From: a virus
Taxonomy: Duplodnaviria > Caudoviricetes
DNA: 54,131 nucleotides
Reading direction: 5' to 3' (one strand)
Virus record (IMG/VR): IMGVR_UViG_3300022929_000037
Coordinates: 1-54,131 of that record
The position numbers and the translations under genes were made by a program. The first letter of the stretch is position 1, and the number at the start of each line of letters is the position of its first letter. The notes under the pieces were generated by a model, which was given only the letters and a program-made list of their open reading frames with translations, was not told where the DNA came from and made no database searches. Of this stretch, positions 1-54,131 are shown piece after piece.

Positions 1-75
1 AAGTTTGACTGGGGTGCTGACCCTGACTGCAAGATTTGTGAAGGTAACGGAACAGTAACGAGGTATGTAGACTAA
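1..75 (+). CDS. partial hypothetical protein ending in a CxxCxGxG zinc-finger motif
   Basis: Frame 1 reads KFDWGADPDCKICEGNGTVTRYVD-stop; TAATG overlap with next gene. Confidence 0.55.
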   Translation, partial: KFDWGADPDCKICEGNGTVTRYVD

Positions 76-485
76 TGGTAAATCTGATGATATCACGTAA
101 CAAGAACAAGGGTAAGACTATTATTGACTGGGACCTTAATGTCTACTGTCCAGAGCAATGGTATGGGGGTGAGTCCTACTGGGATCACGATCTCTGGAAG
201 ATCAATGCCCGCATATACAGGGACGAAGATATTCCTCTAGACACTGACTATACTATTACTCTGCTAGAGAAAGAAGCTAAGGCCATTGGTCTCGTTGACT
301 GGGGAAATAGTAGTCTAGACAGCGATGACTCTTTGGATGACTGGCTTGATGCTGGCCTAGATGGCTTTATTGACTTATATCACTTTAATGAGCTATACAG
401 AGACAAGTGCAGTAACAGAGTACTGGAGTTCCTGGACACACTGCCACGGTATCTTGAGGACGTGCCTGATCGGATGACGTGGTAA
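75..485 (+). CDS. hypothetical acidic protein
   Basis: 136 aa ORF coupled to upstream stop; no recognised motif. Confidence 0.6.
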   Translation: MVNLMISRNKNKGKTIIDWDLNVYCPEQWYGGESYWDHDLWKINARIYRDEDIPLDTDYTITLLEKEAKAIGLVDWGNSSLDSDDSLDDWLDAGLDGFIDLYHFNELYRDKCSNRVLEFLDTLPRYLEDVPDRMTW

Positions 486-595
486 ATAATTTAAATAGAC
501 TTGGCGGGTCGAGACTACTCCCCGTTGAGAGGACATCCTAGTTAGGGGTAGCTAGAGATGTTCAGGGGGTGTCAAGGGCTTTCCTACTTTCGCTC

Positions 596-624
596 TTGAC
601 ACCCTCACCAGATTTTGGTATAAT
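596..624 (+). promoter_or_regulatory. consensus sigma70/SigA promoter
   Basis: TTGACA 596-601, 17 bp spacer, TATAAT 619-624; AGGAG RBS before ATG 643. Confidence 0.85.
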
Positions 625-642
625 CTAGACAGGAGAATAATA

Positions 643-840
643 ATGAGAAGCAAGGAAGAAAAGATAGCAGAGAAGATAGCAGACAGCCTAGATAGTGTGA
701 CCCTGAATCTAGATGAGGTTGGCTATAACCTTGCTAGAGGAATGAATCTAACATACAACAGGTTACTACTTGTTATTGAGGCTATGGAAGCAGAGAAGGA
801 GGCAATCAGTGTCAGAGAATCTAACACCCCTCTCTTCTAG
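643..840 (+). CDS. hypothetical protein
   Basis: Promoter and AGGAG RBS upstream. Confidence 0.7.
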   Translation: MRSKEEKIAEKIADSLDSVTLNLDEVGYNLARGMNLTYNRLLLVIEAMEAEKEAISVRESNTPLF

Positions 841-1078
841 AGCACAGATTCTAGGAGACCTCTGGATGAATTACAGGGACGACGAAGAGTTCCTGGACTT
901 CATTGAGTATAACGACTTGGGTCTTCCACTAGCCTATGCACTAGCAAACGGCATTGTAGAGAAAGCAACGTCGGCAGCAGAGACTCTAATAGATGAGACG
1001 TTCGAGCTACTACTGGGTGCCTTAGAGATACCACAGGATGAGGGCTTCGAATCATTAGATGATTTACTAGAGATTTGA
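809..1078 (+). CDS. hypothetical acidic protein
   Basis: GTG 809 preceded by AAGGAGG; in frame with ORF 770..1078. Confidence 0.65.
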   Translation: MSENLTPLSSRAQILGDLWMNYRDDEEFLDFIEYNDLGLPLAYALANGIVEKATSAAETLIDETFELLLGALEIPQDEGFESLDDLLEI

Positions 1079-1225
1079 CATCTCTCCCCTTTGGGGGTAC
1101 CGATACACATCTACATACATTTGTCAAGTCTATTACGATAACAATGTTATTACGAAGGAGTATAAAAAACCGTGGAAGTTTTATTTAGGTTTACCTTATC
1201 ACTTAACAGTGTTATAATAGATAGT

Positions 1226-1369
1226 ATGCCAAGGAACTATTTCTTTCAAATGATCCATCCTGATATAGCAAAAGAATATCATGAGGAGCTATCGGCCTTT
1301 ATGCCTAATGTATATAAACGTATTACGAACCTATTTAAATTTACCGCCAATTGGAAGAAAGATAAATAA
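1226..1369 (+). CDS. small hypothetical protein, leaderless
   Basis: TATAAT 1213-1218, 7 nt, then ATG. Confidence 0.45.
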   Translation: MPRNYFFQMIHPDIAKEYHEELSAFMPNVYKRITNLFKFTANWKKDK

Positions 1370-1373
1370 TATT

Positions 1374-1502
1374 ATGAATGATAAAGATATAGACCAGATC
1401 ATTATGGGGGCATTTGTTAAAGCAAAGTGGCTACATAAGTATTTGCCATTTGAATTCAAAGCTAGATGGGATCAGTATAAGTCCCAGGGTATTACGAAGT
1501 AG
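1374..1502 (+). CDS. small hypothetical protein
   Basis: ATG 4 nt after preceding stop; 42 aa. Confidence 0.4.
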   Translation: MNDKDIDQIIMGAFVKAKWLHKYLPFEFKARWDQYKSQGITK

Positions 1503-2001
1503 TCTTTATAACCCCTATAGTAATAAACACCCTATATACAAATACCCTGCTTACATAATATCTATTGATTTAAAAAGACATTACGAACGAATGTGAAAAA
1601 TCGCTGAAAGTTTTATAATGTTTATCTGTTTTGATAGATATGGACAAATTAGATAGGGATTATACCTGATTTTGGCAAATATTTGATTACGGTTTTATAA
1701 CAATGTGTCCTATTATCCACTTCTCTCCACATCACTCCACTTATACATCAAAAAGCAATATGATCAGTAAGATATATATTGGTCTAAACAGCTATAGAAA
1801 TAGCTCTCAGAAGCTCTGTATTCAAATCTGCGGGGGTAATACATTCTCCTGATATGGTGTTATGGTCAAAGCCGTCTATGGTCATTCTATGGCTTATGAG
1901 ACCATATCTCTTTGATAATAAATCCTATAGCGACTATGGCAAAAGCAATCCCTATAAAAGGATATATTTCTATAGGGGCTGCTTCTACTATGGGTGATGT
2001 C

Positions 2002-2241
2002 TTAATCATTACCCTCGTCTATTGATGTGCTCAAACTAAATACCTGGCTCATTGAGATAAACTCAGCTGCCATTCCTTTAGTTACCAAGATTCCAGATTC
2101 AGATACCTCTAGGCTATCTACAGTCTCCTTGGTAAAGACAAGCCTGTTAATCTTGTTTTCGTTTGCTACTTCAACCTCATTTCCAAGGACCACAACTACT
2201 GGTTGTCCGTTTAGAAATGCTGTATTAAAATGATCGAACAT
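2002..2241 (-). CDS. hypothetical protein
   Basis: MFDHF start with AGGA RBS; the longer tracked N-terminus overlaps another small gene. Confidence 0.6.
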   Translation of the reverse strand: MFDHFNTAFLNGQPVVVVLGNEVEVANENKINRLVFTKETVDSLEVSESGILVTKGMAAEFISMSQVFSLSTSIDEGND

Positions 2242-2248
2242 TTGTTTC

Positions 2249-2374
2249 CTATCTCTTACGATTGCATTGTGGGCAGAAATAATGTAAGGCTCCACCCTCA
2301 ACCTTCATAACCATTGTAACATGGCAAGTGTTGCATACTGTATGTATTACTTTGCTAAAATTAATTTTATCCAT
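2249..2374 (-). CDS. 41 aa zinc-ribbon microprotein (not in ORF track)
   Basis: MDKINFSKVIHTVCNTCHVTMVMKVEGGALHYFCPQCNRKR; CxxC...CxxC; AAGGA RBS. Confidence 0.6.
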   Translation of the reverse strand: MDKINFSKVIHTVCNTCHVTMVMKVEGGALHYFCPQCNRKR

Positions 2375-2437
2375 TATATTCCTTCGTATTGGATTATATC
2401 AAGTGCTTGCACTTGGATTACTTCCTACCGCCGAACT

Positions 2438-2563
2438 TTACGCCGAAGCTTTATGTCCATTTATGCAAGTATAATTAAGTATTCCATTATATATCTGTCC
2501 AGCCATCAGGGCATTGCATTTCTCGCAATACCTTTTAGGCATCGACAAAATCTTATTCACCAT
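2438..2563 (-). CDS. 41 aa zinc-ribbon microprotein (not in ORF track)
   Basis: MVNKILSMPKRYCEKCNALMAGQIYNGILNYTCINGHKASA; CxxC...CxxxH. Confidence 0.55.
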   Translation of the reverse strand: MVNKILSMPKRYCEKCNALMAGQIYNGILNYTCINGHKASA

Positions 2564-2663
2564 TGCTCTTGTCTCTAAACTGCTCAGGTGGGTGAGGCTC
2601 CCAATCATCTTCTTCTATGTATTTGATAGGTAGCTCAATCTCTTCTTCTTCATACTGGGTCAT
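2553..2663 (-). CDS. 36 aa acidic microprotein (not in ORF track)
   Basis: MTQYEEEEIELPIKYIEEDDWEPHPPEQFRDKSNGE; fills gap between neighbours, overlapping both. Confidence 0.5.
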   Translation of the reverse strand: MTQYEEEEIELPIKYIEEDDWEPHPPEQFRDKSNGE

Positions 2664-2865
2664 GCTTTTCCCAATCTCCCTTATATCCGAAATTTAATCC
2701 GTGCTTCTCTGAGTATACACAAATCTCATCAGGCTCTAGATATCTTGTTTGTTTATCTGAAGTGATATGGAACATCTTTGTCCCTGCCTTTACCTGGATT
2801 TCTTTTTCCAGATCGTGCATTGATACCAGATAGGCATCAATCTTAGCTTTTACAATTTGTGACAT
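2650..2865 (-). CDS. hypothetical protein
   Basis: Downstream of TTGACG-17-TATAAT promoter (2927-2899) and GGAG. Confidence 0.6.
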   Translation of the reverse strand: MSQIVKAKIDAYLVSMHDLEKEIQVKAGTKMFHITSDKQTRYLEPDEICVYSEKHGLNFGYKGDWEKHDPV

Positions 2866-2958
2866 TCGCACTTACATCTTTCTCCAGTTGATAACTCTAT
2901 TATACAGGCTTCATGATATCCCGTCAAGCACCAACCAAAGCTAGTTGTGCCAGGAAGT

Positions 2959-3327
2959 TTAGAAGCCATCCTTAGCTAATTCTTCCTGCCACTGCTCTTC
3001 TGTCCATGGCTCAAAGTTGATTGGAGTCAGGTACTCTTTTACATTTTTCCAACGAAGATACTCGTTACCCTTACCTTCTTGCTCTGCCCACTTCATCTGC
3101 ATCTCAAGGATAGAGTGGATACGCTGTTGCTCGTATTCAAAACCTTTCTGGTAACCCTCTTCAAAGCCTGCTGTCTTACCATCCTCATAGAGGGTGCTCT
3201 CTGATTCAGCTATCTCGTATCCCTCATCATAGCCATCATCATAGCCAAGGGTAAAATACTCCTGGGCAAGGTCCTGCTGTTCTGGTGTAAGGTCGTCAAA
3301 CCCATCCATGTCCTCTACTGAAAGCAT
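2959..3327 (-). CDS. hypothetical acidic protein with GYxxG repeats
   Basis: GYDDGYDEGYE and GFEEGYQKGFE; AGGAG RBS before MLSVED. Confidence 0.65.
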   Translation of the reverse strand: MLSVEDMDGFDDLTPEQQDLAQEYFTLGYDDGYDEGYEIAESESTLYEDGKTAGFEEGYQKGFEYEQQRIHSILEMQMKWAEQEGKGNEYLRWKNVKEYLTPINFEPWTEEQWQEELAKDGF

Positions 3328-3512
3328 TATAGCTCTCCTATATCCCAAGACTGATCTTCAAACAGTCTTTCATAATACTTATAGTCATTGTGCTGGTTTC
3401 CATTATTTTCATCTGTAATAATCTTATTACGAAGGATCCTTAGAATCCTGATTCGTTCTGACTTTCTTCCGTCTTCAAATGCGACCTTTAGGTCATGTGC
3501 GTTGAAGGACAT
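3327..3512 (-). CDS. hypothetical protein
   Basis: AGGAG RBS before MSFNAH; TAATG coupling to next gene. Confidence 0.6.
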   Translation of the reverse strand: MSFNAHDLKVAFEDGRKSERIRILRILRNKIITDENNGNQHNDYKYYERLFEDQSWDIGEL

Positions 3513-3972
3513 TTCTCTCCTCATGTGTTGGCCAGAAGTACTGGCATTTGTCGCAACAGGGCTGTGCTATATCATTACGAAAAGCATCATAAAACTCTGG
3601 GTCTTTACGATACAGATTAGCTCTATGAGACTCTGTCACTCTGTCTATTTCTTTACGATACCATTTGGGCATACCATTACCCCAGTTCTTAATTGTAGCA
3701 GAACGTAGGGTAATTAGATTACTCATGTTCTTATCTACTTTGATACCACGAATGCGAGCCTGAGCTACCATTGCCATGATATACTCAAACAACGCTGTCT
3801 CATGTCCCTCCCACATCTTGGCTGCTGGGTGATTACGCCAAGCAGCACGTGGGTCTGGGTTATTAAGAACCTTAAGGATTTGGTATCCCTCCAGGATTTG
3901 TTTGTTTAATCGCTTGTTGTCCAGCACCTTTGCTGAGCGATTAAAGTCTTTGTATGGTAAGAATGTTTGCAT
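3493..3972 (-). CDS. pyrimidine dimer DNA glycosylase / endonuclease V-like (MSMEG_6728 family)
   Basis: MQTFLPY, LDNKRLNKQILEGYQIL, WRNHPAAKMW, SHRANLYRKDP, YFWP motifs. Confidence 0.85.
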   Translation of the reverse strand: MQTFLPYKDFNRSAKVLDNKRLNKQILEGYQILKVLNNPDPRAAWRNHPAAKMWEGHETALFEYIMAMVAQARIRGIKVDKNMSNLITLRSATIKNWGNGMPKWYRKEIDRVTESHRANLYRKDPEFYDAFRNDIAQPCCDKCQYFWPTHEERNVLQRT

Positions 3973-4026
3973 GACTATATTTTACACAAAACATGTCTAT
4001 CTGTCAAGTATGTTATAATAAAAATC

Positions 4027-4293
4027 ATGGTAAAAGAATTAATTCACTTTACGATGCCAAACTCTACAGTTTGTGAGTCTATGGAGCCAGTGATCAAAAA
4101 GGTTATGGCTAATAATCCAGACCTACACTACGTCAGAATTGATGTTACGGTTGAGCACGAGCTCTACGATTACTACTCACAAAAATACCCAATTAACTAC
4201 TGCCCTTCATTTCTTGGAATTGTAGACGGCAAGGTTCAGGACGGTCATGTTGGAGAAGCAACGGAGCTTATCCTAGAATCGCTCTTTAGCTAA
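4027..4293 (+). CDS. thioredoxin-like protein with SxxC site
   Basis: FTMPNSTVCESMEP, RIDV, CPSF cis-Pro loop, DGK; TATAAT 7 nt upstream of ATG 4027. Confidence 0.7.
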   Translation: MVKELIHFTMPNSTVCESMEPVIKKVMANNPDLHYVRIDVTVEHELYDYYSQKYPINYCPSFLGIVDGKVQDGHVGEATELILESLFS

Positions 4294-4428
4294 TGGATAC
4301 TAAGTTTAGATATATTATTTTTGAAGATAACATCTACCAGATAACTGTAGATGATTACGATGGTAACCCCTACACCTTTGAGGTTTCTGGGGAGGAAATA
4401 GCAGCCCACTTTAGAAGAGAAAAGCTGC

Positions 4429-4457
4429 TTGACAGGCAAATGGAGGACCTGTATAAT
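4429..4457 (+). promoter_or_regulatory. consensus promoter for a leaderless mRNA
   Basis: TTGACA 4429-4434, 17 bp, TATAAT 4452-4457, ATG 4465. Confidence 0.85.
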
Positions 4458-4464
4458 GGACAGT

Positions 4465-4629
4465 ATGAATGATAATATTGATGATAACAAAAAGATGATT
4501 GACGCTGCCCTTGAGGACTTACAAAAGTTTTTGGCAAATGCTGGTAGAAACACTACTGAGGGAGAAGTTACTGCGTGGCAGCAAGGTTACATTGCTGGCA
4601 TAAACCGTGCTACGGGCGTGAGTCTCTAG
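4465..4629 (+). CDS. hypothetical protein
   Basis: Leaderless start at consensus promoter. Confidence 0.6.
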   Translation: MNDNIDDNKKMIDAALEDLQKFLANAGRNTTEGEVTAWQQGYIAGINRATGVSL

Positions 4630-4819
4630 GTTCTATAGAAGCAGTTTCGTGACAAGAGTAGCAGTAGTGGGTGGGGCTATCTGCAACAACGGTGCAACCG
4701 CCTAGTGCGACCACGTCTTGTCTTGCAAGATCAACCATTTCTGGCGTAGGGTAGCCATATATAATTGGTGCCATATTGGTGTCTCCACAAGCAGGGCATA
4801 CTATTCCATGATAATCCAT
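4610..4819 (-). CDS. zinc-ribbon protein
   Basis: CPACG...IIYGYP...LGGC...CYSC; TATAAT 7 nt upstream. Confidence 0.7.
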   Translation of the reverse strand: MDYHGIVCPACGDTNMAPIIYGYPTPEMVDLARQDVVALGGCTVVADSPTHYCYSCHETASIEPRDSRP

Positions 4820-4850
4820 ATACTTTATTATAACATAGGTATAATAGTAT

Positions 4851-4952
4851 ATGCTACCGATTTACTTCGAATGCCCCGATTGTGACCAAGTATTTTCTGG
4901 AGACACAATTGAAGAGATATTGGTTAAACTGTCAACTCATCACTGTAACTAA
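4851..4952 (+). CDS. 33 aa zinc-finger microprotein (not in ORF track)
   Basis: MLPIYFECPDCDQVFSGDTIEEILVKLSTHHCN; TATAAT 4840-4845 just upstream. Confidence 0.55.
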   Translation: MLPIYFECPDCDQVFSGDTIEEILVKLSTHHCN

Positions 4953-4975
4953 GCAAAATAGTATATAATATACTG

Positions 4976-5662
4976 ATGCAAGAAACTTTAATTACTTTAC
5001 TTGACAATGAGTTTGTTAAAATAAGTTACTTTGATAAAAAATCAGACGACGTTGTCCTGTCATTTTCTAGCACTCCAAGGCTGGCCCAGGGAGAAGAGAT
5101 TGCTGAAGAGCAGTTTGTTGGAACTCTCAGCAATAACAATGTAACTGGCATTTTTATCATAGACAAGCAGTCCTCTTATGGCAACAAGATTAACTTTGGA
5201 GAAATTGCTGCTACCATAGCTCCCATTATTATTAATGCAGAGAGGGTCCACGCTGTTGGGTATTGCATGGGTGGTTTTTTGGCAATACTAATGTCTAAAG
5301 TAATTAGCCTACACTCTGTTGTTGCCATTACCCCGCAGTGGAGTATTCACCCAGACATCCTGCCTGAGTCTAGCTACCTAAGAGAATTTACAAATCGTAT
5401 AGATAGCTGGGAGGTCATAAGTTTAGAGAACAGCTTTAATGATACAACGAAATATTTTATATTTAATAGTAATGATGTTGACGATCAGTATCAAATTCAA
5501 TTTTTCCCAGAACAAGAAAACCTAGAGATCTTTGAGTTTGGTCCAGCCACGGGTCACGACCTGCCAGAGGCTCTGGGTGGCAAGCTAGAAGAATTAATGT
5601 TTGCGTGTATTAATGATAACCCTAAAATGGTAGAAGATTTTATAGACTCTTATTATAAATAA
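4976..5662 (+). CDS. alpha/beta hydrolase fold protein with Cys nucleophile elbow
   Basis: VGYCMGG elbow, C-terminal GHDL. Confidence 0.6.
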   Translation: MQETLITLLDNEFVKISYFDKKSDDVVLSFSSTPRLAQGEEIAEEQFVGTLSNNNVTGIFIIDKQSSYGNKINFGEIAATIAPIIINAERVHAVGYCMGGFLAILMSKVISLHSVVAITPQWSIHPDILPESSYLREFTNRIDSWEVISLENSFNDTTKYFIFNSNDVDDQYQIQFFPEQENLEIFEFGPATGHDLPEALGGKLEELMFACINDNPKMVEDFIDSYYK

Positions 5663-6560
5663 TATTATTATAATAATTTCTTGCAATGATGTATTTGTCT
5701 TCCTGGCCCTGAAGTGACCAGAACTCTTCTGGTGTCATCTCAGCATCTTTAATTGCATACTTAGAGTAATCATTATAAATAATTGCTAGGGATAACTCGT
5801 GCCATGTTGCTGGATGCTCTGTTACGGCTGCAGATTTAAAACGATTCTGTTTATCTTCTACACCTTTCCAGTTAGTAAGCTGGTATTGCTGATCTGCCTG
5901 CCAGGTTATTTTTTTATTGAGCTGAAAAACTCTATACCCCGACATCAATAGTCTAAAGGATATCATAAAAATTTCTAGTGAGGTTTGTGAATATGGGTCT
6001 AATCCTACAAGCTCTATAAATGATTTAGGAAAAAGCATTTGTCCTGCTCTAGCAAAATAAATCTCGTGATATTCTGAGTAAGATTTTGACTTACCATTTA
6101 TTGGTTTTGGATGAACAATAGAATAATCATTCACAGGATAATCTTCTAGAACCATATCCCAACTTGATGTCATTATGCCATCTTCATACGGCTCAAGGGG
6201 CAGGATTGCTACCTTGTCTGTTCGATATCTGCCAGATATCTCTTTATAGGCTTTTATAAGAGTAGAGTCCCAGCCAGGTGCAAACTGATAATGAGAGTCA
6301 AGCTGCAAGTAAAAGTCTTCTCCCTGGTAAAGCTCCTTTGAAATGTTATATCTAACCTTTACAATTCCTGGACGAGTATCTGGGTGGTAGCTTATGGTCC
6401 TTACATTACTAAATTCAGACAGGTCTGGCTCTTCGTAATACTGAAGGGCAACCCCAAAGGTAATTCTTTCTGGCTTTATTGCATTATAAAGGGCAGACTT
6501 TATTGTGTCAATTAGTTGAGGATCATTGTAGGCTGCAATTGATATGAATATTGTTTTCAT
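5640..6560 (-). CDS. GT60-like (Skp1 Gnt1-type) GlcNAc transferase
   Basis: TIFISIAAYNDPQLIDTI, PERITFGV, FYLQLDSHYQFAPGWD. Confidence 0.75.
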   Translation of the reverse strand: MKTIFISIAAYNDPQLIDTIKSALYNAIKPERITFGVALQYYEEPDLSEFSNVRTISYHPDTRPGIVKVRYNISKELYQGEDFYLQLDSHYQFAPGWDSTLIKAYKEISGRYRTDKVAILPLEPYEDGIMTSSWDMVLEDYPVNDYSIVHPKPINGKSKSYSEYHEIYFARAGQMLFPKSFIELVGLDPYSQTSLEIFMISFRLLMSGYRVFQLNKKITWQADQQYQLTNWKGVEDKQNRFKSAAVTEHPATWHELSLAIIYNDYSKYAIKDAEMTPEEFWSLQGQEDKYIIARNYYNNIIYNKSL

Positions 6561-6561
6561 T

Positions 6562-7200
6562 TTACTCAAAGAACAACACGTCTGACGGGTTCTTCCCCTC
6601 TTCGCTAGGCACATACTCTAGAGTATCTTCTACATCAAACTGAAAAAACATAGGCATTGTATATCTGTGACCCGACTTTAGCTCTAGAATTTGGTGACGG
6701 TATCTGCTTGGAAACAAAAGCATGTCTCCAGCTTTAGGCTTTATCGTTAAATCAAACTCTGGAAATGATATCTCTCCACCCGAATAGTCGTCAGTAAGGT
6801 AGGATAGTGATGTGATATTATACTGATAGAATCTTTCTACAATGGCTGGTCCCCCAGAGGGAGTCTCTGAGTCGCTATGTACAGGCATTGAGCTACCAGT
6901 AAGCATGCCCCATTTTGTTAGGTGAGCTGGATTACGTGTGTATCCTTTAAACGGAATACCATACTTTTCTCCATAGTGCATAAGCACTTCAGCCATGGCG
7001 GCATTTTCGTAAAAAATTAGCAGAGCTCGTATTTCATGGTCAACATCCTCTTGTTTAAAGGTGCCATCATCATCAAGACTATCTAAATAATTAACAAATG
7101 TCTCTATATCTTTAGGGTGGACAAAGTTTTTTAGATGTGTAATCCCATCTTTAGAGTAGCCAATTTTATTATACTGCTCCATATAATTTTCATAGCTCAT
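6562..7200 (-). CDS. 2OG-Fe(II) oxygenase, prolyl-4-hydroxylase-like
   Basis: HSD, YLTDDYSGGEISF, KPKAGDMLLFPS, H, G-x-RY. Confidence 0.85.
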   Translation of the reverse strand: MSYENYMEQYNKIGYSKDGITHLKNFVHPKDIETFVNYLDSLDDDGTFKQEDVDHEIRALLIFYENAAMAEVLMHYGEKYGIPFKGYTRNPAHLTKWGMLTGSSMPVHSDSETPSGGPAIVERFYQYNITSLSYLTDDYSGGEISFPEFDLTIKPKAGDMLLFPSRYRHQILELKSGHRYTMPMFFQFDVEDTLEYVPSEEGKNPSDVLFFE

Positions 7201-7212
7201 AAGTCTATTATA

Positions 7213-7902
7213 TCATTCCTCATAGAGCATGTTGATGGTTTCGGGGAATGCTTCTTTAGTTAGTTTAAGAACTGCCTTTGCATACTCTTGGATTTCCCAC
7301 TGTGCGTCATGCTCAATACGCTGGTCAAGGAACGTAAGGATGCCCTGGAGCGAGACAGTCCACCTCCAACGCACATACATTCCATAAGCAGGCAGGAATA
7401 GCCTAGCGATCTCTGGTGCAATGCCGTCGTCCATTGCTTCGTGGTAGACCTGTGTGCCAGCCACGACAAGCTCACAAAGCTGCTCAAAATACTTCTGGCC
7501 AATCTCTATATCTACTGGCTCTCCAGAACCCTGCTTGCTGTTTTCTGGCTTGCTACGCCATTCATGTGGTAGTGGTATATAAAACTTCTCATCTTCAGTA
7601 ATGTAACGCCTAGAAGATTCATTCCAGCCATTCTGCTCATCTACATGCGTAGAGGCTACTGCATACTTCCACCATTGCCTTGCAACAAATAGTGGAGCAT
7701 AGACCTCGAAGGTAGCTGCTGCATGTCTGAAAGGACTTGTGTGCTGTTCTCTCAGCAAAAACTTTAATAGTTTTGCATCTCTTTCCTCAAACTCGCTTTT
7801 CTCCTTATCGTAAGACACCCTGGCAGCATTTACTACCGCCAGATCGTCTCCTAGCGTGTCTACGAGGCGTACGTAGCCCTCATCTAGAACATTCTCTTTC
7901 AA
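7213..7902 (-). CDS. thyX: FAD-dependent thymidylate synthase
   Basis: VNAARVSY, HTSPF, PLFVARQW, NESSRRY, ARLFLP, AQWEIQEYA. Confidence 0.9.
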   Translation of the reverse strand: MKENVLDEGYVRLVDTLGDDLAVVNAARVSYDKEKSEFEERDAKLLKFLLREQHTSPFRHAAATFEVYAPLFVARQWWKYAVASTHVDEQNGWNESSRRYITEDEKFYIPLPHEWRSKPENSKQGSGEPVDIEIGQKYFEQLCELVVAGTQVYHEAMDDGIAPEIARLFLPAYGMYVRWRWTVSLQGILTFLDQRIEHDAQWEIQEYAKAVLKLTKEAFPETINMLYEE

Positions 7903-8828
7903 AGCATTTCTCCTATTATTTCATCGATTGTTTTGGTTGGCTTCCAACCAATATGTGTGTTAATCTTAGTAATGTCTGGCACTCTTCTAGAAACATCCTC
8001 AAATCCCTTGCCATATGCTATGTCATAGTCTATAAATTGTACCCCAGACATAGACCTAGTAATCTTAATGACTTGATCCGCTAGGGACAAGATTGATGTC
8101 TCTTCATTGCCACCAATGTTGTAGGTTTCTCCGAATCTACCACTTTGCGTTAGTGCATATATTGCAGCAGCTGTATCCTCGACATGGCAAAAGGACCTAG
8201 TCTGAAGTCCTGAGCCATATATGGAAATGTCTTGGCCAGATGTTGCCTGCTTAATAAATCTAGGCAACACCATTCCATATTCTGTGTTTTGATTAGGGCC
8301 AACTGTATTAAAGATACGACCAGTAATAAACTTTAAGCCATTATTTTTTGCATAGTGCGATGCCAAGGACTCACCCAAGGCCTTTGACTGTGCATACGTC
8401 CATCTGGGACTTGTTGGTGTGCCAAAGATACTGTCTGTATCCTCTGTAAATGGCACAGCCATATTCTTACCATAAACCTCTGAGGTTGAAGCAAAGAAAA
8501 CAGGCTTGTTAAAAGATGATGCTGTTCGAAATACCATGTCGGCATTGTTGACATTGTTGTGTATAATTTTTGGGCAATTGTCCATAGTATTGTGAACCCC
8601 AATGCTAGCAGCTAGATGAATAATATAGTCAACTTCCCTGGCCTCAGCAATAAATGACTCATAGTTTGCAATGTCAAATGGCATGAGTCTAGCACTAGTT
8701 CCAGCAAGATTATCTTTATTACCAGAAACAAGGCTGTCCATTATAACAACCTCGTGTGAGTTTTGCTCTAAAAGCTTAACAAGACTAGAGCCTATAAACC
8801 CTGCTCCACCTGTCACCAAGTATTTCAT
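7899..8828 (-). CDS. NAD-dependent sugar epimerase / UDP-uronate decarboxylase-like SDR
   Basis: TGGAGFIG, STSEVYG, RWTYAQSK (YxxxK), QTRSFCHV, RRVPD. Confidence 0.9.
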   Translation of the reverse strand: MKYLVTGGAGFIGSSLVKLLEQNSHEVVIMDSLVSGNKDNLAGTSARLMPFDIANYESFIAEAREVDYIIHLAASIGVHNTMDNCPKIIHNNVNNADMVFRTASSFNKPVFFASTSEVYGKNMAVPFTEDTDSIFGTPTSPRWTYAQSKALGESLASHYAKNNGLKFITGRIFNTVGPNQNTEYGMVLPRFIKQATSGQDISIYGSGLQTRSFCHVEDTAAAIYALTQSGRFGETYNIGGNEETSILSLADQVIKITRSMSGVQFIDYDIAYGKGFEDVSRRVPDITKINTHIGWKPTKTIDEIIGEML

Positions 8829-9928
8829 ATTCCCTCGCTTACGTCTAGAAGATCAACATCGTATGTTGGTTGTGCACTATGCTTTATGACAATTACGCCT
8901 AGGTCTGTTTTAGGTTTAAGTTTTGAAGAATTATCGTATACATCAATGCCATATGCCTCAACGCCTAGGTCAGTCAGCTTGTCAAGAACTTTTTGTCCAA
9001 CAGAGTTGTTCTGACTTGGATGATTGGGTTTATAAGACATTCCTATAACTGCAATTCTTTTATTCTTTATACTGCCAAGAGTTTTTTCAATCTTGCTCAC
9101 AATACGATCTGGTGCACTATCGTTATAAGCCAATGCTTGCTCTATGAGTGGGACACTTCCTATGCTACTAAGAAGATAGGCTGGGTCCACTGGTATGCAA
9201 TCTCCTCCAATACCAGCACTTGGATAGAAAGGCATAAAACCAAATGGCTTTGTCGCTGCAAGGCTTACTACGCTAGAAGTATCTATCCCATTGTTTTGGC
9301 ATGCCTCATTAAATTGATTAATTAGGGCAATGTTGACTAACCTATAAGAGTTTTCTAGAAGCTTTGCGGCTTCTGCTTGTTCCAGGGTCTCGGCTAGCTT
9401 AGTGGTAGACACCAATGTCTGATAAAACTCATTAGCTATAGCCCTGTCTACGGATGTTAGGCCTGCAACTATTCTGCTAATATCAGAATACTTGAGGGAG
9501 CTGCCTGGGTTAATTCTTTCTGGAACATGAGCTAAATAAAAGGTATCTCTGTTGGTAAGTTTATTAAGCATTGGTAGAATCTTTGTTCTAGTAAAGCCCA
9601 GACCTACTGTAGACTCAATAACAACTAATGTCCTAGAACAGATAAAGGGCCCAGCACCCTCGATGGCAGACTTGATGTTAGAATAGTCTGGTTTATTATT
9701 TTTAAGATTGGTTGGTACAGCAAAGACAACAACGTCACAACACTGCAGATCAGAGTATTTAGTTGTTGCCTTATAGTTTTTATCAGCAAACTTTTTATTT
9801 AGTTGTTGTGTCAGTTTTTGGTTAGTATCAATACCATGCACTTCATAGCCAGCATCTAGGCAGGCGGTAGCAAGCTCTTGACCCACATACCCCTGACCCA
9901 CAATGCCAACCGACTTAAAACTATACAA
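8825..9928 (-). CDS. UDP-N-acetylhexosamine dehydrogenase (WecC/WbpA-like)
   Basis: GQGYVG, VPT, IESTV, PERINPG, KLLENSYR, GIGGDCIPVDP. Confidence 0.85.
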   Translation of the reverse strand: MYSFKSVGIVGQGYVGQELATACLDAGYEVHGIDTNQKLTQQLNKKFADKNYKATTKYSDLQCCDVVVFAVPTNLKNNKPDYSNIKSAIEGAGPFICSRTLVVIESTVGLGFTRTKILPMLNKLTNRDTFYLAHVPERINPGSSLKYSDISRIVAGLTSVDRAIANEFYQTLVSTTKLAETLEQAEAAKLLENSYRLVNIALINQFNEACQNNGIDTSSVVSLAATKPFGFMPFYPSAGIGGDCIPVDPAYLLSSIGSVPLIEQALAYNDSAPDRIVSKIEKTLGSIKNKRIAVIGMSYKPNHPSQNNSVGQKVLDKLTDLGVEAYGIDVYDNSSKLKPKTDLGVIVIKHSAQPTYDVDLLDVSEGI

Positions 9929-9931
9929 GTA

Positions 9932-10114
9932 TTAATAACCTTCCTCATGGGTTACGCCATGCTTGTCATCAATATACTTGTGTGCTTTACGCAATGCCCT
10001 GCTTCTTGCAAACACATAGGTTGCAAGAACAAACACACCATTCCAGAAAAACTCTGCAATAATATGCTCATACCCAAACATTACCTCAAGCAGATGCTCT
10101 ATTTCGTGTGCCAC
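9932..10114 (-). CDS. small membrane protein
   Basis: One hydrophobic segment; overlaps upstream gene end. Confidence 0.55.
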   Translation of the reverse strand: MAHEIEHLLEVMFGYEHIIAEFFWNGVFVLATYVFARSRALRKAHKYIDDKHGVTHEEGY

Positions 10115-10298
10115 GAATTATTCCTTCCAGCTTAAACCAAGCCATAGAGACCTGGCCGTTCTTTTGATATTGACTTAGTTCTGCAAGAATACGGTCTTGC
10201 TCTTTGAGTTGCCCTGCAGTATACGCATCAGCAACAAACTTCATGTCTTCTTTAGTCTTAGCCATTGCTAAACCCACTCCATACTCATATTGTCCCAC
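10086..10298 (-). CDS. hypothetical protein
   Basis: TTGACA(10333-10328)-17-TATAAT(10310-10305), GTG 6 nt downstream. Confidence 0.65.
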   Translation of the reverse strand: MGQYEYGVGLAMAKTKEDMKFVADAYTAGQLKEQDRILAELSQYQKNGQVSMAWFKLEGIIRGTRNRASA

Positions 10299-10337
10299 TC
10301 AACCATTATACTCCTAATAAAAATGATTGTCAAGCAC

Positions 10338-11033
10338 TTAGTGCAAAACCAGCGTAAACGGTTCTGGGAAATGCATTTTATGCTTATCGTATAACTCTGA
10401 TGCCCTACACCTATAAGTTTTTGCAGAAGGTTTGCCCATGCTGTGTAAGATTGTTGCCCATCTATCTCCACCAAATATATCCGCAATTTCACTAAAGACT
10501 ACCTTCGCCCATTCTAAATCTGGAATAACAATAAAAAGTATAATTGGCATTTCTTGTGAAATTGTTTTAAGACTCTGAATCTTTTTAGAGTAATCTTCCC
10601 ACTTAACAATTACGCCACCAAAGAAAAACATGTCGCTTGTAATTCCAGATAATACTATTGCAGACAGTAGAGATGAAGTGTTTGGGGTTATCCCGATGTG
10701 AATGTTTTTGGCAACAAGATAGCGAATGAGTCCCCCATATGGGTCAACTATATTGGGGAATCCATCATCACTAATAATTACAATATTTTTATCTATATTA
10801 TTTTCTATGTATGCCATAGAGGTTTGAAGGTCAACCTGGACTGATCCTGAGTCCAAAGTTTCAGCTACATAGAACATCTTTTTGTTGCTAGTATCTACCC
10901 CTAGCTCACCCATCACAAAATCAACTGTTGGCTTTGTTTCACAGAACATGATATCTGCATTACGAAATAACTCTATTTGCTCTGCAGAAAAACCATTTGG
11001 TGTAGTGCTAAAAGATGATAGTGTAACTGGCAC
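10338..11033 (-). CDS. RsmI-like tetrapyrrole-methylase-fold SAM methyltransferase, paralog 1
   Basis: ADIMFCE, ISDDGFPNIVDP (cf. RsmI VSDAGTPxIxDP), SAIVLSG, FFFGG. Confidence 0.7.
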   Translation of the reverse strand: MPVTLSSFSTTPNGFSAEQIELFRNADIMFCETKPTVDFVMGELGVDTSNKKMFYVAETLDSGSVQVDLQTSMAYIENNIDKNIVIISDDGFPNIVDPYGGLIRYLVAKNIHIGITPNTSSLLSAIVLSGITSDMFFFGGVIVKWEDYSKKIQSLKTISQEMPIILFIVIPDLEWAKVVFSEIADIFGGDRWATILHSMGKPSAKTYRCRASELYDKHKMHFPEPFTLVLH

Positions 11034-11034
11034 G

Positions 11035-11256
11035 TTATGCTGCTAACTGACTCAACCTATCGGGCTGGAACCCTGCCCACGAGTCGTTCTCAGTAATTAC
11101 TACTGGTGCTGAAGAAAAGCCCATACCCAAGATCATGTCAAGGGCAGTTGGGTCTTGGGTGATGTCTACCGTATTATACTCAACTCCTGCCTTGTCCAAA
11201 TACCTCTTTGTCATATCGCACTGCACGCATGCTGGCTTAGTATAAATTGTAGTCAT
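11035..11256 (-). CDS. nrdH: NrdH glutaredoxin-like protein
   Basis: CVQC, APVV, WAGFQPD. Confidence 0.92.
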   Translation of the reverse strand: MTTIYTKPACVQCDMTKRYLDKAGVEYNTVDITQDPTALDMILGMGFSSAPVVITENDSWAGFQPDRLSQLAA

Positions 11257-11345
11257 TGTTCCTCCATTTTTTAAAATTTATAAACACTATTATACAGAAT
11301 AGTTAATTAAAAGTAAATATTATATATTACAAAGTTATAACAAAC

Positions 11346-12332
11346 TTAAAATATATCTCTAATTCTAGTTACTTTAGTGTGGTCTTTACCGAAGTCAGAG
11401 AACAGTGCCTTGTCTGTCTCTCTCTGAACAATCTTTCTTGACCAAGAGTATCCTGCATCTCCGCCCCAAGCTAGCCACATGACGTATCCCTTAGATGGGT
11501 TGGCCGAGTTACCCCAGTCCTTACCCTTCTTGTCTACCTCATGGCGTGAGAAGTAGGAATACATTCTCTTTACAGTGCTTAGCGAGAGCGTCTCTCCATT
11601 AGCCAGCTGTCTAGCTCTAGTCCATCCCACGGCAGTGCCTGCTCCCTTAGCCTTACCGTCTTCCTTAAACTTAATCGCTTTACGAGCTGCGGACCTGGCA
11701 CCAGCAGGAGGAGAGTATCCTTCAGCCTTGCCCAAAATATCGTTCTCATAAACTACATCATCTCCATCTTCCCATAGATCATCAGCCTTATTAGCTGGGA
11801 CACAGTTTGGAACCATGCGTCCATCTTTTTCTTTCATGCCTCTCTGGACATAGCCTTCCCAGCATGCCTTATCCATGCTAGAGCAATACTTGCAGTCTTC
11901 ACAGGCAATACCTTCAGACTTGCAGGTCTCACAACCACAGTCAGCTTTGCCAAGGCCTGGCTCTTCATTACTTCTACCTACAGTTTCCCAGATAGAATCA
12001 CTTTTAATTTCATTAGACATACTCGTATCTCCCGTTTTCGTCTTTGGCACTGGGGTTACGAACTCTTCTTCAGAAGCTGGGTGTGGCTGTCCAGTTGCAG
12101 ATGGCATTCCATTTGCGTCCGTCAGTGACTTCTCTGGCCACTCCTCTGGATTCTTAATCCCTACGTTTTCATTAGTAACTTCAGCCTTTTCTTCAGACTG
12201 ATTGATAGCATAAATTTGTGCCTGAGCCTCTTCAGCGGTGCTGTGGCAACCCATTACGGTTTTGTCATCATCTTTGAGCACAGGGTAGCCACTACATCCG
12301 TAGCTTCCCTTTGCCCCAACACTATAAGGCAC
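11346..12332 (-). CDS. modular phage hypothetical protein, possibly head-associated
   Basis: Short modules (GCHST..., CWEGY...VPNCVP, RARQLANG...WLAWGGDAG) separated by acidic linkers. Confidence 0.55.
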   Translation of the reverse strand: MPYSVGAKGSYGCSGYPVLKDDDKTVMGCHSTAEEAQAQIYAINQSEEKAEVTNENVGIKNPEEWPEKSLTDANGMPSATGQPHPASEEEFVTPVPKTKTGDTSMSNEIKSDSIWETVGRSNEEPGLGKADCGCETCKSEGIACEDCKYCSSMDKACWEGYVQRGMKEKDGRMVPNCVPANKADDLWEDGDDVVYENDILGKAEGYSPPAGARSAARKAIKFKEDGKAKGAGTAVGWTRARQLANGETLSLSTVKRMYSYFSRHEVDKKGKDWGNSANPSKGYVMWLAWGGDAGYSWSRKIVQRETDKALFSDFGKDHTKVTRIRDIF

Positions 12333-12568
12333 TATGCATTATCCTTCTTATTATCTGTTTTTGCACCAAAATAGCCACCGATGATACCAATGACACCACC
12401 AAGGGCAGTCTGTACCAAAGTCATAACATCAGCAGAAACGTCTACTGGTTCTCCTGTGGTAGCGGTTTCAATCCCTGCAACTACGTAGTCACCTATGATT
12501 GCAATGATGATGGCAGCCATAACACCAGCTGCAAGCACAAACATGATCTTTTCTTTTAGCGAATTCAT
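12332..12568 (-). CDS. two-TM membrane protein
   Basis: Two hydrophobic helices, basic C-terminus; TATAAT 7 nt upstream. Confidence 0.65.
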   Translation of the reverse strand: MNSLKEKIMFVLAAGVMAAIIIAIIGDYVVAGIETATTGEPVDVSADVMTLVQTALGGVIGIIGGYFGAKTDNKKDNA

Positions 12569-12576
12569 GAAAACCA

Positions 12577-13284
12577 TTATAACATAGATTCTGGGTGTAT
12601 GACCAGGGTAAATGGATCTGGAAAATGCTTTGAATGCTTAGAGAAAAGCTCTGATGCCTTGCATCTATAGGTTCTGGCATTCAACTCTCCCATATTGTGC
12701 ATTATTGTAGACATTCTGTCAGGGCCAAAGGTATCAGATATGCTATCAAATAAGGGCTTAGATTTTTCTAAATTATCTACCACTATAAGCAGTATAGTCG
12801 GCATCTCTAGAGAAATATTTTTCAAAAGGGCCAGCCTATCTGAATAGTCTTCCCACCTAACCAAAATCCCACCAAATACAAATGCATTGCCATCTATCCC
12901 AGACAATATTGTTGCTGACATCACAGCCGAAATGTTTGGTGTTATGTCTACCTGTATATTTTTTTCTACTAACAAGGCTATAACCCCAGCATATGGATCT
13001 GTTATATTCGGAAAACCTTCATCACTTACGATTACTATATTTTGATTAATATTATTTAATATAATATCTAGTGCATCGTAATCATCCAAGAAATGGTCCT
13101 CGCCCACAGATTGAATTGTTGAAATAATTCTTTTACCTTCTATGTCTATCCCAAGCTTATCCATCACTTCTGTAAAACGATCATGTGTTTCACAAAATAC
13201 TATGTCGGCATTTGCAAATAGCTCAACTTGTTCTTGAGAAAAGGCTTTAGGATATAGGCTAAATGATGATACGGTTATGCTCAT
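12577..13284 (-). CDS. RsmI-like SAM methyltransferase, paralog 2
   Basis: VSDEGFPNITDP; shares WEDYS, TYRCxASEL, HFPxPFTLV with 10338..11033. Confidence 0.7.
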   Translation of the reverse strand: MSITVSSFSLYPKAFSQEQVELFANADIVFCETHDRFTEVMDKLGIDIEGKRIISTIQSVGEDHFLDDYDALDIILNNINQNIVIVSDEGFPNITDPYAGVIALLVEKNIQVDITPNISAVMSATILSGIDGNAFVFGGILVRWEDYSDRLALLKNISLEMPTILLIVVDNLEKSKPLFDSISDTFGPDRMSTIMHNMGELNARTYRCKASELFSKHSKHFPDPFTLVIHPESML

Positions 13285-14906
13285 AGCAAAATCACCCTTT
13301 TAATTTCTGGGCAATACAAATATTTAATTCCAGATTCTTTACAAGTTCTGATTGCATCGTCCATATTGCGAACAAGCGTGTCTCCTGCTAGATTAAAAGA
13401 TGTATTCAACAACATAGGAACTCCAGCAATAATTCCAAACTCTCTTATAAGGTGGTAGTAGTGAGCATTATCCTTGATAGATACTGTTTGAATTCGTGAT
13501 GTTCCATCATTATGCTGAAGTGCTGGAACTATATCTTTTTTATCTTTAAGAGTTTCTACGGCATACATCATATGTGGACTGTCGCTCAGGGTCGCTAGGT
13601 CAAACCACTCGCTTGCCTTATTAACCAATACACTTCCAGCAAATGGCCTAAAGAATTCTCTCTTTTTAATTTTGTTAACCTTGTCTCTACCATCTGGGTC
13701 TCTTGGGTCATAGAGTATTGACCTATTCCCCAGAGCCCTAGGTCCAGACTCTTCTTTGCCCTGGTAGAGTGCTACAATGTTTTGGTCTGCTAGTAGTTGA
13801 GCAACATCCTTGTAGGACACCTCCTTTGACTCTACACCAATTGGGATATCGTAGTTTGCGTGCTCCCCCAAGTAAAGTAAGTTAATTGGCTTTACAGATT
13901 TTTCAGTAAGCTTTGTGTATAGGTATTGTGCAGCACCTATAGAAGTTCCAGAGTCACTAGAGTTTGGCTCAACATAAAAGTTAATGTCTGGAAATTCTTT
14001 TAAATATTTATAATTATTTACACAATTTAGGAAGTATCCACCACTTAGACATATATTTGTGTTGCCCCAAAATGACAGTGCTTTACGAATAAGGCGAGCG
14101 GTAAACTCAAATGAGTCTGTTTGTGTCCTATAAGCAAGGTCCTCGTTAGATAGGTCTGAGTCTAGAATTGCTGGGTTTGCACCCTCTTCATCGAAAGCCC
14201 GTGGGTGTTCTGGGTTATCAGAGCCGTAGGCAGAGAGGCCCATGACCTTTCCTGCATTATGATAAGAGCCAAATATCTTAATACCTACAGCTGAGAATAG
14301 CTTTCCCAAGCTCATATTTCTGTCATATACAGTATAGTTGCAACCAATATCAGATAGGTCTTGGGAGCATTTCGAAAAATATGGCATGTGGCCTAGCTCC
14401 TCCTGGTATTCCTCATACTGATCTTTGTCAAACTGCTTGATAAGGTTCTTGTGAGTTGCAATAATGTTTGTTTGACGGGCAATATACATTGTTTCAGACT
14501 CTCTATATAAAGTTTCTTCGTCATAGAACGCCTGCCCAGCACCGTCAATAACCAGGACAGCTGCTTCGTCAAACTTGGAGTTATTAAATGCAACAGTTGC
14601 ATGGGCCAGATGGTGGTCTTTCATCCAATGTGCTTTTGGCATGCTGGGGCTTTCAAAATGTTTTTGTTTGCCACAAGCAAATAGCAATGTATTTAGCAGC
14701 ATCTCGGCATTGAGATCATATGGAAATGCCCCAACAAAAATTACATGGTTAGGCTCTAGTTCAATTCCTTTTGCAAAGCTATGCAAAACACCAGTAGTAT
14801 GTTTTTGATGAGTAACACGCTCCTCTTCTTGGTAAAAGATTATCTTACCATCCTCAATTACGCACACACTGCCGTCGTGCGATAGGTTGACACCCATTAT
14901 TTTCAT
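13281..14906 (-). CDS. carbamoyltransferase (NodU/CmcH family)
   Basis: SHDGS, EER, HHLAHA, GKVMGLSAYG, GPRALGNRS, KREFFRPFA, LNTSFN. Confidence 0.92.
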   Translation of the reverse strand: MKIMGVNLSHDGSVCVIEDGKIIFYQEEERVTHQKHTTGVLHSFAKGIELEPNHVIFVGAFPYDLNAEMLLNTLLFACGKQKHFESPSMPKAHWMKDHHLAHATVAFNNSKFDEAAVLVIDGAGQAFYDEETLYRESETMYIARQTNIIATHKNLIKQFDKDQYEEYQEELGHMPYFSKCSQDLSDIGCNYTVYDRNMSLGKLFSAVGIKIFGSYHNAGKVMGLSAYGSDNPEHPRAFDEEGANPAILDSDLSNEDLAYRTQTDSFEFTARLIRKALSFWGNTNICLSGGYFLNCVNNYKYLKEFPDINFYVEPNSSDSGTSIGAAQYLYTKLTEKSVKPINLLYLGEHANYDIPIGVESKEVSYKDVAQLLADQNIVALYQGKEESGPRALGNRSILYDPRDPDGRDKVNKIKKREFFRPFAGSVLVNKASEWFDLATLSDSPHMMYAVETLKDKKDIVPALQHNDGTSRIQTVSIKDNAHYYHLIREFGIIAGVPMLLNTSFNLAGDTLVRNMDDAIRTCKESGIKYLYCPEIKRVILL

Positions 14907-15484
14907 TGTACTGTATTACCTAACTTAAATACTTCGGCACTAGCTGTTTCAATAAATGACCCCCTCCAGGCATCGTGATGAATGATACCAGAATACCAGC
15001 TAAAACCAATAAAATCCTTGTATATGTTTATTGAGCTAATCTTTTCATCTGTATAACTACTGATGTCAACAAAAATTTCTGGCTCAAATTGAGAATATTT
15101 ATTGTGGTATGGATGAGATGACATATACCAAAGTTCTTTAGGCTGCTTTCTTGCCAAGATATTTCCTAGCTCGTAACATGCTCGATGATCTTGATGCCAG
15201 TCCTCTTTCCAATGAGTTATTATTCTATTAATATTAAGATTTTCGATAGCATCCTCAACATCTTTAACTAAGCTAGAAGACACAATCAGATCTCTTTTGT
15301 TTCCAATATCGACAATATTAAATCCTAGGTTTTCTGCAGACTTGGTAAGCAAATCTTTTTGAGGAACTTCGGTAACCATCACCATATTGAAAACAGTATG
15401 TCCCTCTGCTATCCAGCGAGCTACGCTGCCTCCACAAGACATCTCTAGGTCATCGGGATGTGCAGACAAAACTAAAATATTCAT
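14903..15484 (-). CDS. PIG-L/LmbE family N-deacetylase
   Basis: AHPDDLEMSCGG, HQDH; TATAAT 7 nt upstream of MNILV. Confidence 0.88.
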   Translation of the reverse strand: MNILVLSAHPDDLEMSCGGSVARWIAEGHTVFNMVMVTEVPQKDLLTKSAENLGFNIVDIGNKRDLIVSSSLVKDVEDAIENLNINRIITHWKEDWHQDHRACYELGNILARKQPKELWYMSSHPYHNKYSQFEPEIFVDISSYTDEKISSINIYKDFIGFSWYSGIIHHDAWRGSFIETASAEVFKLGNTVQ

Positions 15485-15528
15485 GAATTTAATTATACCA
15501 GAAACAAAATAGGGTATAATTGTTATAC

Positions 15529-15780
15529 ATGTCAATATTTGCAGAGTTTCAAGCATACAAAGAAAAGCTGGGGTGCCATGACTGCAAGGTTATGTATCCC
15601 CACTACATTTTAGAGTTTGACCACAGAGAGGGCAAGCTCAAAATTGATAACGTTAATCGTGTTTTGAAAAGGTATGGCAGAGATGCTGCATGGGAAGAAG
15701 CAAGGAAGTGTGACGTTGTGTGCTCAAACTGTCACAAGCAGCGAACATATGAAAGAGAGATAGCACGTGTTAATAGATGA
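15529..15780 (+). CDS. HNH endonuclease-like protein
   Basis: CHDC, LEFDH, KCDVVCSNCH. Confidence 0.75.
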   Translation: MSIFAEFQAYKEKLGCHDCKVMYPHYILEFDHREGKLKIDNVNRVLKRYGRDAAWEEARKCDVVCSNCHKQRTYEREIARVNR

Positions 15781-16336
15781 TAATTTTTTAAGTGAGCAGT
15801 CAATCCTGGATGTTTATAGCAGGGTTCTAGACAACGGCCATGACATACCCTGGACTCTAGCCTATAGCACTAACATGAAGTCAGACCCTGAAGGCTATGT
15901 TAAAGAGACTTCTGCAGTAAAGGAGTCTTACCAATTTGCGGCTGGGCTTATGCCTAATACCGTTGCGTATAATTATTTTTGGAAAGTGTTTCATGAGTTT
16001 GCCACAAAGCATAACATCTCATATACTAGGATACTAAGGGCTAAGCTTAACTGGCTTCCCAGATCAGCTGATGCTAGCCCAGAAGATTACCATACGCCAC
16101 ACGTTGACTCAGATGAAGAGCATAAAGTATTCCTTTATTACCTAAACAGCTCCGATGGCGATACCTTTTTCTTTAACGAAACATACCCCCTCGAAGAAGG
16201 AAGTGAGCTGACCCTAAACCAAAGGGTAAGTCCAAAGGCTGGCAGGGGCGTAGTTTTTGATGGAAACATCTATCATGCGTCCTCATCCCCGATTGATTCA
16301 AATCACAGGTGTATTTTAAATATAGACTTTATATAA
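15767..16336 (+). CDS. 2OG-Fe(II) oxygenase
   Basis: PHVD, LYYLNSSDGDT, FDGNIYHASSSP, R-x-ILN. Confidence 0.82.
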   Translation: MLIDDNFLSEQSILDVYSRVLDNGHDIPWTLAYSTNMKSDPEGYVKETSAVKESYQFAAGLMPNTVAYNYFWKVFHEFATKHNISYTRILRAKLNWLPRSADASPEDYHTPHVDSDEEHKVFLYYLNSSDGDTFFFNETYPLEEGSELTLNQRVSPKAGRGVVFDGNIYHASSSPIDSNHRCILNIDFI

Positions 16337-16339
16337 AAA

Positions 16340-16427
16340 TCCCCCACACAGGAACCTTGGCGTAGCCCAGTCAAATGGGTAACTAATCCATCCTAAGGTA
16401 GGCACCCCTTGCCCGTGTGTGGGGGAC
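16340..16427 (-). ncRNA. candidate structured small RNA
   Basis: Own TATAAT (16439-16434), perfect 11 bp closing stem, internal stems, U-tract at end; family not recognised. Confidence 0.55.
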
Positions 16428-16441
16428 TATTTAATTATACA

Positions 16442-16837
16442 CTACTTAATCTCAATTTGCTTTGGCTTCATGTCCTCTGGCATATTGTTGTGTAGATCAA
16501 TGTAAAGAATGCCGTCATATGCTGAGGCTTCTGTTACCTCAAAATATTCTGGCAGAGAGAACGAGCGAACAAACTTACGAGTAGCAATGCCCTTGTAAAT
16601 GTATTCGTCTTCGCTTCCTAGCTTCTCACCCTTTACGGTGAGGATACCACGCTCTACAGAAATATCTAGCTCACCACGGCCAAAGCCAGCAACAGCGAAC
16701 TCCATTACGAAGTGGTTGTCGTTTACCTTCTTGACGTTGTAAGGTGGGTAGTTTGTTTTCTGTAGTGGTGCATTAAACATTCTGTCAATTTCCTGATTGA
16801 ATGTTGCAAATGGATCCTTCATATATAGCGATACCAT
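16442..16837 (-). CDS. small heat shock protein (Hsp20/IbpA-like)
   Basis: YPPYN, AVAGF, YKGIATRKFVRSF, DGIL, KPKQIEI. Confidence 0.93.
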   Translation of the reverse strand: MVSLYMKDPFATFNQEIDRMFNAPLQKTNYPPYNVKKVNDNHFVMEFAVAGFGRGELDISVERGILTVKGEKLGSEDEYIYKGIATRKFVRSFSLPEYFEVTEASAYDGILYIDLHNNMPEDMKPKQIEIK

Positions 16838-16884
16838 GTTTGTCCTCCTTTATAAGCGACTTGTGCTCCCCAATTGGGCAAGCA
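16838..16884 (-). promoter_or_regulatory. ROSE-like RNA thermometer in hsp20 leader
   Basis: 5' hairpin then GUCGCUUAUAAAGGAGGAC where UCGCU opposes the SD; TATAAT at 16895-16890. Confidence 0.6.
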
Positions 16885-16890
16885 TATATA

Positions 16891-17853
16891 TTATATCATA
16901 AACTTAGACTCTGGCCAATCCCTAATTAAAGCAACTCCATGAGGTGCATATAAAAATTGATTAGCATAGGCATTCCAAGAATGAATGTGTGGACCATAAT
17001 CTTGCTCCATAGGATTAAAAAACTTAAAAGAATACGAACCATCTCTTGCAAATATATTTCTTTGTATGTATCCAGTGTATGTGCTTGTTTGTGTTCCAAT
17101 AAAGTCAGCTGCGTTAGTCATGACTAGGGCTGATAAAAATGCTAGCGTATGCCCGCTTACGATAGGCAGACTGCTAAACTCACTCATAAAATTATTTAAG
17201 ATAAACCTTTCCATATTGATAGCATCGAGATCCTCGGCAAAGCCTGGGTCATCTGTGCATACAAACACTGGCAGATTAGATAACTCACCAATACTAATGC
17301 TATGATTTGCTAAGTCTACTACATGTATGTGGTCAGATCTTCTTAGGTGAATGCCATTGAAATTACCGATTGTCTGTGCAACTTTATCTGCCAGCTCTTT
17401 GTATTCCCTCTTAGGTGTTATCTGTTTTAAGACGTGGTCCACCTCTTTAGTCCTATTATAAAAAAAAGAGCTATAGTATGCATAAGCACTGTCTGAAAGT
17501 ATATAGTCTTGATTATGTTTGAGGAGCTTTCTACCCATTGCAAATCTTAAATCTTCATTACCATTAGAGCTGGCATAATAGTCTGTAAGTCTATCCTTGG
17601 TAAATCGTGGCCAAAGATCTTCTTCAATATAGGATATGTTTGAATTTGGGGTATCAAAAAAGTCAGTTATCATAATTTGCTCAAATTTATTTTGATCAAA
17701 ATACTCTGAATATACTGCATCTGTTCTATTTGGAAAGCTCTGTGGATGATTATATACAGAAACTTTGTATCCAGATTGTTCTAAACCATAGGCTATCTCA
17801 AGGCCTAGTAGTTGGTTAAATATTCCATTGCCTGAGGATCTTAAATAAATCAT
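16891..17853 (-). CDS. O-fucosyltransferase-like glycosyltransferase (GT-B, POFUT-type)
   Basis: GIFNQL, GIHLRRSD, FVCTDD, FIGTQTSTYT. Confidence 0.75.
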   Translation of the reverse strand: MIYLRSSGNGIFNQLLGLEIAYGLEQSGYKVSVYNHPQSFPNRTDAVYSEYFDQNKFEQIMITDFFDTPNSNISYIEEDLWPRFTKDRLTDYYASSNGNEDLRFAMGRKLLKHNQDYILSDSAYAYYSSFFYNRTKEVDHVLKQITPKREYKELADKVAQTIGNFNGIHLRRSDHIHVVDLANHSISIGELSNLPVFVCTDDPGFAEDLDAINMERFILNNFMSEFSSLPIVSGHTLAFLSALVMTNAADFIGTQTSTYTGYIQRNIFARDGSYSFKFFNPMEQDYGPHIHSWNAYANQFLYAPHGVALIRDWPESKFMI

Positions 17854-17892
17854 AGAGGATGGGCAGTTTTATAACATACCCAGGTTATTTAG

Positions 17893-18231
17893 TTATCGTG
17901 TCTTCTTGGTAGCTCCAGAAGCTCCACCAGTCTTCTTTGCTGGTGCACGAGGAGAGGTCTTCTTGGCTGCCTTAGCTGCCTCATCAATCTTAATTGATAC
18001 CTCTTCTGCAATATCCCCAGCGATACGTCCGAAGGCTGGGTCCTTAGTGTTTAGGTAGCGAATTACAGGCGGTACTAGTGCTGCCCACATAGCTCCCAAC
18101 ACAGCAAGCCAGCTAGAAGCATCTAGCTCTAGTGGAGATACTACTCCAGAGCTGGCCATAACTGCTGTTACTGCAGCTAGTCCTGCTCCTAGTGCGTGCC
18201 TTAGCACTGACTCAATCATTGCCTTATTCAT
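17893..18231 (-). CDS. membrane protein, holin-like
   Basis: Two TM segments, DPAFG, Lys/Ala-rich tail; AAGGAG RBS. Confidence 0.55.
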   Translation of the reverse strand: MNKAMIESVLRHALGAGLAAVTAVMASSGVVSPLELDASSWLAVLGAMWAALVPPVIRYLNTKDPAFGRIAGDIAEEVSIKIDEAAKAAKKTSPRAPAKKTGGASGATKKTR

Positions 18232-18232
18232 T

Positions 18233-18610
18233 TTATTTCTCCTTAGTGACCTTCTCATCTGGAAGGTATTGCTTTAGCTCAAGGAATTTCCCCAGGATCT
18301 TCTGTGTGTCCTCTGGGTCAGTCTCAAGCAGTTGAAACAACTCGTCAAGTGAGCCCTGGAATCCTTCGATAAAGTCAAAGGCCCACTGTCGAGATTTGGA
18401 CAAGAACTGAACAAATTCTTCAGTCTCGCCAAGCTTATAGTTTTCAATATCCTGTAGGGCTTTTGTAAGCTTTGCAGTTAAAGTAACCTTGTCTAGCTCT
18501 AGCTGTACAATCTTTTCTATCGCTTTTCTATAGCGTGCATAGGTAATGCTAGTCCATACTAGCAGTCCTGCAGACGCAACAAGAATAGATATAAAGATAC
18601 CCAACTCCAT
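18233..18610 (-). CDS. membrane-anchored coiled-coil protein
   Basis: N-terminal TM followed by heptads. Confidence 0.6.
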   Translation of the reverse strand: MELGIFISILVASAGLLVWTSITYARYRKAIEKIVQLELDKVTLTAKLTKALQDIENYKLGETEEFVQFLSKSRQWAFDFIEGFQGSLDELFQLLETDPEDTQKILGKFLELKQYLPDEKVTKEK

Positions 18611-18611
18611 A

Positions 18612-18770
18612 TTATTCACCATCAATTATCTTTCTTAGTTTAGACTTTTCAATTGTATCAGATTCTTCCTTATCAATCAAGTCTAAAATTCTATTTCTTT
18701 CTAGCTTAATTCCCTCAGCCATTATAAATGTAACGAGTTCGTGTTGTTGCGGTGTTAGTTCATTAGACAT
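18612..18770 (-). CDS. 52 aa hypothetical protein (not in ORF track)
   Basis: MSNELTPQQHELVTFIMAEGIKLERNRILDLIDKEESDTIEKSKLRKIIDGE; fills the operon gap exactly. Confidence 0.6.
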   Translation of the reverse strand: MSNELTPQQHELVTFIMAEGIKLERNRILDLIDKEESDTIEKSKLRKIIDGE

Positions 18771-19011
18771 CTTCCTTACCTCCTTCTCTCATTAACATTA
18801 CGATAGCCCCATTGTCCTCCAGGGCCTTCTTTACTTTGATCATATAGTTTACTGCAGCCACCTTGGACTCTACATCTGGCAATGACATAAATACTTTTTC
18901 ACTTGCCCTTACGACCAAAAAGTGTTCTTCGTCAATAATGTCTACGTAGAAGTTCTTAGGCATATGGTGCGACAAAGAGTGCACTGCAGATTTCATTTTA
19001 TCTGTGTACAT
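18763..19011 (-). CDS. hypothetical protein
   Basis: Operonic ORF overlapping neighbours. Confidence 0.65.
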   Translation of the reverse strand: MYTDKMKSAVHSLSHHMPKNFYVDIIDEEHFLVVRASEKVFMSLPDVESKVAAVNYMIKVKKALEDNGAIVMLMREGGKEDV

Positions 19012-19288
19012 TTTGTGTTAGCCCCTTCCAAGTGTCTGCCCAATGCTTCTTGGTACGATGTCTGTTAAACTCTCTAGACACTTTGCCATTTTCAATATAA
19101 ACTCCACCCCAGACTCCCCACTCTTTCTGAGACACCCCAACTGCAAAACACTGTCTGCGTACTGGGCAATCTGAACAGAGGCTGTCAATGGCTGGTCGTA
19201 GCTGTTCGTCTTCTTCATATTTATCAAAAAATAGATTAACATCATAGTCGAGACATGCAGCTGATTGCTTCCATGTTTCCTTGTTCAT
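18998..19288 (-). CDS. whiB: WhiB-family Fe-S transcription factor
   Basis: AAC...LFF...CSDCPVRRQC...GVWGG. Confidence 0.9.
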   Translation of the reverse strand: MNKETWKQSAACLDYDVNLFFDKYEEDEQLRPAIDSLCSDCPVRRQCFAVGVSQKEWGVWGGVYIENGKVSREFNRHRTKKHWADTWKGLTQNVHR

Positions 19289-19293
19289 GAGGG

Positions 19294-19503
19294 CTACCTC
19301 ACAAGCTTATGTGGAATCTCCCAGCCCTTTGGACCACACTCAAAGATATCCTGAGAGTGCCAAAGACCTTCTACGAAAGCACCATTCTTTTTCATCCAGG
19401 CTGTCGGATGCGGCTTTGAAAAAACAACATCCCATCCACGCCAGTAAAGCATTTTGTTTCTGCTTACGATTTTTTCCATTTGTTCGAGAGATGTAACTAA
19501 CAT
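19294..19503 (-). CDS. hypothetical protein
   Basis: GGAG RBS before MLVTS; Trp-rich. Confidence 0.6.
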   Translation of the reverse strand: MLVTSLEQMEKIVSRNKMLYWRGWDVVFSKPHPTAWMKKNGAFVEGLWHSQDIFECGPKGWEIPHKLVR

Positions 19504-19516
19504 CTTATTCTCCATC

Positions 19517-19870
19517 TTAGTATCTATATACAACCAGGTCTATTGTGCTTTTCTTATCTACTAAAGCAGCTATTTTAGACAATGGTTCTTTTGGTTTACA
19601 GAAATAGATTAGCTCATCAAAGTCGTGAAGATTTGACTCTGCCCAACCTAAAGTTCTTGGCATGACCTTTGGCTTAACACCATTGGCCTTCAGCGTTCTT
19701 TCTGAAATGTTTACAAACTCATGTGCCATGTGAGTTACGTTTTTGGGACCTAAGGGAACAACGAGAAGCTCATCGTCCCCGTCCTCCATTGAGCGAATAA
19801 CTCTTCCTAACGCATTGATGAAAATTTCATACTGATTAAAGGTTTTCGTCCCGTGGATCAATACCCTCAT
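19517..19870 (-). CDS. hypothetical protein, possibly SLOG/YspA-like
   Basis: MRVLIHGTKTFNQY N-terminus resembles SLOG-type start. Confidence 0.45.
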   Translation of the reverse strand: MRVLIHGTKTFNQYEIFINALGRVIRSMEDGDDELLVVPLGPKNVTHMAHEFVNISERTLKANGVKPKVMPRTLGWAESNLHDFDELIYFCKPKEPLSKIAALVDKKSTIDLVVYRY

Positions 19871-20261
19871 TAGTTTTCCCTTCTGTGAGTTTCTCAACAA
19901 TAAAGCTTAAGTTGTTCAATTCTACATCATTAAGGGCCATTGTGTCAACCCTTTTTGTAGTATTTCCATCAACTTTGCCTTCAATAATATCTGCTTCTAA
20001 CAACTGGTTGTTTACAATCCAGTAGGCCTTGTCGTTTGATATAACAACTCGTGTAGAATTTTGTTCTGAATAATTAACAGACTGAGACTTAAGCTCTTTC
20101 TGTGGCCTTGAAATCCAGGCCCAAGGGGCAACTATGTCAAAGTTATAGCTTTGTCTATAATAAAGCTGAATCTTTTTAACTTTATTATAGTTAAACTGTA
20201 GCACTGGATATATCACAGCAATGCACAACAGTGTTGCAAGTGCTCCAATAAAATAGTCCAT
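19836..20261 (-). CDS. membrane-anchored hypothetical protein
   Basis: N-terminal TM. Confidence 0.6.
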   Translation of the reverse strand: MDYFIGALATLLCIAVIYPVLQFNYNKVKKIQLYYRQSYNFDIVAPWAWISRPQKELKSQSVNYSEQNSTRVVISNDKAYWIVNNQLLEADIIEGKVDGNTTKRVDTMALNDVELNNLSFIVEKLTEGKTNEGIDPRDENL

Positions 20262-20284
20262 AAGTGCTCCAATATAATTATACC

Positions 20285-20641
20285 TTAAATCTTAAGTGCG
20301 TTTATGATGTAGTTAAGGGTTTGTTTTAGGTTTGGAGGAAGATCTTCACGTTCCTTCTCAATCATTGCACGCTCAGCAAGAGTGACTACTGGATTTGGTT
20401 TAGTGATATCCATATTTAAGAATCCTTTTTCCCACAATACCTGCACGTCTTCAAAGAACATTTGGTCTAGACGATCTTTGATACCGCTGGTAAGTGCCTC
20501 TAGCTTGTCTGTAAAGCCATAAACAAAGTCACCACTATCTGTATCTATACCAGCCACCTCAACAACGCCAGCTAGTATTAGCTTATCTACATATTCTTCT
20601 GGTGTCATTCCTGGGTCTGGCAATAGCTCTTCAGAATCCAT
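20285..20641 (-). CDS. hypothetical protein
   Basis: AGGAGG RBS; operonic. Confidence 0.65.
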   Translation of the reverse strand: MDSEELLPDPGMTPEEYVDKLILAGVVEVAGIDTDSGDFVYGFTDKLEALTSGIKDRLDQMFFEDVQVLWEKGFLNMDITKPNPVVTLAERAMIEKEREDLPPNLKQTLNYIINALKI

Positions 20642-20643
20642 GG

Positions 20644-21039
20644 CTACCTCCTTTTTGAGAGCAATTCCTCAAAATCTTTTACCTTGGTATCTCCAAGATA
20701 GGACCAAGCATATCCTTCTTCAATCATAATTTCATTAATAGATTTATTGTTGTTATCCAGATAAACCCAACCTAAAACTCTGCCGAACTTTCCTTTGCTG
20801 CTTAGCTTCTCTGTCTTAATTACTATTGTTTCAGATGCCTTAATTGCACCTTTGAGGTATGCCTTGGCCTCAAGGCCCAGTGCTTTCTCCTCCAGATCCC
20901 GTGTGCGGCTTTCTGGAGTATCAATTCCAGCCAATCTAACCCTGGTATTATACATAATGTCAAAGCCTAGGTCAATCACGACATCAATGGTGTCGCCGTC
21001 TACTACCTTGGTTACTTTATTTACGTAATAGGTATACAT
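20644..21039 (-). CDS. thermonuclease (SNase family)
   Basis: VVDGDTID, VRLAGIDTPE, GKFGRVLG. Confidence 0.9.
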   Translation of the reverse strand: MYTYYVNKVTKVVDGDTIDVVIDLGFDIMYNTRVRLAGIDTPESRTRDLEEKALGLEAKAYLKGAIKASETIVIKTEKLSSKGKFGRVLGWVYLDNNNKSINEIMIEEGYAWSYLGDTKVKDFEELLSKRR

Positions 21040-21278
21040 TAGTTTTCTCCTACAAGCCTGTTCTCATTTAGCTTTTCCCGTTCATCAATTATTTCAAATG
21101 CAAAAGCTTCGAGCTTTTCTTTACCTACAGGGTCATTCATAATTTTTGTATAGTCGTGTGCACAGAATAGTAGTTCTCCAGACACTCCCTTAACTAATAC
21201 ATATGCTTGAGATTGACAGTAGTCGCACCTATCTGATACTAACAGGGTAGAGATTACCCTTTCTTCAGTGGTTTCCAT
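21039..21278 (-). CDS. small zinc-binding hypothetical protein
   Basis: DRCDYC...LLFCAH. Confidence 0.65.
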   Translation of the reverse strand: METTEERVISTLLVSDRCDYCQSQAYVLVKGVSGELLFCAHDYTKIMNDPVGKEKLEAFAFEIIDEREKLNENRLVGEN

Positions 21279-21295
21279 ATTCTATTCTACCCCTA

Positions 21296-21478
21296 TTATT
21301 TAGATTTATCAGTGCTGTAGAAGCCACTGCCATTAAATTGAACTGCTGGCGAGCTATATACTCTAAAAAGCATAGAGTTACACTGCTCACACAAATAGCT
21401 TTTTTCTGCCTCAGAGATACCCCTGATGACATCCTGCTGAATATGACAGTCTGGACACTCGTAAGTGTAAATTGCCAC
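21296..21478 (-). CDS. FmdB-family zinc ribbon protein
   Basis: YTYECPDC...CEQC...FNGSGFYSTD. Confidence 0.85.
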   Translation of the reverse strand: MAIYTYECPDCHIQQDVIRGISEAEKSYLCEQCNSMLFRVYSSPAVQFNGSGFYSTDKSK

Positions 21479-21486
21479 ACACCCTC

Positions 21487-22290
21487 CTATGGAAGTTTGA
21501 TCTTTTGACCGACTTTGATTTGATTTGCGTTAGCAAGATTGTTTAGCCTTTTAAGCTCTTGCCACGTGGTTCCGTTTGCCTTTGCAATTTTGCCAAGGGT
21601 GTCACCGCTCTTAACAGTATACACCTTGCTAGGCTTCTTGTCAACCTTCTTTGGTGTGGTCTTTGCAGCAGGCTTCTTGTATCCTACTGGCATCTTCCTA
21701 GGTGCATTATATGGGTTAGTCTTTTTCTTTTTAGGCACCTCGTGCACTGGTGCTGGCTCAACTGGGTCATCGCTCTTAGCTGCTTGCTTGGCTGTGTCTT
21801 TGATTGACTGTGCCTCATTCATTGCCTTAACAAAACTAATAGGCTCGATAAATCCCTTGCCGTCAGCGGACCATCCATGTGTTCTACCCTTCCAGACTTC
21901 TAGGTGCAAATGCCTTCCTGTTGACATCCCACTGGTTCCCATTTTACCAATGATCTGTCCAGCCGTAACCTTCTGCCCCTTCTTTACCTGGAAAGAGTTA
22001 GGAACTAGGTGTGCATATAGAGATGTGTAGTATTGTCCGTCAATAAAGTGCCTGATTATGACATAGTAGCCAAACCCACCACCTGCTGCTGTGGACTTCT
22101 GTGCCTTGAGGACACGTCCATTAGCGATAGCGTGTACGTAGATTGGATCTTTGCCAATGCCAATAATGTCTGTACCGTTGTGGTGCTTCTTAGTCTTGTG
22201 AACTGGGTGGATTCTCCAGCCCATCTTGCTGGAAATCTTCCAGTCCTTGCCATACTTTCCCTCGATGGCTTGAGTAAATTTTGCTGCCAT
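21487..22290 (-). CDS. endolysin: M23 peptidase plus LysM
   Basis: HNGTD, YAHL, HLHLE; C-terminal [13 protein letters not shown] LysM. Confidence 0.9.
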
Positions 22291-22325
22291 TATAAAAACT
22301 CCTTAAATATAAATCTATTATAGCA

Positions 22326-22991
22326 CTATTCTGTGCCGTCAGACATGCGTGGATTGCTTAGGTGGTGATACCAGTGTGGCATTGCATACCTGGTTCCCTC
22401 AGTTACTGGCATAATCTCATGAACGTATAGGAAGTTAGAAGGAAAAAAGACTATGCTTCCAGCTTCTGGCTTAATCTTGGTATTTGATTGCCTAAACTCT
22501 ATCTCACCACCAACGTAGTTATCGTTTAGGTAGCTAACTGTTGAGATGAGCCTGCTGCTTATACCTAGATCTTGGTGTGCAGGAAGATGGCCCTTGTCGT
22601 ATGCCTCGTATCTAAGGATACCGTCCATAGGCTCCTCTGACTTTACTGCATTTGCTGCAAACGGATATAGCTGTGTTGAGTAGTGGTGAAAAGCTTTATC
22701 TAGTGAGCCATACAATGCATCTGCAATTTGCAAAAGTTCTTGACGATAGTAGTCATGCTCTTGAATCTGGTCATGCCTCCAAATAAAAAATTTGTAATTA
22801 AATGGCTTTTCCATGTGGCTATCGTGCCATGGCCTCCAGTCATTAACTGCTGTAAAATATCCCTCATGCTCATTTTGTTTAAACCGTTCAGCAAGCTTAT
22901 CTACCAAGTCTACTATATACTCAGTATCTGGAATGATATTTTTGTAATATACTAGTCCAAGATCCTTTACTTCAAACTCTATTTGATCCAT
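22326..22991 (-). CDS. 2OG-Fe(II) oxygenase, prolyl-4-hydroxylase-like
   Basis: HQD, YLNDNYVGGEIEF, FFPSN, HEI, GTRY. Confidence 0.87.
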   Translation of the reverse strand: MDQIEFEVKDLGLVYYKNIIPDTEYIVDLVDKLAERFKQNEHEGYFTAVNDWRPWHDSHMEKPFNYKFFIWRHDQIQEHDYYRQELLQIADALYGSLDKAFHHYSTQLYPFAANAVKSEEPMDGILRYEAYDKGHLPAHQDLGISSRLISTVSYLNDNYVGGEIEFRQSNTKIKPEAGSIVFFPSNFLYVHEIMPVTEGTRYAMPHWYHHLSNPRMSDGTE

Positions 22992-23970
22992 TCTTCTCCT
23001 GTTTTGCTAGATATTCTATTATATCAGAAAAGGGCTGATAATATTTTCTAGCACTGACTATTGACATATAGTGATCGTGCATTCCTATTGCCTTATAAAA
23101 GTCTTCTGGTGATAATTCTGAGTCAATCTTATAGGGTCCAAGGTTATATAAAAAGAAACGTATAGTCTCATAAAGAACTTCTGGACTGTCTTCTACTGCA
23201 GCAAATTGTTTATTTTTTTCAAACTTAAATGGATTCCAGTTATGATATGCGTATACCCTCTTATATGATCTGTAGGCCTCCCAGCCCCTCATAAATATTA
23301 AATAAGACTGTAGTGGCTCGTCGTTAAACATTTTTACATCTTCTATAAAGAATAAGTTATGCTCAAAATATTCCTTGGGAGCAAAGAACAGGTCCATCGA
23401 TGTATAGTATGTTTTGACAAAGTCTTGGTGTGGAGATTTTACTAAGGGAGAACTTACATTAGTTAAAAAGTCGAGCTCTCCGTTTGGCTCTATAGAGTAA
23501 TCAAACTGCGTTATGTGGTGCAGTGCCACCTCTCCATCGCTTCTACAATTGCATGGCTCTGTTACTGGAGGCTCGCTGTTTGACATTTGACAAGAGATTA
23601 CGACCTTATCGTTACCAGTTTTTAGCCTTAGCTCATTATAGTCGTCAAGAATAAAAACATCCCATCCGCTAGTAAATGTCATGTGAGCATCTATAGATAA
23701 CACATAGTCATAATTTGTTGACAGCGATGCTAGGTCATTTCTTACCTGAATTAGTCCTGGCCTTTCTGGGCCATAATCAATTATAGTAAGATTGTTGTAT
23801 ATAGATAAGTCTAGGTTGATACGCTGATGCTGAAGCCCTACAGCAAAATATATCCTTTCTGGATACGTTGCTTTGTCTATTGCTCCCTGTATTGTTCCAA
23901 TTAGTGATGGATCTTCGTATGATGGTATGATGACCAATATTGTTTTATTATTTGATAACCTTTGTTCCAT
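22972..23970 (-). CDS. GT60-like glycosyltransferase, paralog 2
   Basis: TILVIIPSYEDPSL, PERIYFAV, SIDAHMTFTSGWD. Confidence 0.72.
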   Translation of the reverse strand: MEQRLSNNKTILVIIPSYEDPSLIGTIQGAIDKATYPERIYFAVGLQHQRINLDLSIYNNLTIIDYGPERPGLIQVRNDLASLSTNYDYVLSIDAHMTFTSGWDVFILDDYNELRLKTGNDKVVISCQMSNSEPPVTEPCNCRSDGEVALHHITQFDYSIEPNGELDFLTNVSSPLVKSPHQDFVKTYYTSMDLFFAPKEYFEHNLFFIEDVKMFNDEPLQSYLIFMRGWEAYRSYKRVYAYHNWNPFKFEKNKQFAAVEDSPEVLYETIRFFLYNLGPYKIDSELSPEDFYKAIGMHDHYMSIVSARKYYQPFSDIIEYLAKQEKNGSNRV

Positions 23971-25387
23971 ATTCTTGTTCCCATTTTATAACGTCCGCCT
24001 CATCATTAAGAAGTGGCTGGCCCTTAATATTAAGGCTAGTGTTTAGTAGTACTGGAACCCCAGTCTCTTCATAAAAACGTCTTAGGAGGGCATACAGGCC
24101 TGGATGCTGACGCTTATTTACGGTCTGAACCCTAGAAGTTCCATCCGCATGAACCACAGAAGGTATTTCACTTGGCCTCTTGCATACAAAAGTGTATTGC
24201 ATATATGGTGATGCTGCCTTCATATCAAACCAGTCATTAGCAAATTCCTCTAGAACCACTGGGGCAAATGGCCTAAACAGCTCTCTCTTCTTAATCTTAT
24301 TGACCTTATCCTTAATGTTTGGATCTCGTGGGTCTGCCAGGATACTTCTGTTGCCTAGTGCTCTTGGACCATATTCTGCCCTACCGTATACAACTGGTGC
24401 AACTCCATCAGATAGGATTGCTGCTAGTGCCTGCTCTACTGGATACTTCCTCTTAGGCATATCATATCCCAAGTATGGTCCCCTCCAGGTAAGGTGCTTT
24501 CCATAGGCTGCAGCTGCTGCTCCCAAAGAGCTTCCTGCATCTCCAGGGTTTGGCATAATCCAGACATCAGAGAACATGTCCCATAGCTTCGTATTAGCAG
24601 AAGCGTTTAGTGCACAGCCACCCATAAACACTAGGTTATGCTTGCCAGTCTTATTAACTGCAAACTCCATAAACTCCATAAGCCTTTGCTCATAGACCCT
24701 TTGAACTGCTGCTGCAATATCAAACTTATTTCTGTCATTGACCTCTTCATTCCAATCAAGAATGCCTTTGTGAAAGTTATATCTTTGACCCTTAATGCTG
24801 TCAAAGTATGAGTTTACCTTGCTGTAGTACTTGTTTGCTTTGCCATATGCTGCCATGCCCATCATGATATACTCTTCTTCGTTTGGCTTGAGCCCAAGCA
24901 GCTGTGTGAATGCAGAGTAGAAAAGACCAAAGCTAAATGGATAATTCTTTTTGTATACCTGCTTAATTCTATCGCCTTCACCAACCCAAATGGTAGAGGT
25001 ATTCCATTCTCCTATGGCATCCAATACCACAATTGTAGCATCCTGGAATCTGCTTGTGTAATAGCCTGCAGCTGCATGTGAGTAGTGGTGCTTAAATGTT
25101 TTTACTGGGAGATCTTTGAGCTCAGGATGATTGATATACCTTGGGCTGTCTCCCCCAAAGCCCCCACTAATTGCAATTCTACTTTTCTTTAATAGTGGCT
25201 TTTCATAATAGGCAATCATGTCTGGCTTGCCATATCTCAATGCATCTTCAATTAGTTTATCATTAGTAAACCAATCATTCTTTTCTTTACTATACCGCTC
25301 AGCGTGCCCAGCAAAAAGAATATTGCCGTTCTCAATTAGCGACACTGAAGCATCATGTGTTGTCTCATTAATTCCAAGAATTTTCAT
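23948..25387 (-). CDS. carbamoyltransferase (NodU/CmcH family), paralog 2
   Basis: HDAS, HHYSHA, EYIMMGMAAYG, GPRALGNRS, RPFAP, LNTSLN. Confidence 0.92.
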   Translation of the reverse strand: MKILGINETTHDASVSLIENGNILFAGHAERYSKEKNDWFTNDKLIEDALRYGKPDMIAYYEKPLLKKSRIAISGGFGGDSPRYINHPELKDLPVKTFKHHYSHAAAGYYTSRFQDATIVVLDAIGEWNTSTIWVGEGDRIKQVYKKNYPFSFGLFYSAFTQLLGLKPNEEEYIMMGMAAYGKANKYYSKVNSYFDSIKGQRYNFHKGILDWNEEVNDRNKFDIAAAVQRVYEQRLMEFMEFAVNKTGKHNLVFMGGCALNASANTKLWDMFSDVWIMPNPGDAGSSLGAAAAAYGKHLTWRGPYLGYDMPKRKYPVEQALAAILSDGVAPVVYGRAEYGPRALGNRSILADPRDPNIKDKVNKIKKRELFRPFAPVVLEEFANDWFDMKAASPYMQYTFVCKRPSEIPSVVHADGTSRVQTVNKRQHPGLYALLRRFYEETGVPVLLNTSLNIKGQPLLNDEADVIKWEQEYGTKVIK

Positions 25388-25470
25388 TAATAGATATACT
25401 TTCTAGGCTTAAGTGCTTTACGATTTTTCCACTTCCAAAATCGAAATTTTATTTGCTTAATTATTTTCAT
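25387..25470 (-). CDS. 27 aa basic peptide coupled to carbamoyltransferase (not in ORF track)
   Basis: MKIIKQIKFRFWKWKNRKALKPRKYIY; TAATG overlap with carbamoyltransferase start. Confidence 0.55.
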   Translation of the reverse strand: MKIIKQIKFRFWKWKNRKALKPRKYIY

Positions 25471-26269
25471 GGTATTTATTATACATTAATTCTGCAGCAT
25501 ATTTATGGAATCCAGTTCCCCAGTGGGCACCATCTTCTGCATAAAAATAGTTTGGGCTGCCATCGTCATTATCATATAGGTAGCTCTCCAGATTAAGATC
25601 GTCGAAGTTATAAAAAGTTTTAAAGTTAAACTTATTGAATATATCCCTCATTGCTGGAGAATTGTATGATGTTGATACAAGGTTTATGCCATATAATTCC
25701 ATAAGCTTTTCAAACATTGAGTATGTCTCATACAGATAAGGGGTCATGCTGTCGATTATTTCTAGAACATCCTGCGTAAAGCTAGTATTATGATATGAAT
25801 ATTTATCTGGGTTAACTACTGCATCGTAGTAGCCGTCTAATTTTTGGTGCAGCCTGATTCCCCTAAAGACATCTGGAAACATTATAAATATTGTATCTGG
25901 CTTGCCATAAGTATCTATATATCTCAGAATTAAGGATATGATGCCGTTAAAGCTTGCACCTTCCCTACCAATATTTATTGCATGTATTTCTTTGCCTATG
26001 TCTTCAGATAGCTTACTGGCTAACAGATTAGGCCAAATATTACTGTCATCGCTTATTCCAGTTCCAAAGGTATTGGAGCATCCAGCAAACAGCATGTGCA
26101 CTTTGCTGGGGTTGACAACAAACTCTTCTGACCTATACCTTAATGAGTTCAGGACAAGGCTGCTATCTCCTTGATCATTTTTAGGCATCTTACCGTCAAA
26201 GCCATACAGGCGATCCTGCTCAGTAGGACCAAACCTGTCATCGAAGTTTTTAAGATAGTTGTAGTTCAT
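25457..26269 (-). CDS. SGNH/GDSL-like protein, paralog 1
   Basis: FAGCSNTFG, NIGREGAS, YGKPD, DGAHWG. Confidence 0.65.
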   Translation of the reverse strand: MNYNYLKNFDDRFGPTEQDRLYGFDGKMPKNDQGDSSLVLNSLRYRSEEFVVNPSKVHMLFAGCSNTFGTGISDDSNIWPNLLASKLSEDIGKEIHAINIGREGASFNGIISLILRYIDTYGKPDTIFIMFPDVFRGIRLHQKLDGYYDAVVNPDKYSYHNTSFTQDVLEIIDSMTPYLYETYSMFEKLMELYGINLVSTSYNSPAMRDIFNKFNFKTFYNFDDLNLESYLYDNDDGSPNYFYAEDGAHWGTGFHKYAAELMYNKYHENN

Positions 26270-26272
26270 TAG

Positions 26273-27133
26273 CTAGCTGCCCTTCCATGATTCAGCCCCC
26301 GTAAGCAACTCGTAGAATTTGCTTGCATAAAAATCTTGTTCTGCAATACCTGGATGGGAGTCATCCATAGCCTTAAGCATAATATCTTTATATTTACCAT
26401 TATACACTAAGCCAAACCTATAGAGGTGATCTAGAAACATGTCCTCATCTATTTGATATAAATATTTTATTTTATTTCTGCCATCATCTTTGCTTGCCCT
26501 AGCGACAGAGAAAGATCTGTCCCATGTCATTGCAAAGGCATTAATGTTATTGTTTTCTATAAAGCGAATTGCAGCCTCTACCCCGTTCCACATGTCCCTT
26601 TCTGGCTCTGGAAAAAGAATAAATAAGTAGTCTGGTTTGCCGTATCGAATAATATACTCATCGATTAAATTGATAATATCTGACATAGATGCGGAAGGCT
26701 TTCCTAGATTAAAATATCCTGATGTCTTGGTGCTATGGCTTATAGACGTATAAAGTTTGTGTGCCCATAAGAATTCTTCTGGCATAGAATCTCCAAAAGT
26801 TAAAGAACATCCAGCAAAAAGAATATGCTTTCCAGAGTGGTCTGCAGTAAACTCATCACAACGAAAGCCCTCAGAGTTAATTTTATAAAAATCTTTGCTA
26901 CTTAGCCCTAGCTTATTTAAATATTTTTTAGTTACAAAAAATCCATAGGAGTCTACCCAAGGACGTGAAACAGACTTATGAAATCGTTTTTCTGAGTTTT
27001 CTTTTTCATTTAGGCCAAGCTCCGTGAGCTCTGCTAGGATCAGTTCTTTGACCTGATCAAACTCTTTGTGGTATTTTTCATGGCGGCTCATGTAAACTTC
27101 ATTAAGCTTCTTTGGCAAGCTAAATAGGTCCAT
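26273..27133 (-). CDS. SGNH/GDSL-like protein, paralog 2
   Basis: FAGCSLTFG, NLG, YGKPD, DDSHPG. Confidence 0.65.
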   Translation of the reverse strand: MDLFSLPKKLNEVYMSRHEKYHKEFDQVKELILAELTELGLNEKENSEKRFHKSVSRPWVDSYGFFVTKKYLNKLGLSSKDFYKINSEGFRCDEFTADHSGKHILFAGCSLTFGDSMPEEFLWAHKLYTSISHSTKTSGYFNLGKPSASMSDIINLIDEYIIRYGKPDYLFILFPEPERDMWNGVEAAIRFIENNNINAFAMTWDRSFSVARASKDDGRNKIKYLYQIDEDMFLDHLYRFGLVYNGKYKDIMLKAMDDSHPGIAEQDFYASKFYELLTGAESWKGS

Positions 27134-28097
27134 GCAAATCTCTCCAAATATTATATGCAAAGTTATAATAAAAGTCGTGTTCTGCAATTCCTGGGTGAAC
27201 AATATCGAATGCCCTCAACATAAATTTTGCAAATTTATTATTCTTGTTAATCTTTATGAAGGTCATCATGTGGGCCTGGAGTTCTTTTTCAGCAAATTGA
27301 TATAGAGTATTATTCGTCTGCTGTCTTGGGTCAAGCCAGGGGCTTTGGTAAAACACATCATTAAAATTAGGATTTTGATCAAGGTACGCACCGCCCTTGA
27401 AAGAGTGTATGTCCCAAGAAAACATTATAAGTTTGATATTGTTTGTCTCTGCATATTGAATAAGAGCATTGTGCATTGGAAGAATTACAGAGTGCAGACT
27501 CTCTATTGGAATGCCTGCGTCAATTGACCTCTCTAGGTCTGGGAAATTAATAAAGATATATTCTGGATTTCCGTATAGCTCAATATACTTAAAGACTTGA
27601 TAATAAATATCTAAATGGTTAAATCCTGGTCCAGCAACATTGTAATATCCGCTGGTAGGAACTTGCTTACTAATAGATTTATATACCATTTTAGACCAGG
27701 TTAAGTCAATGGGTAGCCCGTCACCAAAAGTTATGGAGCATCCAGCAAACAAAATATGAAGTTTGTCGTGTGAGTCGGAGAACTCGTCGCACCTTAGCCC
27801 GTCTGAGTTTAAGTGGTAAAAATTATCTATTGTCTCGCCAAAGGTCTCAAGATTCTTTTTAGTAAAGTAAAGATTGAATGGAGACATTAAGGCTGGCATT
27901 AGCTTTGAGTATTTCTGAGACTTACTCTCATGGACTTTGCTAAGCGGAAAATTTGTTTCTATGTAGTCAAAAAGCTCTTCCGCTTTATCAAACCATTCCG
28001 TGTAGTCTTCTCCATATTGCTGGTAAAACTCCAGAGTTGACTGGGAAGGATTGAAACCACTTAAATCTTTATACGCCTTGCTCATGTTTTTGAGCAT
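27120..28097 (-). CDS. SGNH/GDSL-like protein, paralog 3
   Basis: FAGCSITFG, YGNPE, DIVHPG. Confidence 0.65.
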   Translation of the reverse strand: MLKNMSKAYKDLSGFNPSQSTLEFYQQYGEDYTEWFDKAEELFDYIETNFPLSKVHESKSQKYSKLMPALMSPFNLYFTKKNLETFGETIDNFYHLNSDGLRCDEFSDSHDKLHILFAGCSITFGDGLPIDLTWSKMVYKSISKQVPTSGYYNVAGPGFNHLDIYYQVFKYIELYGNPEYIFINFPDLERSIDAGIPIESLHSVILPMHNALIQYAETNNIKLIMFSWDIHSFKGGAYLDQNPNFNDVFYQSPWLDPRQQTNNTLYQFAEKELQAHMMTFIKINKNNKFAKFMLRAFDIVHPGIAEHDFYYNFAYNIWRDLHGPI

Positions 28098-28707
28098 GTG
28101 CTACCGCATATGGGTGACGCATGCACTCCCAATCTAACTGATTGCTTAGCTGTTTCCCACCAGTAAAGTCTGGATCTGCATGGTTTGGGATGCTGGTGTG
28201 CATATACAAACAAGTATGCCTTCTTCCAGACGTTACTTCCGTAATTCCATGGATGTGTTCAGAGCCAGCACTTGGGAAGAATACTGCAGAATATTTGCGT
28301 GGCTTATACTCAAAACCCTGATTCGGGAAATAAATAACTCCACCCTCATACTCGCTTGGGTCATTAAGATAGATTATTGTGCTCCACTCAATAAAAGGTT
28401 CTGGATCTTGTGCATCCATGTGTAGTCCACCAGAGCTTCCAGCTGTCCACATAGAGCCAAATGCCTTAAAGACATATATTGGATTAACAAAACCGTTAAG
28501 CTCTTTATGAACCTCGTTTGACTTATCTCCATACTTTACAAGCAAGCTCATAATTCTATCATTATATGGAAATGCTGTTCCTCCAAACCTTTCCTCATAA
28601 TATTCTGGATACGGGTTTGTCTCAGATGGTGACATCTGCTCCTCGATCATTACAGCAGCATCTTCTGGTGTAATAAAGTTATCAATTATATGTATACGAT
28701 GCGTCAT
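28069..28707 (-). CDS. 2OG-Fe(II) oxygenase, prolyl-4-hydroxylase-like
   Basis: HMD, IYLND...YEGGVIYF, FFPS, HGITEVTSGRR. Confidence 0.87.
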   Translation of the reverse strand: MTHRIHIIDNFITPEDAAVMIEEQMSPSETNPYPEYYEERFGGTAFPYNDRIMSLLVKYGDKSNEVHKELNGFVNPIYVFKAFGSMWTAGSSGGLHMDAQDPEPFIEWSTIIYLNDPSEYEGGVIYFPNQGFEYKPRKYSAVFFPSAGSEHIHGITEVTSGRRHTCLYMHTSIPNHADPDFTGGKQLSNQLDWECMRHPYAVAHAQKHEQGV

Positions 28708-28731
28708 ACTTCCTCCTCTACTATTATAGCA

Positions 28732-29562
28732 CTAATAGATTGCCTTAACTGATCCAATAAACCTTTCTCCACCAACGTCTACAATCTTTAAATCATAAGG
28801 GTCATAGGGAACATCATCTTGCTGGTAAAAAATTGGCTTAATTAAATCTGTATCAATGCCTACGCACGTTCCCCAGGCCTTTCCAATCTCAGACTTTAAG
28901 GATTCTACAACAGAGTTATATTTATGCTCTAAAGAAAACGGAACATATAGCTCTTCCAATGGCCTGAATTCTTGTATATCATCAATAATATCTGATGGCG
29001 GGGACCATAAATCAATTTGCTTCTTGAAAATATCTAAAGATAAGTATTCATTTTCTCCGTAAAACTTAAGGTGCACTGGATAGTCTAGAGACTTTATTAA
29101 GTTGCTAGAAGAAAACAATAGCTCACTATTGGCATAAGATGTTTTTTCAAAAGTTTCTGATGTTTCATAACTGGCCTCAAGAAAATGCTTATCTTTAATG
29201 CTTAGCGATGGCTTACCATATCCAGAAATTATTCCAGGATTTTCCTTAAAAAATTCAACCAGCCTGGAGTCCCAGCCTTCTGATAAATAAATCCTGTCTG
29301 ATAGTATTAAGGTATACTCAGAGTGTATTTCTGGCATATGAATTGCGGTCTGCTTGAAGCTACACGGACTATTGAGTTTGTCCCAAAAAATATGAGAGTA
29401 TTCAAGGTTATTTAGATGAGAAAACTTATCTTTTCTAAGCATTGGGTGCTGATCATACACAGTAACGTGAACCGAACCAGATGAGGTATTAAACACATTC
29501 TCTACTATATCGAGAAGTTTTGGGTTTTTATAAGAATATATAACTACACTAATACTAATCAT
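28732..29562 (-). CDS. divergent GT-A glycosyltransferase resembling the GT60-like paralogs
   Basis: ISVVIYSYKNPKL, LSEGWD, FYGENEYLSL; DxH motif degenerate. Confidence 0.5.
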   Translation of the reverse strand: MISISVVIYSYKNPKLLDIVENVFNTSSGSVHVTVYDQHPMLRKDKFSHLNNLEYSHIFWDKLNSPCSFKQTAIHMPEIHSEYTLILSDRIYLSEGWDSRLVEFFKENPGIISGYGKPSLSIKDKHFLEASYETSETFEKTSYANSELLFSSSNLIKSLDYPVHLKFYGENEYLSLDIFKKQIDLWSPPSDIIDDIQEFRPLEELYVPFSLEHKYNSVVESLKSEIGKAWGTCVGIDTDLIKPIFYQQDDVPYDPYDLKIVDVGGERFIGSVKAIY

Positions 29563-30310
29563 TTCTCATAGACTTCCCACGAAAAATTTTCTTACGCCAG
29601 GCAAACCACTTGTAGTATCCGTGAATTCTTGTTCTTCTTTTTTCAGCTGCAAAGGTATGCCTCTCAATTTCTTTTTCAGAATCGTCCACTTCCATTTCCC
29701 AATTATCTCTTTTAAAAGGAAGAATCTGAAATAGTGGGGTTCCCTTTGGAATAACTCCTCTAAAGCCTTGCTTTAAGAAAAAAGCAATAAAGACAGGCAA
29801 ACCCCAAATATCCGATTCGACGATTCCCGACTGGACAGTAAATGGCAAATCATATCTATTCATTGGGTGTGTAATAAGAACAGAGTATCCTGGCGGAGTT
29901 TCATAATACCAGCCCATCTTAAAGCCATAGTGAATAGGGTGATGTCCTTCTGGAACTGGCAGCTCAATAGTTGGTCTATGATCTACAATCATATTCTCAC
30001 CGTCCCACCACAAAATTGGTTTACCGTCATCGTCAATTTCTACGTGTAAATCATCTGTCAGCATGTAGTGATATCCAGCTGTCATAGCATCTAGGAATGG
30101 CGGACACTGTTTGGTAGCAACTGTTGCACCATCTGTGCCAATATAGTTTACTGGATGAAGAGTTTTTTCGCTATTAGATTTATGATGCTTTGCTAAAGTT
30201 TTATACCATTCTGGCACGTGCATAGAAGCAGGCTCTGGAGGAATTAAGCCATGCTCTTTATATTTAGAATGAGCTGGTGTAAAAACAATTTTTAACAAAT
30301 TGTCTTCCAC
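29555..30310 (-). CDS. conserved phage protein (DUF6065-like), paralog 1
   Basis: PEWYK, CPPFLDAMTAGY, PGYSVL, GTPLFQILPFKR. Confidence 0.5.
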   Translation of the reverse strand: MEDNLLKIVFTPAHSKYKEHGLIPPEPASMHVPEWYKTLAKHHKSNSEKTLHPVNYIGTDGATVATKQCPPFLDAMTAGYHYMLTDDLHVEIDDDGKPILWWDGENMIVDHRPTIELPVPEGHHPIHYGFKMGWYYETPPGYSVLITHPMNRYDLPFTVQSGIVESDIWGLPVFIAFFLKQGFRGVIPKGTPLFQILPFKRDNWEMEVDDSEKEIERHTFAAEKRRTRIHGYYKWFAWRKKIFRGKSMRND

Positions 30311-31035
30311 TATCTATACTCCTTCTTAGAACGAAATTTATTTTTATAACCATTCATAAAGGTGCTTCTAAGGTTAAGTCTTTGGCTATTGAACAGCGTT
30401 TTTGCATCTGCTGGATCTACGACTTCAGAGCTCCACTCTTCTCTCTTAAATGGTATTAGCTGATACAGCGGTGTGCCTTGCCTAATTGTGCCCTTAAACC
30501 CCTTCTTTACAAGGAAAGAGACGTGACCATCTGATACAAATCCATCTGTATCAATCAGTCCTGTAAAAGCCCACAACGGCGAATCATCTGTGTGATATGG
30601 GTTAGTAAACAAAACGCTGTATCCTGGGTCAGTTCCCACAGCCCAAGTTGGCAAAATTCTAAATAGTTGTTTATGGTATTTTTCTGGATCAATCGGGTAG
30701 TTCTCATACTGCTCTGGTGCATGCGTAGCAAATAAGTCAGCCTTTAGACTTTGTAAAGTTAGTGGTATTTGCCACTCTAGCTTTTCTGGATTCGTAGCAT
30801 CTAGGTGGATATCACAAGGTGCCACAATCATGTAGCCTGCAGTCATGGCATCAAAGATAGGCATGCACCTTTTAATTGTAGATGCAGCTGTTCCAGACTG
30901 CGGAATCATTTCTGCATCCCCCTTGTTCCCTGGCTGAGTTTTATACCACTCTGGGACAAGCCTTACTGATGGCTTTGGTGGTGGCACGAAATCCATAGTT
31001 TGTTCACTAAATGGATAAAATCTAATTGTTGGCAT
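30310..31035 (-). CDS. conserved phage protein (DUF6065-like), paralog 2
   Basis: PEWYK, CMPIFDAMTAGY, PGYSVL, GTPLYQLIPFKR. Confidence 0.5.
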   Translation of the reverse strand: MPTIRFYPFSEQTMDFVPPPKPSVRLVPEWYKTQPGNKGDAEMIPQSGTAASTIKRCMPIFDAMTAGYMIVAPCDIHLDATNPEKLEWQIPLTLQSLKADLFATHAPEQYENYPIDPEKYHKQLFRILPTWAVGTDPGYSVLFTNPYHTDDSPLWAFTGLIDTDGFVSDGHVSFLVKKGFKGTIRQGTPLYQLIPFKREEWSSEVVDPADAKTLFNSQRLNLRSTFMNGYKNKFRSKKEYR

Positions 31036-31699
31036 ACTGCTCCTTAATTCTATCTACTATTATAGCATCTCCACGAAATGTCATATCAAACATGGGGTCT
31101 CCTCGTCTTGGAATACCAAGCTCATGATCCTCCATGTGGCTACCAGTATTTTTAAATTTAAAATAAACAAAATGCGGCTGTAACAAATCTGCGTCTCTTG
31201 GTGGCTGATGCCAAAAATCAGTTTCTTTATTAATTAAAAAGGCAGATTCAACACTTGGCTGTAGGTATGTTACTTCTACATTTGCATCTATAAACCACGG
31301 CACAAAAAATTTATAAGTTCCTTCAAAGCAGTCTTCTTGTTCTGGCATTGAATAACTAGTGTTATAGTATTGCCTCATCCACAACCTATCTACATGGTAA
31401 AGGGGCTCGTCTCCTTGTTTTAAAAGAAACATATCTGCTGCTAAATGGTATCTAATGGTTATTTCATCCCCATTAATTGATAGCAACGATGGTTGATGTC
31501 CAATGTTTTGAACATAGTTATTTAAGGGCTTAACTATAGAATCTTTATACGGACCGTTCAAGACCTCTTGGTAAGACATCCAGGATGGCTTTACCATTGA
31601 TTTAAAGCTAAGATCTATAAAGTCTGGATCTTTTGTTTCATACCAGATCTTTTTATTATCTATCGTGCTATGCGTATCATGAATCATTTTCTTTTCCAT
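31022..31699 (-). CDS. hypothetical protein
   Basis: 225 aa ORF directly downstream of tRNA-Thr. Confidence 0.6.
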   Translation of the reverse strand: MEKKMIHDTHSTIDNKKIWYETKDPDFIDLSFKSMVKPSWMSYQEVLNGPYKDSIVKPLNNYVQNIGHQPSLLSINGDEITIRYHLAADMFLLKQGDEPLYHVDRLWMRQYYNTSYSMPEQEDCFEGTYKFFVPWFIDANVEVTYLQPSVESAFLINKETDFWHQPPRDADLLQPHFVYFKFKNTGSHMEDHELGIPRRGDPMFDMTFRGDAIIVDRIKEQYANN

Positions 31700-31701
31700 A
31701 G

Positions 31702-31775
31702 AGCCTCCTGTCAGATTCGAACTGACGACCTACGCATTACAAGTGCGTTGCTCTGGCCAACTGAGCTAAGGAGGC
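31702..31775 (-). tRNA. tRNA-Thr(UGU)
   Basis: GCCTCCT acceptor, TAGCTCAG D-arm, ACGCA-CTTGTAA-TGCGT anticodon arm, TTCGAAT T-loop; no CCA. Confidence 0.93.
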
Positions 31776-31779
31776 AGTG

Positions 31780-31853
31780 CGACCTGGATGGGACTTGAAC
31801 CCACGACCCCCACCGTGACAGGGTGGTGCTCTAACCAACTGAGCTACCAGGCC
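31780..31853 (-). tRNA. tRNA-Asp(GUC)
   Basis: CCACC-CTGTCAC-GGTGG anticodon arm, TTCAAGT T-loop; no CCA. Confidence 0.93.
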
Positions 31854-31857
31854 TAAG

Positions 31858-31929
31858 CTCCCCTCCGTGGATTCGAACCACGAACCTTAGAGTTAACAGC
31901 TCTCTGCTCTGCCATTGAGCTAGAGGGGA
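31858..31929 (-). tRNA. tRNA-Asn(GUU)
   Basis: TCCCCTC acceptor, AGAG-CTGTTAA-CTCT anticodon arm, TTCGAAT T-loop; no CCA. Confidence 0.92.
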
Positions 31930-31937
31930 AGGTATAA

Positions 31938-33176
31938 CTAGTATACACTATTCAGATAAGAGTACATGTTCTTGTAAAACTCATCTGTCGTATATCCAAA
32001 CCTATTTGAGAATGCAGTCTTCCACGAAATGCCACGACCCATATCCGACATAAAACCAATAAATGTTTCATATGATGAAGTGCCAATGAGGTATTCTACT
32101 GCAAGACCTCCAAGGTCATATGCTGCATAATCATTTATGAGGTGCCTAGACTGTGATGTAGAGCCTACCTCAAGAAGAGTATAGATGCCTACAAGATCTG
32201 ACTCACTCATATTATTAATTGCATTCGCAAGGCCAAATCCATACTCGGTTGCCATCAACCTAGTGGCGACACCTTTTGAGCCTGCCACCATTGAAGATCC
32301 AGGGTTTGCCACGGTGTATCCAAAATATTTCGCTGACCCTCCAGAAATCCATAGAGGATTATTGCTTGGTGTTAGCCCAATACTTGACTGAAGGCTCTGA
32401 AAATATTTTTGAACAATTGACTCTTTTTGCCAACGAATAGTCCTGTCATCAGTTTTGGTTGACACGCACAGATAGAAAACTTTTGGCTGTGCGTCTCCTG
32501 GACCGCAATCGCTACCCCATGGACCATTGCCAATATAAGACACCCAGGTTTCTCCAGTAGGAAGCCTACCACCATAAGTTGCCATCATTTGGTCTGCCCA
32601 CTCCAAATCATTTACCGTAAACAGGACTGCGTGATAATTATCAATAATTCCGATGTTGTGGTCCCAAATACTAACTGCATCAGACAGGGCTTTCTCTAGG
32701 GAGTTTTCCTGAGAACTTGACATAGATGGTCCCACCAAAACCTGACTATCTTCAACGGTAAAAGATCCATCTATCTGTGTTCTAAAGCTAGCATAAGCAA
32801 GATTCGCAACGCTAATCTTTATTTCTTCGGGCTCCTCGGCTGGAGGTTCGCTCTCTGTTGGTATAGTTTCTGCAACCTCTTCTTTTGCAGGACTTGATAG
32901 CTGTGTAGATGATGAGCTTTCTGGCTCTACCTTCTCTTCAGAGCGTGGCGAATCAGGCTCTACGGATAGCTCCTGTGTGACCTCTTCTGGACTCTTAACA
33001 GCAGGAGAACTAGTCTCTGCTGGAGATGGGGTAGCCGTGTCTTCTTGTACTGGTAGCAAGGGATCTGCTAACCTAGTTGTTTGAGAAAGCTCCTGATCTA
33101 TTACTGTCGAACACCCAGAAACTAAAAATAGCGGTATGGCTACTAGAGCTGCAACAGCTTGATTACGTGTTGGCAA
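31938..33176 (-). CDS. lipoprotein with Pro/Ser/Glu linker and degenerate gluzincin-like domain
   Basis: GGAGGAG RBS, TTG start, signal ending in lipobox VSG-C; PLWISGGSAKY and AYDLGGLAVEYL. Confidence 0.6.
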   Translation of the reverse strand: MPTRNQAVAALVAIPLFLVSGCSTVIDQELSQTTRLADPLLPVQEDTATPSPAETSSPAVKSPEEVTQELSVEPDSPRSEEKVEPESSSSTQLSSPAKEEVAETIPTESEPPAEEPEEIKISVANLAYASFRTQIDGSFTVEDSQVLVGPSMSSSQENSLEKALSDAVSIWDHNIGIIDNYHAVLFTVNDLEWADQMMATYGGRLPTGETWVSYIGNGPWGSDCGPGDAQPKVFYLCVSTKTDDRTIRWQKESIVQKYFQSLQSSIGLTPSNNPLWISGGSAKYFGYTVANPGSSMVAGSKGVATRLMATEYGFGLANAINNMSESDLVGIYTLLEVGSTSQSRHLINDYAAYDLGGLAVEYLIGTSSYETFIGFMSDMGRGISWKTAFSNRFGYTTDEFYKNMYSYLNSVY

Positions 33177-33313
33177 GGGTCTCCTCCATTTTCCCACTCT
33201 TGCTCTTCTTCTTCTGTCATATATGGGTCTCCATTGTGAGTATTGCAAAATGGCTCGCTAACCCAGCCCTGCTCAATGCCCTCACGGAGCCACTCAGAGA
33301 ATTTATTTTCCAT
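33143..33313 (-). CDS. 56 aa hypothetical protein (not in ORF track), leaderless
   Basis: MENKFSEWLREGIEQGWVSEPFCNTHNGDPYMTEEEEQEWENGGDPCQHVIKLLQL; TTGACA(33348-33343)-17-TATAAT(33325-33320)-6-ATG. Confidence 0.75.
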   Translation of the reverse strand: MENKFSEWLREGIEQGWVSEPFCNTHNGDPYMTEEEEQEWENGGDPCQHVIKLLQL

Positions 33314-33348
33314 GTATAAATTATATACTAGGTGTGTAGGTTTGTCAA

Positions 33349-34083
33349 CTACCAGGATTTGTCATAAATTTTAGGTAGTGGGAAATAGTGCTGCTCCCAA
33401 AATGGCTCATTCTCCATGTTAGCATTTAAATAAGCTTCCTGCTGAATTACTTTTAATGGTATGACATCATAGGCAATTGTAATTCTTTCTCCTGGCCATT
33501 CCCAAGGACCCATGGCATGCTGGTAACCAACCATAGACATTACTGCACGATTATTCTTGTTGTGGTTTACCTTCATCTCACCGTTTACGTCGTAGTGCGT
33601 AGTTGATGGCTCTGCATTTACGGAATAATATCCATGAAATGCTGGCACCCTAATGTTTGGATCTAGGTGGTCGTGCCACTCCAGCTTGGCACCCTTATCA
33701 ATGCTGTTAATGTTAAACCAAGCTTGGGCCATCCACTGCTCAGAGTTATAATCAATTTCATAGTAGTCACAGGCCTCACGTGTCATGTCAACGACTGCAG
33801 AGAATAGTTCGTGCATAAATGGATAATACATCTGGAATGCATTATACTCTCTTGACTTATGTGTTGAAAGGGACTTTGAATAAGTAAAAATATCTGTCTC
33901 ATCATCGTGTGGTCTGATGCCCCACATTTCCAAATTTGCAATTCTTTCATACTCTAGCTTTAGTCGCTCTGCTGCGTAGTCTAGATCATTGTCTAAAAAT
34001 CTTTCAAAAAACTTTTGAGGTTTTGAGTTTTTATCAAAGTCCCAGTCTTCTGGGCCTTGATAGTTATGCTTTGACATTTCCAT
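33349..34083 (-). CDS. 2OG-Fe(II) oxygenase-like protein
   Basis: AWFNIN, WHDH, HAM, RITIAYD. Confidence 0.65.
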   Translation of the reverse strand: MEMSKHNYQGPEDWDFDKNSKPQKFFERFLDNDLDYAAERLKLEYERIANLEMWGIRPHDDETDIFTYSKSLSTHKSREYNAFQMYYPFMHELFSAVVDMTREACDYYEIDYNSEQWMAQAWFNINSIDKGAKLEWHDHLDPNIRVPAFHGYYSVNAEPSTTHYDVNGEMKVNHNKNNRAVMSMVGYQHAMGPWEWPGERITIAYDVIPLKVIQQEAYLNANMENEPFWEQHYFPLPKIYDKSW

Positions 34084-34107
34084 TGCTTCTCTTTCTCTAG
34101 ATATAGG

Positions 34108-34147
34108 AATACCCTACCAAACATTATACACTATTTGGCAGGGTATT
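34108..34147 (-). terminator. 14 bp stem-loop after holin-like operon; loop contains TATAAT
   Basis: AATACCCTGCCAAA / TTTGGTAGGGTATT on minus strand (one G-U). Confidence 0.5.
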
Positions 34148-34155
34148 GCTATACG

Positions 34156-34431
34156 TTAGTCTTGGTTTTTATCTACTTTGGCAAAAGCAGCATTAATCTC
34201 ATCCATTGTAAGCTTGCCGTCATCCAGAAATGCTCTAGCGAGCTTCTCAACAACAGTTGCTACTCCAAGGATACCTGCCATCATTACTGCAGATAGCATA
34301 TCAATACCAACTACAGCACCTGCACCCAGGACACCAAGTCCAGATGCAGCAAATACAGCAGCGATTCTCCAAAGGACGTTCTTCAGGGTTTCCCAACCAC
34401 CAACAACGCCCATTCCGTTCTCGTCTTCCAT
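34156..34431 (-). CDS. holin-like membrane protein
   Basis: Two TM segments, DDGKLT..EINAAF tail. Confidence 0.6.
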   Translation of the reverse strand: MEDENGMGVVGGWETLKNVLWRIAAVFAASGLGVLGAGAVVGIDMLSAVMMAGILGVATVVEKLARAFLDDGKLTMDEINAAFAKVDKNQD

Positions 34432-34441
34432 ACTTTCCTCC

Positions 34442-34639
34442 TTATTCCTTAGGGTTTCTAAGCCTAAAAGTGATTATCCACAAAGCAAGGGTTCCTAGGA
34501 TTACGTAGCCAGTAACGGTCTTCGCTGATCCCTCCAAAACAATCCATGCCACAAACATACCAACTAAGGTCCACGCCTCAGATACTACATCTGTAAATAT
34601 ATTCTTGATTCCTGTGAATAGTTTCTTTATGAACTTCAT
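34442..34639 (-). CDS. small membrane protein
   Basis: Two TM segments; TAATG coupling. Confidence 0.65.
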   Translation of the reverse strand: MKFIKKLFTGIKNIFTDVVSEAWTLVGMFVAWIVLEGSAKTVTGYVILGTLALWIITFRLRNPKE

Positions 34640-36309
34640 TATATTTTCCTCCTAGCACCACCAGATGGAGCTGAGGCTCCAGCAGATACTGCAATATTAC
34701 CTGCGATAACAGATGCTACGACAATCTCTTCTGCTCGCTCTCGCTGTTCAGGAGCAATGTCAGCACCAATATTTCCCAAATCATTCATAACCTCTAGCAC
34801 CTGTCCAGCCACAGCACCAACTACTGGAAGGGCAGCAAGCTCTTCTGGCAAGTCTGGGTCATCTGCTTCTGCAGCTATAGCAAGCAATACAAGTGCTGCC
34901 TCATACTCTTCTGAGTCTTTCTCTGCAGTTGCAAACTTATTCATAGCCATGACAGTTAGCTCTCCTGCTAGCTCAAGGTTTTGCTCTGCATTGCCATCGT
35001 CCTCAACTATTGCCTGAAGCTGATCAATCTTGTTTCTTTGTTCTTGGATAGTATCATTAGCATCTCCAAGCTGCTTTACGAGAGTATCTATCTTTGCCAG
35101 TGCATCGTCAAGCTGCTTCTTGGTTGTGTCATTCTTAATCTTTAGCTCTTCTATTTGTCCAAGTGCCGTAGCTAGCTTTGCCTCTAGCTCCTCTACCCTT
35201 GCCTGTGAGGCTGCTAGCTGCTTAGTGAGATCAGTAGACTTAGCTCTTGCAATCTCTAGATCCGATTTTGACTTTGCCAATGTTTCTAGGGCAGTTGCAA
35301 GCTGTTCTTCTGTGCTTGTTACTTTACCATTTAGCTCGTCAATAGTTGTTTTAAGTATGTTAATAGTTTCTTCCGCACTAACTAGTTCTGCTTTTTTGGC
35401 CTCTATGTCTGCATTGGCCTTGGCTAGTGCCTCTGTTAGCGAGTCTATCTTAGATATATACCCTGCAATTGTTGCATTACGATCATCTATGGTTATTTTA
35501 TAAGAGTCAATTGCTGAATTAAGATCGCTAATGGTTTTGTTTTGGTCTTCAATTACTGCTGTTTGATCTGCAATTACAACCTCAGACCAGGAAACATACT
35601 CTTGGTATGATGTATTAATTGAATCAGCAGTCTCGCCTAGAGCTTTATAGTCATCTAGCAGCGTAGCATAGAGGGATGAAAGCTGGTCATACTGTGCCTG
35701 GAGTGCATCGTAGTCTTCTTGGGATACTGCTGGCTCTGCTACCACAGCACCTCCAGAATGCCAGATGGCACGCTCATAGTCTGTGCTACTATTTAATCCA
35801 AGGGTAGCACCTACACGCCAACCACCACAAATACTAGGCTCTGGATTACACCAGGTTCCAAGGTGCCATGACATCCTAAGCGGGTCGCTCATTTCGCTGG
35901 TATCGGCAGAGCTTTGATAGATTGATGCTGTTGGTGCAAATCCCATAGACTGAGTTGGGTTTAGATACCAGTAAGTGCCATTGTTTTCTACTGTTTCGTT
36001 ATATCCAGTCTGAGAGAAAACTACGCTGCTTTCTCCAGCTGCCAATAACATATAGGTATCAGAATTGGTTGCTCCTGCTGCATAAAGAAGAGATGCACCA
36101 GTACAGCTGTCATAAATATTTTGTAGGGTATCTGTCTCTCCATAAAGACTTGACCAGCACAGAGTCCATCCACCATCAATTAGGGTTTGCTTAGACACAT
36201 TTGTCTGTGGTCCAGATGGGTAGTATGAGGGTGCATTTGATCCACCTGCTGGTGTTGCGATAAGCACAACAGCCATCAGGGCTGATAAAAGTATAAACCT
36301 AAGCTTAAT
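34639..36309 (-). CDS. secreted or membrane protein with long coiled coil; probable ATT start
   Basis: Globular N-domain, long heptad region, C-terminal hydrophobic segments; extension to ATT 36309 gives a complete signal peptide. Confidence 0.65.
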   Translation of the reverse strand: MKLRFILLSALMAVVLIATPAGGSNAPSYYPSGPQTNVSKQTLIDGGWTLCWSSLYGETDTLQNIYDSCTGASLLYAAGATNSDTYMLLAAGESSVVFSQTGYNETVENNGTYWYLNPTQSMGFAPTASIYQSSADTSEMSDPLRMSWHLGTWCNPEPSICGGWRVGATLGLNSSTDYERAIWHSGGAVVAEPAVSQEDYDALQAQYDQLSSLYATLLDDYKALGETADSINTSYQEYVSWSEVVIADQTAVIEDQNKTISDLNSAIDSYKITIDDRNATIAGYISKIDSLTEALAKANADIEAKKAELVSAEETINILKTTIDELNGKVTSTEEQLATALETLAKSKSDLEIARAKSTDLTKQLAASQARVEELEAKLATALGQIEELKIKNDTTKKQLDDALAKIDTLVKQLGDANDTIQEQRNKIDQLQAIVEDDGNAEQNLELAGELTVMAMNKFATAEKDSEEYEAALVLLAIAAEADDPDLPEELAALPVVGAVAGQVLEVMNDLGNIGADIAPEQRERAEEIVVASVIAGNIAVSAGASAPSGGARRKI

Positions 36310-36370
36310 AAGTTATCACTCCTAGTTGGGGTAGCTAGACGTATTCTTATACTATTATAAGTGATTATAT

Positions 36371-36407
36371 AAATAAATAGGGGCATAGCCTCTTGACCAT
36401 GCCCCTA
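36371..36407 (-). terminator. intrinsic terminator after nrdF
   Basis: TAGGGGCATGG / CTATGCCCCTA stem followed by TTTATTT. Confidence 0.75.
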
Positions 36408-36425
36408 AATACCGCTTATTTAGTG

Positions 36426-39470
<3,045 letters not shown>

Positions 39471-39484
<14 letters not shown>

Positions 39485-39887
39485 ATAGTATCTCCAACCT
39501 TTGTTTTACTAGTTCTATGTCTGAAGGCGTGCCCGTGATTTCTACCCTGGCAATAATAGGTACGCCAGTTTTAGCAGAAATCATATCCGCTGCCTTGCAG
39601 TAATGTTTGCCAAAGTTTGTATTACCAGTGCCTATGACACCACGCAATAAATCCCTATTGGCAGGATTGTTAAGAAAAACCCTTACAGGTTTTGGAATTG
39701 CAGGACCTTCAGCCCCGCCACCGTAGGTTGGCACAACCAATACATACTCGAAATCCACGCTGAAGTCCCTAGCATCGCTAGAACGAACTGGGATACGAAC
39801 TCCATTATTGGTTACCTTCTCTACAAATCTTTTAGTATTTTCTGAAACATTAGAAAAGTAAACAAGGCGGATTGGTAGTGACACCAA
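39471..39887 (-). CDS. nrdI: NrdI flavodoxin
   Basis: [25 protein letters not shown]. Confidence 0.93.
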
Positions 39888-39898
39888 TACCTCGCTTT

Positions 39899-41674
39899 CT
39901 AAATGACATCAAATTGAGCCAAATACTCTTCTATTTTCTCTTTACTGGGCTTATATTGTATCACGTTTTTAGGAGGTTCTGCAACATTATCTTTAGGTCT
40001 ATCCCTAAATGTATGAATCTCTACTTGATCGTTCATGTTACGAGGCGTGTGAGAGATAGCTCCATAAACAGCACCACAGACGGCATCAGCCAAGTCCTTA
40101 GACGATTTGCGTGGGTGGTCTACTCTATTTTGCTTTACAATCTTTAGCTCTGTAAGCTCTTCAAATAGCAGGTCAATGGCTGGCATGACTAGCCTATCCT
40201 CATAGATAAGCATGGCCATATCCTCGTAGTGCTTCTTTGCTACAGAGACAGTATCTGTTCTCATTCCTATAGCTTTTAGCTCATTCTGGATATCAAAGGA
40301 CTGCCACCTGTCAAAGCTTACCTGCCCGATATTAAATCCAAGTCTGCGTAAGTTTTGAATCCACTGCTTTACTTCTGAAAGATCCACTGGTCCCTCTATC
40401 CTTGGCTCCCACCAAGCAACAGCATCCACAACTACAATTGGTGCAATCTGCTCATAGTCTTTGACTACCTGAATGTTTACCCACTTCTCTACGTGAGCAA
40501 TAGCCACAGCACACTTGTCATGCTTTTGAGCAAGGTCTGCGTGAACATAGTAAACCTTGTCTGGGTCTGGCTTAAACGTTTCTTCAAAACGACGCACGCT
40601 ATCTATTGGGTTTCTAATCGACATAGCCTGCTGCACCTTATCCCTTTGCTTAAAGAATGCGTCAGAGGCAAACGTTGGTATGCAGGCGAATCTCTGCATA
40701 GCATCTCCCATATCGGTAAAGAATGCTAGCTTAAAATCATCTATCTTTCTAGTTGGGTTTACTACCCATGTTGGTCTTTTGAGGGCAAATACTCCTGGAT
40801 ACTTATAACTAATAATACTATCTTCGTCCCACTCAATAGTCAAAGAGTTGCCAGCCTGATCCTCTGGCAAGTCTGGATTCATGACAAAGGTGTGTGTCTT
40901 TGTAACTACCTCTTTGTCTGCGATTACATCGTCATAACGTTGAGAGATAAAGTCTCCTGGGTACCTTGGGAATGAGAGCAATGCGACCTTGCCCAAATCT
41001 GGATAACGAGAGTCTACTGAGGCTCGGAAGGCCTTGTAGATGTTATCTGCAGTTTTGCCTTGGTCATTGCCTGTGCCAACCTCGTTAGCAAAACCAGAGA
41101 TCTCGTCCAGTACTGCCAGAATAAGGTTGAGGCCCTCGTGGGATTCTCGTTCAGAGTGTCCCGAATAGACAGTGATACTCTTATCAAACTCAATACTCTC
41201 AGCTTTAGCATAGAATTTGCCAGCAAACCAAGGCGACCGTTCGATCTTGCTCTTAAAGCCCTTAAAGAAAACGTTCTTGGCCTGCTGAGCATTAATGGCA
41301 ACATTAATAATATCAATAGCATCTCCACTAGGTTTACCGAAATAACGAGCAGGGTCTTTAAGACACAATAGCTTATAAACGATATAGCTACACGCAACTG
41401 TTGATGTAAAATCTTTACCACTTCCCTTTCCTAGTTGGAGAATGATTTCATTCTTAGTATATTTATTGTAATAGCGAGACCCCTCTTCAGTGCCCATCAT
41501 GTCAATCAGATCTTCTTTACGGAATATCTGGCTCATAGCCTTTACGATATCATACTGTGTATCTGAAAGTGGTGGCTGTCCTAGATAGTCCTCTCCCTCG
41601 ACAAATGTCTTAGCATCTACTGGTATCTCATCAAAGATATCAGACTTGAGGGCATCGAGGAAATCATCAAACAT
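39899..41674 (-). CDS. terminase large subunit
   Basis: Walker A GKGSGKD, Walker B VLDE, nuclease HADLA and DHP..SSKDLADA. Confidence 0.88.
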   Translation of the reverse strand: MFDDFLDALKSDIFDEIPVDAKTFVEGEDYLGQPPLSDTQYDIVKAMSQIFRKEDLIDMMGTEEGSRYYNKYTKNEIILQLGKGSGKDFTSTVACSYIVYKLLCLKDPARYFGKPSGDAIDIINVAINAQQAKNVFFKGFKSKIERSPWFAGKFYAKAESIEFDKSITVYSGHSERESHEGLNLILAVLDEISGFANEVGTGNDQGKTADNIYKAFRASVDSRYPDLGKVALLSFPRYPGDFISQRYDDVIADKEVVTKTHTFVMNPDLPEDQAGNSLTIEWDEDSIISYKYPGVFALKRPTWVVNPTRKIDDFKLAFFTDMGDAMQRFACIPTFASDAFFKQRDKVQQAMSIRNPIDSVRRFEETFKPDPDKVYYVHADLAQKHDKCAVAIAHVEKWVNIQVVKDYEQIAPIVVVDAVAWWEPRIEGPVDLSEVKQWIQNLRRLGFNIGQVSFDRWQSFDIQNELKAIGMRTDTVSVAKKHYEDMAMLIYEDRLVMPAIDLLFEELTELKIVKQNRVDHPRKSSKDLADAVCGAVYGAISHTPRNMNDQVEIHTFRDRPKDNVAEPPKNVIQYKPSKEKIEEYLAQFDVI

Positions 41675-42204
41675 TATTCAGATACCACCGTAACTGTTTG
41701 CCCCTGCTTCATTGCGGAGGATAGCCTGCTCATAATCTTGTCTCTAATCTCTGGATGCTCTGCAGCAATATCCTTTAGTATTCCAATAAGAACTTCCTGG
41801 CGTGATTCAATCTCTAACATCTCTTCTGCTAGCTCTTTGTTCTCTAGCAAGCCTGCTTTTTGTAGCATGTCAATTCTACGAGACTCTAGGTCCATAACAA
41901 GCTTGATGGCACCAGACTTAGCATTTAGATTAGCTGTCATGGTAGCTTCGTCAATAACCTCATAAGCTTTTTCTATCAGCTTTGAGTAGTGGGTATCAGC
42001 TACAACTAGTGCCTCTTTGGCCCGTGCTCGAATAGCTGCATTGTCTGCAGCCATAGCCTTCCACTCATTTAGATAGGCAACAACCTTCTGTCTTGGTATA
42101 GACAGCTCTTTGGATATCTTTGTTGGCTCACTACCTTTCAGGTATTCGCCGACTACCTTATTTACCTCATCTAGATGACCAATTAGGTCTTCCTCAGTTG
42201 ACAC
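41674..42204 (-). CDS. probable terminase small subunit
   Basis: N-terminal HTH, helical, translationally coupled upstream of TerL. Confidence 0.55.
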   Translation of the reverse strand: MSTEEDLIGHLDEVNKVVGEYLKGSEPTKISKELSIPRQKVVAYLNEWKAMAADNAAIRARAKEALVVADTHYSKLIEKAYEVIDEATMTANLNAKSGAIKLVMDLESRRIDMLQKAGLLENKELAEEMLEIESRQEVLIGILKDIAAEHPEIRDKIMSRLSSAMKQGQTVTVVSE

Positions 42205-42478
42205 GCCTTGCTCTCTTTCCCTTTTGCGGAACTCGCTTTATGCGATCTTCCTTAAAGGCACGGAACTGCTGGGCCTTTCCCCTAAAAATCTCAAAACAGT
42301 CTACCCATGTTGCACCAGTAAGGGTGTTAGTGGTAACTCCTTTAAATTTAAACTTAGTTCCGTATTCACCTTTTACTTTAATTATATCACCTGCATTGAT
42401 AGCAAAGCCATCAATTTCCATATATGGCACTGTCTCCAGTCCACTTGGCTGTATAACTACCTGCTTACGCCTACCCAT
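42194..42478 (-). CDS. hypothetical protein
   Basis: Operonic, AAGGAG RBS. Confidence 0.65.
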   Translation of the reverse strand: MGRRKQVVIQPSGLETVPYMEIDGFAINAGDIIKVKGEYGTKFKFKGVTTNTLTGATWVDCFEIFRGKAQQFRAFKEDRIKRVPQKGKRARRVN

Positions 42479-42728
42479 GTCTCTCCTTAGCGATCTTTAA
42501 TAGTACAAGGTATCCAATTAAATCATCAATGTCATTATCTCCAGGGTAGTCTGTTCCCCTTGCAAACCTAGACAGCTTGTCGTCAATGCGTACCAGGAGC
42601 TGCTCTACTGGGCTTGACTTAGAAAAAATACGAACAGGATCCAATGCCGAATCACCATATGCTATATTCTTTTCTTGTAGCATAATGCTGATATCTGTAC
42701 ATACCCTTACGATATCATTTTGTGTCAT
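42471..42728 (-). CDS. nucleotide-modification-associated (DUF1599/Nmad1-like) protein
   Basis: EKNIAYGDS, VRIDDKLSR, DLIGYLVL. Confidence 0.65.
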   Translation of the reverse strand: MTQNDIVRVCTDISIMLQEKNIAYGDSALDPVRIFSKSSPVEQLLVRIDDKLSRFARGTDYPGDNDIDDLIGYLVLLKIAKERHG

Positions 42729-42886
42729 CTGCGTGATTTCCTCAATCCAAATTTGGCAAGATATACATAGATGGTCTCTACGCTAACCTTGCACTCCTTT
42801 GCAATCTCTTCTGGTGTCTTCTTATCAAAGTGATATCTTTTACGAAGCCACAATTCATTTGTATATAGTTTACCAGCTTTAGCCAT
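42725..42886 (-). CDS. small HTH DNA-binding protein
   Basis: TPEEIAKECKVSVETIYVYL. Confidence 0.7.
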   Translation of the reverse strand: MAKAGKLYTNELWLRKRYHFDKKTPEEIAKECKVSVETIYVYLAKFGLRKSRR

Positions 42887-43439
42887 TTTTGTCAACCACC
42901 TTGTCCCAGTTGTTGTGTGCATAGTGACCAATTCCAATTGCATCTGCGACATCATCGTCGGTAACTTGCCTGTCATAGTTAATTTCAATAAGCTTAATGG
43001 TTCTTTGCTTTCTCATATCTCGCTCAAGCTTCTTATACCAAGACTTTGTTTTTCCTGGATGGTCTTGAGTAATCTTAAACTGTTCTTCTTTGGTAAGTCT
43101 TTTATTGCCTAAGTAGCTCTGCCATGTGATAGGGTTTACCGCTCCAGCTAACTTGATACCTGCCTGAGCTGCTGCACCAAGCAGTGCACCCTGGACAAGA
43201 GCAAGGTCTGCTGCTGTCTTTGGGCTATTCATAAATACAGTATGCTCAATGATTAGATTGTCAACATCTGGAAACTCACCAAAAAAGGCTATACTTTTAC
43301 GAGCCGCATCTGCAACCTTGTCATATACGTTATTGCCAGAAAAATTAATCTTGCCATAAGACATAAGAGAGCTGTCTTCAAATACGGCAAATGCAAGACT
43401 GTTGGTGCTTGCGTCAATAGAGAAAAACCTATTCTTCAT
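42879..43439 (-). CDS. RuvC-like Holliday junction resolvase
   Basis: SIDAST, IIE, DDDVADAIGIG. Confidence 0.75.
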   Translation of the reverse strand: MKNRFFSIDASTNSLAFAVFEDSSLMSYGKINFSGNNVYDKVADAARKSIAFFGEFPDVDNLIIEHTVFMNSPKTAADLALVQGALLGAAAQAGIKLAGAVNPITWQSYLGNKRLTKEEQFKITQDHPGKTKSWYKKLERDMRKQRTIKLIEINYDRQVTDDDVADAIGIGHYAHNNWDKVVDKNG

Positions 43440-43719
43440 CTTTAGTCATCCTTTTTAGCTCCCGAAGCACAGCACGAACTTCCTTAGGGTTAACGTTACA
43501 GATATCACATAGATCATCATCATTATATATTGATAGTGGCTTATCACAGGACTTGCACCTTCTGTCCTTGCCTATTCTGCGTTGCTGTCTAGTTTGAACA
43601 TACCGCTCAGCTATCTTCTCTCTAGTTGCGTCTTGACGACACTCTGGAGAGCAGTAAATTTGATAAGATACGCTGGTTTCGAAAATGTGGTCACACCAGC
43701 TACAGTGCTTGCTTTTCAT
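43429..43719 (-). CDS. zinc-finger hypothetical protein
   Basis: CSWC, YCSPEC, CKSC, CDIC. Confidence 0.7.
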   Translation of the reverse strand: MKSKHCSWCDHIFETSVSYQIYCSPECRQDATREKIAERYVQTRQQRRIGKDRRCKSCDKPLSIYNDDDLCDICNVNPKEVRAVLRELKRMTKDEE

Positions 43720-44503
43720 CTAGTGGCTCCAAAGAAAGTAGTTTTATGTCTCCCTTGCCAGCCACGTCACAAGTTGCCCTAACAGGACAGGTCTTGCATA
43801 TCTTGGAATTGGACCTATAGTTTTTCTCTGGCAGGGTTCTGTCAACCCATGCCTTACGAACAGCCCTCATCCAGTCAAATGTCTGGTTTACCCACTTAAT
43901 ATAATAATCGCTTATTTCAACTGGCAGAACCAGTAGCTCGTGATTATTTTTATTCTCATAAATAAGCACTGCCTCTGTCTTATTTAGAATCTTCATGTAA
44001 ATAAGCAGCTGAACTAGGTGGCCTAGCTTTGGCTTACCTGCTGCTTTACGATACTCAAACCCCTCAGACGGCATTGTCTTGATTTCTCCCAGGAGGTCTT
44101 TACCCTCCCAGTCTAGAATGACATCTCCGAATCCAAAGATAGGTGGATCATTACTAGTAATCTTAAACTCAGCATCTTTTAGTATTCCAGCATCTGCCAT
44201 AGCCTGCTGAATTCTTTCGTGAGACTTGGTTCCATTGGTCATGTTAGCACCGCCATAAGCATCAGCATTGTCTTCAAAGGTTGCCCCGTCAAAAGCAATG
44301 TACCAATACCTTGGGCACTCTCCATGAGAGAATGCGATGGTGCTAGGTGCAAAAGTTTTCTTCTGTGTGTGTTTTGGAACACGCTTTACGATATACCCAG
44401 AGTTAATCTTTTCAATTAGCTCATCGGTATTTAGGAAGCTTTTCTTTTTGGCAGCTAGCTCTGCCTTGAGCATTACCTCATTAAGTAAATTCTTAGCCAT
44501 CAT
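43700..44503 (-). CDS. Cas4-like PD-(D/E)XK exonuclease
   Basis: CPRYW, GD...EIKT, QLLIY, CKTCPVRATC (1+3 Cys Fe-S pattern). Confidence 0.82.
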   Translation of the reverse strand: MMAKNLLNEVMLKAELAAKKKSFLNTDELIEKINSGYIVKRVPKHTQKKTFAPSTIAFSHGECPRYWYIAFDGATFEDNADAYGGANMTNGTKSHERIQQAMADAGILKDAEFKITSNDPPIFGFGDVILDWEGKDLLGEIKTMPSEGFEYRKAAGKPKLGHLVQLLIYMKILNKTEAVLIYENKNNHELLVLPVEISDYYIKWVNQTFDWMRAVRKAWVDRTLPEKNYRSNSKICKTCPVRATCDVAGKGDIKLLSLEPLDEKQAL

Positions 44504-44504
44504 A

Positions 44505-44807
44505 TTATCGGGCAATATACTTGAGTGCTGCAACTAGCTCATTAATAGCATCTGCAGCGGTGAAGTATATGTTCTTCTTTGCCCTGTCTCCTTTTTCTAC
44601 GTTAACCATCCAGGTTGCCTTTAGAGACATCTTGGCTGCAATTGCTTGCAACCTTACGATCTCAATGGTGGCTACCTGAATTGGAATATCTGGCTTAATA
44701 ATAAGCTTGGCTACCATTGTAAGAGCCTGTGTAAGCTCTTCATCTCCCATAAAGTCTGCAATCTCTTGTAGACCATTTACTGATTCAATTGTTGTTTTAT
44801 CCGTCAT
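44505..44807 (-). CDS. hypothetical helical protein
   Basis: Operonic ORF. Confidence 0.65.
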   Translation of the reverse strand: MTDKTTIESVNGLQEIADFMGDEELTQALTMVAKLIIKPDIPIQVATIEIVRLQAIAAKMSLKATWMVNVEKGDRAKKNIYFTAADAINELVAALKYIAR

Positions 44808-44812
44808 GCCCT

Positions 44813-45421
44813 CTAGCTTTCGTTATATTTTTCTGTCCAAAAATCTGCTTTTGCTTTCATAACCCTATCATGTTCGCTATACATAGATGGGTCACTTGGG
44901 AACGGGCCAAGCTCTTCTGGAACATAGTCCTTAGCACTAAAATGACAGAAGATCATATCCATAAACTCTCCATCGGAGAATTCCCTCTTGGTCCTCCAGT
45001 GCACCTGGTGAGTTCCTGCAAATGTAAGAGCCTCGTTATCTTTAAGTAAATATTCTTTTCCCTCTACGACAATTGGCCAGTCAATGTTTGATTTTAGCTG
45101 TATGTCAACAGTTACCCTTGGCTCTCTGAACGTTTCGTCTCTATGTGGGGTAAGTCTGACCTCTAGGTTATCCCGCACCTTTTCATATCTTGCAAATGAA
45201 AGCTCTCGAAGAACAAGTTCTTTGTCCGACGCTTCCTGTGCTCTAGTTACGATAGTGTCTACAACATGCTGTGGTAGCCAAGAAAGGTAGGCTGTGTGAG
45301 AAAATTGCTCCACCAATTGCCTTCTATCTTCTGGTGTTTCTTCTATATGCTTATAGATATCTGTAATCTCTTGGTCATTAAAAATATCCTTAAGGATAAT
45401 GTTTTTATAATTAAAGTCCAT
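44813..45421 (-). CDS. 2OG-Fe(II) oxygenase-like protein
   Basis: LTPHRD, NIDWPI, HWR; TATAAT 6 nt upstream of MDFNY. Confidence 0.7.
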   Translation of the reverse strand: MDFNYKNIILKDIFNDQEITDIYKHIEETPEDRRQLVEQFSHTAYLSWLPQHVVDTIVTRAQEASDKELVLRELSFARYEKVRDNLEVRLTPHRDETFREPRVTVDIQLKSNIDWPIVVEGKEYLLKDNEALTFAGTHQVHWRTKREFSDGEFMDMIFCHFSAKDYVPEELGPFPSDPSMYSEHDRVMKAKADFWTEKYNES

Positions 45422-45445
45422 TATTATATTATACACTAAAGAATA

Positions 45446-46234
45446 CTAGTCTGCAAACGCAGCGTGAAGACCTTCTGGAATTCCTTCTGCTATTCCTAGC
45501 TCTGTATAAAGGGTCCATGCTGACTGCATCTTTGGATGATTGTTTACTGATTCAATATACCGCTCTACTCTTTCTGGAAACTTAAGTGGATCTAGGGCAT
45601 AGTCTTTTCCAGTAAACCTAAAATCTGTAAGTGGGGAATAGTCAAAGCTTAGTATTTTAACAAACTCTCCCTCTTTCCATTTCCTTTTTGGCCTAAAGTG
45701 TGGCATATTTAATGCACTAAAAACAAGTGCCTGACCTTTTCTAAGAGTATATGGGACATCATTAATATATAACTCCCAATCAATATTGCCGTCTAGCATA
45801 TAATTAAAAGTTACGATGTCTTCACTGTTGTCAATATGTGGTGGCAATGATGGTGCATAACGACCCTCGCCGTGACGCAAATCATAATCGATATAGCTGT
45901 AGTGTGCAAGCTTAATCTCTTCTGGATAAACTGGCTTGACTACTTCATCTAGAGTTTTTTCAATATCCTCTGGACACTCAAACTCTAGCATTTGCCTAGA
46001 CATGTGCACTACCCTTTTAGGGTCATACCAATCTTTGCCACGATACTCTTCTTGGTCCCCTGGCATTCGATAATATTCAGGCTCTCTAGCAAGCAGCTCA
46101 TCAAAAATACTATTTAATGACTGCACCTGCTCTTCAGAAAGTAGGTCATCAACATAGAATGGGAGCTCTTTCTTAAACTCTGACATATCTGTCAGATAGT
46201 TCCACATTCCGCCATCAGTAATTTTATCACTCAT
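45446..46234 (-). CDS. 2OG-Fe(II) oxygenase-like protein
   Basis: LPPHID, NIDWEL, HFRP; paralog of 44813..45421. Confidence 0.7.
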   Translation of the reverse strand: MSDKITDGGMWNYLTDMSEFKKELPFYVDDLLSEEQVQSLNSIFDELLAREPEYYRMPGDQEEYRGKDWYDPKRVVHMSRQMLEFECPEDIEKTLDEVVKPVYPEEIKLAHYSYIDYDLRHGEGRYAPSLPPHIDNSEDIVTFNYMLDGNIDWELYINDVPYTLRKGQALVFSALNMPHFRPKRKWKEGEFVKILSFDYSPLTDFRFTGKDYALDPLKFPERVERYIESVNNHPKMQSAWTLYTELGIAEGIPEGLHAAFAD

Positions 46235-46241
46235 GCTAGTA

Positions 46242-46853
46242 TTATACCACGGACTCAGACTCTAGAATCTTTTGCTTCTCTGTGCTAGTAACGTTACCCT
46301 TACCTACAAACCACGGCAATAGCTCATAATACAGATCAATAAGAAGGTTCACATCTTGAACCTGGTACTTCTTCATCTCTTTCCAGGCCTTGTCATTACC
46401 TTCCATGCACTCAATCCATAGCTTAAATCCAGAGTGTTTAACCTTAGCACCTACCCCTAGTCGCTGTGCGACATAGTCTAGCTTATTAGATGGGAACTGG
46501 AAGTTTGCCTTTGTAATTGACATTAGGTCCAAGTCCTTAACTGGAGATGGAGGCTGCATGCCATTTTCTAAGAATTCACGATTAATATGCTTGTGGTCAA
46601 ACGCTGCAGAGTTCCATCCGACAAGAACGTCTGCCTGGTCCATAAGTCTGTGAAGCTCTTCCAGCATAGCCTTCTTGCCATCGTGGTGCACGGACTTAAA
46701 GATAACCTGCTTCTTTCCTAGCCACCTAGCACCAAAGCATAGCATTTCTGTTGGCTCAATAATCTGGTCAATACTTACGTTTTGATCCCACAGCCCCCAG
46801 ACGTATGCTTTAATTGGAGTTGTTTCTATATCTAGCATTAGTATATTTTTCAT
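46242..46853 (-). CDS. DnaQ/RNase H-like 3'-5' exonuclease
   Basis: LDIET, GWNSAAFD, NKLDY, YQVQDV. Confidence 0.82.
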   Translation of the reverse strand: MKNILMLDIETTPIKAYVWGLWDQNVSIDQIIEPTEMLCFGARWLGKKQVIFKSVHHDGKKAMLEELHRLMDQADVLVGWNSAAFDHKHINREFLENGMQPPSPVKDLDLMSITKANFQFPSNKLDYVAQRLGVGAKVKHSGFKLWIECMEGNDKAWKEMKKYQVQDVNLLIDLYYELLPWFVGKGNVTSTEKQKILESESVV

Positions 46854-47137
46854 TTTGATTCCTCAATAATCTGCTCAAGTAGAGATAGCTCTACAATCGC
46901 TAGCCTTGTCTTTTTATTTCCTTCTCCTAGAACAACCACAATTGCTGGGTCATTGCCATTCTTAATTGCATCGGTTACAGCTTTAGCCCAGTTATCCTGG
47001 TTTACGGTAAAGCCTTTTGGATACTCTTTAAAATCTACTGTAAAGTTTTCCCAAGTTGCATCGCCCTTCTTGATACCACGCCCTGAGTTTTTAATACCCT
47101 TAGCATTTAGGCGTTTGATCTCTCCACGCTCGCTCAC
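46850..47137 (-). CDS. small PD-(D/E)XK nuclease, Hjc-like resolvase
   Basis: NSGRG..KGD....FTVDFKE. Confidence 0.6.
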   Translation of the reverse strand: MSERGEIKRLNAKGIKNSGRGIKKGDATWENFTVDFKEYPKGFTVNQDNWAKAVTDAIKNGNDPAIVVVLGEGNKKTRLAIVELSLLEQIIEESK

Positions 47138-47295
47138 TTCTTTTTCTTCCTTACGTCAAGGCTTACCTTGGACATGTGCTTTTGGCTACATACCCAAGTA
47201 AGCTCTTTTTCCTCAATATATTGTCTTAACGATTTTACCACTTCCTTGCAAGTATGGCAAGGAAAATCTCCGTAAACAACTGTATATCTAGCCAT
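47134..47295 (-). CDS. 53 aa zinc-ribbon protein (not in ORF track)
   Basis: MARYTVVYGDFPCHTCKEVVKSLRQYIEEKELTWVCSQKHMSKVSLDVRKKKK; overlaps both neighbours. Confidence 0.7.
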   Translation of the reverse strand: MARYTVVYGDFPCHTCKEVVKSLRQYIEEKELTWVCSQKHMSKVSLDVRKKKK

Positions 47296-48295
47296 TTAAA
47301 CTTGACCTCAACTGATTCTGGTATTCTTCGTTAGTCTTAACATATTCAATAAAGGCATCTCTACCCTGAATCTTTTCTCCGTCTTCTAGCTTATACCATG
47401 CACCAGTACGCTCTACAAGACCGTTCATCTCTGCTGTATCAACAAGATCTGCAATGGTGTCAATACCAACCTTGTCGCCTCTAAAGTAGAAGTCATACTC
47501 GCCAGACTGGAAACCAGGAGATGTCTTTGAGAACTGCAGCTCCCAACGAATCTTACGGCCAATCTTCTCTTCGATTAACTTATCTCCTACAGCAATCTTG
47601 CCCTTAATTGCCTGATTCTCTGACTCTGAAGAGAACAGCTTAATAACCGTGGACGAGTAAAACTTTGTAGACTGTCCGCCAGTAGGCTGCTGCTGTGTGT
47701 ACATAGCATTAATATTATTGCGAGACTGGGAGATAGCTATAACAAGTGTTGGTTTCTCTTTATTGTTAGCATAGTTAATCATCTTCCATGCATTGCTAAA
47801 GTCTCTTGACTCTGCACCAATCTGCTTGGTATTCTCCAGCTGCTTTAGCTCTGACGAGTCTTTCTCAAAATAGATAGCAGGCAAAAGAGAAGTAATACTA
47901 TCAATAACAATAAGGTCAACCCCTGCGTTGATTAGTGCTACTGCTACATCTACCATCTCATTAATTGTTCTTGCCTGAGAGTAGATTAGCTGCTCAGGGT
48001 CTACCCCCAGCTTTACTGCCCAGTCTTCATCATAGGACATCTCAGCATCAATCCAGGCACATAGCTTGCCTTCTTTTTGTGCAATACCAATAGTCTGCAA
48101 ACACAGAGATGACTTAGCACTAGACTTACTACCCCAAATAAGGACTTGTCGTCCATACGGCAGGCCTCCATTTAGTGCCCTGTTAAGCCCTGTGCTGGGC
48201 GTAGGCTGGCTTGTAGTAGCAATACCTACTGCGGGACCCAGGTTTTTCCTAAGCTTAGGATCTAGCAGTGCTAGAGCTTCTTCGATTGTTGTCAC
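47288..48295 (-). CDS. recA: RecA/UvsX-like recombinase
   Basis: GGLPYGR, GSKSSAKS P-loop, IDAE, IVIDSI, ISQSR, TGG, GAWY. Confidence 0.88.
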   Translation of the reverse strand: MTTIEEALALLDPKLRKNLGPAVGIATTSQPTPSTGLNRALNGGLPYGRQVLIWGSKSSAKSSLCLQTIGIAQKEGKLCAWIDAEMSYDEDWAVKLGVDPEQLIYSQARTINEMVDVAVALINAGVDLIVIDSITSLLPAIYFEKDSSELKQLENTKQIGAESRDFSNAWKMINYANNKEKPTLVIAISQSRNNINAMYTQQQPTGGQSTKFYSSTVIKLFSSESENQAIKGKIAVGDKLIEEKIGRKIRWELQFSKTSPGFQSGEYDFYFRGDKVGIDTIADLVDTAEMNGLVERTGAWYKLEDGEKIQGRDAFIEYVKTNEEYQNQLRSSLNG

Positions 48296-51200
48296 AGAAT
48301 GTCCTCCAATATAACTGTTCCATCTTTCGTCTTTCCAAACGAAAACTTATATGCGTTTCCCTCTTTTAGTGTCATGTATGCTTTTGCAAACTGCGTAGGG
48401 AATACGGTAACTGGGTGCAACTCTCTGGCAGAATCTGCTAGAGTCATGTACGCCATTTTCTTTCCAGCTTTTGTTACCCTGGACTTGAATGATACTAAGA
48501 ACATTTCATCGTCTTTATAGGGAAGCTGCTTGTAGTTTAAGTATTTTACTAAGGCATTCTCAGCCTTTGGTATGTCATCGATAGGGACGTAGCTAACAAT
48601 TCTATTATCGCTTGCTAGCAACAGGTACGTCTTTCCTGGCTCAATCTCAGTCTGCTCGTCATCAAAGATGCCCACGCTACCTGTTTTATCTAGGACTTCT
48701 ACCCTAGACCATCCCTTGCCTCTCTTAATGCTCTTTACCATCCCCATAAGAACGTAGGCACCCTTTTCCTCAAACTCTTCTACATCATTGATAAATGCGT
48801 AAAAGTGCTGAGGAACAGAAATGTTAAATTCTGGCAAGTTAAGATACTCATAAAGGTGCTCACGAATCTCAGCCTCATTCCTGGGATTATCTGGGAAAGT
48901 AGCTGCACCAATCTTTCTCATTGCTTCTAGGGCACGACTGTTTACTCCGTTACCCTTTGCGTTGGTAAACTCTGATAGCTCAGCATAGGAGTTAAATGGA
49001 CGGGCTGCAAGATACTTTTCTGCAATGTTATCTGAAATGTACTTGATACCAGTAAGTCCAAAGCGAATTCCTTGGCCCTCAATCTTAAAGTCTAGGTCTG
49101 AGTCATTGATGTGTGGTAGCTTAATGCTAATCCCCATACGCTTTGCCTCAATGAGGTACTCTGTGCGAGCATCCTTGTCCTTCTCATTGTTTAGGATAGA
49201 ATACATAAACTCTAGTGGGTAGTATGTCTTTAACCACGCCGTCCAATACGAGAGCGTAGAGTATGCCACAGCGTGAGACTTATTGAACGAATACCCAGCA
49301 TGGGCTTCAAAATCAGACCATAGATCCCTTGCGACATTAGGAGCAAGATACTTTGTAGCACCTTCAACAAACTTTTCCCTAAACTGATCAAACTCTTTAG
49401 CATCTTTCTTCTTTCCAATAATCTTACGAACCTTATCTGCCTCAACCATAGACATTCCGCCTAGGTTAACACAGGCCTGCATAACTTGCTCCTGGTATAG
49501 GATACAGCCATAGGTTTCTGCAGTAAACTCTTTCATTACCGTGTGGTGGTATGCAATGTTTTGCTTACCATGCTTACGAAGGATGTAGTCCTTACCGATA
49601 GTATTCATTGCACCTGGGCGAACCAAGGCATTAGATGCTGCTAGCTCTGCAAAGTTGTTTACACCCATCTTTACTAGCAGGTTAGTATATGGTGTAGCTT
49701 CACACTGGAAAACACCCTTTGTAAAGCCGTCAGAGAGCATCTGATAGACTTTTGGGTCCTCTGTGTCTATAGATAGGAGGTCAATTTGCTTTTTATGCCT
49801 CTTCTCAATAATATCAAGGGTGTCCCTTAGCACTGACAGGGTCTTGAGACCTAGTGCATCAATCTTAATAAGACCAATACGCTCTGCCTCTTCCATGTCT
49901 ACCCCTACTACTGGTATTCTTTCCTTTGTGCCTGGAGCTGTACGAGTTTCCATGGGAGCATACCTAAAAATAGGATGCTTAGAGGTAACAACACCAGCAG
50001 CATGTATGCCAGTCCCACGAATACGCCCACGAAGTTGATCGCCATATTTTTCAATCTCTGGATACTTCTCTCTAAACCACGCTGCTTGCTTTGATGTACA
50101 GTAATCATCCCAAGTGTCCACCACCTTCATAACTTTATTAACGTCTGTTAGGGGAATGTGTAGCACACGTGCTATATCCCTAACAACACCCTTGTCTTTA
50201 AACTGCAAGAATGTAGCGATAGATGCCACATGCTTATATTGTCTAACAAGATAATCTTTAACCTCATCACGTCGTGAGTCCTGGATATCTGTATCAATAT
50301 CTGGGAAGTCATTACGATCTGGATTAATAAACCTAAAGAATAGCAACCCATGCTTAATTGGGTCAATGTCTGTAATCTCTAGTGCATAGCAAAGTAGTGA
50401 GCCTGCAGCAGAACCACGTCCTGGCCCAACCATGATGCCTTCCTTCTTTGCCCAGGAAATCATAGAGCGAACTACTAGGAAGTATGGGCCAAAGTTTTTA
50501 TCCTTAATAACCTGTAGCTCTTCATCTAGCCTAGCAACATAGTCATCTGAAAGGACTCCACGCTTTTCTAGGCCAGCCATTGCTAGCTCACGAAGCTCTG
50601 CATCTGGATTTTGATACTGCACTGGCAGCAGGTCTAGGTGGTCTTTAATGCCATAGTCTTTAATCTTTTCAGATATCTCTTCTGTTGCAGAATACATGTC
50701 TTCTCTGACAATACCCTGAGCTTCCATGGCACTACGCATCTCTTCGTCAGATAGTAGGTGGATGTCAAAGTTTGTAAATGAAATCTGTCTCTCACCATAT
50801 AGATAGTTAAGTCTATCCATAAGGTTGTCATGCTTTAATGACTTTTCGTATGTAGCACTCTTCTCAACCTTATTTGCATAAGAGTTTAGGATTAGTTTAA
50901 GTTCCTGGATTTCTTTCTGTCCAGTATGTGCGTGGTGGCAGTCTGGAGTAATTACTGGAGTAACCCCATACTTATCGGCTAGTTCTACTAGTTGCTTATT
51001 TACTTCTGGTGGGTTGTGTGGCATTACCTCAATGTAATAGTCCTCACCAAATACCCTTTTGTGCCACTCAATAATTCTTTTGGCTTCTGCCAATTCTTCG
51101 GCCTCAATAGCCTTTGCCAAGGCACCAGAGAGGCACCCAGAAAGGACGATTAGTCCCTCTGAGTACTTCTCTAGCACCTCGTAGTCGAAACGTGGCTTTT

Positions 51201-51558
51201 TGAAAAATCCTTCAGTCCACGCAATTTCGTTGAGCTTATTTAGATTTTCAAGTCCTACACGATTCTTAGCAAGAACAATGATGTGGTTATATACTAGGTC
51301 TAGAAGTCCGTCACGCACATCTGGTGCACGCTGGTCCTTACGATCATTAGTAATATACCCCTCAATACCAAGGATAGGCTTAATGCCTTTTTCCTTAGCA
51401 ATACGATAGAACTCTCTGTGTCCAGAAAGTGAACCGTGGTCTGTAATTGCTAGAGACTTCATGCCAATCTCTTGGGCACGAGTCAAATACTCTTCTGGTG
51501 TGGCTATGCCATCAAACAGAGAGTAATGTGTGTGAACGTGAAGTCCGTTGTAGCTCAA
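48292..51558 (-). CDS. dnaE: DNA polymerase III alpha subunit
   Basis: HVHTHYS, ITDHG, GPGRGSAAGSL, PDIDTD, GIHAAG, YSFNKSHA; start uncertain (TTG 51558 or 51573). Confidence 0.95.
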   Translation of the reverse strand: MSYNGLHVHTHYSLFDGIATPEEYLTRAQEIGMKSLAITDHGSLSGHREFYRIAKEKGIKPILGIEGYITNDRKDQRAPDVRDGLLDLVYNHIIVLAKNRVGLENLNKLNEIAWTEGFFKKPRFDYEVLEKYSEGLIVLSGCLSGALAKAIEAEELAEAKRIIEWHKRVFGEDYYIEVMPHNPPEVNKQLVELADKYGVTPVITPDCHHAHTGQKEIQELKLILNSYANKVEKSATYEKSLKHDNLMDRLNYLYGERQISFTNFDIHLLSDEEMRSAMEAQGIVREDMYSATEEISEKIKDYGIKDHLDLLPVQYQNPDAELRELAMAGLEKRGVLSDDYVARLDEELQVIKDKNFGPYFLVVRSMISWAKKEGIMVGPGRGSAAGSLLCYALEITDIDPIKHGLLFFRFINPDRNDFPDIDTDIQDSRRDEVKDYLVRQYKHVASIATFLQFKDKGVVRDIARVLHIPLTDVNKVMKVVDTWDDYCTSKQAAWFREKYPEIEKYGDQLRGRIRGTGIHAAGVVTSKHPIFRYAPMETRTAPGTKERIPVVGVDMEEAERIGLIKIDALGLKTLSVLRDTLDIIEKRHKKQIDLLSIDTEDPKVYQMLSDGFTKGVFQCEATPYTNLLVKMGVNNFAELAASNALVRPGAMNTIGKDYILRKHGKQNIAYHHTVMKEFTAETYGCILYQEQVMQACVNLGGMSMVEADKVRKIIGKKKDAKEFDQFREKFVEGATKYLAPNVARDLWSDFEAHAGYSFNKSHAVAYSTLSYWTAWLKTYYPLEFMYSILNNEKDKDARTEYLIEAKRMGISIKLPHINDSDLDFKIEGQGIRFGLTGIKYISDNIAEKYLAARPFNSYAELSEFTNAKGNGVNSRALEAMRKIGAATFPDNPRNEAEIREHLYEYLNLPEFNISVPQHFYAFINDVEEFEEKGAYVLMGMVKSIKRGKGWSRVEVLDKTGSVGIFDDEQTEIEPGKTYLLLASDNRIVSYVPIDDIPKAENALVKYLNYKQLPYKDDEMFLVSFKSRVTKAGKKMAYMTLADSARELHPVTVFPTQFAKAYMTLKEGNAYKFSFGKTKDGTVILEDIL

Positions 51559-51566
51559 CGCAACCC

Positions 51567-52220
51567 CTACCAATCAACGTTGGTAGCAGTTACAGACGGG
51601 GAATCAAACCCGAAGTAGAAAGACTCCTGCTCTGGATAAGGAATCTCACGGACAACCTTTTCTAGGTTGAAAAGCTCGAAGCTGCCCCAGTCAAATGGCT
51701 CAGAATCTGGCTTAGTAGGAATTAGAGTGTAATTGGTCTCAGTGCCCTGGCCATTACGCTTTAGCTTCCATGTTAGGTTTGAGATGCTACCAGTCTCTAG
51801 TGCATACTCACGAATAGTGTTGAATGCAGACTGCTTGCTTACACCCTGCGACCATACTGCCATGTATGGGTCCTCTAGGCCATCATCTACTAGCACGTTG
51901 CAGTAGAAGCGTAGCTTTGAACGCCATCCACTCTTAGGGTCCTTACGGGCCATCTCACAACCATAGCAGCGACCTTCAGAATCCATAGAGCATGCAGCTG
52001 AACGCCTGTAGTCCTTTGGATTGGTGTGCTGTGCAATAACGACAGATAGCCCACGAGCTTCTGCGTAGTGTGCCGACTCTGAGTCTAGTTCCTCAGCAAA
52101 TCGGATCTTAGAGGACTGACCATCTGCTAGCTTTACCCAGCGGACCTTCTGTCCTGTTCCTTCATACTTTGGCTTATCAAGTAGTGCATTGATATCTTTT
52201 AGCCCTTTAATTACACTCAT
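51567..52220 (-). CDS. single-stranded DNA-binding protein (gp32-like)
   Basis: Zn-type H...C...CxxC, KRNGQGTETNYTLIP; between primase and polymerase. Confidence 0.65.
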   Translation of the reverse strand: MSVIKGLKDINALLDKPKYEGTGQKVRWVKLADGQSSKIRFAEELDSESAHYAEARGLSVVIAQHTNPKDYRRSAACSMDSEGRCYGCEMARKDPKSGWRSKLRFYCNVLVDDGLEDPYMAVWSQGVSKQSAFNTIREYALETGSISNLTWKLKRNGQGTETNYTLIPTKPDSEPFDWGSFELFNLEKVVREIPYPEQESFYFGFDSPSVTATNVDW

Positions 52221-52243
52221 TTTTTCTCCTATTTGTGTGTTGT

Positions 52244-53188
52244 TTAGTTTAGCATATTGGCTATTGACTTGTCAAATGATATTTCAAGATTTTTTATTTC
52301 TTCGTCTGACATGTCGCCTATGTCTTTGTATTCCTTATTAAGTTGTAATACAGTAACCTTAGACCCTATCTTTTCAACGATACGATCTTTCATGTTACCG
52401 CCAGCCTCATCATTATCAGCAACAACATAAATATTGTTGAAGTATTTTTGAAGCAAGTCTATTTGAAAATTAGAAACATTGGAACCTAGGGTTGCTACCG
52501 CTGGGATTCCACACTGGTCAAGTCTGATGGCATCGAATGATGACTCTACAACATATACCTTGTCTGCTGTCTTAACTCTATGTAGGTTAAACAAAGTTTT
52601 GCCCTTGGGTAGACCTGGCGTGTTCTTAAAGTCTTTGCCTTCTATAGAACGACCAACAAATCCTACGGGAATTCCTGTTGGTGAATGAACTGGAACAGTT
52701 ACCATATCCTGTTTCTCTGAAAATCCTAGCAAGAATTTTTTCATAGAGGATTCTGTGATCTCTCTGCCAGCAAAGTATCTAGTAGCCCTAGGAGACTCCA
52801 AGGCCTGACTGCTAAGTCTTTGAATTAGTATTTCGTCAAATGGGGTGTATTCTGGCTTAACAACTAGTTTCTTATTTATATCAGCTTCGATGCTGGTTTG
52901 CTGCTCTTTGCTCTTAATAAATCGTGCAGCCTCGAAATATGTTCTTCCAGTTGTATGCATAACAAGACTAATAAGATCAGCAATGTGGTGGCATGAGAAG
53001 CAGAAGAATGTGCCACTCTCTTTATCTACCTCACCAGCAGGAGTCCTGTGGTTTGGGTGAAAAGGGCAAAACAGTAGATAGTCTGTATCTACTTCGCCCT
53101 CAATCGTGAGGCCACTCCCTGCGAGTACTCTTTTGATTTGCTCGGCTGAGTATGAATTGCCTTTGAGCCGTCTAGTCCTATTATCCAT
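52244..53188 (-). CDS. DNA primase
   Basis: CPFH...CFSC zinc finger, TOPRIM VVESSFD, ADNDEAG, KDIGD. Confidence 0.9.
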   Translation of the reverse strand: MDNRTRRLKGNSYSAEQIKRVLAGSGLTIEGEVDTDYLLFCPFHPNHRTPAGEVDKESGTFFCFSCHHIADLISLVMHTTGRTYFEAARFIKSKEQQTSIEADINKKLVVKPEYTPFDEILIQRLSSQALESPRATRYFAGREITESSMKKFLLGFSEKQDMVTVPVHSPTGIPVGFVGRSIEGKDFKNTPGLPKGKTLFNLHRVKTADKVYVVESSFDAIRLDQCGIPAVATLGSNVSNFQIDLLQKYFNNIYVVADNDEAGGNMKDRIVEKIGSKVTVLQLNKEYKDIGDMSDEEIKNLEISFDKSIANMLN

Positions 53189-53433
53189 TCGCTTTTCCTT
53201 TTTCCTACGAACACTCCGTATACTGAGAGTTCGAATTCAAAATATTCTTTTTCTTGATTATACTGTATTGTAAAGTCTAAGTCAATATCTAGTCTTGGTA
53301 CATACCCACTCAGTCTCATCTCTACCCATAAAAGCCTGATGTATTCAGACTTGAGTCGGACAATCTGTGCATCGTCTAGTATGATTCCATCTAGTCCGAA
53401 CCTTTTTATAGGCTTATGATGTACTGTTTTCAT
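53089..53433 (-). CDS. hypothetical protein
   Basis: TATAAT 6 nt upstream of ATG. Confidence 0.6.
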   Translation of the reverse strand: MKTVHHKPIKRFGLDGIILDDAQIVRLKSEYIRLLWVEMRLSGYVPRLDIDLDFTIQYNQEKEYFEFELSVYGVFVGKRKSEWIIGLDGSKAIHTQPSKSKEYSQGVASRLRAK

Positions 53434-53445
53434 GCATCTATTATA

Positions 53446-54131
53446 CTAGTTATCTTCAAAGTCTCGGTACTTATACCAACCTTTATCGAAATCTACCTGG
53501 ACCAAAAACTCGCCCATAAATCCGTTACGGTTCTTTCTAAATACACATTCAATGACATCTGAGTTGGGTCCACGTCCCAAAGCCATTACCCAGTCAGCAT
53601 CATATGCAATCTGACGAGACCATGCAGTCTGACCCAATGTTGGAACAGTGTCTAGCTTGGTAACGTCATCTGGTGTTGCCGATGAGATAGCAATAATTGG
53701 GACCTCTTCAGAAATAGCCATAAGCTTTAGCTCACGAGATAGGTTTTTCATACGCACCGTCTCATTGTCAGACTTCTGGTTTGGAGACATCAGCTGCAGG
53801 TAGTCAACAATTACGAAGTCTGGCTTGTACTGATCAATCTTTCCACGAAGGACAGAAGGAGTTACCTCGCCACCTGAGTCGTTAGAAATAATATGAAACT
53901 CTGGCTTGCCCTTTACCTTTTCTCCATGCCAACGCTTGAGGTCATCAATCTCTACCTGACCAGCAGATAGCTTTCTATGAGACCAAAGTCCATCTCCCAT
54001 AATAGTAAATACACGGTTACGAACTTCTGTTTCGCTCATCTCAAGACTGACAACCATTGGTGACTTGCCCTGCTTCCAAGCTTGCACTGCAAAGTATAGG
54101 GAGAGCCACGACTTTCCAATACCTGGATAGG
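53446..54131 (-). CDS. DnaB-like replicative helicase (5' truncated by window)
   Basis: PGIGKS Walker A at window edge, SLEM, VDYLQLM, SRELK, YDAD, KNRNG. Confidence 0.9.
   Translation of the reverse strand, partial: YPGIGKSWLSLYFAVQAWKQGKSPMVVSLEMSETEVRNRVFTIMGDGLWSHRKLSAGQVEIDDLKRWHGEKVKGKPEFHIISNDSGGEVTPSVLRGKIDQYKPDFVIVDYLQLMSPNQKSDNETVRMKNLSRELKLMAISEEVPIIAISSATPDDVTKLDTVPTLGQTAWSRQIAYDADWVMALGRGPNSDVIECVFRKNRNGFMGEFLVQVDFDKGWYKYRDFEDN

Follow-up and report, generated by a model that had tools for sequence, protein, structure and literature searches.

The c4 RNA of phages P1 and P7 is processed from the transcript of its own target, from a position a short distance upstream, and serves lysogenic immunity. 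According to a published review (PMC12197685), sequences exposed in the loops of c4 form base pairs with a phage mRNA at its ribosome-binding region, which stops translation, and RNA and target differ together between these two related phages. Of the known cases, c4 is the closest in working principle to the locus described here, a structured phage RNA with predicted loop pairing at a ribosome-binding site. In contrast to c4, the target lies 36 kb away and on the other strand, and Rfam gives no match to c4 in sequence or structure.

CopA/CopT of plasmid R1, RNA I/RNA II of ColE1 and RNAII of pMV158 are cis-encoded, and therefore perfectly complementary to their targets. The locus resembles these plasmid systems in that stem-loops would meet loop to loop, with pairing then spreading into the stems, but its partners are separate loci that must co-evolve. 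DicF is a prophage-encoded small RNA that acts in trans on ftsZ by short, imperfect pairing near the start of the distant mRNA. The pairing considered here is also near the start of a distant mRNA, although the target of DicF is a host gene and the predicted target here is a gene of the phage itself. To our knowledge, few phage RNAs regulate genes of their own phage in trans, and those known come from temperate coliphages.

The locus lies in a viral record that was analysed at its full length of 54,131 bases (referred to as the window; 41% G+C, estimated completeness 47% in IMG/VR) and that derives from an uncultured phage of about 110–125 kb. We hold, with a little better than even confidence, that its hairpin at 531–563 belongs to a trans-acting antisense RNA directed at the leader of a distant phage gene. 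The element that contains the hairpin is a new RNA element, having no Rfam family, of a known regulatory kind. For this uncultured family of large phages, which occurs in salt-marsh samples, the comparisons yield a prediction open to testing, comprising a conserved RNA element, a defined partner and natural compensating variants usable as swap mutants.

Genomic context

Bases 1–2600 of the window hold small + strand ORFs without a family, and nearly all remaining genes are on the minus strand, including the replication and nucleotide genes for a DnaB-like helicase, primase, DNA polymerase III alpha, RecA and NrdI/NrdE/NrdF. Three tRNA genes are located at 31701–31929. By DnaE, Streptomyces cluster BE phages come closest among cultured phages, with 56% amino-acid identity; BLAST of positions 1–3000 against cultured phage records returned no DNA match, and near-identical DNA is present in salt-marsh metagenomes. 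No sign of lysogeny was seen among the genes of the window. The features of the two loci are collected in Table 1.

Table 1. Features of the hairpin element and of the target locus in the window
Feature	Coordinates	Strand	Remarks
Upstream small gene	75..485	+	136 aa, no family; a homologue precedes the element in relatives
Hairpin HP0	500..529	+	Variable, co-varying stem; in helix 1, 6/7 pairs changed on both sides
Hairpin HP1	531..563	+	14 bp, GGGG tetraloop, one bulged A
Site 1	536..556	+	Inner stem and loop of HP1, matching site 2
Hairpin HP2	565..606	+	15-bp stem, conserved loop UUUCCUACUUUC; 3' arm holds the -35 hexamer of the next promoter
Sigma-70-type promoter	596..624	+	TTGACA, 17 nt, TATAAT, TG before the -10; 12-of-12 consensus
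Downstream small gene	643..840	+	65 aa, no family
Target gene	34639..36309	-	Signal peptide, N-terminal domain of about 170 aa, coiled coil
Probable ATT start codon	36307..36309	-	9 nt after the Shine-Dalgarno
Shine-Dalgarno AGGAG	36319..36323	-	Read from sequence; 4/5 bases inside site 2
Site 2	36320..36339	-	Part of the 5' leader complementary to the + strand RNA of site 1
-10-like TATAAT	36354..36359	-	Ahead of the leader, conserved in relatives; no -35-like hexamer scored
Intrinsic terminator behind nrdF	36378..36407	-	
nrdF, ribonucleotide reductase small chain	36426..37391	-	Anchor for locating site 2 in relatives

Two matching sites in the window

Site 1 (TCCTAGTTAGGGGTAGCTAGA) and site 2 (TCCTAGTTGGGGTAGCTAGA) differ solely by one extra A. 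A preliminary description had reported this match between two non-coding stretches, the first in a long hairpin with a GGGG loop and the second in the minus-strand leader of the gene starting at 36309, over its Shine-Dalgarno, and each of these observations was borne out. The gapped pattern CTAGTT-N0-2-GGGGTAGCTAG occurs at exactly two places in the window, sites 1 and 2, both on the + strand, and 0 of 100 dinucleotide-preserving shuffles contained two or more matches. Since the window is the whole record, there is no third copy of the pattern, and the search for further copies in the full genome that the description had proposed ended with these two. Site 1 falls in a 157-nt gap between the ORFs at 75–485 and 643–840, and site 2 between the nrdF stop (36426) and the gene start at 36309.

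The two genes run in opposite directions and the repeat is direct, so that a + strand RNA of site 1 would be antisense to the leader. On the minus strand, site 2 reads TCTAGCTACCCCAACTAGGA followed by G, and it therefore covers the AGGA of the Shine-Dalgarno AGGAG. Across the whole window, the HP1 tip finds its best non-self partner in site 2, at −35.9 kcal/mol compared with −25.1 for the runner-up, and the two loops, GGGG in HP1 and CCCC in the leader hairpin, are complementary. When the element is co-folded with the window leader, HP1 opens, HP0 and HP2 stay folded and −20.7 kcal/mol is gained, as against −0.7 ± 1.4 for 200 shuffled leaders (best −7.7). The complementarity to the translation start region of the target thus exceeds chance, as it does in base-pairing regulatory RNAs. 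In the window the pairing includes the 5' arm of HP1, because both partners are hairpins that share one stem.

A conserved three-hairpin element

Site 1 is the tip of the middle hairpin in a conserved three-hairpin element of about 107 nt (500–606, + strand). Relatives were reached by three routes, namely the upstream protein, nrdF (80 of 320 loci kept) and DNA patterns; a search for relatives of the 65-aa downstream protein found none. Seventeen elements were aligned, leaving out two that duplicate others (L185, identical to that of G020, and L190, identical to that of G016) and one cut by a contig end (G036).

RNAalifold predicts 29 pairs for the 17 elements, 15 of them with compensating double changes. 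Standard pairs fill 97.1% of the pair cells, compared with 86.8% in column shuffles (0/500 reach the observed value) and 40–55% when the pairing partners are slid. In helix 3 of HP1, four of the six pairs have changes on both sides. These compensatory changes strongly back the structure of the element. The outer stem of HP1 varies in sequence almost everywhere, yet all 14 distinct versions still fold, with 11–17 bp, and the loop is GGGG in 13 of them, that of G030 being different. In this respect the element, like regulatory RNAs, has a conserved fold with the pairing sequence exposed in a loop.

The + strand folds at −60.5 kcal/mol (z −6.1) and the minus strand at −40.7 kcal/mol (z −3.1). A hand tally of the pair table of the 17-element alignment gives 59 G-U cells against 5 A-C cells, and one position is a G-U pair in 16/17 elements. 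The better fold and the G-U pairs identify the + strand as the functional one, as RNA or possibly as single-stranded DNA. The element overlaps a promoter whose TTGACA is invariant across all 17 aligned elements.

At the gathering score, Rfam finds only the three tRNAs in the window and no family for the element, c4 included; for positions 400–700 at E values up to 10 there were chance-level matches to unrelated families only. No intrinsic terminator was scored in 486–642, HP1 and HP2 having no T run behind them. Of 49 related viral records, 13 contain the element according to a covariance model built from the alignment, among them diverged copies in G034, G052 and G054; the model found none in the complete record G021. 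The element is also present on further contigs. One viral pattern-scan candidate (L181) was discarded because its covariance-model score is that of a chance match, and a host clue sought with the HP2/−35 pattern in the genomes of 185,579 species was likewise given up, its four places scoring at chance level.

Several departures from the common layout were seen. The G030 contig has two copies about 870 nt apart (31803–31921 and 32673–32779), the second with a GGGG loop, a different third hairpin and no promoter. L006, the closest relative in the upstream gene (90% amino-acid identity), retains the HP2 part only, without HP0 and HP1; aligning its positions 600–659 with 500–606 of the window shows that a segment of about 57 nt with these two hairpins is missing. 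The short similar words GTCGAG and GTCAAG flank the HP0-HP1 segment in the window, which suggests that the difference is an indel, of either direction. Near the tip of HP0, GAG...CUC pairs and the C that follows are conserved in 15–16 of the 17 elements (CUCC in 15/17), and this conserved tip looks like a protein-binding or second pairing module.

The target gene and its leader

The protein encoded by the target gene has only weak, coiled-coil-type matches in Pfam and PHROGs, and no usable Atlas neighbour. The ATT at 36309 opens the frame for a typical signal peptide, the hydrophobic core of which contains the first ATG (36276); gene callers place the start of the window protein at this later ATG. 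Behind nrdF, an ORF of the ATT type (ATA in the L028 type) beginning 4–14 nt after a GGAG was found at 45 of 81 loci (including L016–L095). In 30 of these 45, the stretch from the preceding in-frame stop to the hydrophobic core is free of ATG, GTG and TTG, and for most of the remaining 15 the sole candidate is the GTG inside GGAGTG. Judged from these sequence comparisons, ATT is the probable start of the target gene, and it would add a second, independent layer of translational control.

Behind nrdF, a conserved module runs from a terminator through a −10-like TATAAT, for which no −35 was scored, and a short leader with GGAG after it to the signal-peptide gene. Most leaders contain ACCCC, within surroundings that differ in sequence between lineages, and in most relatives there is no leader dyad at site 2. 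In G033, G036 and G039 the leader is predicted to fold by pairing of CAUUCC with GGAGUG, with ACCCC in the loop; at −4 to −7 kcal/mol, the predicted leader folds are weak.

Co-variation of the two sites in relatives

Fourteen genomes provide both the element and the leader: G000 (the window), G002, G010, G012, G016, G020, G030, G032, G033, G034, G036, G039, G043 and G052. Dropped from the comparison were G058 (element identical to that of G016), G061 (leader not located), G054 and L006 (HP2 only), and the contigs without nrdF (G055–G057, G059 and G060). In a partner scan, the 25-nt HP1 tip was compared with both strands of 19 oriented contigs, which included 12 of the 14 genomes (all except G034 and G052), by an ungapped prefilter followed by RNAduplex. 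Among non-self partners, the genome's own leader is the best in G000, G002, G033 and G036, the third in G010 and the fifth in G032.

A second comparison was anchored on the GGGG of the HP1 loop and the CCCC of the leader. In the same six genomes, the loop and 3' arm pair with the own leader over 11–16 contiguous bp (12 in G000, 16 in G002, 12 in G033, 14 in G036, 11 in G010 and 12 in G032), in four sequence versions, each compensated on both sides. Examples are GGGGTAGCTAGA/TCTAGCTACCCC in the window, GGGGTAGCTGG/CCAGCTACCCC in G033, GGGGTAGCCA/TGGCTACCCC in G010 and GGGGTTGGCTAT/ATAGCCAACCCC in G032; G002 has two differences, both G-U-compatible. At positions +1 to +8 past the loop, 47 of 48 cells pair across the six genomes, with 2–4 pair types at +2 and at +4 to +8. 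The matched genomes have 93–483 CCCC sites each, of which only 2–5 extend equally, counting the leader itself and the antisense strand of the element. When pairing energies were compared across all 14 leaders in a cross-genome matrix, each of the six matched genomes had its own leader among the top three, whereas in the others the own leader came fourth or lower, down to last. A midpoint-rooted tree of the single gene nrdF spreads the six over at least three clades.

The remaining eight of the 14 genomes have a weak match or none, and no extended pairing. G039, G012, G020 and G052 reach 6–7 bp at most including the loop, which is background level, and pairing with the leader is weak in G030 and G034. 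The script value for G034 was rejected as an artefact that arose from another GGGG, located in the stem, and a CCCC deep within the coding sequence; the genome was counted as weak since the pairing is 7 bp by eye. The leaders of G016 and G043 have no CCCC, and G021, the complete record without the element, likewise has a leader without CCCC. The proposal that relatives keep the two sites matched, with a GGGG hairpin complementary to the minus-strand leader, is thus supported in 6/14 genomes, where the complementarity co-varies through four versions, and not in the other 8/14.

In G016, G043 and G058, the 5' arm and loop of HP1 match instead codons 10–15 of a small membrane protein gene, at about 19293–19312 in G016 (20 nt at 95%) and about 34370–34380 in G043 (11 nt; oriented contigs). 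This gene has no clear homologue in the window. The match, occurring in genomes with a CCCC-less leader, may reflect a target switch.

Proposed mechanism and alternative explanations

The conserved structure, its strand, the complementarity and the co-variation of both sites are directly supported. As mirrored changes occur at loci 27–36 kb apart with unrelated flanks, they argue for direct pairing of the two sequences, and together with the antisense orientation they favour a trans-acting antisense RNA that starts by GGGG/CCCC loop contact. On the sequence comparisons, this appears to be the best-supported reading, for a pairing kept in only part of the phage family.

The production of the element RNA, its timing and the repressive outcome are what we infer beyond this. 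The element, situated between two small genes in a promoter-dense and probably early region, would be transcribed by read-through from promoters further upstream. The GGGG tetraloop would make the first contact, with the leader CCCC of the mRNA of the signal-peptide gene, encoded behind nrdF on the opposite strand, and pairing would then spread down the 3' arm of HP1. In the window the 5' arm would join in as well, and the resulting duplex of 20 bp, interrupted by one bulged A, would bury the AGGA of the Shine-Dalgarno 9 nt before the ATT and so keep ribosomes from binding; a double-strand RNase might also cut this duplex. Burial of the AGGA makes repression the likely outcome in this phage. 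The labels 'early' and 'late' for the two loci are assigned from gene content and promoter type only.

In relatives, strong + strand promoters lie ahead of the element. Neither a promoter nor a terminator belonging to the element itself was found, and the sequence directly upstream of it is the 3' end of a conserved gene. Four RNA-library runs were followed over positions 1–5000, as contigs only, which give no strand, ends or levels and in which uncovered parts are uninformative. Such contigs cover 336–574 (X24) and 364–508 (X20), with DNA carry-over possible. One contig has an adapter-joined end at 588, within the HP2 loop; as a single observation, this was left unused.

The same pairing could instead activate or stabilise the mRNA, if the 3' arm of HP1 captured a leader arm that sequesters the Shine-Dalgarno or protected the mRNA 5' end. 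The co-varying loop and 3' arm do pair with the 5' side of the leader, upstream of the Shine-Dalgarno, and in G033, G036 and G039, where CAUUCC/GGAGUG folds with an ACCCC loop are predicted, the antisense pairing would occupy the sequestering 5' arm, by which the Shine-Dalgarno would be freed and not buried. However, the complementarity in the window and G002 runs on into the AGGA or AGG of the Shine-Dalgarno, and the leader folds concerned are weak; activation is judged unlikely. A role of the element confined to its own transcript, as a processing site, a stabiliser, or a terminator or attenuator before the internal promoter, would leave the likeness to the leader without function. Its position between cistrons and its overlap, in every one of the 17 aligned elements, with the −35 of the promoter that follows are in keeping with such a role, as are the eight of 14 genomes that lack an extended leader match and the conservation of HP0 and HP2, for which site 2 is not needed. 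It would leave unexplained why the HP1 3' arm, in each of its four versions, has a mirrored counterpart in the own leader 27–36 kb away, and neither HP1 nor HP2, lacking T runs, was scored as a terminator; we regard it as rather unlikely.

Operators of one repressor also co-vary between phages, and this counts in favour of both sites being DNA operators of one co-evolving phage-specific protein. Both sites adjoin promoters, site 1 ending 40 nt upstream of the −35 hexamer and site 2 lying between the −10-like box and the Shine-Dalgarno. The form in which operators had been proposed in the preliminary description, as CTAG-Nn-CTAG sequences, did not survive comparison, as both CTAGs are kept in one of 17 elements, that of the window, site 2 has no dyad in most relatives, and no further CTAG-Nn-CTAG copies were found in the window. 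The freely changing yet always paired outer stem of HP1 and the G-U pair fixed in 16/17 elements are RNA signatures, and there are only two copies per genome, so that operators of any form are quite improbable. Least probable of all, and by our estimate very improbable, is that an old duplication or a small insertion left the match behind and that it now serves no function. L006, which lacks the HP0-HP1 segment of about 57 nt, and the short similar words around the gap are compatible with such an event, but decay after duplication would not mirror differences in separate lineages; gene conversion is unlikely because the flanks of sites 1 and 2 are unrelated.

The HP2 loop and ribosome-binding sites

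Beyond the antisense pairing of HP1, a wider role may be envisaged for the element as an all-RNA, multi-target switch, in which HP1 would control the ATT-initiated secreted protein and the HP2 loop would sequester the ribosome-binding sites of early genes and shut them off. We consider this doubtful. The ribosome-binding sites concerned would have the form GAAAGTAGG/A, then 3–9 nt, then ATG. The invariant HP2 loop (580–591), TTTCCTACTTTC, is complementary over 8–14 nt to ribosome-binding sites of the type GAAAGTAG(G/A) with ATG or GTG 3–9 nt further on. Such complementarity was seen in G039, G056, G055, G059, G002, G010, G016 and G030, in + strand genes mostly within a few kb upstream of the element (up to seven in G039 and G056). 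None was found in the window, which starts too near the element to show such genes. The pyrimidine-rich HP2 loop presumably resembles the anti-Shine-Dalgarno tail of 16S rRNA.

A second contact, between the HP2 loop and the first codons of the target, is present in G033, G036, G039, G016 and G043, and was not found in the window; these five genomes share a homologous N-terminus, and the contact therefore represents one event at most. What looked like co-variation between the G010 HP2 loop and one ribosome-binding site was set aside, the same site variant being common in genomes with the usual loop.

Other features of the record

Further genes on the minus strand encode many 2OG-Fe(II) oxygenases, carbamoyltransferases, sugar-nucleotide enzymes, ThyX, Hsp20 and an M23/LysM peptidase. 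Paralogues occur at 10338–11033 and 12577–13284 (methylase-like) and at 13281–14906 and 23948–25387 (carbamoyltransferase), and 25457–28097 is a paralogous triplet of three unknown ORFs. These paralogues, set among the many 2OG-Fe(II) oxygenase and sugar-nucleotide genes, form a large auxiliary modification module. The 591-aa protein at 39899–41674, which adjoins nrdI inside the block for replication and nucleotide metabolism, has weak PHROG matches to terminase large subunits (E 1e-11). In the small-ORF region, a word beginning TATTACGAAG is repeated at 1148–1171, 1490–1513, 1579–1602 and 3425–3448, and ATTACGA also lies within the spacers of + strand promoters in relatives; the repeated word may be an early-region operator.

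Follow-up and report, generated by a model that had tools for sequence, protein, structure and literature searches.

Tightly linked P4H-type dioxygenase and GT60-lineage transferase genes in an uncultured tailed phage: a putative hydroxylation–glycosylation system

Results

Three oxygenase–transferase gene pairs

The DNA analyzed here (54,131 nucleotides, hereafter the window), roughly half the genome of an uncultured tailed phage of ∼115–125 kb, carries three gene pairs in which a prolyl 4-hydroxylase (P4H)-type dioxygenase lies next to a glycosyltransferase (GT)-like protein. These pairs may serve to hydroxylate a protein and then O-glycosylate it, with later tailoring of the sugar. This is the reading we favor, and we give it an even chance; what we infer in it is which reaction comes first, which sugar is added, and, most of all, the putative acceptor. 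The three pairs listed in the initial annotation are confirmed, and all six open reading frames (ORFs) exist on the minus strand:

5640–6560, minus strand: GT60-like transferase 1, 306 aa from the ATG at 6560 in ORF 5640–6614 (PF11397, 68.1 bits)
6562–7200, minus strand: oxygenase 1, P4H-type 2OG-Fe(II) dioxygenase, 212 aa (PF13640, 37.6 bits)
22326–22991, minus strand: oxygenase 2, P4H-type dioxygenase, 221 aa (PF13640, 59.0 bits)
22972–23970, minus strand: GT60-like transferase 2, 332 aa (PF11397, 34.9 bits)
28069–28707, minus strand: oxygenase 3, P4H-type dioxygenase, 212 aa (PF13640, 32.2 bits)
28732–29562, minus strand: sister-family GT-like protein (A2GT), 276 aa (remote homology to the GT60-like profile)

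The true start of transferase 1 is probably 6560 rather than 6614, since it forms a TAA-a-ATG junction with oxygenase 1 and agrees with homologue lengths of 306–311 aa. The resulting 1-nt spacer joins pair 1 in the order oxygenase then GT. The order is GT then oxygenase in the other two: in pair 2 the genes overlap by 20 nt, and in pair 3 a 24-nt spacer holds a GAGGAGG-like ribosome-binding site, so that the tight physical coupling proposed earlier is borne out. When gene order was shuffled, the adjacency of 3/3 oxygenases to one of the three GTs had p = 1.3e-4 across 85 ORFs and p = 1.5e-3 across the 44 ORFs of the modification-gene island that the window carries. Including a fourth, more distant oxygenase-like ORF that has no GT neighbor (15767–16336, plus strand; PF13640 22 bits, below the cut-off; phrog_274, E = 2e-31) gave p = 7.5e-4 and 5.3e-3.

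We envisage a route of three steps. In the cytoplasm of the infected cell, each dioxygenase would use O2 and 2-oxoglutarate to place a hydroxyl on a protein side chain, most probably that of proline. The neighboring transferase, predicted to be translationally coupled to it and to be a GT-A-type enzyme of the PF11397/GT60 lineage (a proper member in pairs 1 and 2, a sister-family member in pair 3), would then attach a sugar, probably HexNAc from a UDP-sugar, to the new hydroxyl. Finally, the sugar could be tailored by a PIG-L-type deacetylase, NodU-type carbamoyltransferases, SGNH-like proteins, and possibly more transferases. Separate pairs would modify different acceptor sites.

Identity of the paired enzymes

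All three oxygenases pass the Pfam cut-off for PF13640 (2OG-FeII_Oxy_3, 27 bits) and transferases 1 and 2 pass that for PF11397 (GlcNAc, 21 bits), as their original domain calls had predicted; the third transferase lacks a direct GT60 match. The iron triad HxD...H is invariant in 22/22 aligned oxygenases and kept by all three window copies; in oxygenase 1 it comprises H108, D110, and H169, and R179 is nearly invariant among the 22 aligned relatives. The nearest solved structures to the oxygenase profile are protein prolyl hydroxylases. The best match, nearly full length, is 3itq/5hv0 (E = 6e-15), deposited as “Prolyl 4-hydroxylase, alpha subunit domain protein,” and the profile also matches P3H1 (E = 2e-12), PHD2 (E = 3e-9), a Naegleria Tet-like dioxygenase (E = 5e-8), and LH3 (E = 1e-6), the Tet-like enzymes likewise over their full length.

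Transferases 1 and 2 are paralogues (phmmer E = 8e-28), and the alignment of GT60-like sequences shows an intact DxH motif in 22/22, including both window copies (D88-x-H90 in transferase 1 and D-A-H in transferase 2). A2GT matches no Pfam or PHROG entry and belongs to a family without a name (132 representatives), the profile of which aligns with the GT60-like profile at 97.5% probability (hhalign; E = 6e-12, 193 columns). On their own, 22 of 72 family members match PF11397 and 14 of 72 match PF00535. The initial label of A2GT as GT60-like thus survives as remote profile homology, with neither a direct family match nor the DxH motif, in place of which stands a degenerate metal motif (S88-D89-R90). 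Because DxH is missing and the motif Asp is retained in just 55/72 family sequences, A2GT may not be catalytic.

Conservation of the pairing

Comparison loci were chosen through their GT or c36 genes (c36 is described below), and near-copies are numerous among them. Every related oxygenase of the pair 1 type (the 6562 group, 4/4) abuts a GT60 gene, and in the pair 3 type (the 28069 group) A2GT lies directly upstream of the oxygenase in 21/21, within a conserved cassette; this conservation of partners spans sequences down to ∼25–30% identity. Counted from A2GT, the oxygenase follows directly in 23 of 26 loci by a strict count and in 25 by eye. Adjacency is therefore kept in related phages for pairs 1 and 3; for pair 2 it is not: of the 16 related oxygenases, only 2 are adjacent to a GT60 gene, with cassette membership retained. 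The complete relative G001, which has an orthologue of oxygenase 2 (51% identity), shows the order A2GT, oxygenase, oxygenase, GT60, rearranged with respect to the window, and each oxygenase of this stretch still touches a GT. Across G001 as a whole, 2/5 oxygenases abut a GT (p = 0.015 genome-wide and 0.083 within its island).

Viral GT60 genes abut an oxygenase in only 14/80 loci (14/93 distinct GT60 sequences), and these genes are not scattered over the family. On a quick GT tree, 13 of 15 oxygenase-abutting GT60 genes fall in a single 18-row clade (support 99) that contains both window GT60-like transferases, the remaining two share one further clade, and none of the 72 other rows abuts an oxygenase. 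The oxygenase-neighbor label requires 5 changes on this tree versus 14.2 in shuffles, with 0/500 shuffles as low. Two complete relatives, G004 and G005, possess a GT60 gene of another clade and yielded no PF13640 match. At locus L057 an oxygenase abuts an O-FucT+PF11397 fusion, and locus L061 encodes an O-FucT+PF11397+GT_PLOD protein; in both, protein-type transferase domains are linked with oxygenases of this type.

A small ORF newly recognized here may be a target or a partner of the oxygenase, and in the pair 1 lineage it is the best candidate for an acceptor or adaptor:

4610–4819, minus strand: c36, 69-aa zinc-ribbon ORF (CxxC...CxxC) with the motif Y-G-[YF]-P (own HMM)

It reaches no Pfam family at cut-off (sub-threshold zinc-ribbon matches only) and no PHROG. 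The c36 HMM matches the window and only 10/167 loci, every one of which has an oxygenase–GT60 pair; of the 22 loci found via c36, 8 have an oxygenase immediately upstream, 19 have one no more than three genes away, and all 22 have one at a distance of up to 4 kb. Residue P24 is retained in 106/107 sequences. Lachnospiraceae phages have Y-G-Y-P too, in a c36-like domain with neither an oxygenase nor a GT within 3.5 kb, and conservation of the motif may therefore be structural.

Cassette and sugar enzymes of the island

Carbohydrate enzymes predominate in the island, which includes the following:

7899–8828, minus strand: SDR epimerase/dehydratase (PF01370, 183 bits)
8825–9928, minus strand: NDP-sugar dehydrogenase (TIGR03026, 257.6 bits; cut-off 189.8)
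13281–14906, minus strand: second NodU-type carbamoyltransferase (PF16861, 184.2 bits; phrog_1601, E = 4.5e-130)
14903–15556, minus strand: PIG-L family protein, GlcNAc-conjugate de-N-acetylase type (PF02585, 50.9 bits; BshB1 model E = 1e-12, under cut-off)
16891–17853, minus strand: possible further transferase, weak (phrog_2644 glycosyltransferase, E = 1e-4)
21487–22290, minus strand: M23 peptidase–LysM protein with a Pro/Lys-rich linker (PF01551, 77 bits; PF01476, 65 bits)
23948–25387, minus strand: NodU/CmcH-type carbamoyltransferase, cassette member (PF16861, 181.8 bits; PF02543, 140 bits; NodU model E = 1.6e-52, under the equivalog cut-off)
25457–28097, minus strand: three c23 paralogues, possibly SGNH/GDSL-like (a lead from Atlas neighbors)
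29555–31035, minus strand: two c9 paralogues, 251 and 241 aa, DUF6065-like (phrog_7084 for 29555–30310)
31022–31699, minus strand: 225-aa protein preceding c9 in the cassette

Sugar-nucleotide and tailoring genes that could extend or alter a glycan are thus present, as initially suggested; the ORF at 16891–17853, then called O-fucosyltransferase-like, falls below threshold (GT11 14.8 bits and O-FucT 12.2 bits, each under its cut-off). The NDP-sugar dehydrogenase and SDR genes lie upstream of ThyX and pair 1, and the PIG-L-type de-N-acetylase fits a GlcNAc-type sugar. The cassette is headed by c9, which directly precedes A2GT in 23/26 loci and shows weak DUF6065 matches (E = 0.02 and 0.099) together with an Atlas lead; a relationship of c9 to the oxygenases was ruled out (hhalign 0.07%). 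The 225-aa protein has no Pfam or PHROG match, and a homologue occupies the same place in 26/26 A2GT-centered loci. The carbamoyltransferase at 23948–25387 recurs in most cassette loci. The c23 paralogues have no Pfam match; their Atlas feature/structure neighbors include SGNH/GDSL hydrolases (TM 0.57–0.67), and c23 recurs beside oxygenase, GT, and carbamoyltransferase genes in related loci. Directly downstream of pair 2 lies the M23–LysM gene, in the same position in G001 and many cassette loci; to regard its product as a modification target is speculation.

Discussion

Nature of the acceptor

PF11397 membership alone is no proof of a polypeptide acceptor, since bacterial PF11397 genes occupy an LPS-core-like setting (in Acidobacteriaceae, between a GT9 heptosyltransferase, an HldE-like kinase/cytidylyltransferase, and an epimerase) and almost never neighbor an oxygenase (PF13640-type within 5 kb in only 2/80 loci). 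It is possible, if rather unlikely, that the dioxygenase hydroxylates a sugar, lipid, or small molecule, and that the GT60-like enzymes assemble or decorate a glycan, such as a glycoconjugate of the cell envelope or one that is secreted, to be tailored by carbamoyl-, acyl-, and methyl-transferring enzymes. Such an acceptor would suit that bacterial context, the dominance of carbohydrate enzymes in the island, the position of the cassette beside an M23–LysM cell-wall enzyme, and the phage loci of another GT60 clade, where tandem GT60 genes accompany HtrL_YibB, GT34-like, and methyltransferase domains. However, the best solved relatives of the oxygenases are all peptidyl-prolyl hydroxylases, and only two GT clades show the oxygenase link, which is missing from LPS-like contexts. 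Several hydroxylases paired one-to-one with several GTs would be unexpected for a single glycan, which would also leave the c36 link unexplained.

Hypermodification of phage DNA, in which the dioxygenase would oxidize thymine or another base and the GT-A enzyme would glycosylate the hydroxyl, is less likely than modification of a protein, and we consider it improbable. The 5mYOX (TET/JBP)+GT clusters and base J (JBP+JGT) resemble the present pairs in that a 2OG dioxygenase acts beside a GT-A-fold transferase, in a phage, with hydroxyl first and sugar second, but differ in GT family and in having PF12851-type rather than PF13640-type oxygenases. Phage TET/JBP-type dioxygenases are reported to act on DNA together with GT-A (JGT-like) or GT-B transferases (bioRxiv 10.1101/2023.12.21.572611; PMC13229309), and thousands of contigs to carry a dioxygenase without TET/JBP annotation (PMC13229309), which, along with the Naegleria Tet-like match and the presence of ThyX ahead of pair 1, as also in 12 related loci, speaks for a DNA substrate. 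Yet PF12851 (Tet_JBP), whose cut-off is 34.9 bits, scores just 11 in the window and 11.5–21.2 among three relatives, PF13640 reaches 61 bits on the same ORF, and no cytosine C5-methyltransferase (PF00145) was found in the window or the three relatives, one of them complete. Nor would three to five distinct hydroxylase paralogues with a dedicated partner apiece be expected for DNA. JGT lies outside GT60 (PMC9472816), and the 5-hydroxycytosine pathways that are known depend on ThyA homologues and on enzymes of the GT-B type (PMC13326640).

That oxygenases and transferases are simply frequent passengers of a mosaic island, adjacent by chance or only because they share regulation, is hard to credit: G001 and the window do differ in gene order, pair 2 does not keep its adjacency in relatives, and the within-island p in G001 is just 0.083, but partners are conserved in 21/21 and 4/4 across divergent sequences, start and stop codons overlap or lie 1 nt apart, particular GT clades are specific to oxygenase neighbors, and shuffling of the window gives p of ∼1e-4 to 5e-3.

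Relation to known systems

The closest known system to the protein hydroxylation–glycosylation pathway proposed for the phage is the Skp1 pathway of protists (PhyA then Gnt1, with a dual-function fusion in Pythium), and the initial analogy to PhyA/Gnt1 is apt, as the protist enzymes work one after the other. PMC8724618 describes GT60 enzymes as polypeptide α-GlcNAc transferases and a Skp1 pathway in which a prolyl 4-hydroxylase acts first and a GT60 enzyme second, the two being fused in one organism; tight coupling is likewise shared, protist enzyme pairs often being fused according to the same source. Both systems combine a P4H-type dioxygenase with a soluble PF11397/GT60-type transferase without a signal anchor, and in both the sugar is, or in the phage would be, extended or altered by further enzymes. 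In contrast to the protist pathway, the phage is a bacterial virus in which Skp1 is not expected and the acceptor is a candidate only, its genome has several paralogous pairs, one with a sister-family GT without DxH, and its tailoring would rely on a carbamoyltransferase, deacetylase, and SGNH-like proteins, whereas protist glycan extension is of the GT2/GT74/GT77 type. The phage oxygenases also score higher against bacterial collagen-type P4H than against PHD2.

A comparable hydroxylate-then-glycosylate logic, with a 2OG dioxygenase joined to a GT-A enzyme, is found in LH3 and in 6ax6/9nev, a “Procollagen lysyl hydroxylase and glycosyltransferase” by its PDB name that we take to be the mimivirus enzyme L230. 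The oxygenase profile matches both (E = 1e-6 for LH3 and 1e-7 for the PDB entries), and the related locus L061 resembles the LH3 system in having a GT_PLOD domain fused to PF11397. LH3-type enzymes hydroxylate lysine in collagen repeats, whereas the phage oxygenases match prolyl hydroxylases better; window ORFs contain no collagen-like runs of more than four G-x-y repeats, and Pfam found no GT_PLOD domain in window proteins.

Phage-encoded transferases also underlie virion glycosylation in mycobacteriophages, where capsid and tail tube subunits carry glycans at their C-termini (Freeman et al. 2023, as cited in PMC12619734). Unlike the paired system described here, the passage on this glycosylation names no hydroxylase step (PMC12619734); it does concern phage proteins glycosylated in an actinobacterial host setting.

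Three Oxygenase–Transferase Gene Pairs in a Sugar-Modification Island

The phage record (54,131 bases, estimated completeness 47%) encodes a large terminase subunit and a replication module consisting of a DNA polymerase, a primase, a UvsX/RecA-like protein, and a ribonucleotide reductase, together with a minus-strand run of sugar and modification enzyme genes from ∼4.6 to 31.7 kb. A complete relative, G001 (124,540 bases with terminal repeats), has core proteins 66–88% identical to those of the window. The first transferase has a homologue whose source is given as "Candidatus Nanopelagicales bacterium", and megablast of 25 kb against deposited phages returned only two short matches, to ThyX of Streptomyces phages; together these give only a hint of an Actinomycetota host. 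All six ORFs of the three gene pairs proposed in the initial annotation are present at the positions it named. The pairs and their principal neighbors are:

4610–4819 (−): c36, a 69-aa zinc-ribbon ORF
5640–6560 (−): GT60-like transferase, pair 1
6562–7200 (−): oxygenase, pair 1
22326–22991 (−): oxygenase, pair 2
22972–23970 (−): GT60-like transferase, pair 2
25457–28097: c23, three paralogues
28069–28707 (−): oxygenase, pair 3
28732–29562 (−): A2GT, a glycosyltransferase-like protein, pair 3
29555–31035: c9, DUF6065-like paralogues
31022–31699: 31022-type, a 225-aa protein

The pair 1 genes meet in the sequence TAA-a-ATG, those of pair 2 overlap by 20 nt, and those of pair 3 are separated by a 24-nt spacer containing a ribosome-binding site. 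Shuffling of gene order gave p = 1.3e-4 for the window and p = 1.5e-3 for the island alone, or 7.5e-4 and 5.3e-3, respectively, when a further oxygenase-like ORF (15767–16336) was counted.

Upstream of ThyX and pair 1 lie genes for an NDP-sugar dehydrogenase and an SDR enzyme. The carbamoyltransferases of the island are of the NodU/CmcH type, a family that O-carbamoylates sugars, and its PIG-L protein falls in a family of GlcNAc-conjugate de-N-acetylases. The c23 proteins have SGNH/GDSL-like neighbors in Atlas only. Two TP_methylase paralogues (10338–11033 and 12577–13284, both minus strand; E 3e-81 to each other) are weakly RsmI-like. Between them sits a Cys-rich 328-aa protein (11346–12332; phrog_2859, function unassigned), which recurs in 30 related loci, often near GT60.

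The Oxygenases Resemble Prolyl Hydroxylases

The P4H-like assignment stands for all three oxygenases, which score 37.6, 59.0, and 32.2 bits against PF13640 (cut-off 27) and are paralogues of one another. When they were aligned with 19 relatives, the iron triad (H108, D110, and H169) was kept in 22/22 sequences and the basic residue for 2-oxoglutarate, R179, in at least 90% of the 22. Compared with solved structures, the oxygenase profile matched 3itq/5hv0, annotated "Prolyl 4-hydroxylase, alpha subunit domain protein" and presumably from Bacillus anthracis, best (E 6e-15), followed by a PKHD-type hydroxylase (1e-12), P3H1 (2e-12), the prolyl 4-hydroxylase 5c5t (2e-11), PHD2 (3e-9), the Naegleria Tet-like dioxygenase (5e-8), a viral-type lysyl hydroxylase/glycosyltransferase (1e-7), and LH3 (1e-6). 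By likeness to these best solved relatives, which are prolyl hydroxylases, the enzymes are predicted to hydroxylate peptidyl proline.

The fourth 2OG-oxygenase-like ORF (15767–16336, plus strand) is without a glycosyltransferase neighbor and is kept in several related loci. It scores 22 bits against PF13640, below the cut-off, and matches phrog_274 (E 2e-31) and, weakly, the FlmC family; the phrog_274 label "DNA endonuclease V" is probably a misnomer.

Two GT60-Like Transferases and a Predicted Sister Family

The initial annotation called all three transferases GT60-like, which proved right for two of them. The products of 5640–6560 and 22972–23970 match PF11397, which we take to correspond to CAZy GT60, at 68.1 and 34.9 bits (cut-off 21) and are paralogues of each other (E 8e-28). 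The D-x-H metal-binding motif presumably defines this PF11397/GT60 family within the GT-A lineage; its D88 and H90 are invariant in 22/22 aligned GT60-like sequences, including both from the window.

The assignment did not hold for A2GT, which matched neither Pfam nor PHROG. An exhaustive search for its family returned 132 representatives. A profile of 72 of its sequences aligned with the GT60-like profile at 97.5% probability (E 6e-12); taken alone, 22/72 members match PF11397 and 14/72 match PF00535. On these profile comparisons, A2GT is a sister family of the GT60 lineage. The window protein carries S-D-R in place of D-x-H and so lacks the motif; across the family the Asp of the motif is kept in 55/72 members, and the following residue is Asp in 32/72. 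Catalysis by A2GT may thus be altered or lost. Neither the GT60-like nor the A2GT profile matched any PDB sequence at E up to 10.

Conservation of the Pairing in Related Phages

A single-sequence scan of viral contigs with the first GT60 found nothing, whereas a scan with the GT60-like alignment did find loci, confirming 511 of 597 candidate stretches, of which the best 80 were used. Because the loci were chosen through their GT, A2GT, or c36 genes and include many near-copies, we also give counts of distinct sequences; gene calls in the related loci are longest-ORF calls. A same-strand oxygenase abuts GT60 in 14 of the 80 best viral loci, corresponding to 14 of 93 distinct GT60 sequences (a strict recount that takes locus L017 as a whole record and includes L057; the first pass gave 12/80). 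GT60 genes occur in three contexts:

Context A: ThyX, followed further on by oxygenase–GT60
Context B: GT60 among small genes common to the 17.9–20.3 kb region of the window, without oxygenase
Context C: tandem 420-aa GT60 genes beside large proteins, a carbamoyltransferase, and a methyltransferase/HtrL_YibB protein

PF13640 matches are absent altogether from two complete relatives whose GT60 lies in context B. The tandem 420-aa PF11397 genes, likewise without oxygenase, occur in loci L018–L033, L045, L047, L050–L053, L067, L068, and L074–L077, where they neighbor 1,000–1,500-aa proteins, GT34-like and methyltransferase+HtrL_YibB proteins, and a carbamoyltransferase.

In a GT60 tree of 92 rows (a quick method, with several long branches and SH-aLRT support only), 13 of 15 oxygenase-adjacent rows fall in a single 18-row clade (support 99) that contains both GT60s of the window. 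The other two lie in a second clade, and none occurs among the remaining 72 rows. The adjacency label requires 5 changes on this tree versus 14.2 in shuffles, and 0/500 shuffles were as low. PF11397 is common in bacteria (499 of 532 candidate stretches confirmed), yet such an oxygenase lies within 5 kb in only 2 of the best 80 bacterial loci.

An A2GT-centered scan gave 26 loci with a conserved cassette comprising a 31022-type gene, one or two c9, A2GT, one or two oxygenases, c23, a carbamoyltransferase, often GT60, and an M23 peptidase. The oxygenase directly follows A2GT in 23/26 loci by strict count (18/21 distinct sequences) and in 25/26 by eye, L192 being the sole exception in the latter count. 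A FastTree phylogeny of 73 distinct oxygenases places the three from the window in three separate groups.

Adjacency of transferase genes in the three oxygenase groups
28069 group (21 rows): A2GT directly upstream in 21/21
6562 group (4 rows): GT60 abuts in 4/4
22326 group (16 rows): GT60 abuts in 2/16 (window and G001)

The proposal that the pairing is conserved in related phages is thus borne out for the 28069 and 6562 groups and fails for the 22326 group, whose remaining 14 members are flanked by a 28069-type oxygenase or a carbamoyltransferase. In G001 the order is A2GT, oxygenase, oxygenase, GT60, and M23 peptidase; in the window, three c23 genes, a carbamoyltransferase, and GT60 separate the two cassette oxygenases. 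Gene order has therefore changed between the two genomes, yet each of these oxygenases still touches a glycosyltransferase. Over G001 as a whole, 2/5 oxygenases abut a glycosyltransferase (p = 0.015 genome-wide, 0.083 within the island).

Three loci extend the association. A 416-aa PF13640 protein in L057 abuts, without being fused to, a 914-aa O-FucT+PF11397 fusion; in L061 a 1,519-aa O-FucT+PF11397+GT_PLOD protein is followed by two carbamoyltransferases, an oxygenase-like ORF, and a DUF6065 protein; and L021 has the order oxygenase, DUF6065, GT60, oxygenase, GT60. Judged by their domain matches, these loci link oxygenases of this type with protein-type transferase domains.

Among 50,697 deposited phage records, A2GT had no match, the first GT60 matched only two jumbo Xanthomonas phages (24–26% identity), and the oxygenase-coupled GT60 clade was found in no genome. 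The module likewise occurs in none of the cultured phages. The c9 proteins were considered as hidden dioxygenases and rejected: hhalign against the oxygenase profile gave 0.07%, and they have no PDB relative. No mention of DUF6065 was found in the literature searched.

A Zinc-Ribbon Partner of the Pair 1 Lineage

Context A loci carry a small ORF after GT60, which in the window is c36. An HMM of this 60–70-aa zinc ribbon (CxxC ... CxxC) matched the window and 10 of 167 loci, exactly those of the pair 1 kind. It has no Pfam match above cut-off and no PHROG match. Among metagenome proteins it forms 106 clusters, one named RNA polymerase subunit RPABC4/Spt4-type by its JGI source, the others unnamed or "hypothetical protein".

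In 22 loci from a c36-centered scan, the oxygenase lies directly upstream of c36 in 8 and GT60 does so, preceded by the oxygenase, in 10; the oxygenase is at most three genes upstream in 19/22 and within the fetched 4 kb in 22/22. Since the oxygenase is near in every locus, and GT60 is missing between the two in seven, c36 appears tied to the oxygenase first.

Across 107 sequences, conservation of Y21, G22, P24, and an L-G-G motif equals that of the four cysteines (P24 in 106/107, T25 in 95/107, and P26 in 75/107), and the Y-G-[YF]-P motif of c36 occurs nowhere else in the window or in G001. Lachnospiraceae phages have a 192-aa protein that begins with a c36-like domain containing Y-G-Y-P-S, and one such record had no oxygenase, GT60, or A2GT profile match within 3.5 kb of it. 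The Y-G-[YF]-P motif may for that reason simply be part of the fold, which counts against P24 as a modification site. Seven gut-phage records match the c36-like domain at 37–41% identity; the 192-aa hypothetical protein in PV036410.1 (L215) lies at 3498–4076.

Candidate Acceptors

We favor a reading in which the pairs modify a protein by hydroxylation and subsequent glycosylation, and we hold it with confidence and doubt about evenly balanced. Genetic coupling of P4H and GT60 genes is seen, while the acceptor, the identity of the sugar, and the order of the two reactions are what we infer. A protein acceptor is favored because the oxygenases are closest to the peptidyl-prolyl branch, because one hydroxylase accompanies one transferase in several paralogous copies, because the pair 1 lineage is linked to c36, and because protist GT60 enzymes provide a precedent. 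According to two papers, GT60 enzymes are polypeptide α-GlcNAc transferases, the first of the Skp1 pathway acting on hydroxyproline formed by a dedicated P4H (PMC8724618; PMC9472816). The former adds that Skp1-pathway enzyme pairs are often fused, citing a dual-function P4H/GlcNAc-transferase (PMC8724618). Our own search for fused oxygenase–GT60 proteins among longer proteins returned only two, neither with PF13640, which is weak evidence.

No collagen-like target was found in the window, where no G-x-y run exceeds four repeats. The proteins encoded at 34639–36276 (−) of the window and 40849–42180 of G001 are homologous, with conserved ends and swapped middles, a long coiled coil in the former and a stretch of ∼200 residues made up of Pro-rich, PEPT-like repeats (15 Pro in 30 residues) in the latter. 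We speculate that the G001 PEPT-repeat protein and the Pro/Lys-rich linker of the window's M23-LysM protein might be targets.

A non-protein glycan or small molecule is a possible acceptor, though in our estimate a rather unlikely one. The carbamoyltransferases, PIG-L protein, c23, TP_methylases, NDP-sugar dehydrogenase, and SDR enzyme fit the tailoring of a HexNAc-type sugar, and would fit a free glycan equally well. An Acidobacteriaceae PF11397 gene (230 bits) is flanked by a GT9 heptosyltransferase, a PfkB+cytidylyltransferase protein, and an epimerase on one side and by DUF4254, TPR, and CofD proteins on the other, a setting that looks like LPS-core-type synthesis. Because of this setting, the PF11397 family as a whole appears not to be bound to polypeptides, which supports a glycan and counts against a protein acceptor. 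A UDP-GlcNAc donor and a polypeptide Thr/Hyp acceptor would be expected of GT60 enzymes; the bacterial context suggests that some PF11397 members act on LPS-type acceptors. The PF11397 block is conserved in Granulicella sp. (L092) and similar Acidobacteriaceae, with HldE-like and ATP-grasp proteins included.

Hypermodification of DNA is improbable. Two reports describe phages that use dioxygenases together with GT-A enzymes on DNA (bioRxiv 10.1101/2023.12.21.572611; PMC13229309), and ThyX is a conserved neighbor. However, such 5mYOX-GT systems use a TET/JBP dioxygenase (PF12851), against which the best scores were 11 bits in the window and 11.5–21.2 in three relatives (cut-off 34.9), and their 5mC route uses a C5-cytosine methyltransferase, for which no PF00145 match at E up to 0.1 was found in the window and three relatives (G000–G003, of which G001 is complete), a result that speaks to the 5mC route and not to the thymine route. 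Furthermore, one source places JGT outside GT60 (PMC9472816), and another describes the 5-hydroxycytosine route with ThyA homologues and GT-B enzymes (PMC13326640). Finally, we regard an absence of any functional coupling between the oxygenases and transferases as highly improbable.

Comparison with Known Systems and Possible Significance

In the Skp1 PhyA/Gnt1 pathway a P4H and a GT60 enzyme work as a coupled pair; in the phage the corresponding genes are coupled, and action in sequence is predicted. Skp1 is a eukaryotic protein, one that a bacteriophage would not be expected to encounter. In LH3 and L230-type enzymes, a PLOD-type glycosyltransferase domain is joined to the dioxygenase, whereas the window's proteins have no match to GT_PLOD (PF25342), found in locus L061 only. 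The lysine version of hydroxylation followed by glycosylation occurs in animals and a giant virus. Hyp-linked glycosylation by a P4H and a GT60 enzyme is known from the protist cytoplasm. A literature search combining bacteriophage with P4H/GT60 Hyp-glycosylation, PF11397, GT60, or Gnt1 found nothing relevant, and one on virion glycosylation turned up general remarks and work on mycobacteriophages but nothing else; most subscription journals and supplements lay outside its scope. The chemistry and the enzyme pairing are thus known, from protists and a giant virus; new, within the searches made, are the phage setting, the several pairs, the sister transferase family, the cassette, and the zinc-ribbon partner.

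A fuller scheme, tentative and in our view unlikely as it stands, is that aquatic phages carry an O2-dependent modification resembling the Skp1 pathway. Prolyl hydroxylases dedicated to the task would act on small proteins of the phage, c36 among them, and perhaps on Pro-rich linkers in lysis or envelope proteins. HexNAc would be attached to the resulting hydroxyproline by the partner transferases of the GT60 lineage, and de-N-acetylation, carbamoylation, and acylation of the sugar would follow. If true, this would be the first Hyp-O-glycosylation in bacterial viruses, and its glycan would be of a type so far undescribed for proteins. The system could be ancestral or sister to the eukaryotic P4H-Gnt1 module, and the phage could tie its development to O2 or 2-oxoglutarate levels.

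Should the protein reading prove correct, phage biology would gain a new kind of post-translational modification, along with a simple three-gene test case (oxygenase, transferase, and the 69-aa zinc-ribbon protein). The work would also bear on the origin of the eukaryotic oxygen-sensing Skp1 module, and it defines the unnamed A2GT, c36, DUF6065-like, and 31022-type families, which travel together in a conserved cassette. Were the acceptor DNA or a glycan, the enzyme pairing would still be new for such chemistry.

Transcription Signals and Additional Genes

Four perfect TTGACA-17-TATAAT matches were found, at 10333–10305, 6511–6483, and 33348–33320 on the minus strand and 4429–4457 on the plus strand, while overall promoter and terminator counts in the window show no excess over shuffles. 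The cassette may be one long transcript, because no terminator-like site occurs on the minus strand between 34.5 and 21 kb. At its head, 31938–33248 (−) encodes a protein of 436 aa in which a lipobox-like LVSGC close to the N-terminus precedes a Ser/Pro/Glu-rich stretch; the sigma-70-like site at 33348–33320 (12/12) lies upstream of this gene. A few genes downstream of pair 1 is a pyrimidine dimer DNA glycosylase (3493–3972, minus strand; PF03013, 66.8 bits). The modification island also contains an Hsp20/alpha-crystallin gene (16442–16837, minus strand; PF00011, 66.5 bits), with a homologue of 49% identity in G001.

Follow-up and report, generated by a model that had tools for sequence, protein, structure and literature searches.

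A conserved family of ~85-nt structured RNAs with its own promoter in uncultivated actinophages

An hsp20 gene on the minus strand and a 2OG-Fe(II) oxygenase-like gene on the plus strand of an uncultivated phage converge on a short segment of DNA that folds into a long closed hairpin structure. The question raised by this locus is whether the segment encodes an RNA in its own right or simply terminates the transcripts of its neighbors. The convergent placement, on which the initial annotation of this DNA was silent, makes a bidirectional terminator the obvious null hypothesis. Few structured RNAs of phages other than tRNAs are understood, and those described recently, e.g., the RNA anti-CRISPRs, are tools of host takeover or counter-defence.

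The window, i.e., the whole stretch of 54,131 nt that was analyzed, is a 54-kb IMG/VR record rated 47% complete. The element occupies 88 nt of the minus strand (16427-16340) and is present once in the window. Its parts and the genes around it are as follows, in minus-strand order.

18998-19288, minus: WhiB-like gene (Pfam Whib, 4.1e-13), the mark of an actinobacterial host
16837-16442, minus: hsp20, small heat-shock protein (Pfam HSP20, 2.4e-18, and PHROG 432), upstream of the element
16444-16442, minus: TAG stop codon of hsp20
16439-16434, minus: -10 hexamer TATAAT, beginning 3 nt past the hsp20 stop codon
A16428 or G16427, minus: probable transcription start, placed by its spacing of 6-7 nt downstream of the -10 hexamer
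16416-16428, minus: 5' strand of the closing helix P1, AGUCCCCCACACA (MFE fold and family alignment)
16400-16414, minus: small hairpin GGGCA-AGGGG-UGCCU (GGGCA 16414-16410 with UGCCU 16404-16400), subtype A only
16393-16397, minus: near-invariant CUUAG, just 5' of the P3 hairpin, with G16393 common to the P3 stem
16388-16393, minus: 5' strand of the P3 stem, GGAUGG
16379-16387, minus: 9-nt loop AUUAGUUAC, nearly invariant
16373-16378, minus: 3' strand of the P3 stem, CCAUUU
16351-16372, minus: variable 3' domain GACUGGGCUACGCCAAGGUUCC, conserved within subtype A only and including AAGGU
16338-16350, minus: 3' strand of P1, UGUGUGGGGGAUU (MFE fold and family alignment)
16335-16339, minus: U-run UUUUU after P1, an intrinsic-terminator tail
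15767-16336, plus: 2OG-Fe(II) oxygenase-like gene, converging on the element

The features first described from the letters of this DNA, namely the TATAAT, a perfect closing stem of 11 bp, the inner features and a complementarity between UAGUUA and UGACUG, are all present in the window. The 5' arm of P1 has the core GUCCCCCACACA at 16427-16416, with A16428 ahead of it, and the 3' arm has the core UGUGUGGGGGA at 16350-16340, or UGUGUGGGGGAU(U) when taken from 16350 to 16338. The helix is perfect over 11 bp and reaches 13 bp with the pairs G16427-U16339 and A16428-U16338. The 11-mer of the arm is found in the window at these two arms only (0.49 expected). About 65 nt lie between the arms, within which ACCUU (16399-16395) can pair with AAGGU (16358-16354). 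The predicted fold has an energy of -44.8 kcal/mol, compared to -31.0 +/- 3.7 for shuffled sequences (z = -3.74), and 1 of 200 shuffles was as stable. The TAA stop of the oxygenase gene (16334-16336) overlaps and adjoins the complement of the U-run, at a distance of 4 nt from where the helix begins.

The segment was initially described as having neither an ORF nor a tRNA signature, and both statements hold: no ORF of at least 30 aa is found inside 16340-16439, and ARAGORN, run on the whole window, reports no tRNA or tmRNA there. Three tRNAs at 31.7-31.9 kb are the sole Rfam matches in the window. None of the 4227 models of Rfam 15 matches the element at gathering threshold, in agreement with its description as an unrecognised RNA, and a permissive scan of 16200-16600 at E<=10 returned chance matches only, to mir-767 (18 bits; gathering threshold 90) and NEAT1_2.

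The family and its conserved parts

Homologues of the element are found in about 80 IMG/VR contigs, one per locus. They were collected by several routes. Relatives of the hsp20 gene in IMG/VR led to 10 loci, 8 of which have a homologous element right after the stop codon and 2 of which do not; a scan with a motif of the conserved core gave 66 loci; and a pattern blind to the loop, built on the 3' domain only, gave 32 loci. Sixteen of these were new, among them L086, a deletion derivative. The family as assembled comprises about 80 copies and at least 60 distinct sequences. A covariance model (R1) was built from an alignment (A1) of 60 distinct sequences, and exactly one strong match (E<=1.7e-7) was obtained with it in 80 of 86 sources. 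No R1 match is present at either of the hsp20 loci lacking a visible element. When five larger records were scanned, R1 found a single copy in every complete genome (three, of 105-112 kb), a further copy in a record that is 58% complete, and no match in the record holding a larger relative of ~120 nt (see below).

The closing helix and the interior of the element differ in what is conserved. All nine scored pairs of P1 show compensatory changes and 95.5% of the cells are paired; the covariation score was reached by none of 500 column shuffles. Sliding the 3' partner by 1-3 columns, as a control, left only 34-62% pairing. A model-based alignment of 69 distinct rows, which leans toward the model used to build it, gives 96.2% pairing, again with compensatory changes at 9 of 9 pairs. 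The interior, on the other hand, includes 13 columns that are invariant in A1 and that make up CUUAG, the stem (A)GGAUG(G)/(C)YAUUU and the loop AUUAGUUAC. In 55 of 64 distinct sequences the loop is bordered by at least five contiguous P3 pairs, and a paired deletion is seen in the stem: 14 sequences without one 5' G are also without one 3' C/U. As the pattern that retrieved most members includes the loop, the evidence for loop invariance comes mainly from 31 loop-blind and 8 hsp20-derived copies. In the loop-blind sample the loop is AUUAGUUAC in 26 of 31 copies and CUUAGUUAC in the other 5, and CUUAG is kept, with one inserted base in some; the hsp20-derived copies have AUUAGUUAC in 7 of 8 and AGUAGUUAC in one.

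A variable, covarying stem around an interior with an invariant module is, judged from these alignments, the reverse of what a plain terminator looks like. It had been proposed that the element is too elaborate for a simple terminator, and that homologues conserving the outer stem alone would instead point to a bidirectional one. The homologues behave in the opposite manner, with an outer stem that covaries and an interior hairpin that is nearly invariant, and the proposal is upheld. Two other uses of the interior were considered and rejected by eye: a CsrA-type GGA site, as there are variants with an extra base inside AGGA, and a mini-ORF, AUG GAU UAG, the frame of which is broken by the one-G deletion.

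Outside P1 and P3 the interior structure differs between two subtypes. Subtype A, to which the window belongs (15 distinct sequences), has the extra small hairpin and the possible ACCUU/AAGGU pairing. The small hairpin can be folded in 14 of the 15 sequences with differing 3' strands, e.g., GGACA/UGUUC. Thus the two inner stems initially proposed, GGGCA/UGCCU and ACCUU/AAGGU, exist in the window and are confined to its subtype. In subtype B the segment of the small hairpin is absent and GACCGUGGCC..CGUGCYUGAAU stands in place of the 3' domain. A candidate long-range helix of this subtype, P2 (UACG/CGUG), is paired in only 66% of the cells with some compensatory changes, and one entire subgroup lacks it. 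For the loop itself, a pairing of its GUUAC with a conserved GUGGC some 20 nt further downstream is possible in most members of subtype B (78.6% of cells paired, neither side varying, so that covariation is uninformative here), and the subtype-B loop may be buried in this pseudoknot rather than displayed. The pseudoknot originally suggested, UAGUUA with UGACUG, is specific to the window, where it can form; across the family the pairing of the loop with downstream sequence averages 5.13 bp vs 5.02 bp in shuffled sequences.

A second scaffold carries the same module. In four other IMG/VR records (L036, L046, L099 and L065/L100), an RNA of ~120 nt immediately follows a tRNA, both being under one TATAAT. 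The closing helix of this RNA, of 12 bp, covaries, and the CUUAG-GAUGG-AUUAGUUAC-C module is present in the same place, whereas the 3' half is unrelated. Rfam finds only the tRNAs in these relatives. The re-use of the module on a second scaffold suggests that the CUUAG hairpin is the acting part of the RNA.

The carriers are actinophages. The DnaE-like polymerase of the window is 54-57% identical to its counterparts in Streptomyces phages, and a WhiB gene is present in all five other carrier records tested; of 14 control genomes, only that of Corynebacterium has one. The carriers, which are uncultivated and encode WhiB, are of ~105-112 kb. Beyond them the motif is rare. Among prokaryote genomes (one per species, 185,579 bacterial and archaeal species) only two matches were found, both on phage-like MAG contigs of 39-41% GC with the same promoter layout, and these probably represent binned phage DNA. 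Searches of 50,697 phage records by blastn and megablast gave no match for the element, for the surrounding 3 kb or for a subtype-B copy at E<=10. The 12-nt motif, in RNA or DNA letters, is printed in none of the papers covered by a literature search, and word searches of the listed literature gave nothing relevant to this RNA. The element is a member of a real phage family of ~85-nt structured RNAs, uncatalogued in Rfam and in the papers so covered.

Promoter, terminator and genomic setting

The -10 box, defined as a match of at least 5 of 6 positions to TATAAT, is present in all 67 distinct copies, exact in 47 and accompanied by TG at the extended -10 position in 28. In 58 of the 67 it is separated by 6-8 nt from the G:C pair that opens P1, a spacing from which transcription would begin with the outermost bases of this helix. 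The box is kept even when the upstream gene is on the other strand. At the level of sequence, therefore, the element has its own promoter, as the initial annotation had proposed. At the other end of the element, at least four T are found in the 8 nt after P1 in 57 of 67 copies, the remaining 10 having three or fewer. The presence of a U-run in most copies indicates that P1 probably also terminates transcription.

The genes next to the element vary. Among 68 distinct upstream neighbor proteins there are 32 Hsp20, nine glycosyltransferases, four ferritin/Dps-like proteins, three thioredoxins, two methyltransferases, two M23 peptidases, one each of a PstS-like protein, a pyrimidine-dimer glycosylase-like protein and an amidase, and 13 without a Pfam family. 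The proximity to hsp20 noted at the outset is thus frequent but not obligatory. The upstream ORF, taken by a longest-ORF rule, is on the opposite strand in 10 of the 71 contexts in which such an ORF exists. Of the 66 contexts with a downstream ORF, 12, including the window, have a convergent next gene, and most downstream genes are co-directional; the non-convergent next genes usually have a TATAAT of their own, and another TATAAT is often found after the U-run. These varied neighbors and orientations indicate that the element travels as its own unit, and the convergent and opposite-strand neighbors mean that it is never a 5' leader and not always a 3' UTR.

Some information on transcription comes from metatranscriptomes. 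Twenty-four RNA runs contain part of the window, and the best four were compared as assembled contigs. Near-identical contigs span the element contiguously with hsp20 in all four. In two of them, a contig of higher depth (16.9 and 22.9, vs 3.3 and 6.4 for its neighbors) has its boundary at 16346/16345, a point that falls within the 3' strand of P1, 5-6 nt short of its end; in the third the break is at 16412, and in the fourth a single contig runs across everything. RNA-library contigs of this kind are unstranded, of flat depth and may contain DNA, and are silent on transcript ends, level and the presence of a separate small RNA, and parts of the window that they leave uncovered carry no weight; the two breaks are a weak hint that transcripts end at P1.

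With its covarying helix, own promoter and invariant module, the element belongs to a well-supported new family of an abundant, uncultivated group of aquatic actinophages.

Candidate modes of action

The reading we favor, with somewhat better than even confidence, is that the element is a single-copy gene for a stable, independently transcribed RNA of 85-90 nt that acts in trans through the invariant module, the same structure serving as a terminator. Host RNA polymerase would start at the conserved -10 box, the first transcribed bases being the 5' strand of P1 and the last its 3' strand and the U-run, and P1 would then seal both ends of the RNA. The helix would act as an intrinsic terminator both for the RNA itself and for read-through from upstream, i.e., from hsp20 in the window. 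P1 and the variable scaffold hold out CUUAG, a stem of 5-7 bp and the loop AUUAGUUAC. This module would most likely serve as a decoy or adaptor that binds and titrates a partner, a protein or an RNP, and pairing with an mRNA is the less likely role. Such a partner is preferred for three reasons: i) the 54-kb window shows no excess of sites with complementarity to the loop (16 vs 17.7 expected, the sole exact match being the element's own opposite strand); ii) a structured recognition hairpin is kept on two scaffolds; and iii) the 5' and 3' ends of the RNA are held together in a helix, a trait that it shares with other RNAs that act as decoys or tethers.

The same parts could be assembled differently. 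In a base-pairing sRNA, the loop, perhaps with CUUAG, would be a seed for a duplex, of the kissing or antisense type, with an mRNA of the host or phage, the translation or stability of which would be altered. An unchanging single-stranded loop of 9 nt would fit a conserved target, and a promoter of its own with a terminator shared with the upstream gene, as found here, is typical of 3'-UTR-type sRNAs. The count of complementary sites just given argues against it, as does the conservation of the module on a different RNA scaffold, and Actinobacteria are not known to have Hfq; we regard this possibility as doubtful, though worth keeping in view. The null hypothesis itself, an elaborate terminator and nothing more, bidirectional in the window and with an interior that is filler, has much in its favor locally: a GC-rich stem of 11-13 bp followed by U5 between convergent genes, a plus strand that is terminator-like too, the U-run in most family members, and the RNA-library contigs that stop at the stem in two of four runs. 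However, the stem is the part that varies in sequence, and the ~65 nt between the arms keep an invariant module, contrary to what filler would predict. Also against it are the -10 box, present in every copy and mostly at a fixed distance, and the occurrence of the element once per genome rather than at many gene ends; the downstream genes are mostly co-directional, so that bidirectionality is specific to the window. Conservation thus largely refutes this reading, and we give it very little credence.

An anti-defence RNA would mimic a host nucleic-acid ligand of an immune or toxin system, such as a CRISPR repeat, the RNA substrate of a toxin or an antitoxin, and so soak up that system. The element is phage-restricted and single-copy and lies in a variable accessory region near WhiB, hsp20, Dps and thioredoxin genes; its scaffold is stable and its recognition module invariant, and the RNA anti-CRISPRs are a documented precedent. 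There is no repeat array, no match to the CRISPR direct-repeat or other families of Rfam and no conserved defence-related gene among the upstream neighbors, and the idea is unlikely in our judgment. As for a ligand-sensing (riboswitch-like) or self-cleaving RNA, the compact multi-helix fold, the invariant nucleotides and the possible pseudoknot of the loop with GUGGC are of the kind expected. The Rfam models, none of which matches, include ribozymes and riboswitches; a role as leader is contradicted by the next gene, which is convergent in 12 of 66 contexts and otherwise usually equipped with its own TATAAT; and P1 with its U-run would terminate transcription whatever the ligand. Such an RNA is highly improbable, and nothing points to the ribozyme that had been listed initially among the possible identities of the element.

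A more specific form of the decoy idea comes from a likeness of the P3 hairpin to the apical hairpin of helix 24 of 16S rRNA, the "790 loop", which is regarded as universally conserved. The loop with its closing GG/CC reads GGAUUAGUUACCC in the phage RNA, and positions 785-797 of E. coli 16S rRNA read GGAUUAGAUACCC; 12 of the 13 bases are identical, in the same hairpin register. In both, two G-C pairs close a loop of 9 nt. Further down the stem, the following two positions are C-G and A-U in the rRNA vs A-U and U-A in the phage RNA, and pair in both; position 792 is A in the rRNA and always U in the phage RNA. The phage hairpin is part of a free small RNA whereas the 790 loop is part of the ribosome. 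None of 200 shuffles of the 16S locus contained a match to the 13-mer with one mismatch or fewer, a comparison that was made post hoc. When whole RNAs were aligned locally to the E. coli rrn operon, 124, 204 and 141 of 300 shuffles scored as high. The 3' domain of subtype B scores 18 against rRNA (shuffle mean 17.9), with helix 45 and helix 23 not picked out. A mimicry extending to more of the 30S platform was dropped, the CUUAG flank and the 3' domain being no better than chance against rRNA. The hairpin match is thus suggestive but statistically fragile.

If the likeness is functional, the RNA would be a free-standing mimic of the 790 loop, made in bulk to titrate a host factor. The first candidate would be the C-domain of IF3 and the next KsgA or a hibernation factor; we consider this proposal a long shot. 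IF3 disfavors leaderless mRNAs. With such a factor titrated, the fidelity of initiation or the anti-association of the subunits would be relaxed, and translation would shift toward phage messages, several of which look leaderless. In the window, 6 of 75 ORFs have a -10 box 4-9 nt before the ATG and thus look leaderless, and an SD-like motif precedes 32 of the 75; as support for the IF3 idea the count of six is weak at best. Contacts of all three proteins with the loop are described in published work. According to PMC3130014, the C-domain of IF3 contacts the 790 loop and blocks bridge B2b from there, and the affinity for IF3 drops about ten-fold when position 791 is changed; contacts with the 790 loop are described likewise in the bioRxiv preprint 10.1101/2021.09.15.460497 for loop 1 of KsgA and in PMC7913689 for HPF. 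Were it true, the element would be the first rRNA-mimicking decoy RNA from a virus of bacteria and a new way to tamper with translation initiation. The family is a ready target for pull-down and structure work, and its interest would rise sharply if the rRNA-mimic reading holds.

Relation to known RNA classes

The element shares features with several classes of known RNAs. Like intrinsic terminators, it consists at its base of a GC-rich helix with a U-run immediately behind it, placed in the window after hsp20 and between convergent genes; unlike them, it has a "loop" of ~65 nt with an invariant module, a promoter of its own at a fixed distance and a covarying stem, and occurs once per genome. 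With 3'-UTR-type and independent sRNAs it has in common a promoter at the very end of the upstream gene, a shared terminator and a short non-coding product, but it is not tied to one upstream gene and its ends are sealed in a long helix. Nor is it known to have an Hfq-type context. Y RNAs (YrlA) and 6S RNA also use a terminal helix of the 5' and 3' ends to present a conserved internal module, and protein binding is presumed for the element as well; it differs from them in having no Rfam match and no tRNA-like domain, and TROVE/Ro60 was found in 0 of the 68 upstream neighbors.

Two comparisons are with other phages. PeSLs (promoter-early stem-loops) are simple repeats present in many copies per genome in T4-type phages. 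Their cassettes resemble the element in combining an early-type -10 promoter with a stem-loop terminator beside accessory genes, and differ from it in that the element is single-copy with a conserved structured interior. The species 1 and 2 RNAs of T4 are small stable RNAs co-transcribed with the phage tRNA cluster. The relatives of ~120 nt, directly after a tRNA under one promoter, are reminiscent of these, unlike the RNA of the window, which has its own promoter and no adjacent tRNA. The scans, genomic context and copy number rule out a tRNA, a Y RNA, a riboswitch leader and a repeated promoter/stem-loop cassette. The base of the element has the behavior of an intrinsic terminator, and the element as a whole that of an independent sRNA gene.

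Putative modification genes, tRNAs and possibly truncated ORFs

Two Nol-like carbamoyltransferases and four 2OG-Fe(II) oxygenase-like proteins are encoded in the window, as are glycosyltransferases, a nucleotide-sugar epimerase and a UDP-glucose dehydrogenase-like protein. These genes together make up a putative large module for sugars or modification. Three tRNA genes, separated by 3-nt spacers, form a cluster, and two short ORFs are also present.

Accessory features of the window
13281-14906, minus strand: Nol-like carbamoyltransferase
23948-25387, minus strand: Nol-like carbamoyltransferase
6562-7200, 22326-22991 and 28069-28707, minus strand: 2OG-Fe(II) oxygenase-like
15767-16336, plus strand: 2OG-Fe(II) oxygenase-like
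31701-31929, minus strand: tRNAs Thr-UGU, Asp-GUC and Asn-GUU
15520-15780, plus strand: 86-aa HNH-like ORF
7213-7434, minus strand: 73-aa ThyX-like ORF

The 86-aa ORF is probably an HNH endonuclease remnant, since it matches the HNH endonuclease PHROGs in their C-terminal part only; it is located just upstream of the plus-strand 2OG-oxygenase gene. For the 73-aa ORF, the match to ThyX is confined to the C-terminal third (positions 129-191 of the Thy1 profile), and this gene is possibly split or truncated.

WhiB and leaderless-looking genes

The RNA element and the WhiB gene are in the same accessory or early region, 1.3-6 kb apart in all five records in which both were located (the carrier-phage records G001, G002, G004 and G005, and the window). 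Several window genes (starts at 4027, 4819, 7200, 15529 and 46234) look leaderless because TATAAT lies 6-8 nt upstream of the ATG and a Shine-Dalgarno motif is absent; such ORFs number 6 of 75 in the window, and the arrangement recurs in many related loci. A gene with the DNA start ATGCCATATCATG, found shortly downstream of the RNA element in many loci, likewise looks leaderless.

A deletion derivative and tRNA-linked relatives

A deletion derivative of the element occurs in locus L086 (12593-12669, minus strand). There, the hsp20 end is fused directly to the hairpin loop's second half; the promoter, the 5' strand of the closing helix P1 and CUUAG are therefore gone, and the 3' half is retained.

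Relatives of ~120 nt lie immediately 3' of a tRNA in four other IMG/VR records.

Loci with the ~120-nt RNA
L036, 3040-3240, minus strand: tRNA immediately upstream
L046, 585-730, minus strand: tRNA immediately upstream
L099 and L065/L100: same arrangement

In each, one TATAAT serves both RNAs. The preceding tRNA has the anticodon loop CUUAUAU, and the ~120-nt RNA is closed by a covarying 12-bp helix. This RNA shares the CUUAG-hairpin module with the window's RNA but differs from it in the 3' half.
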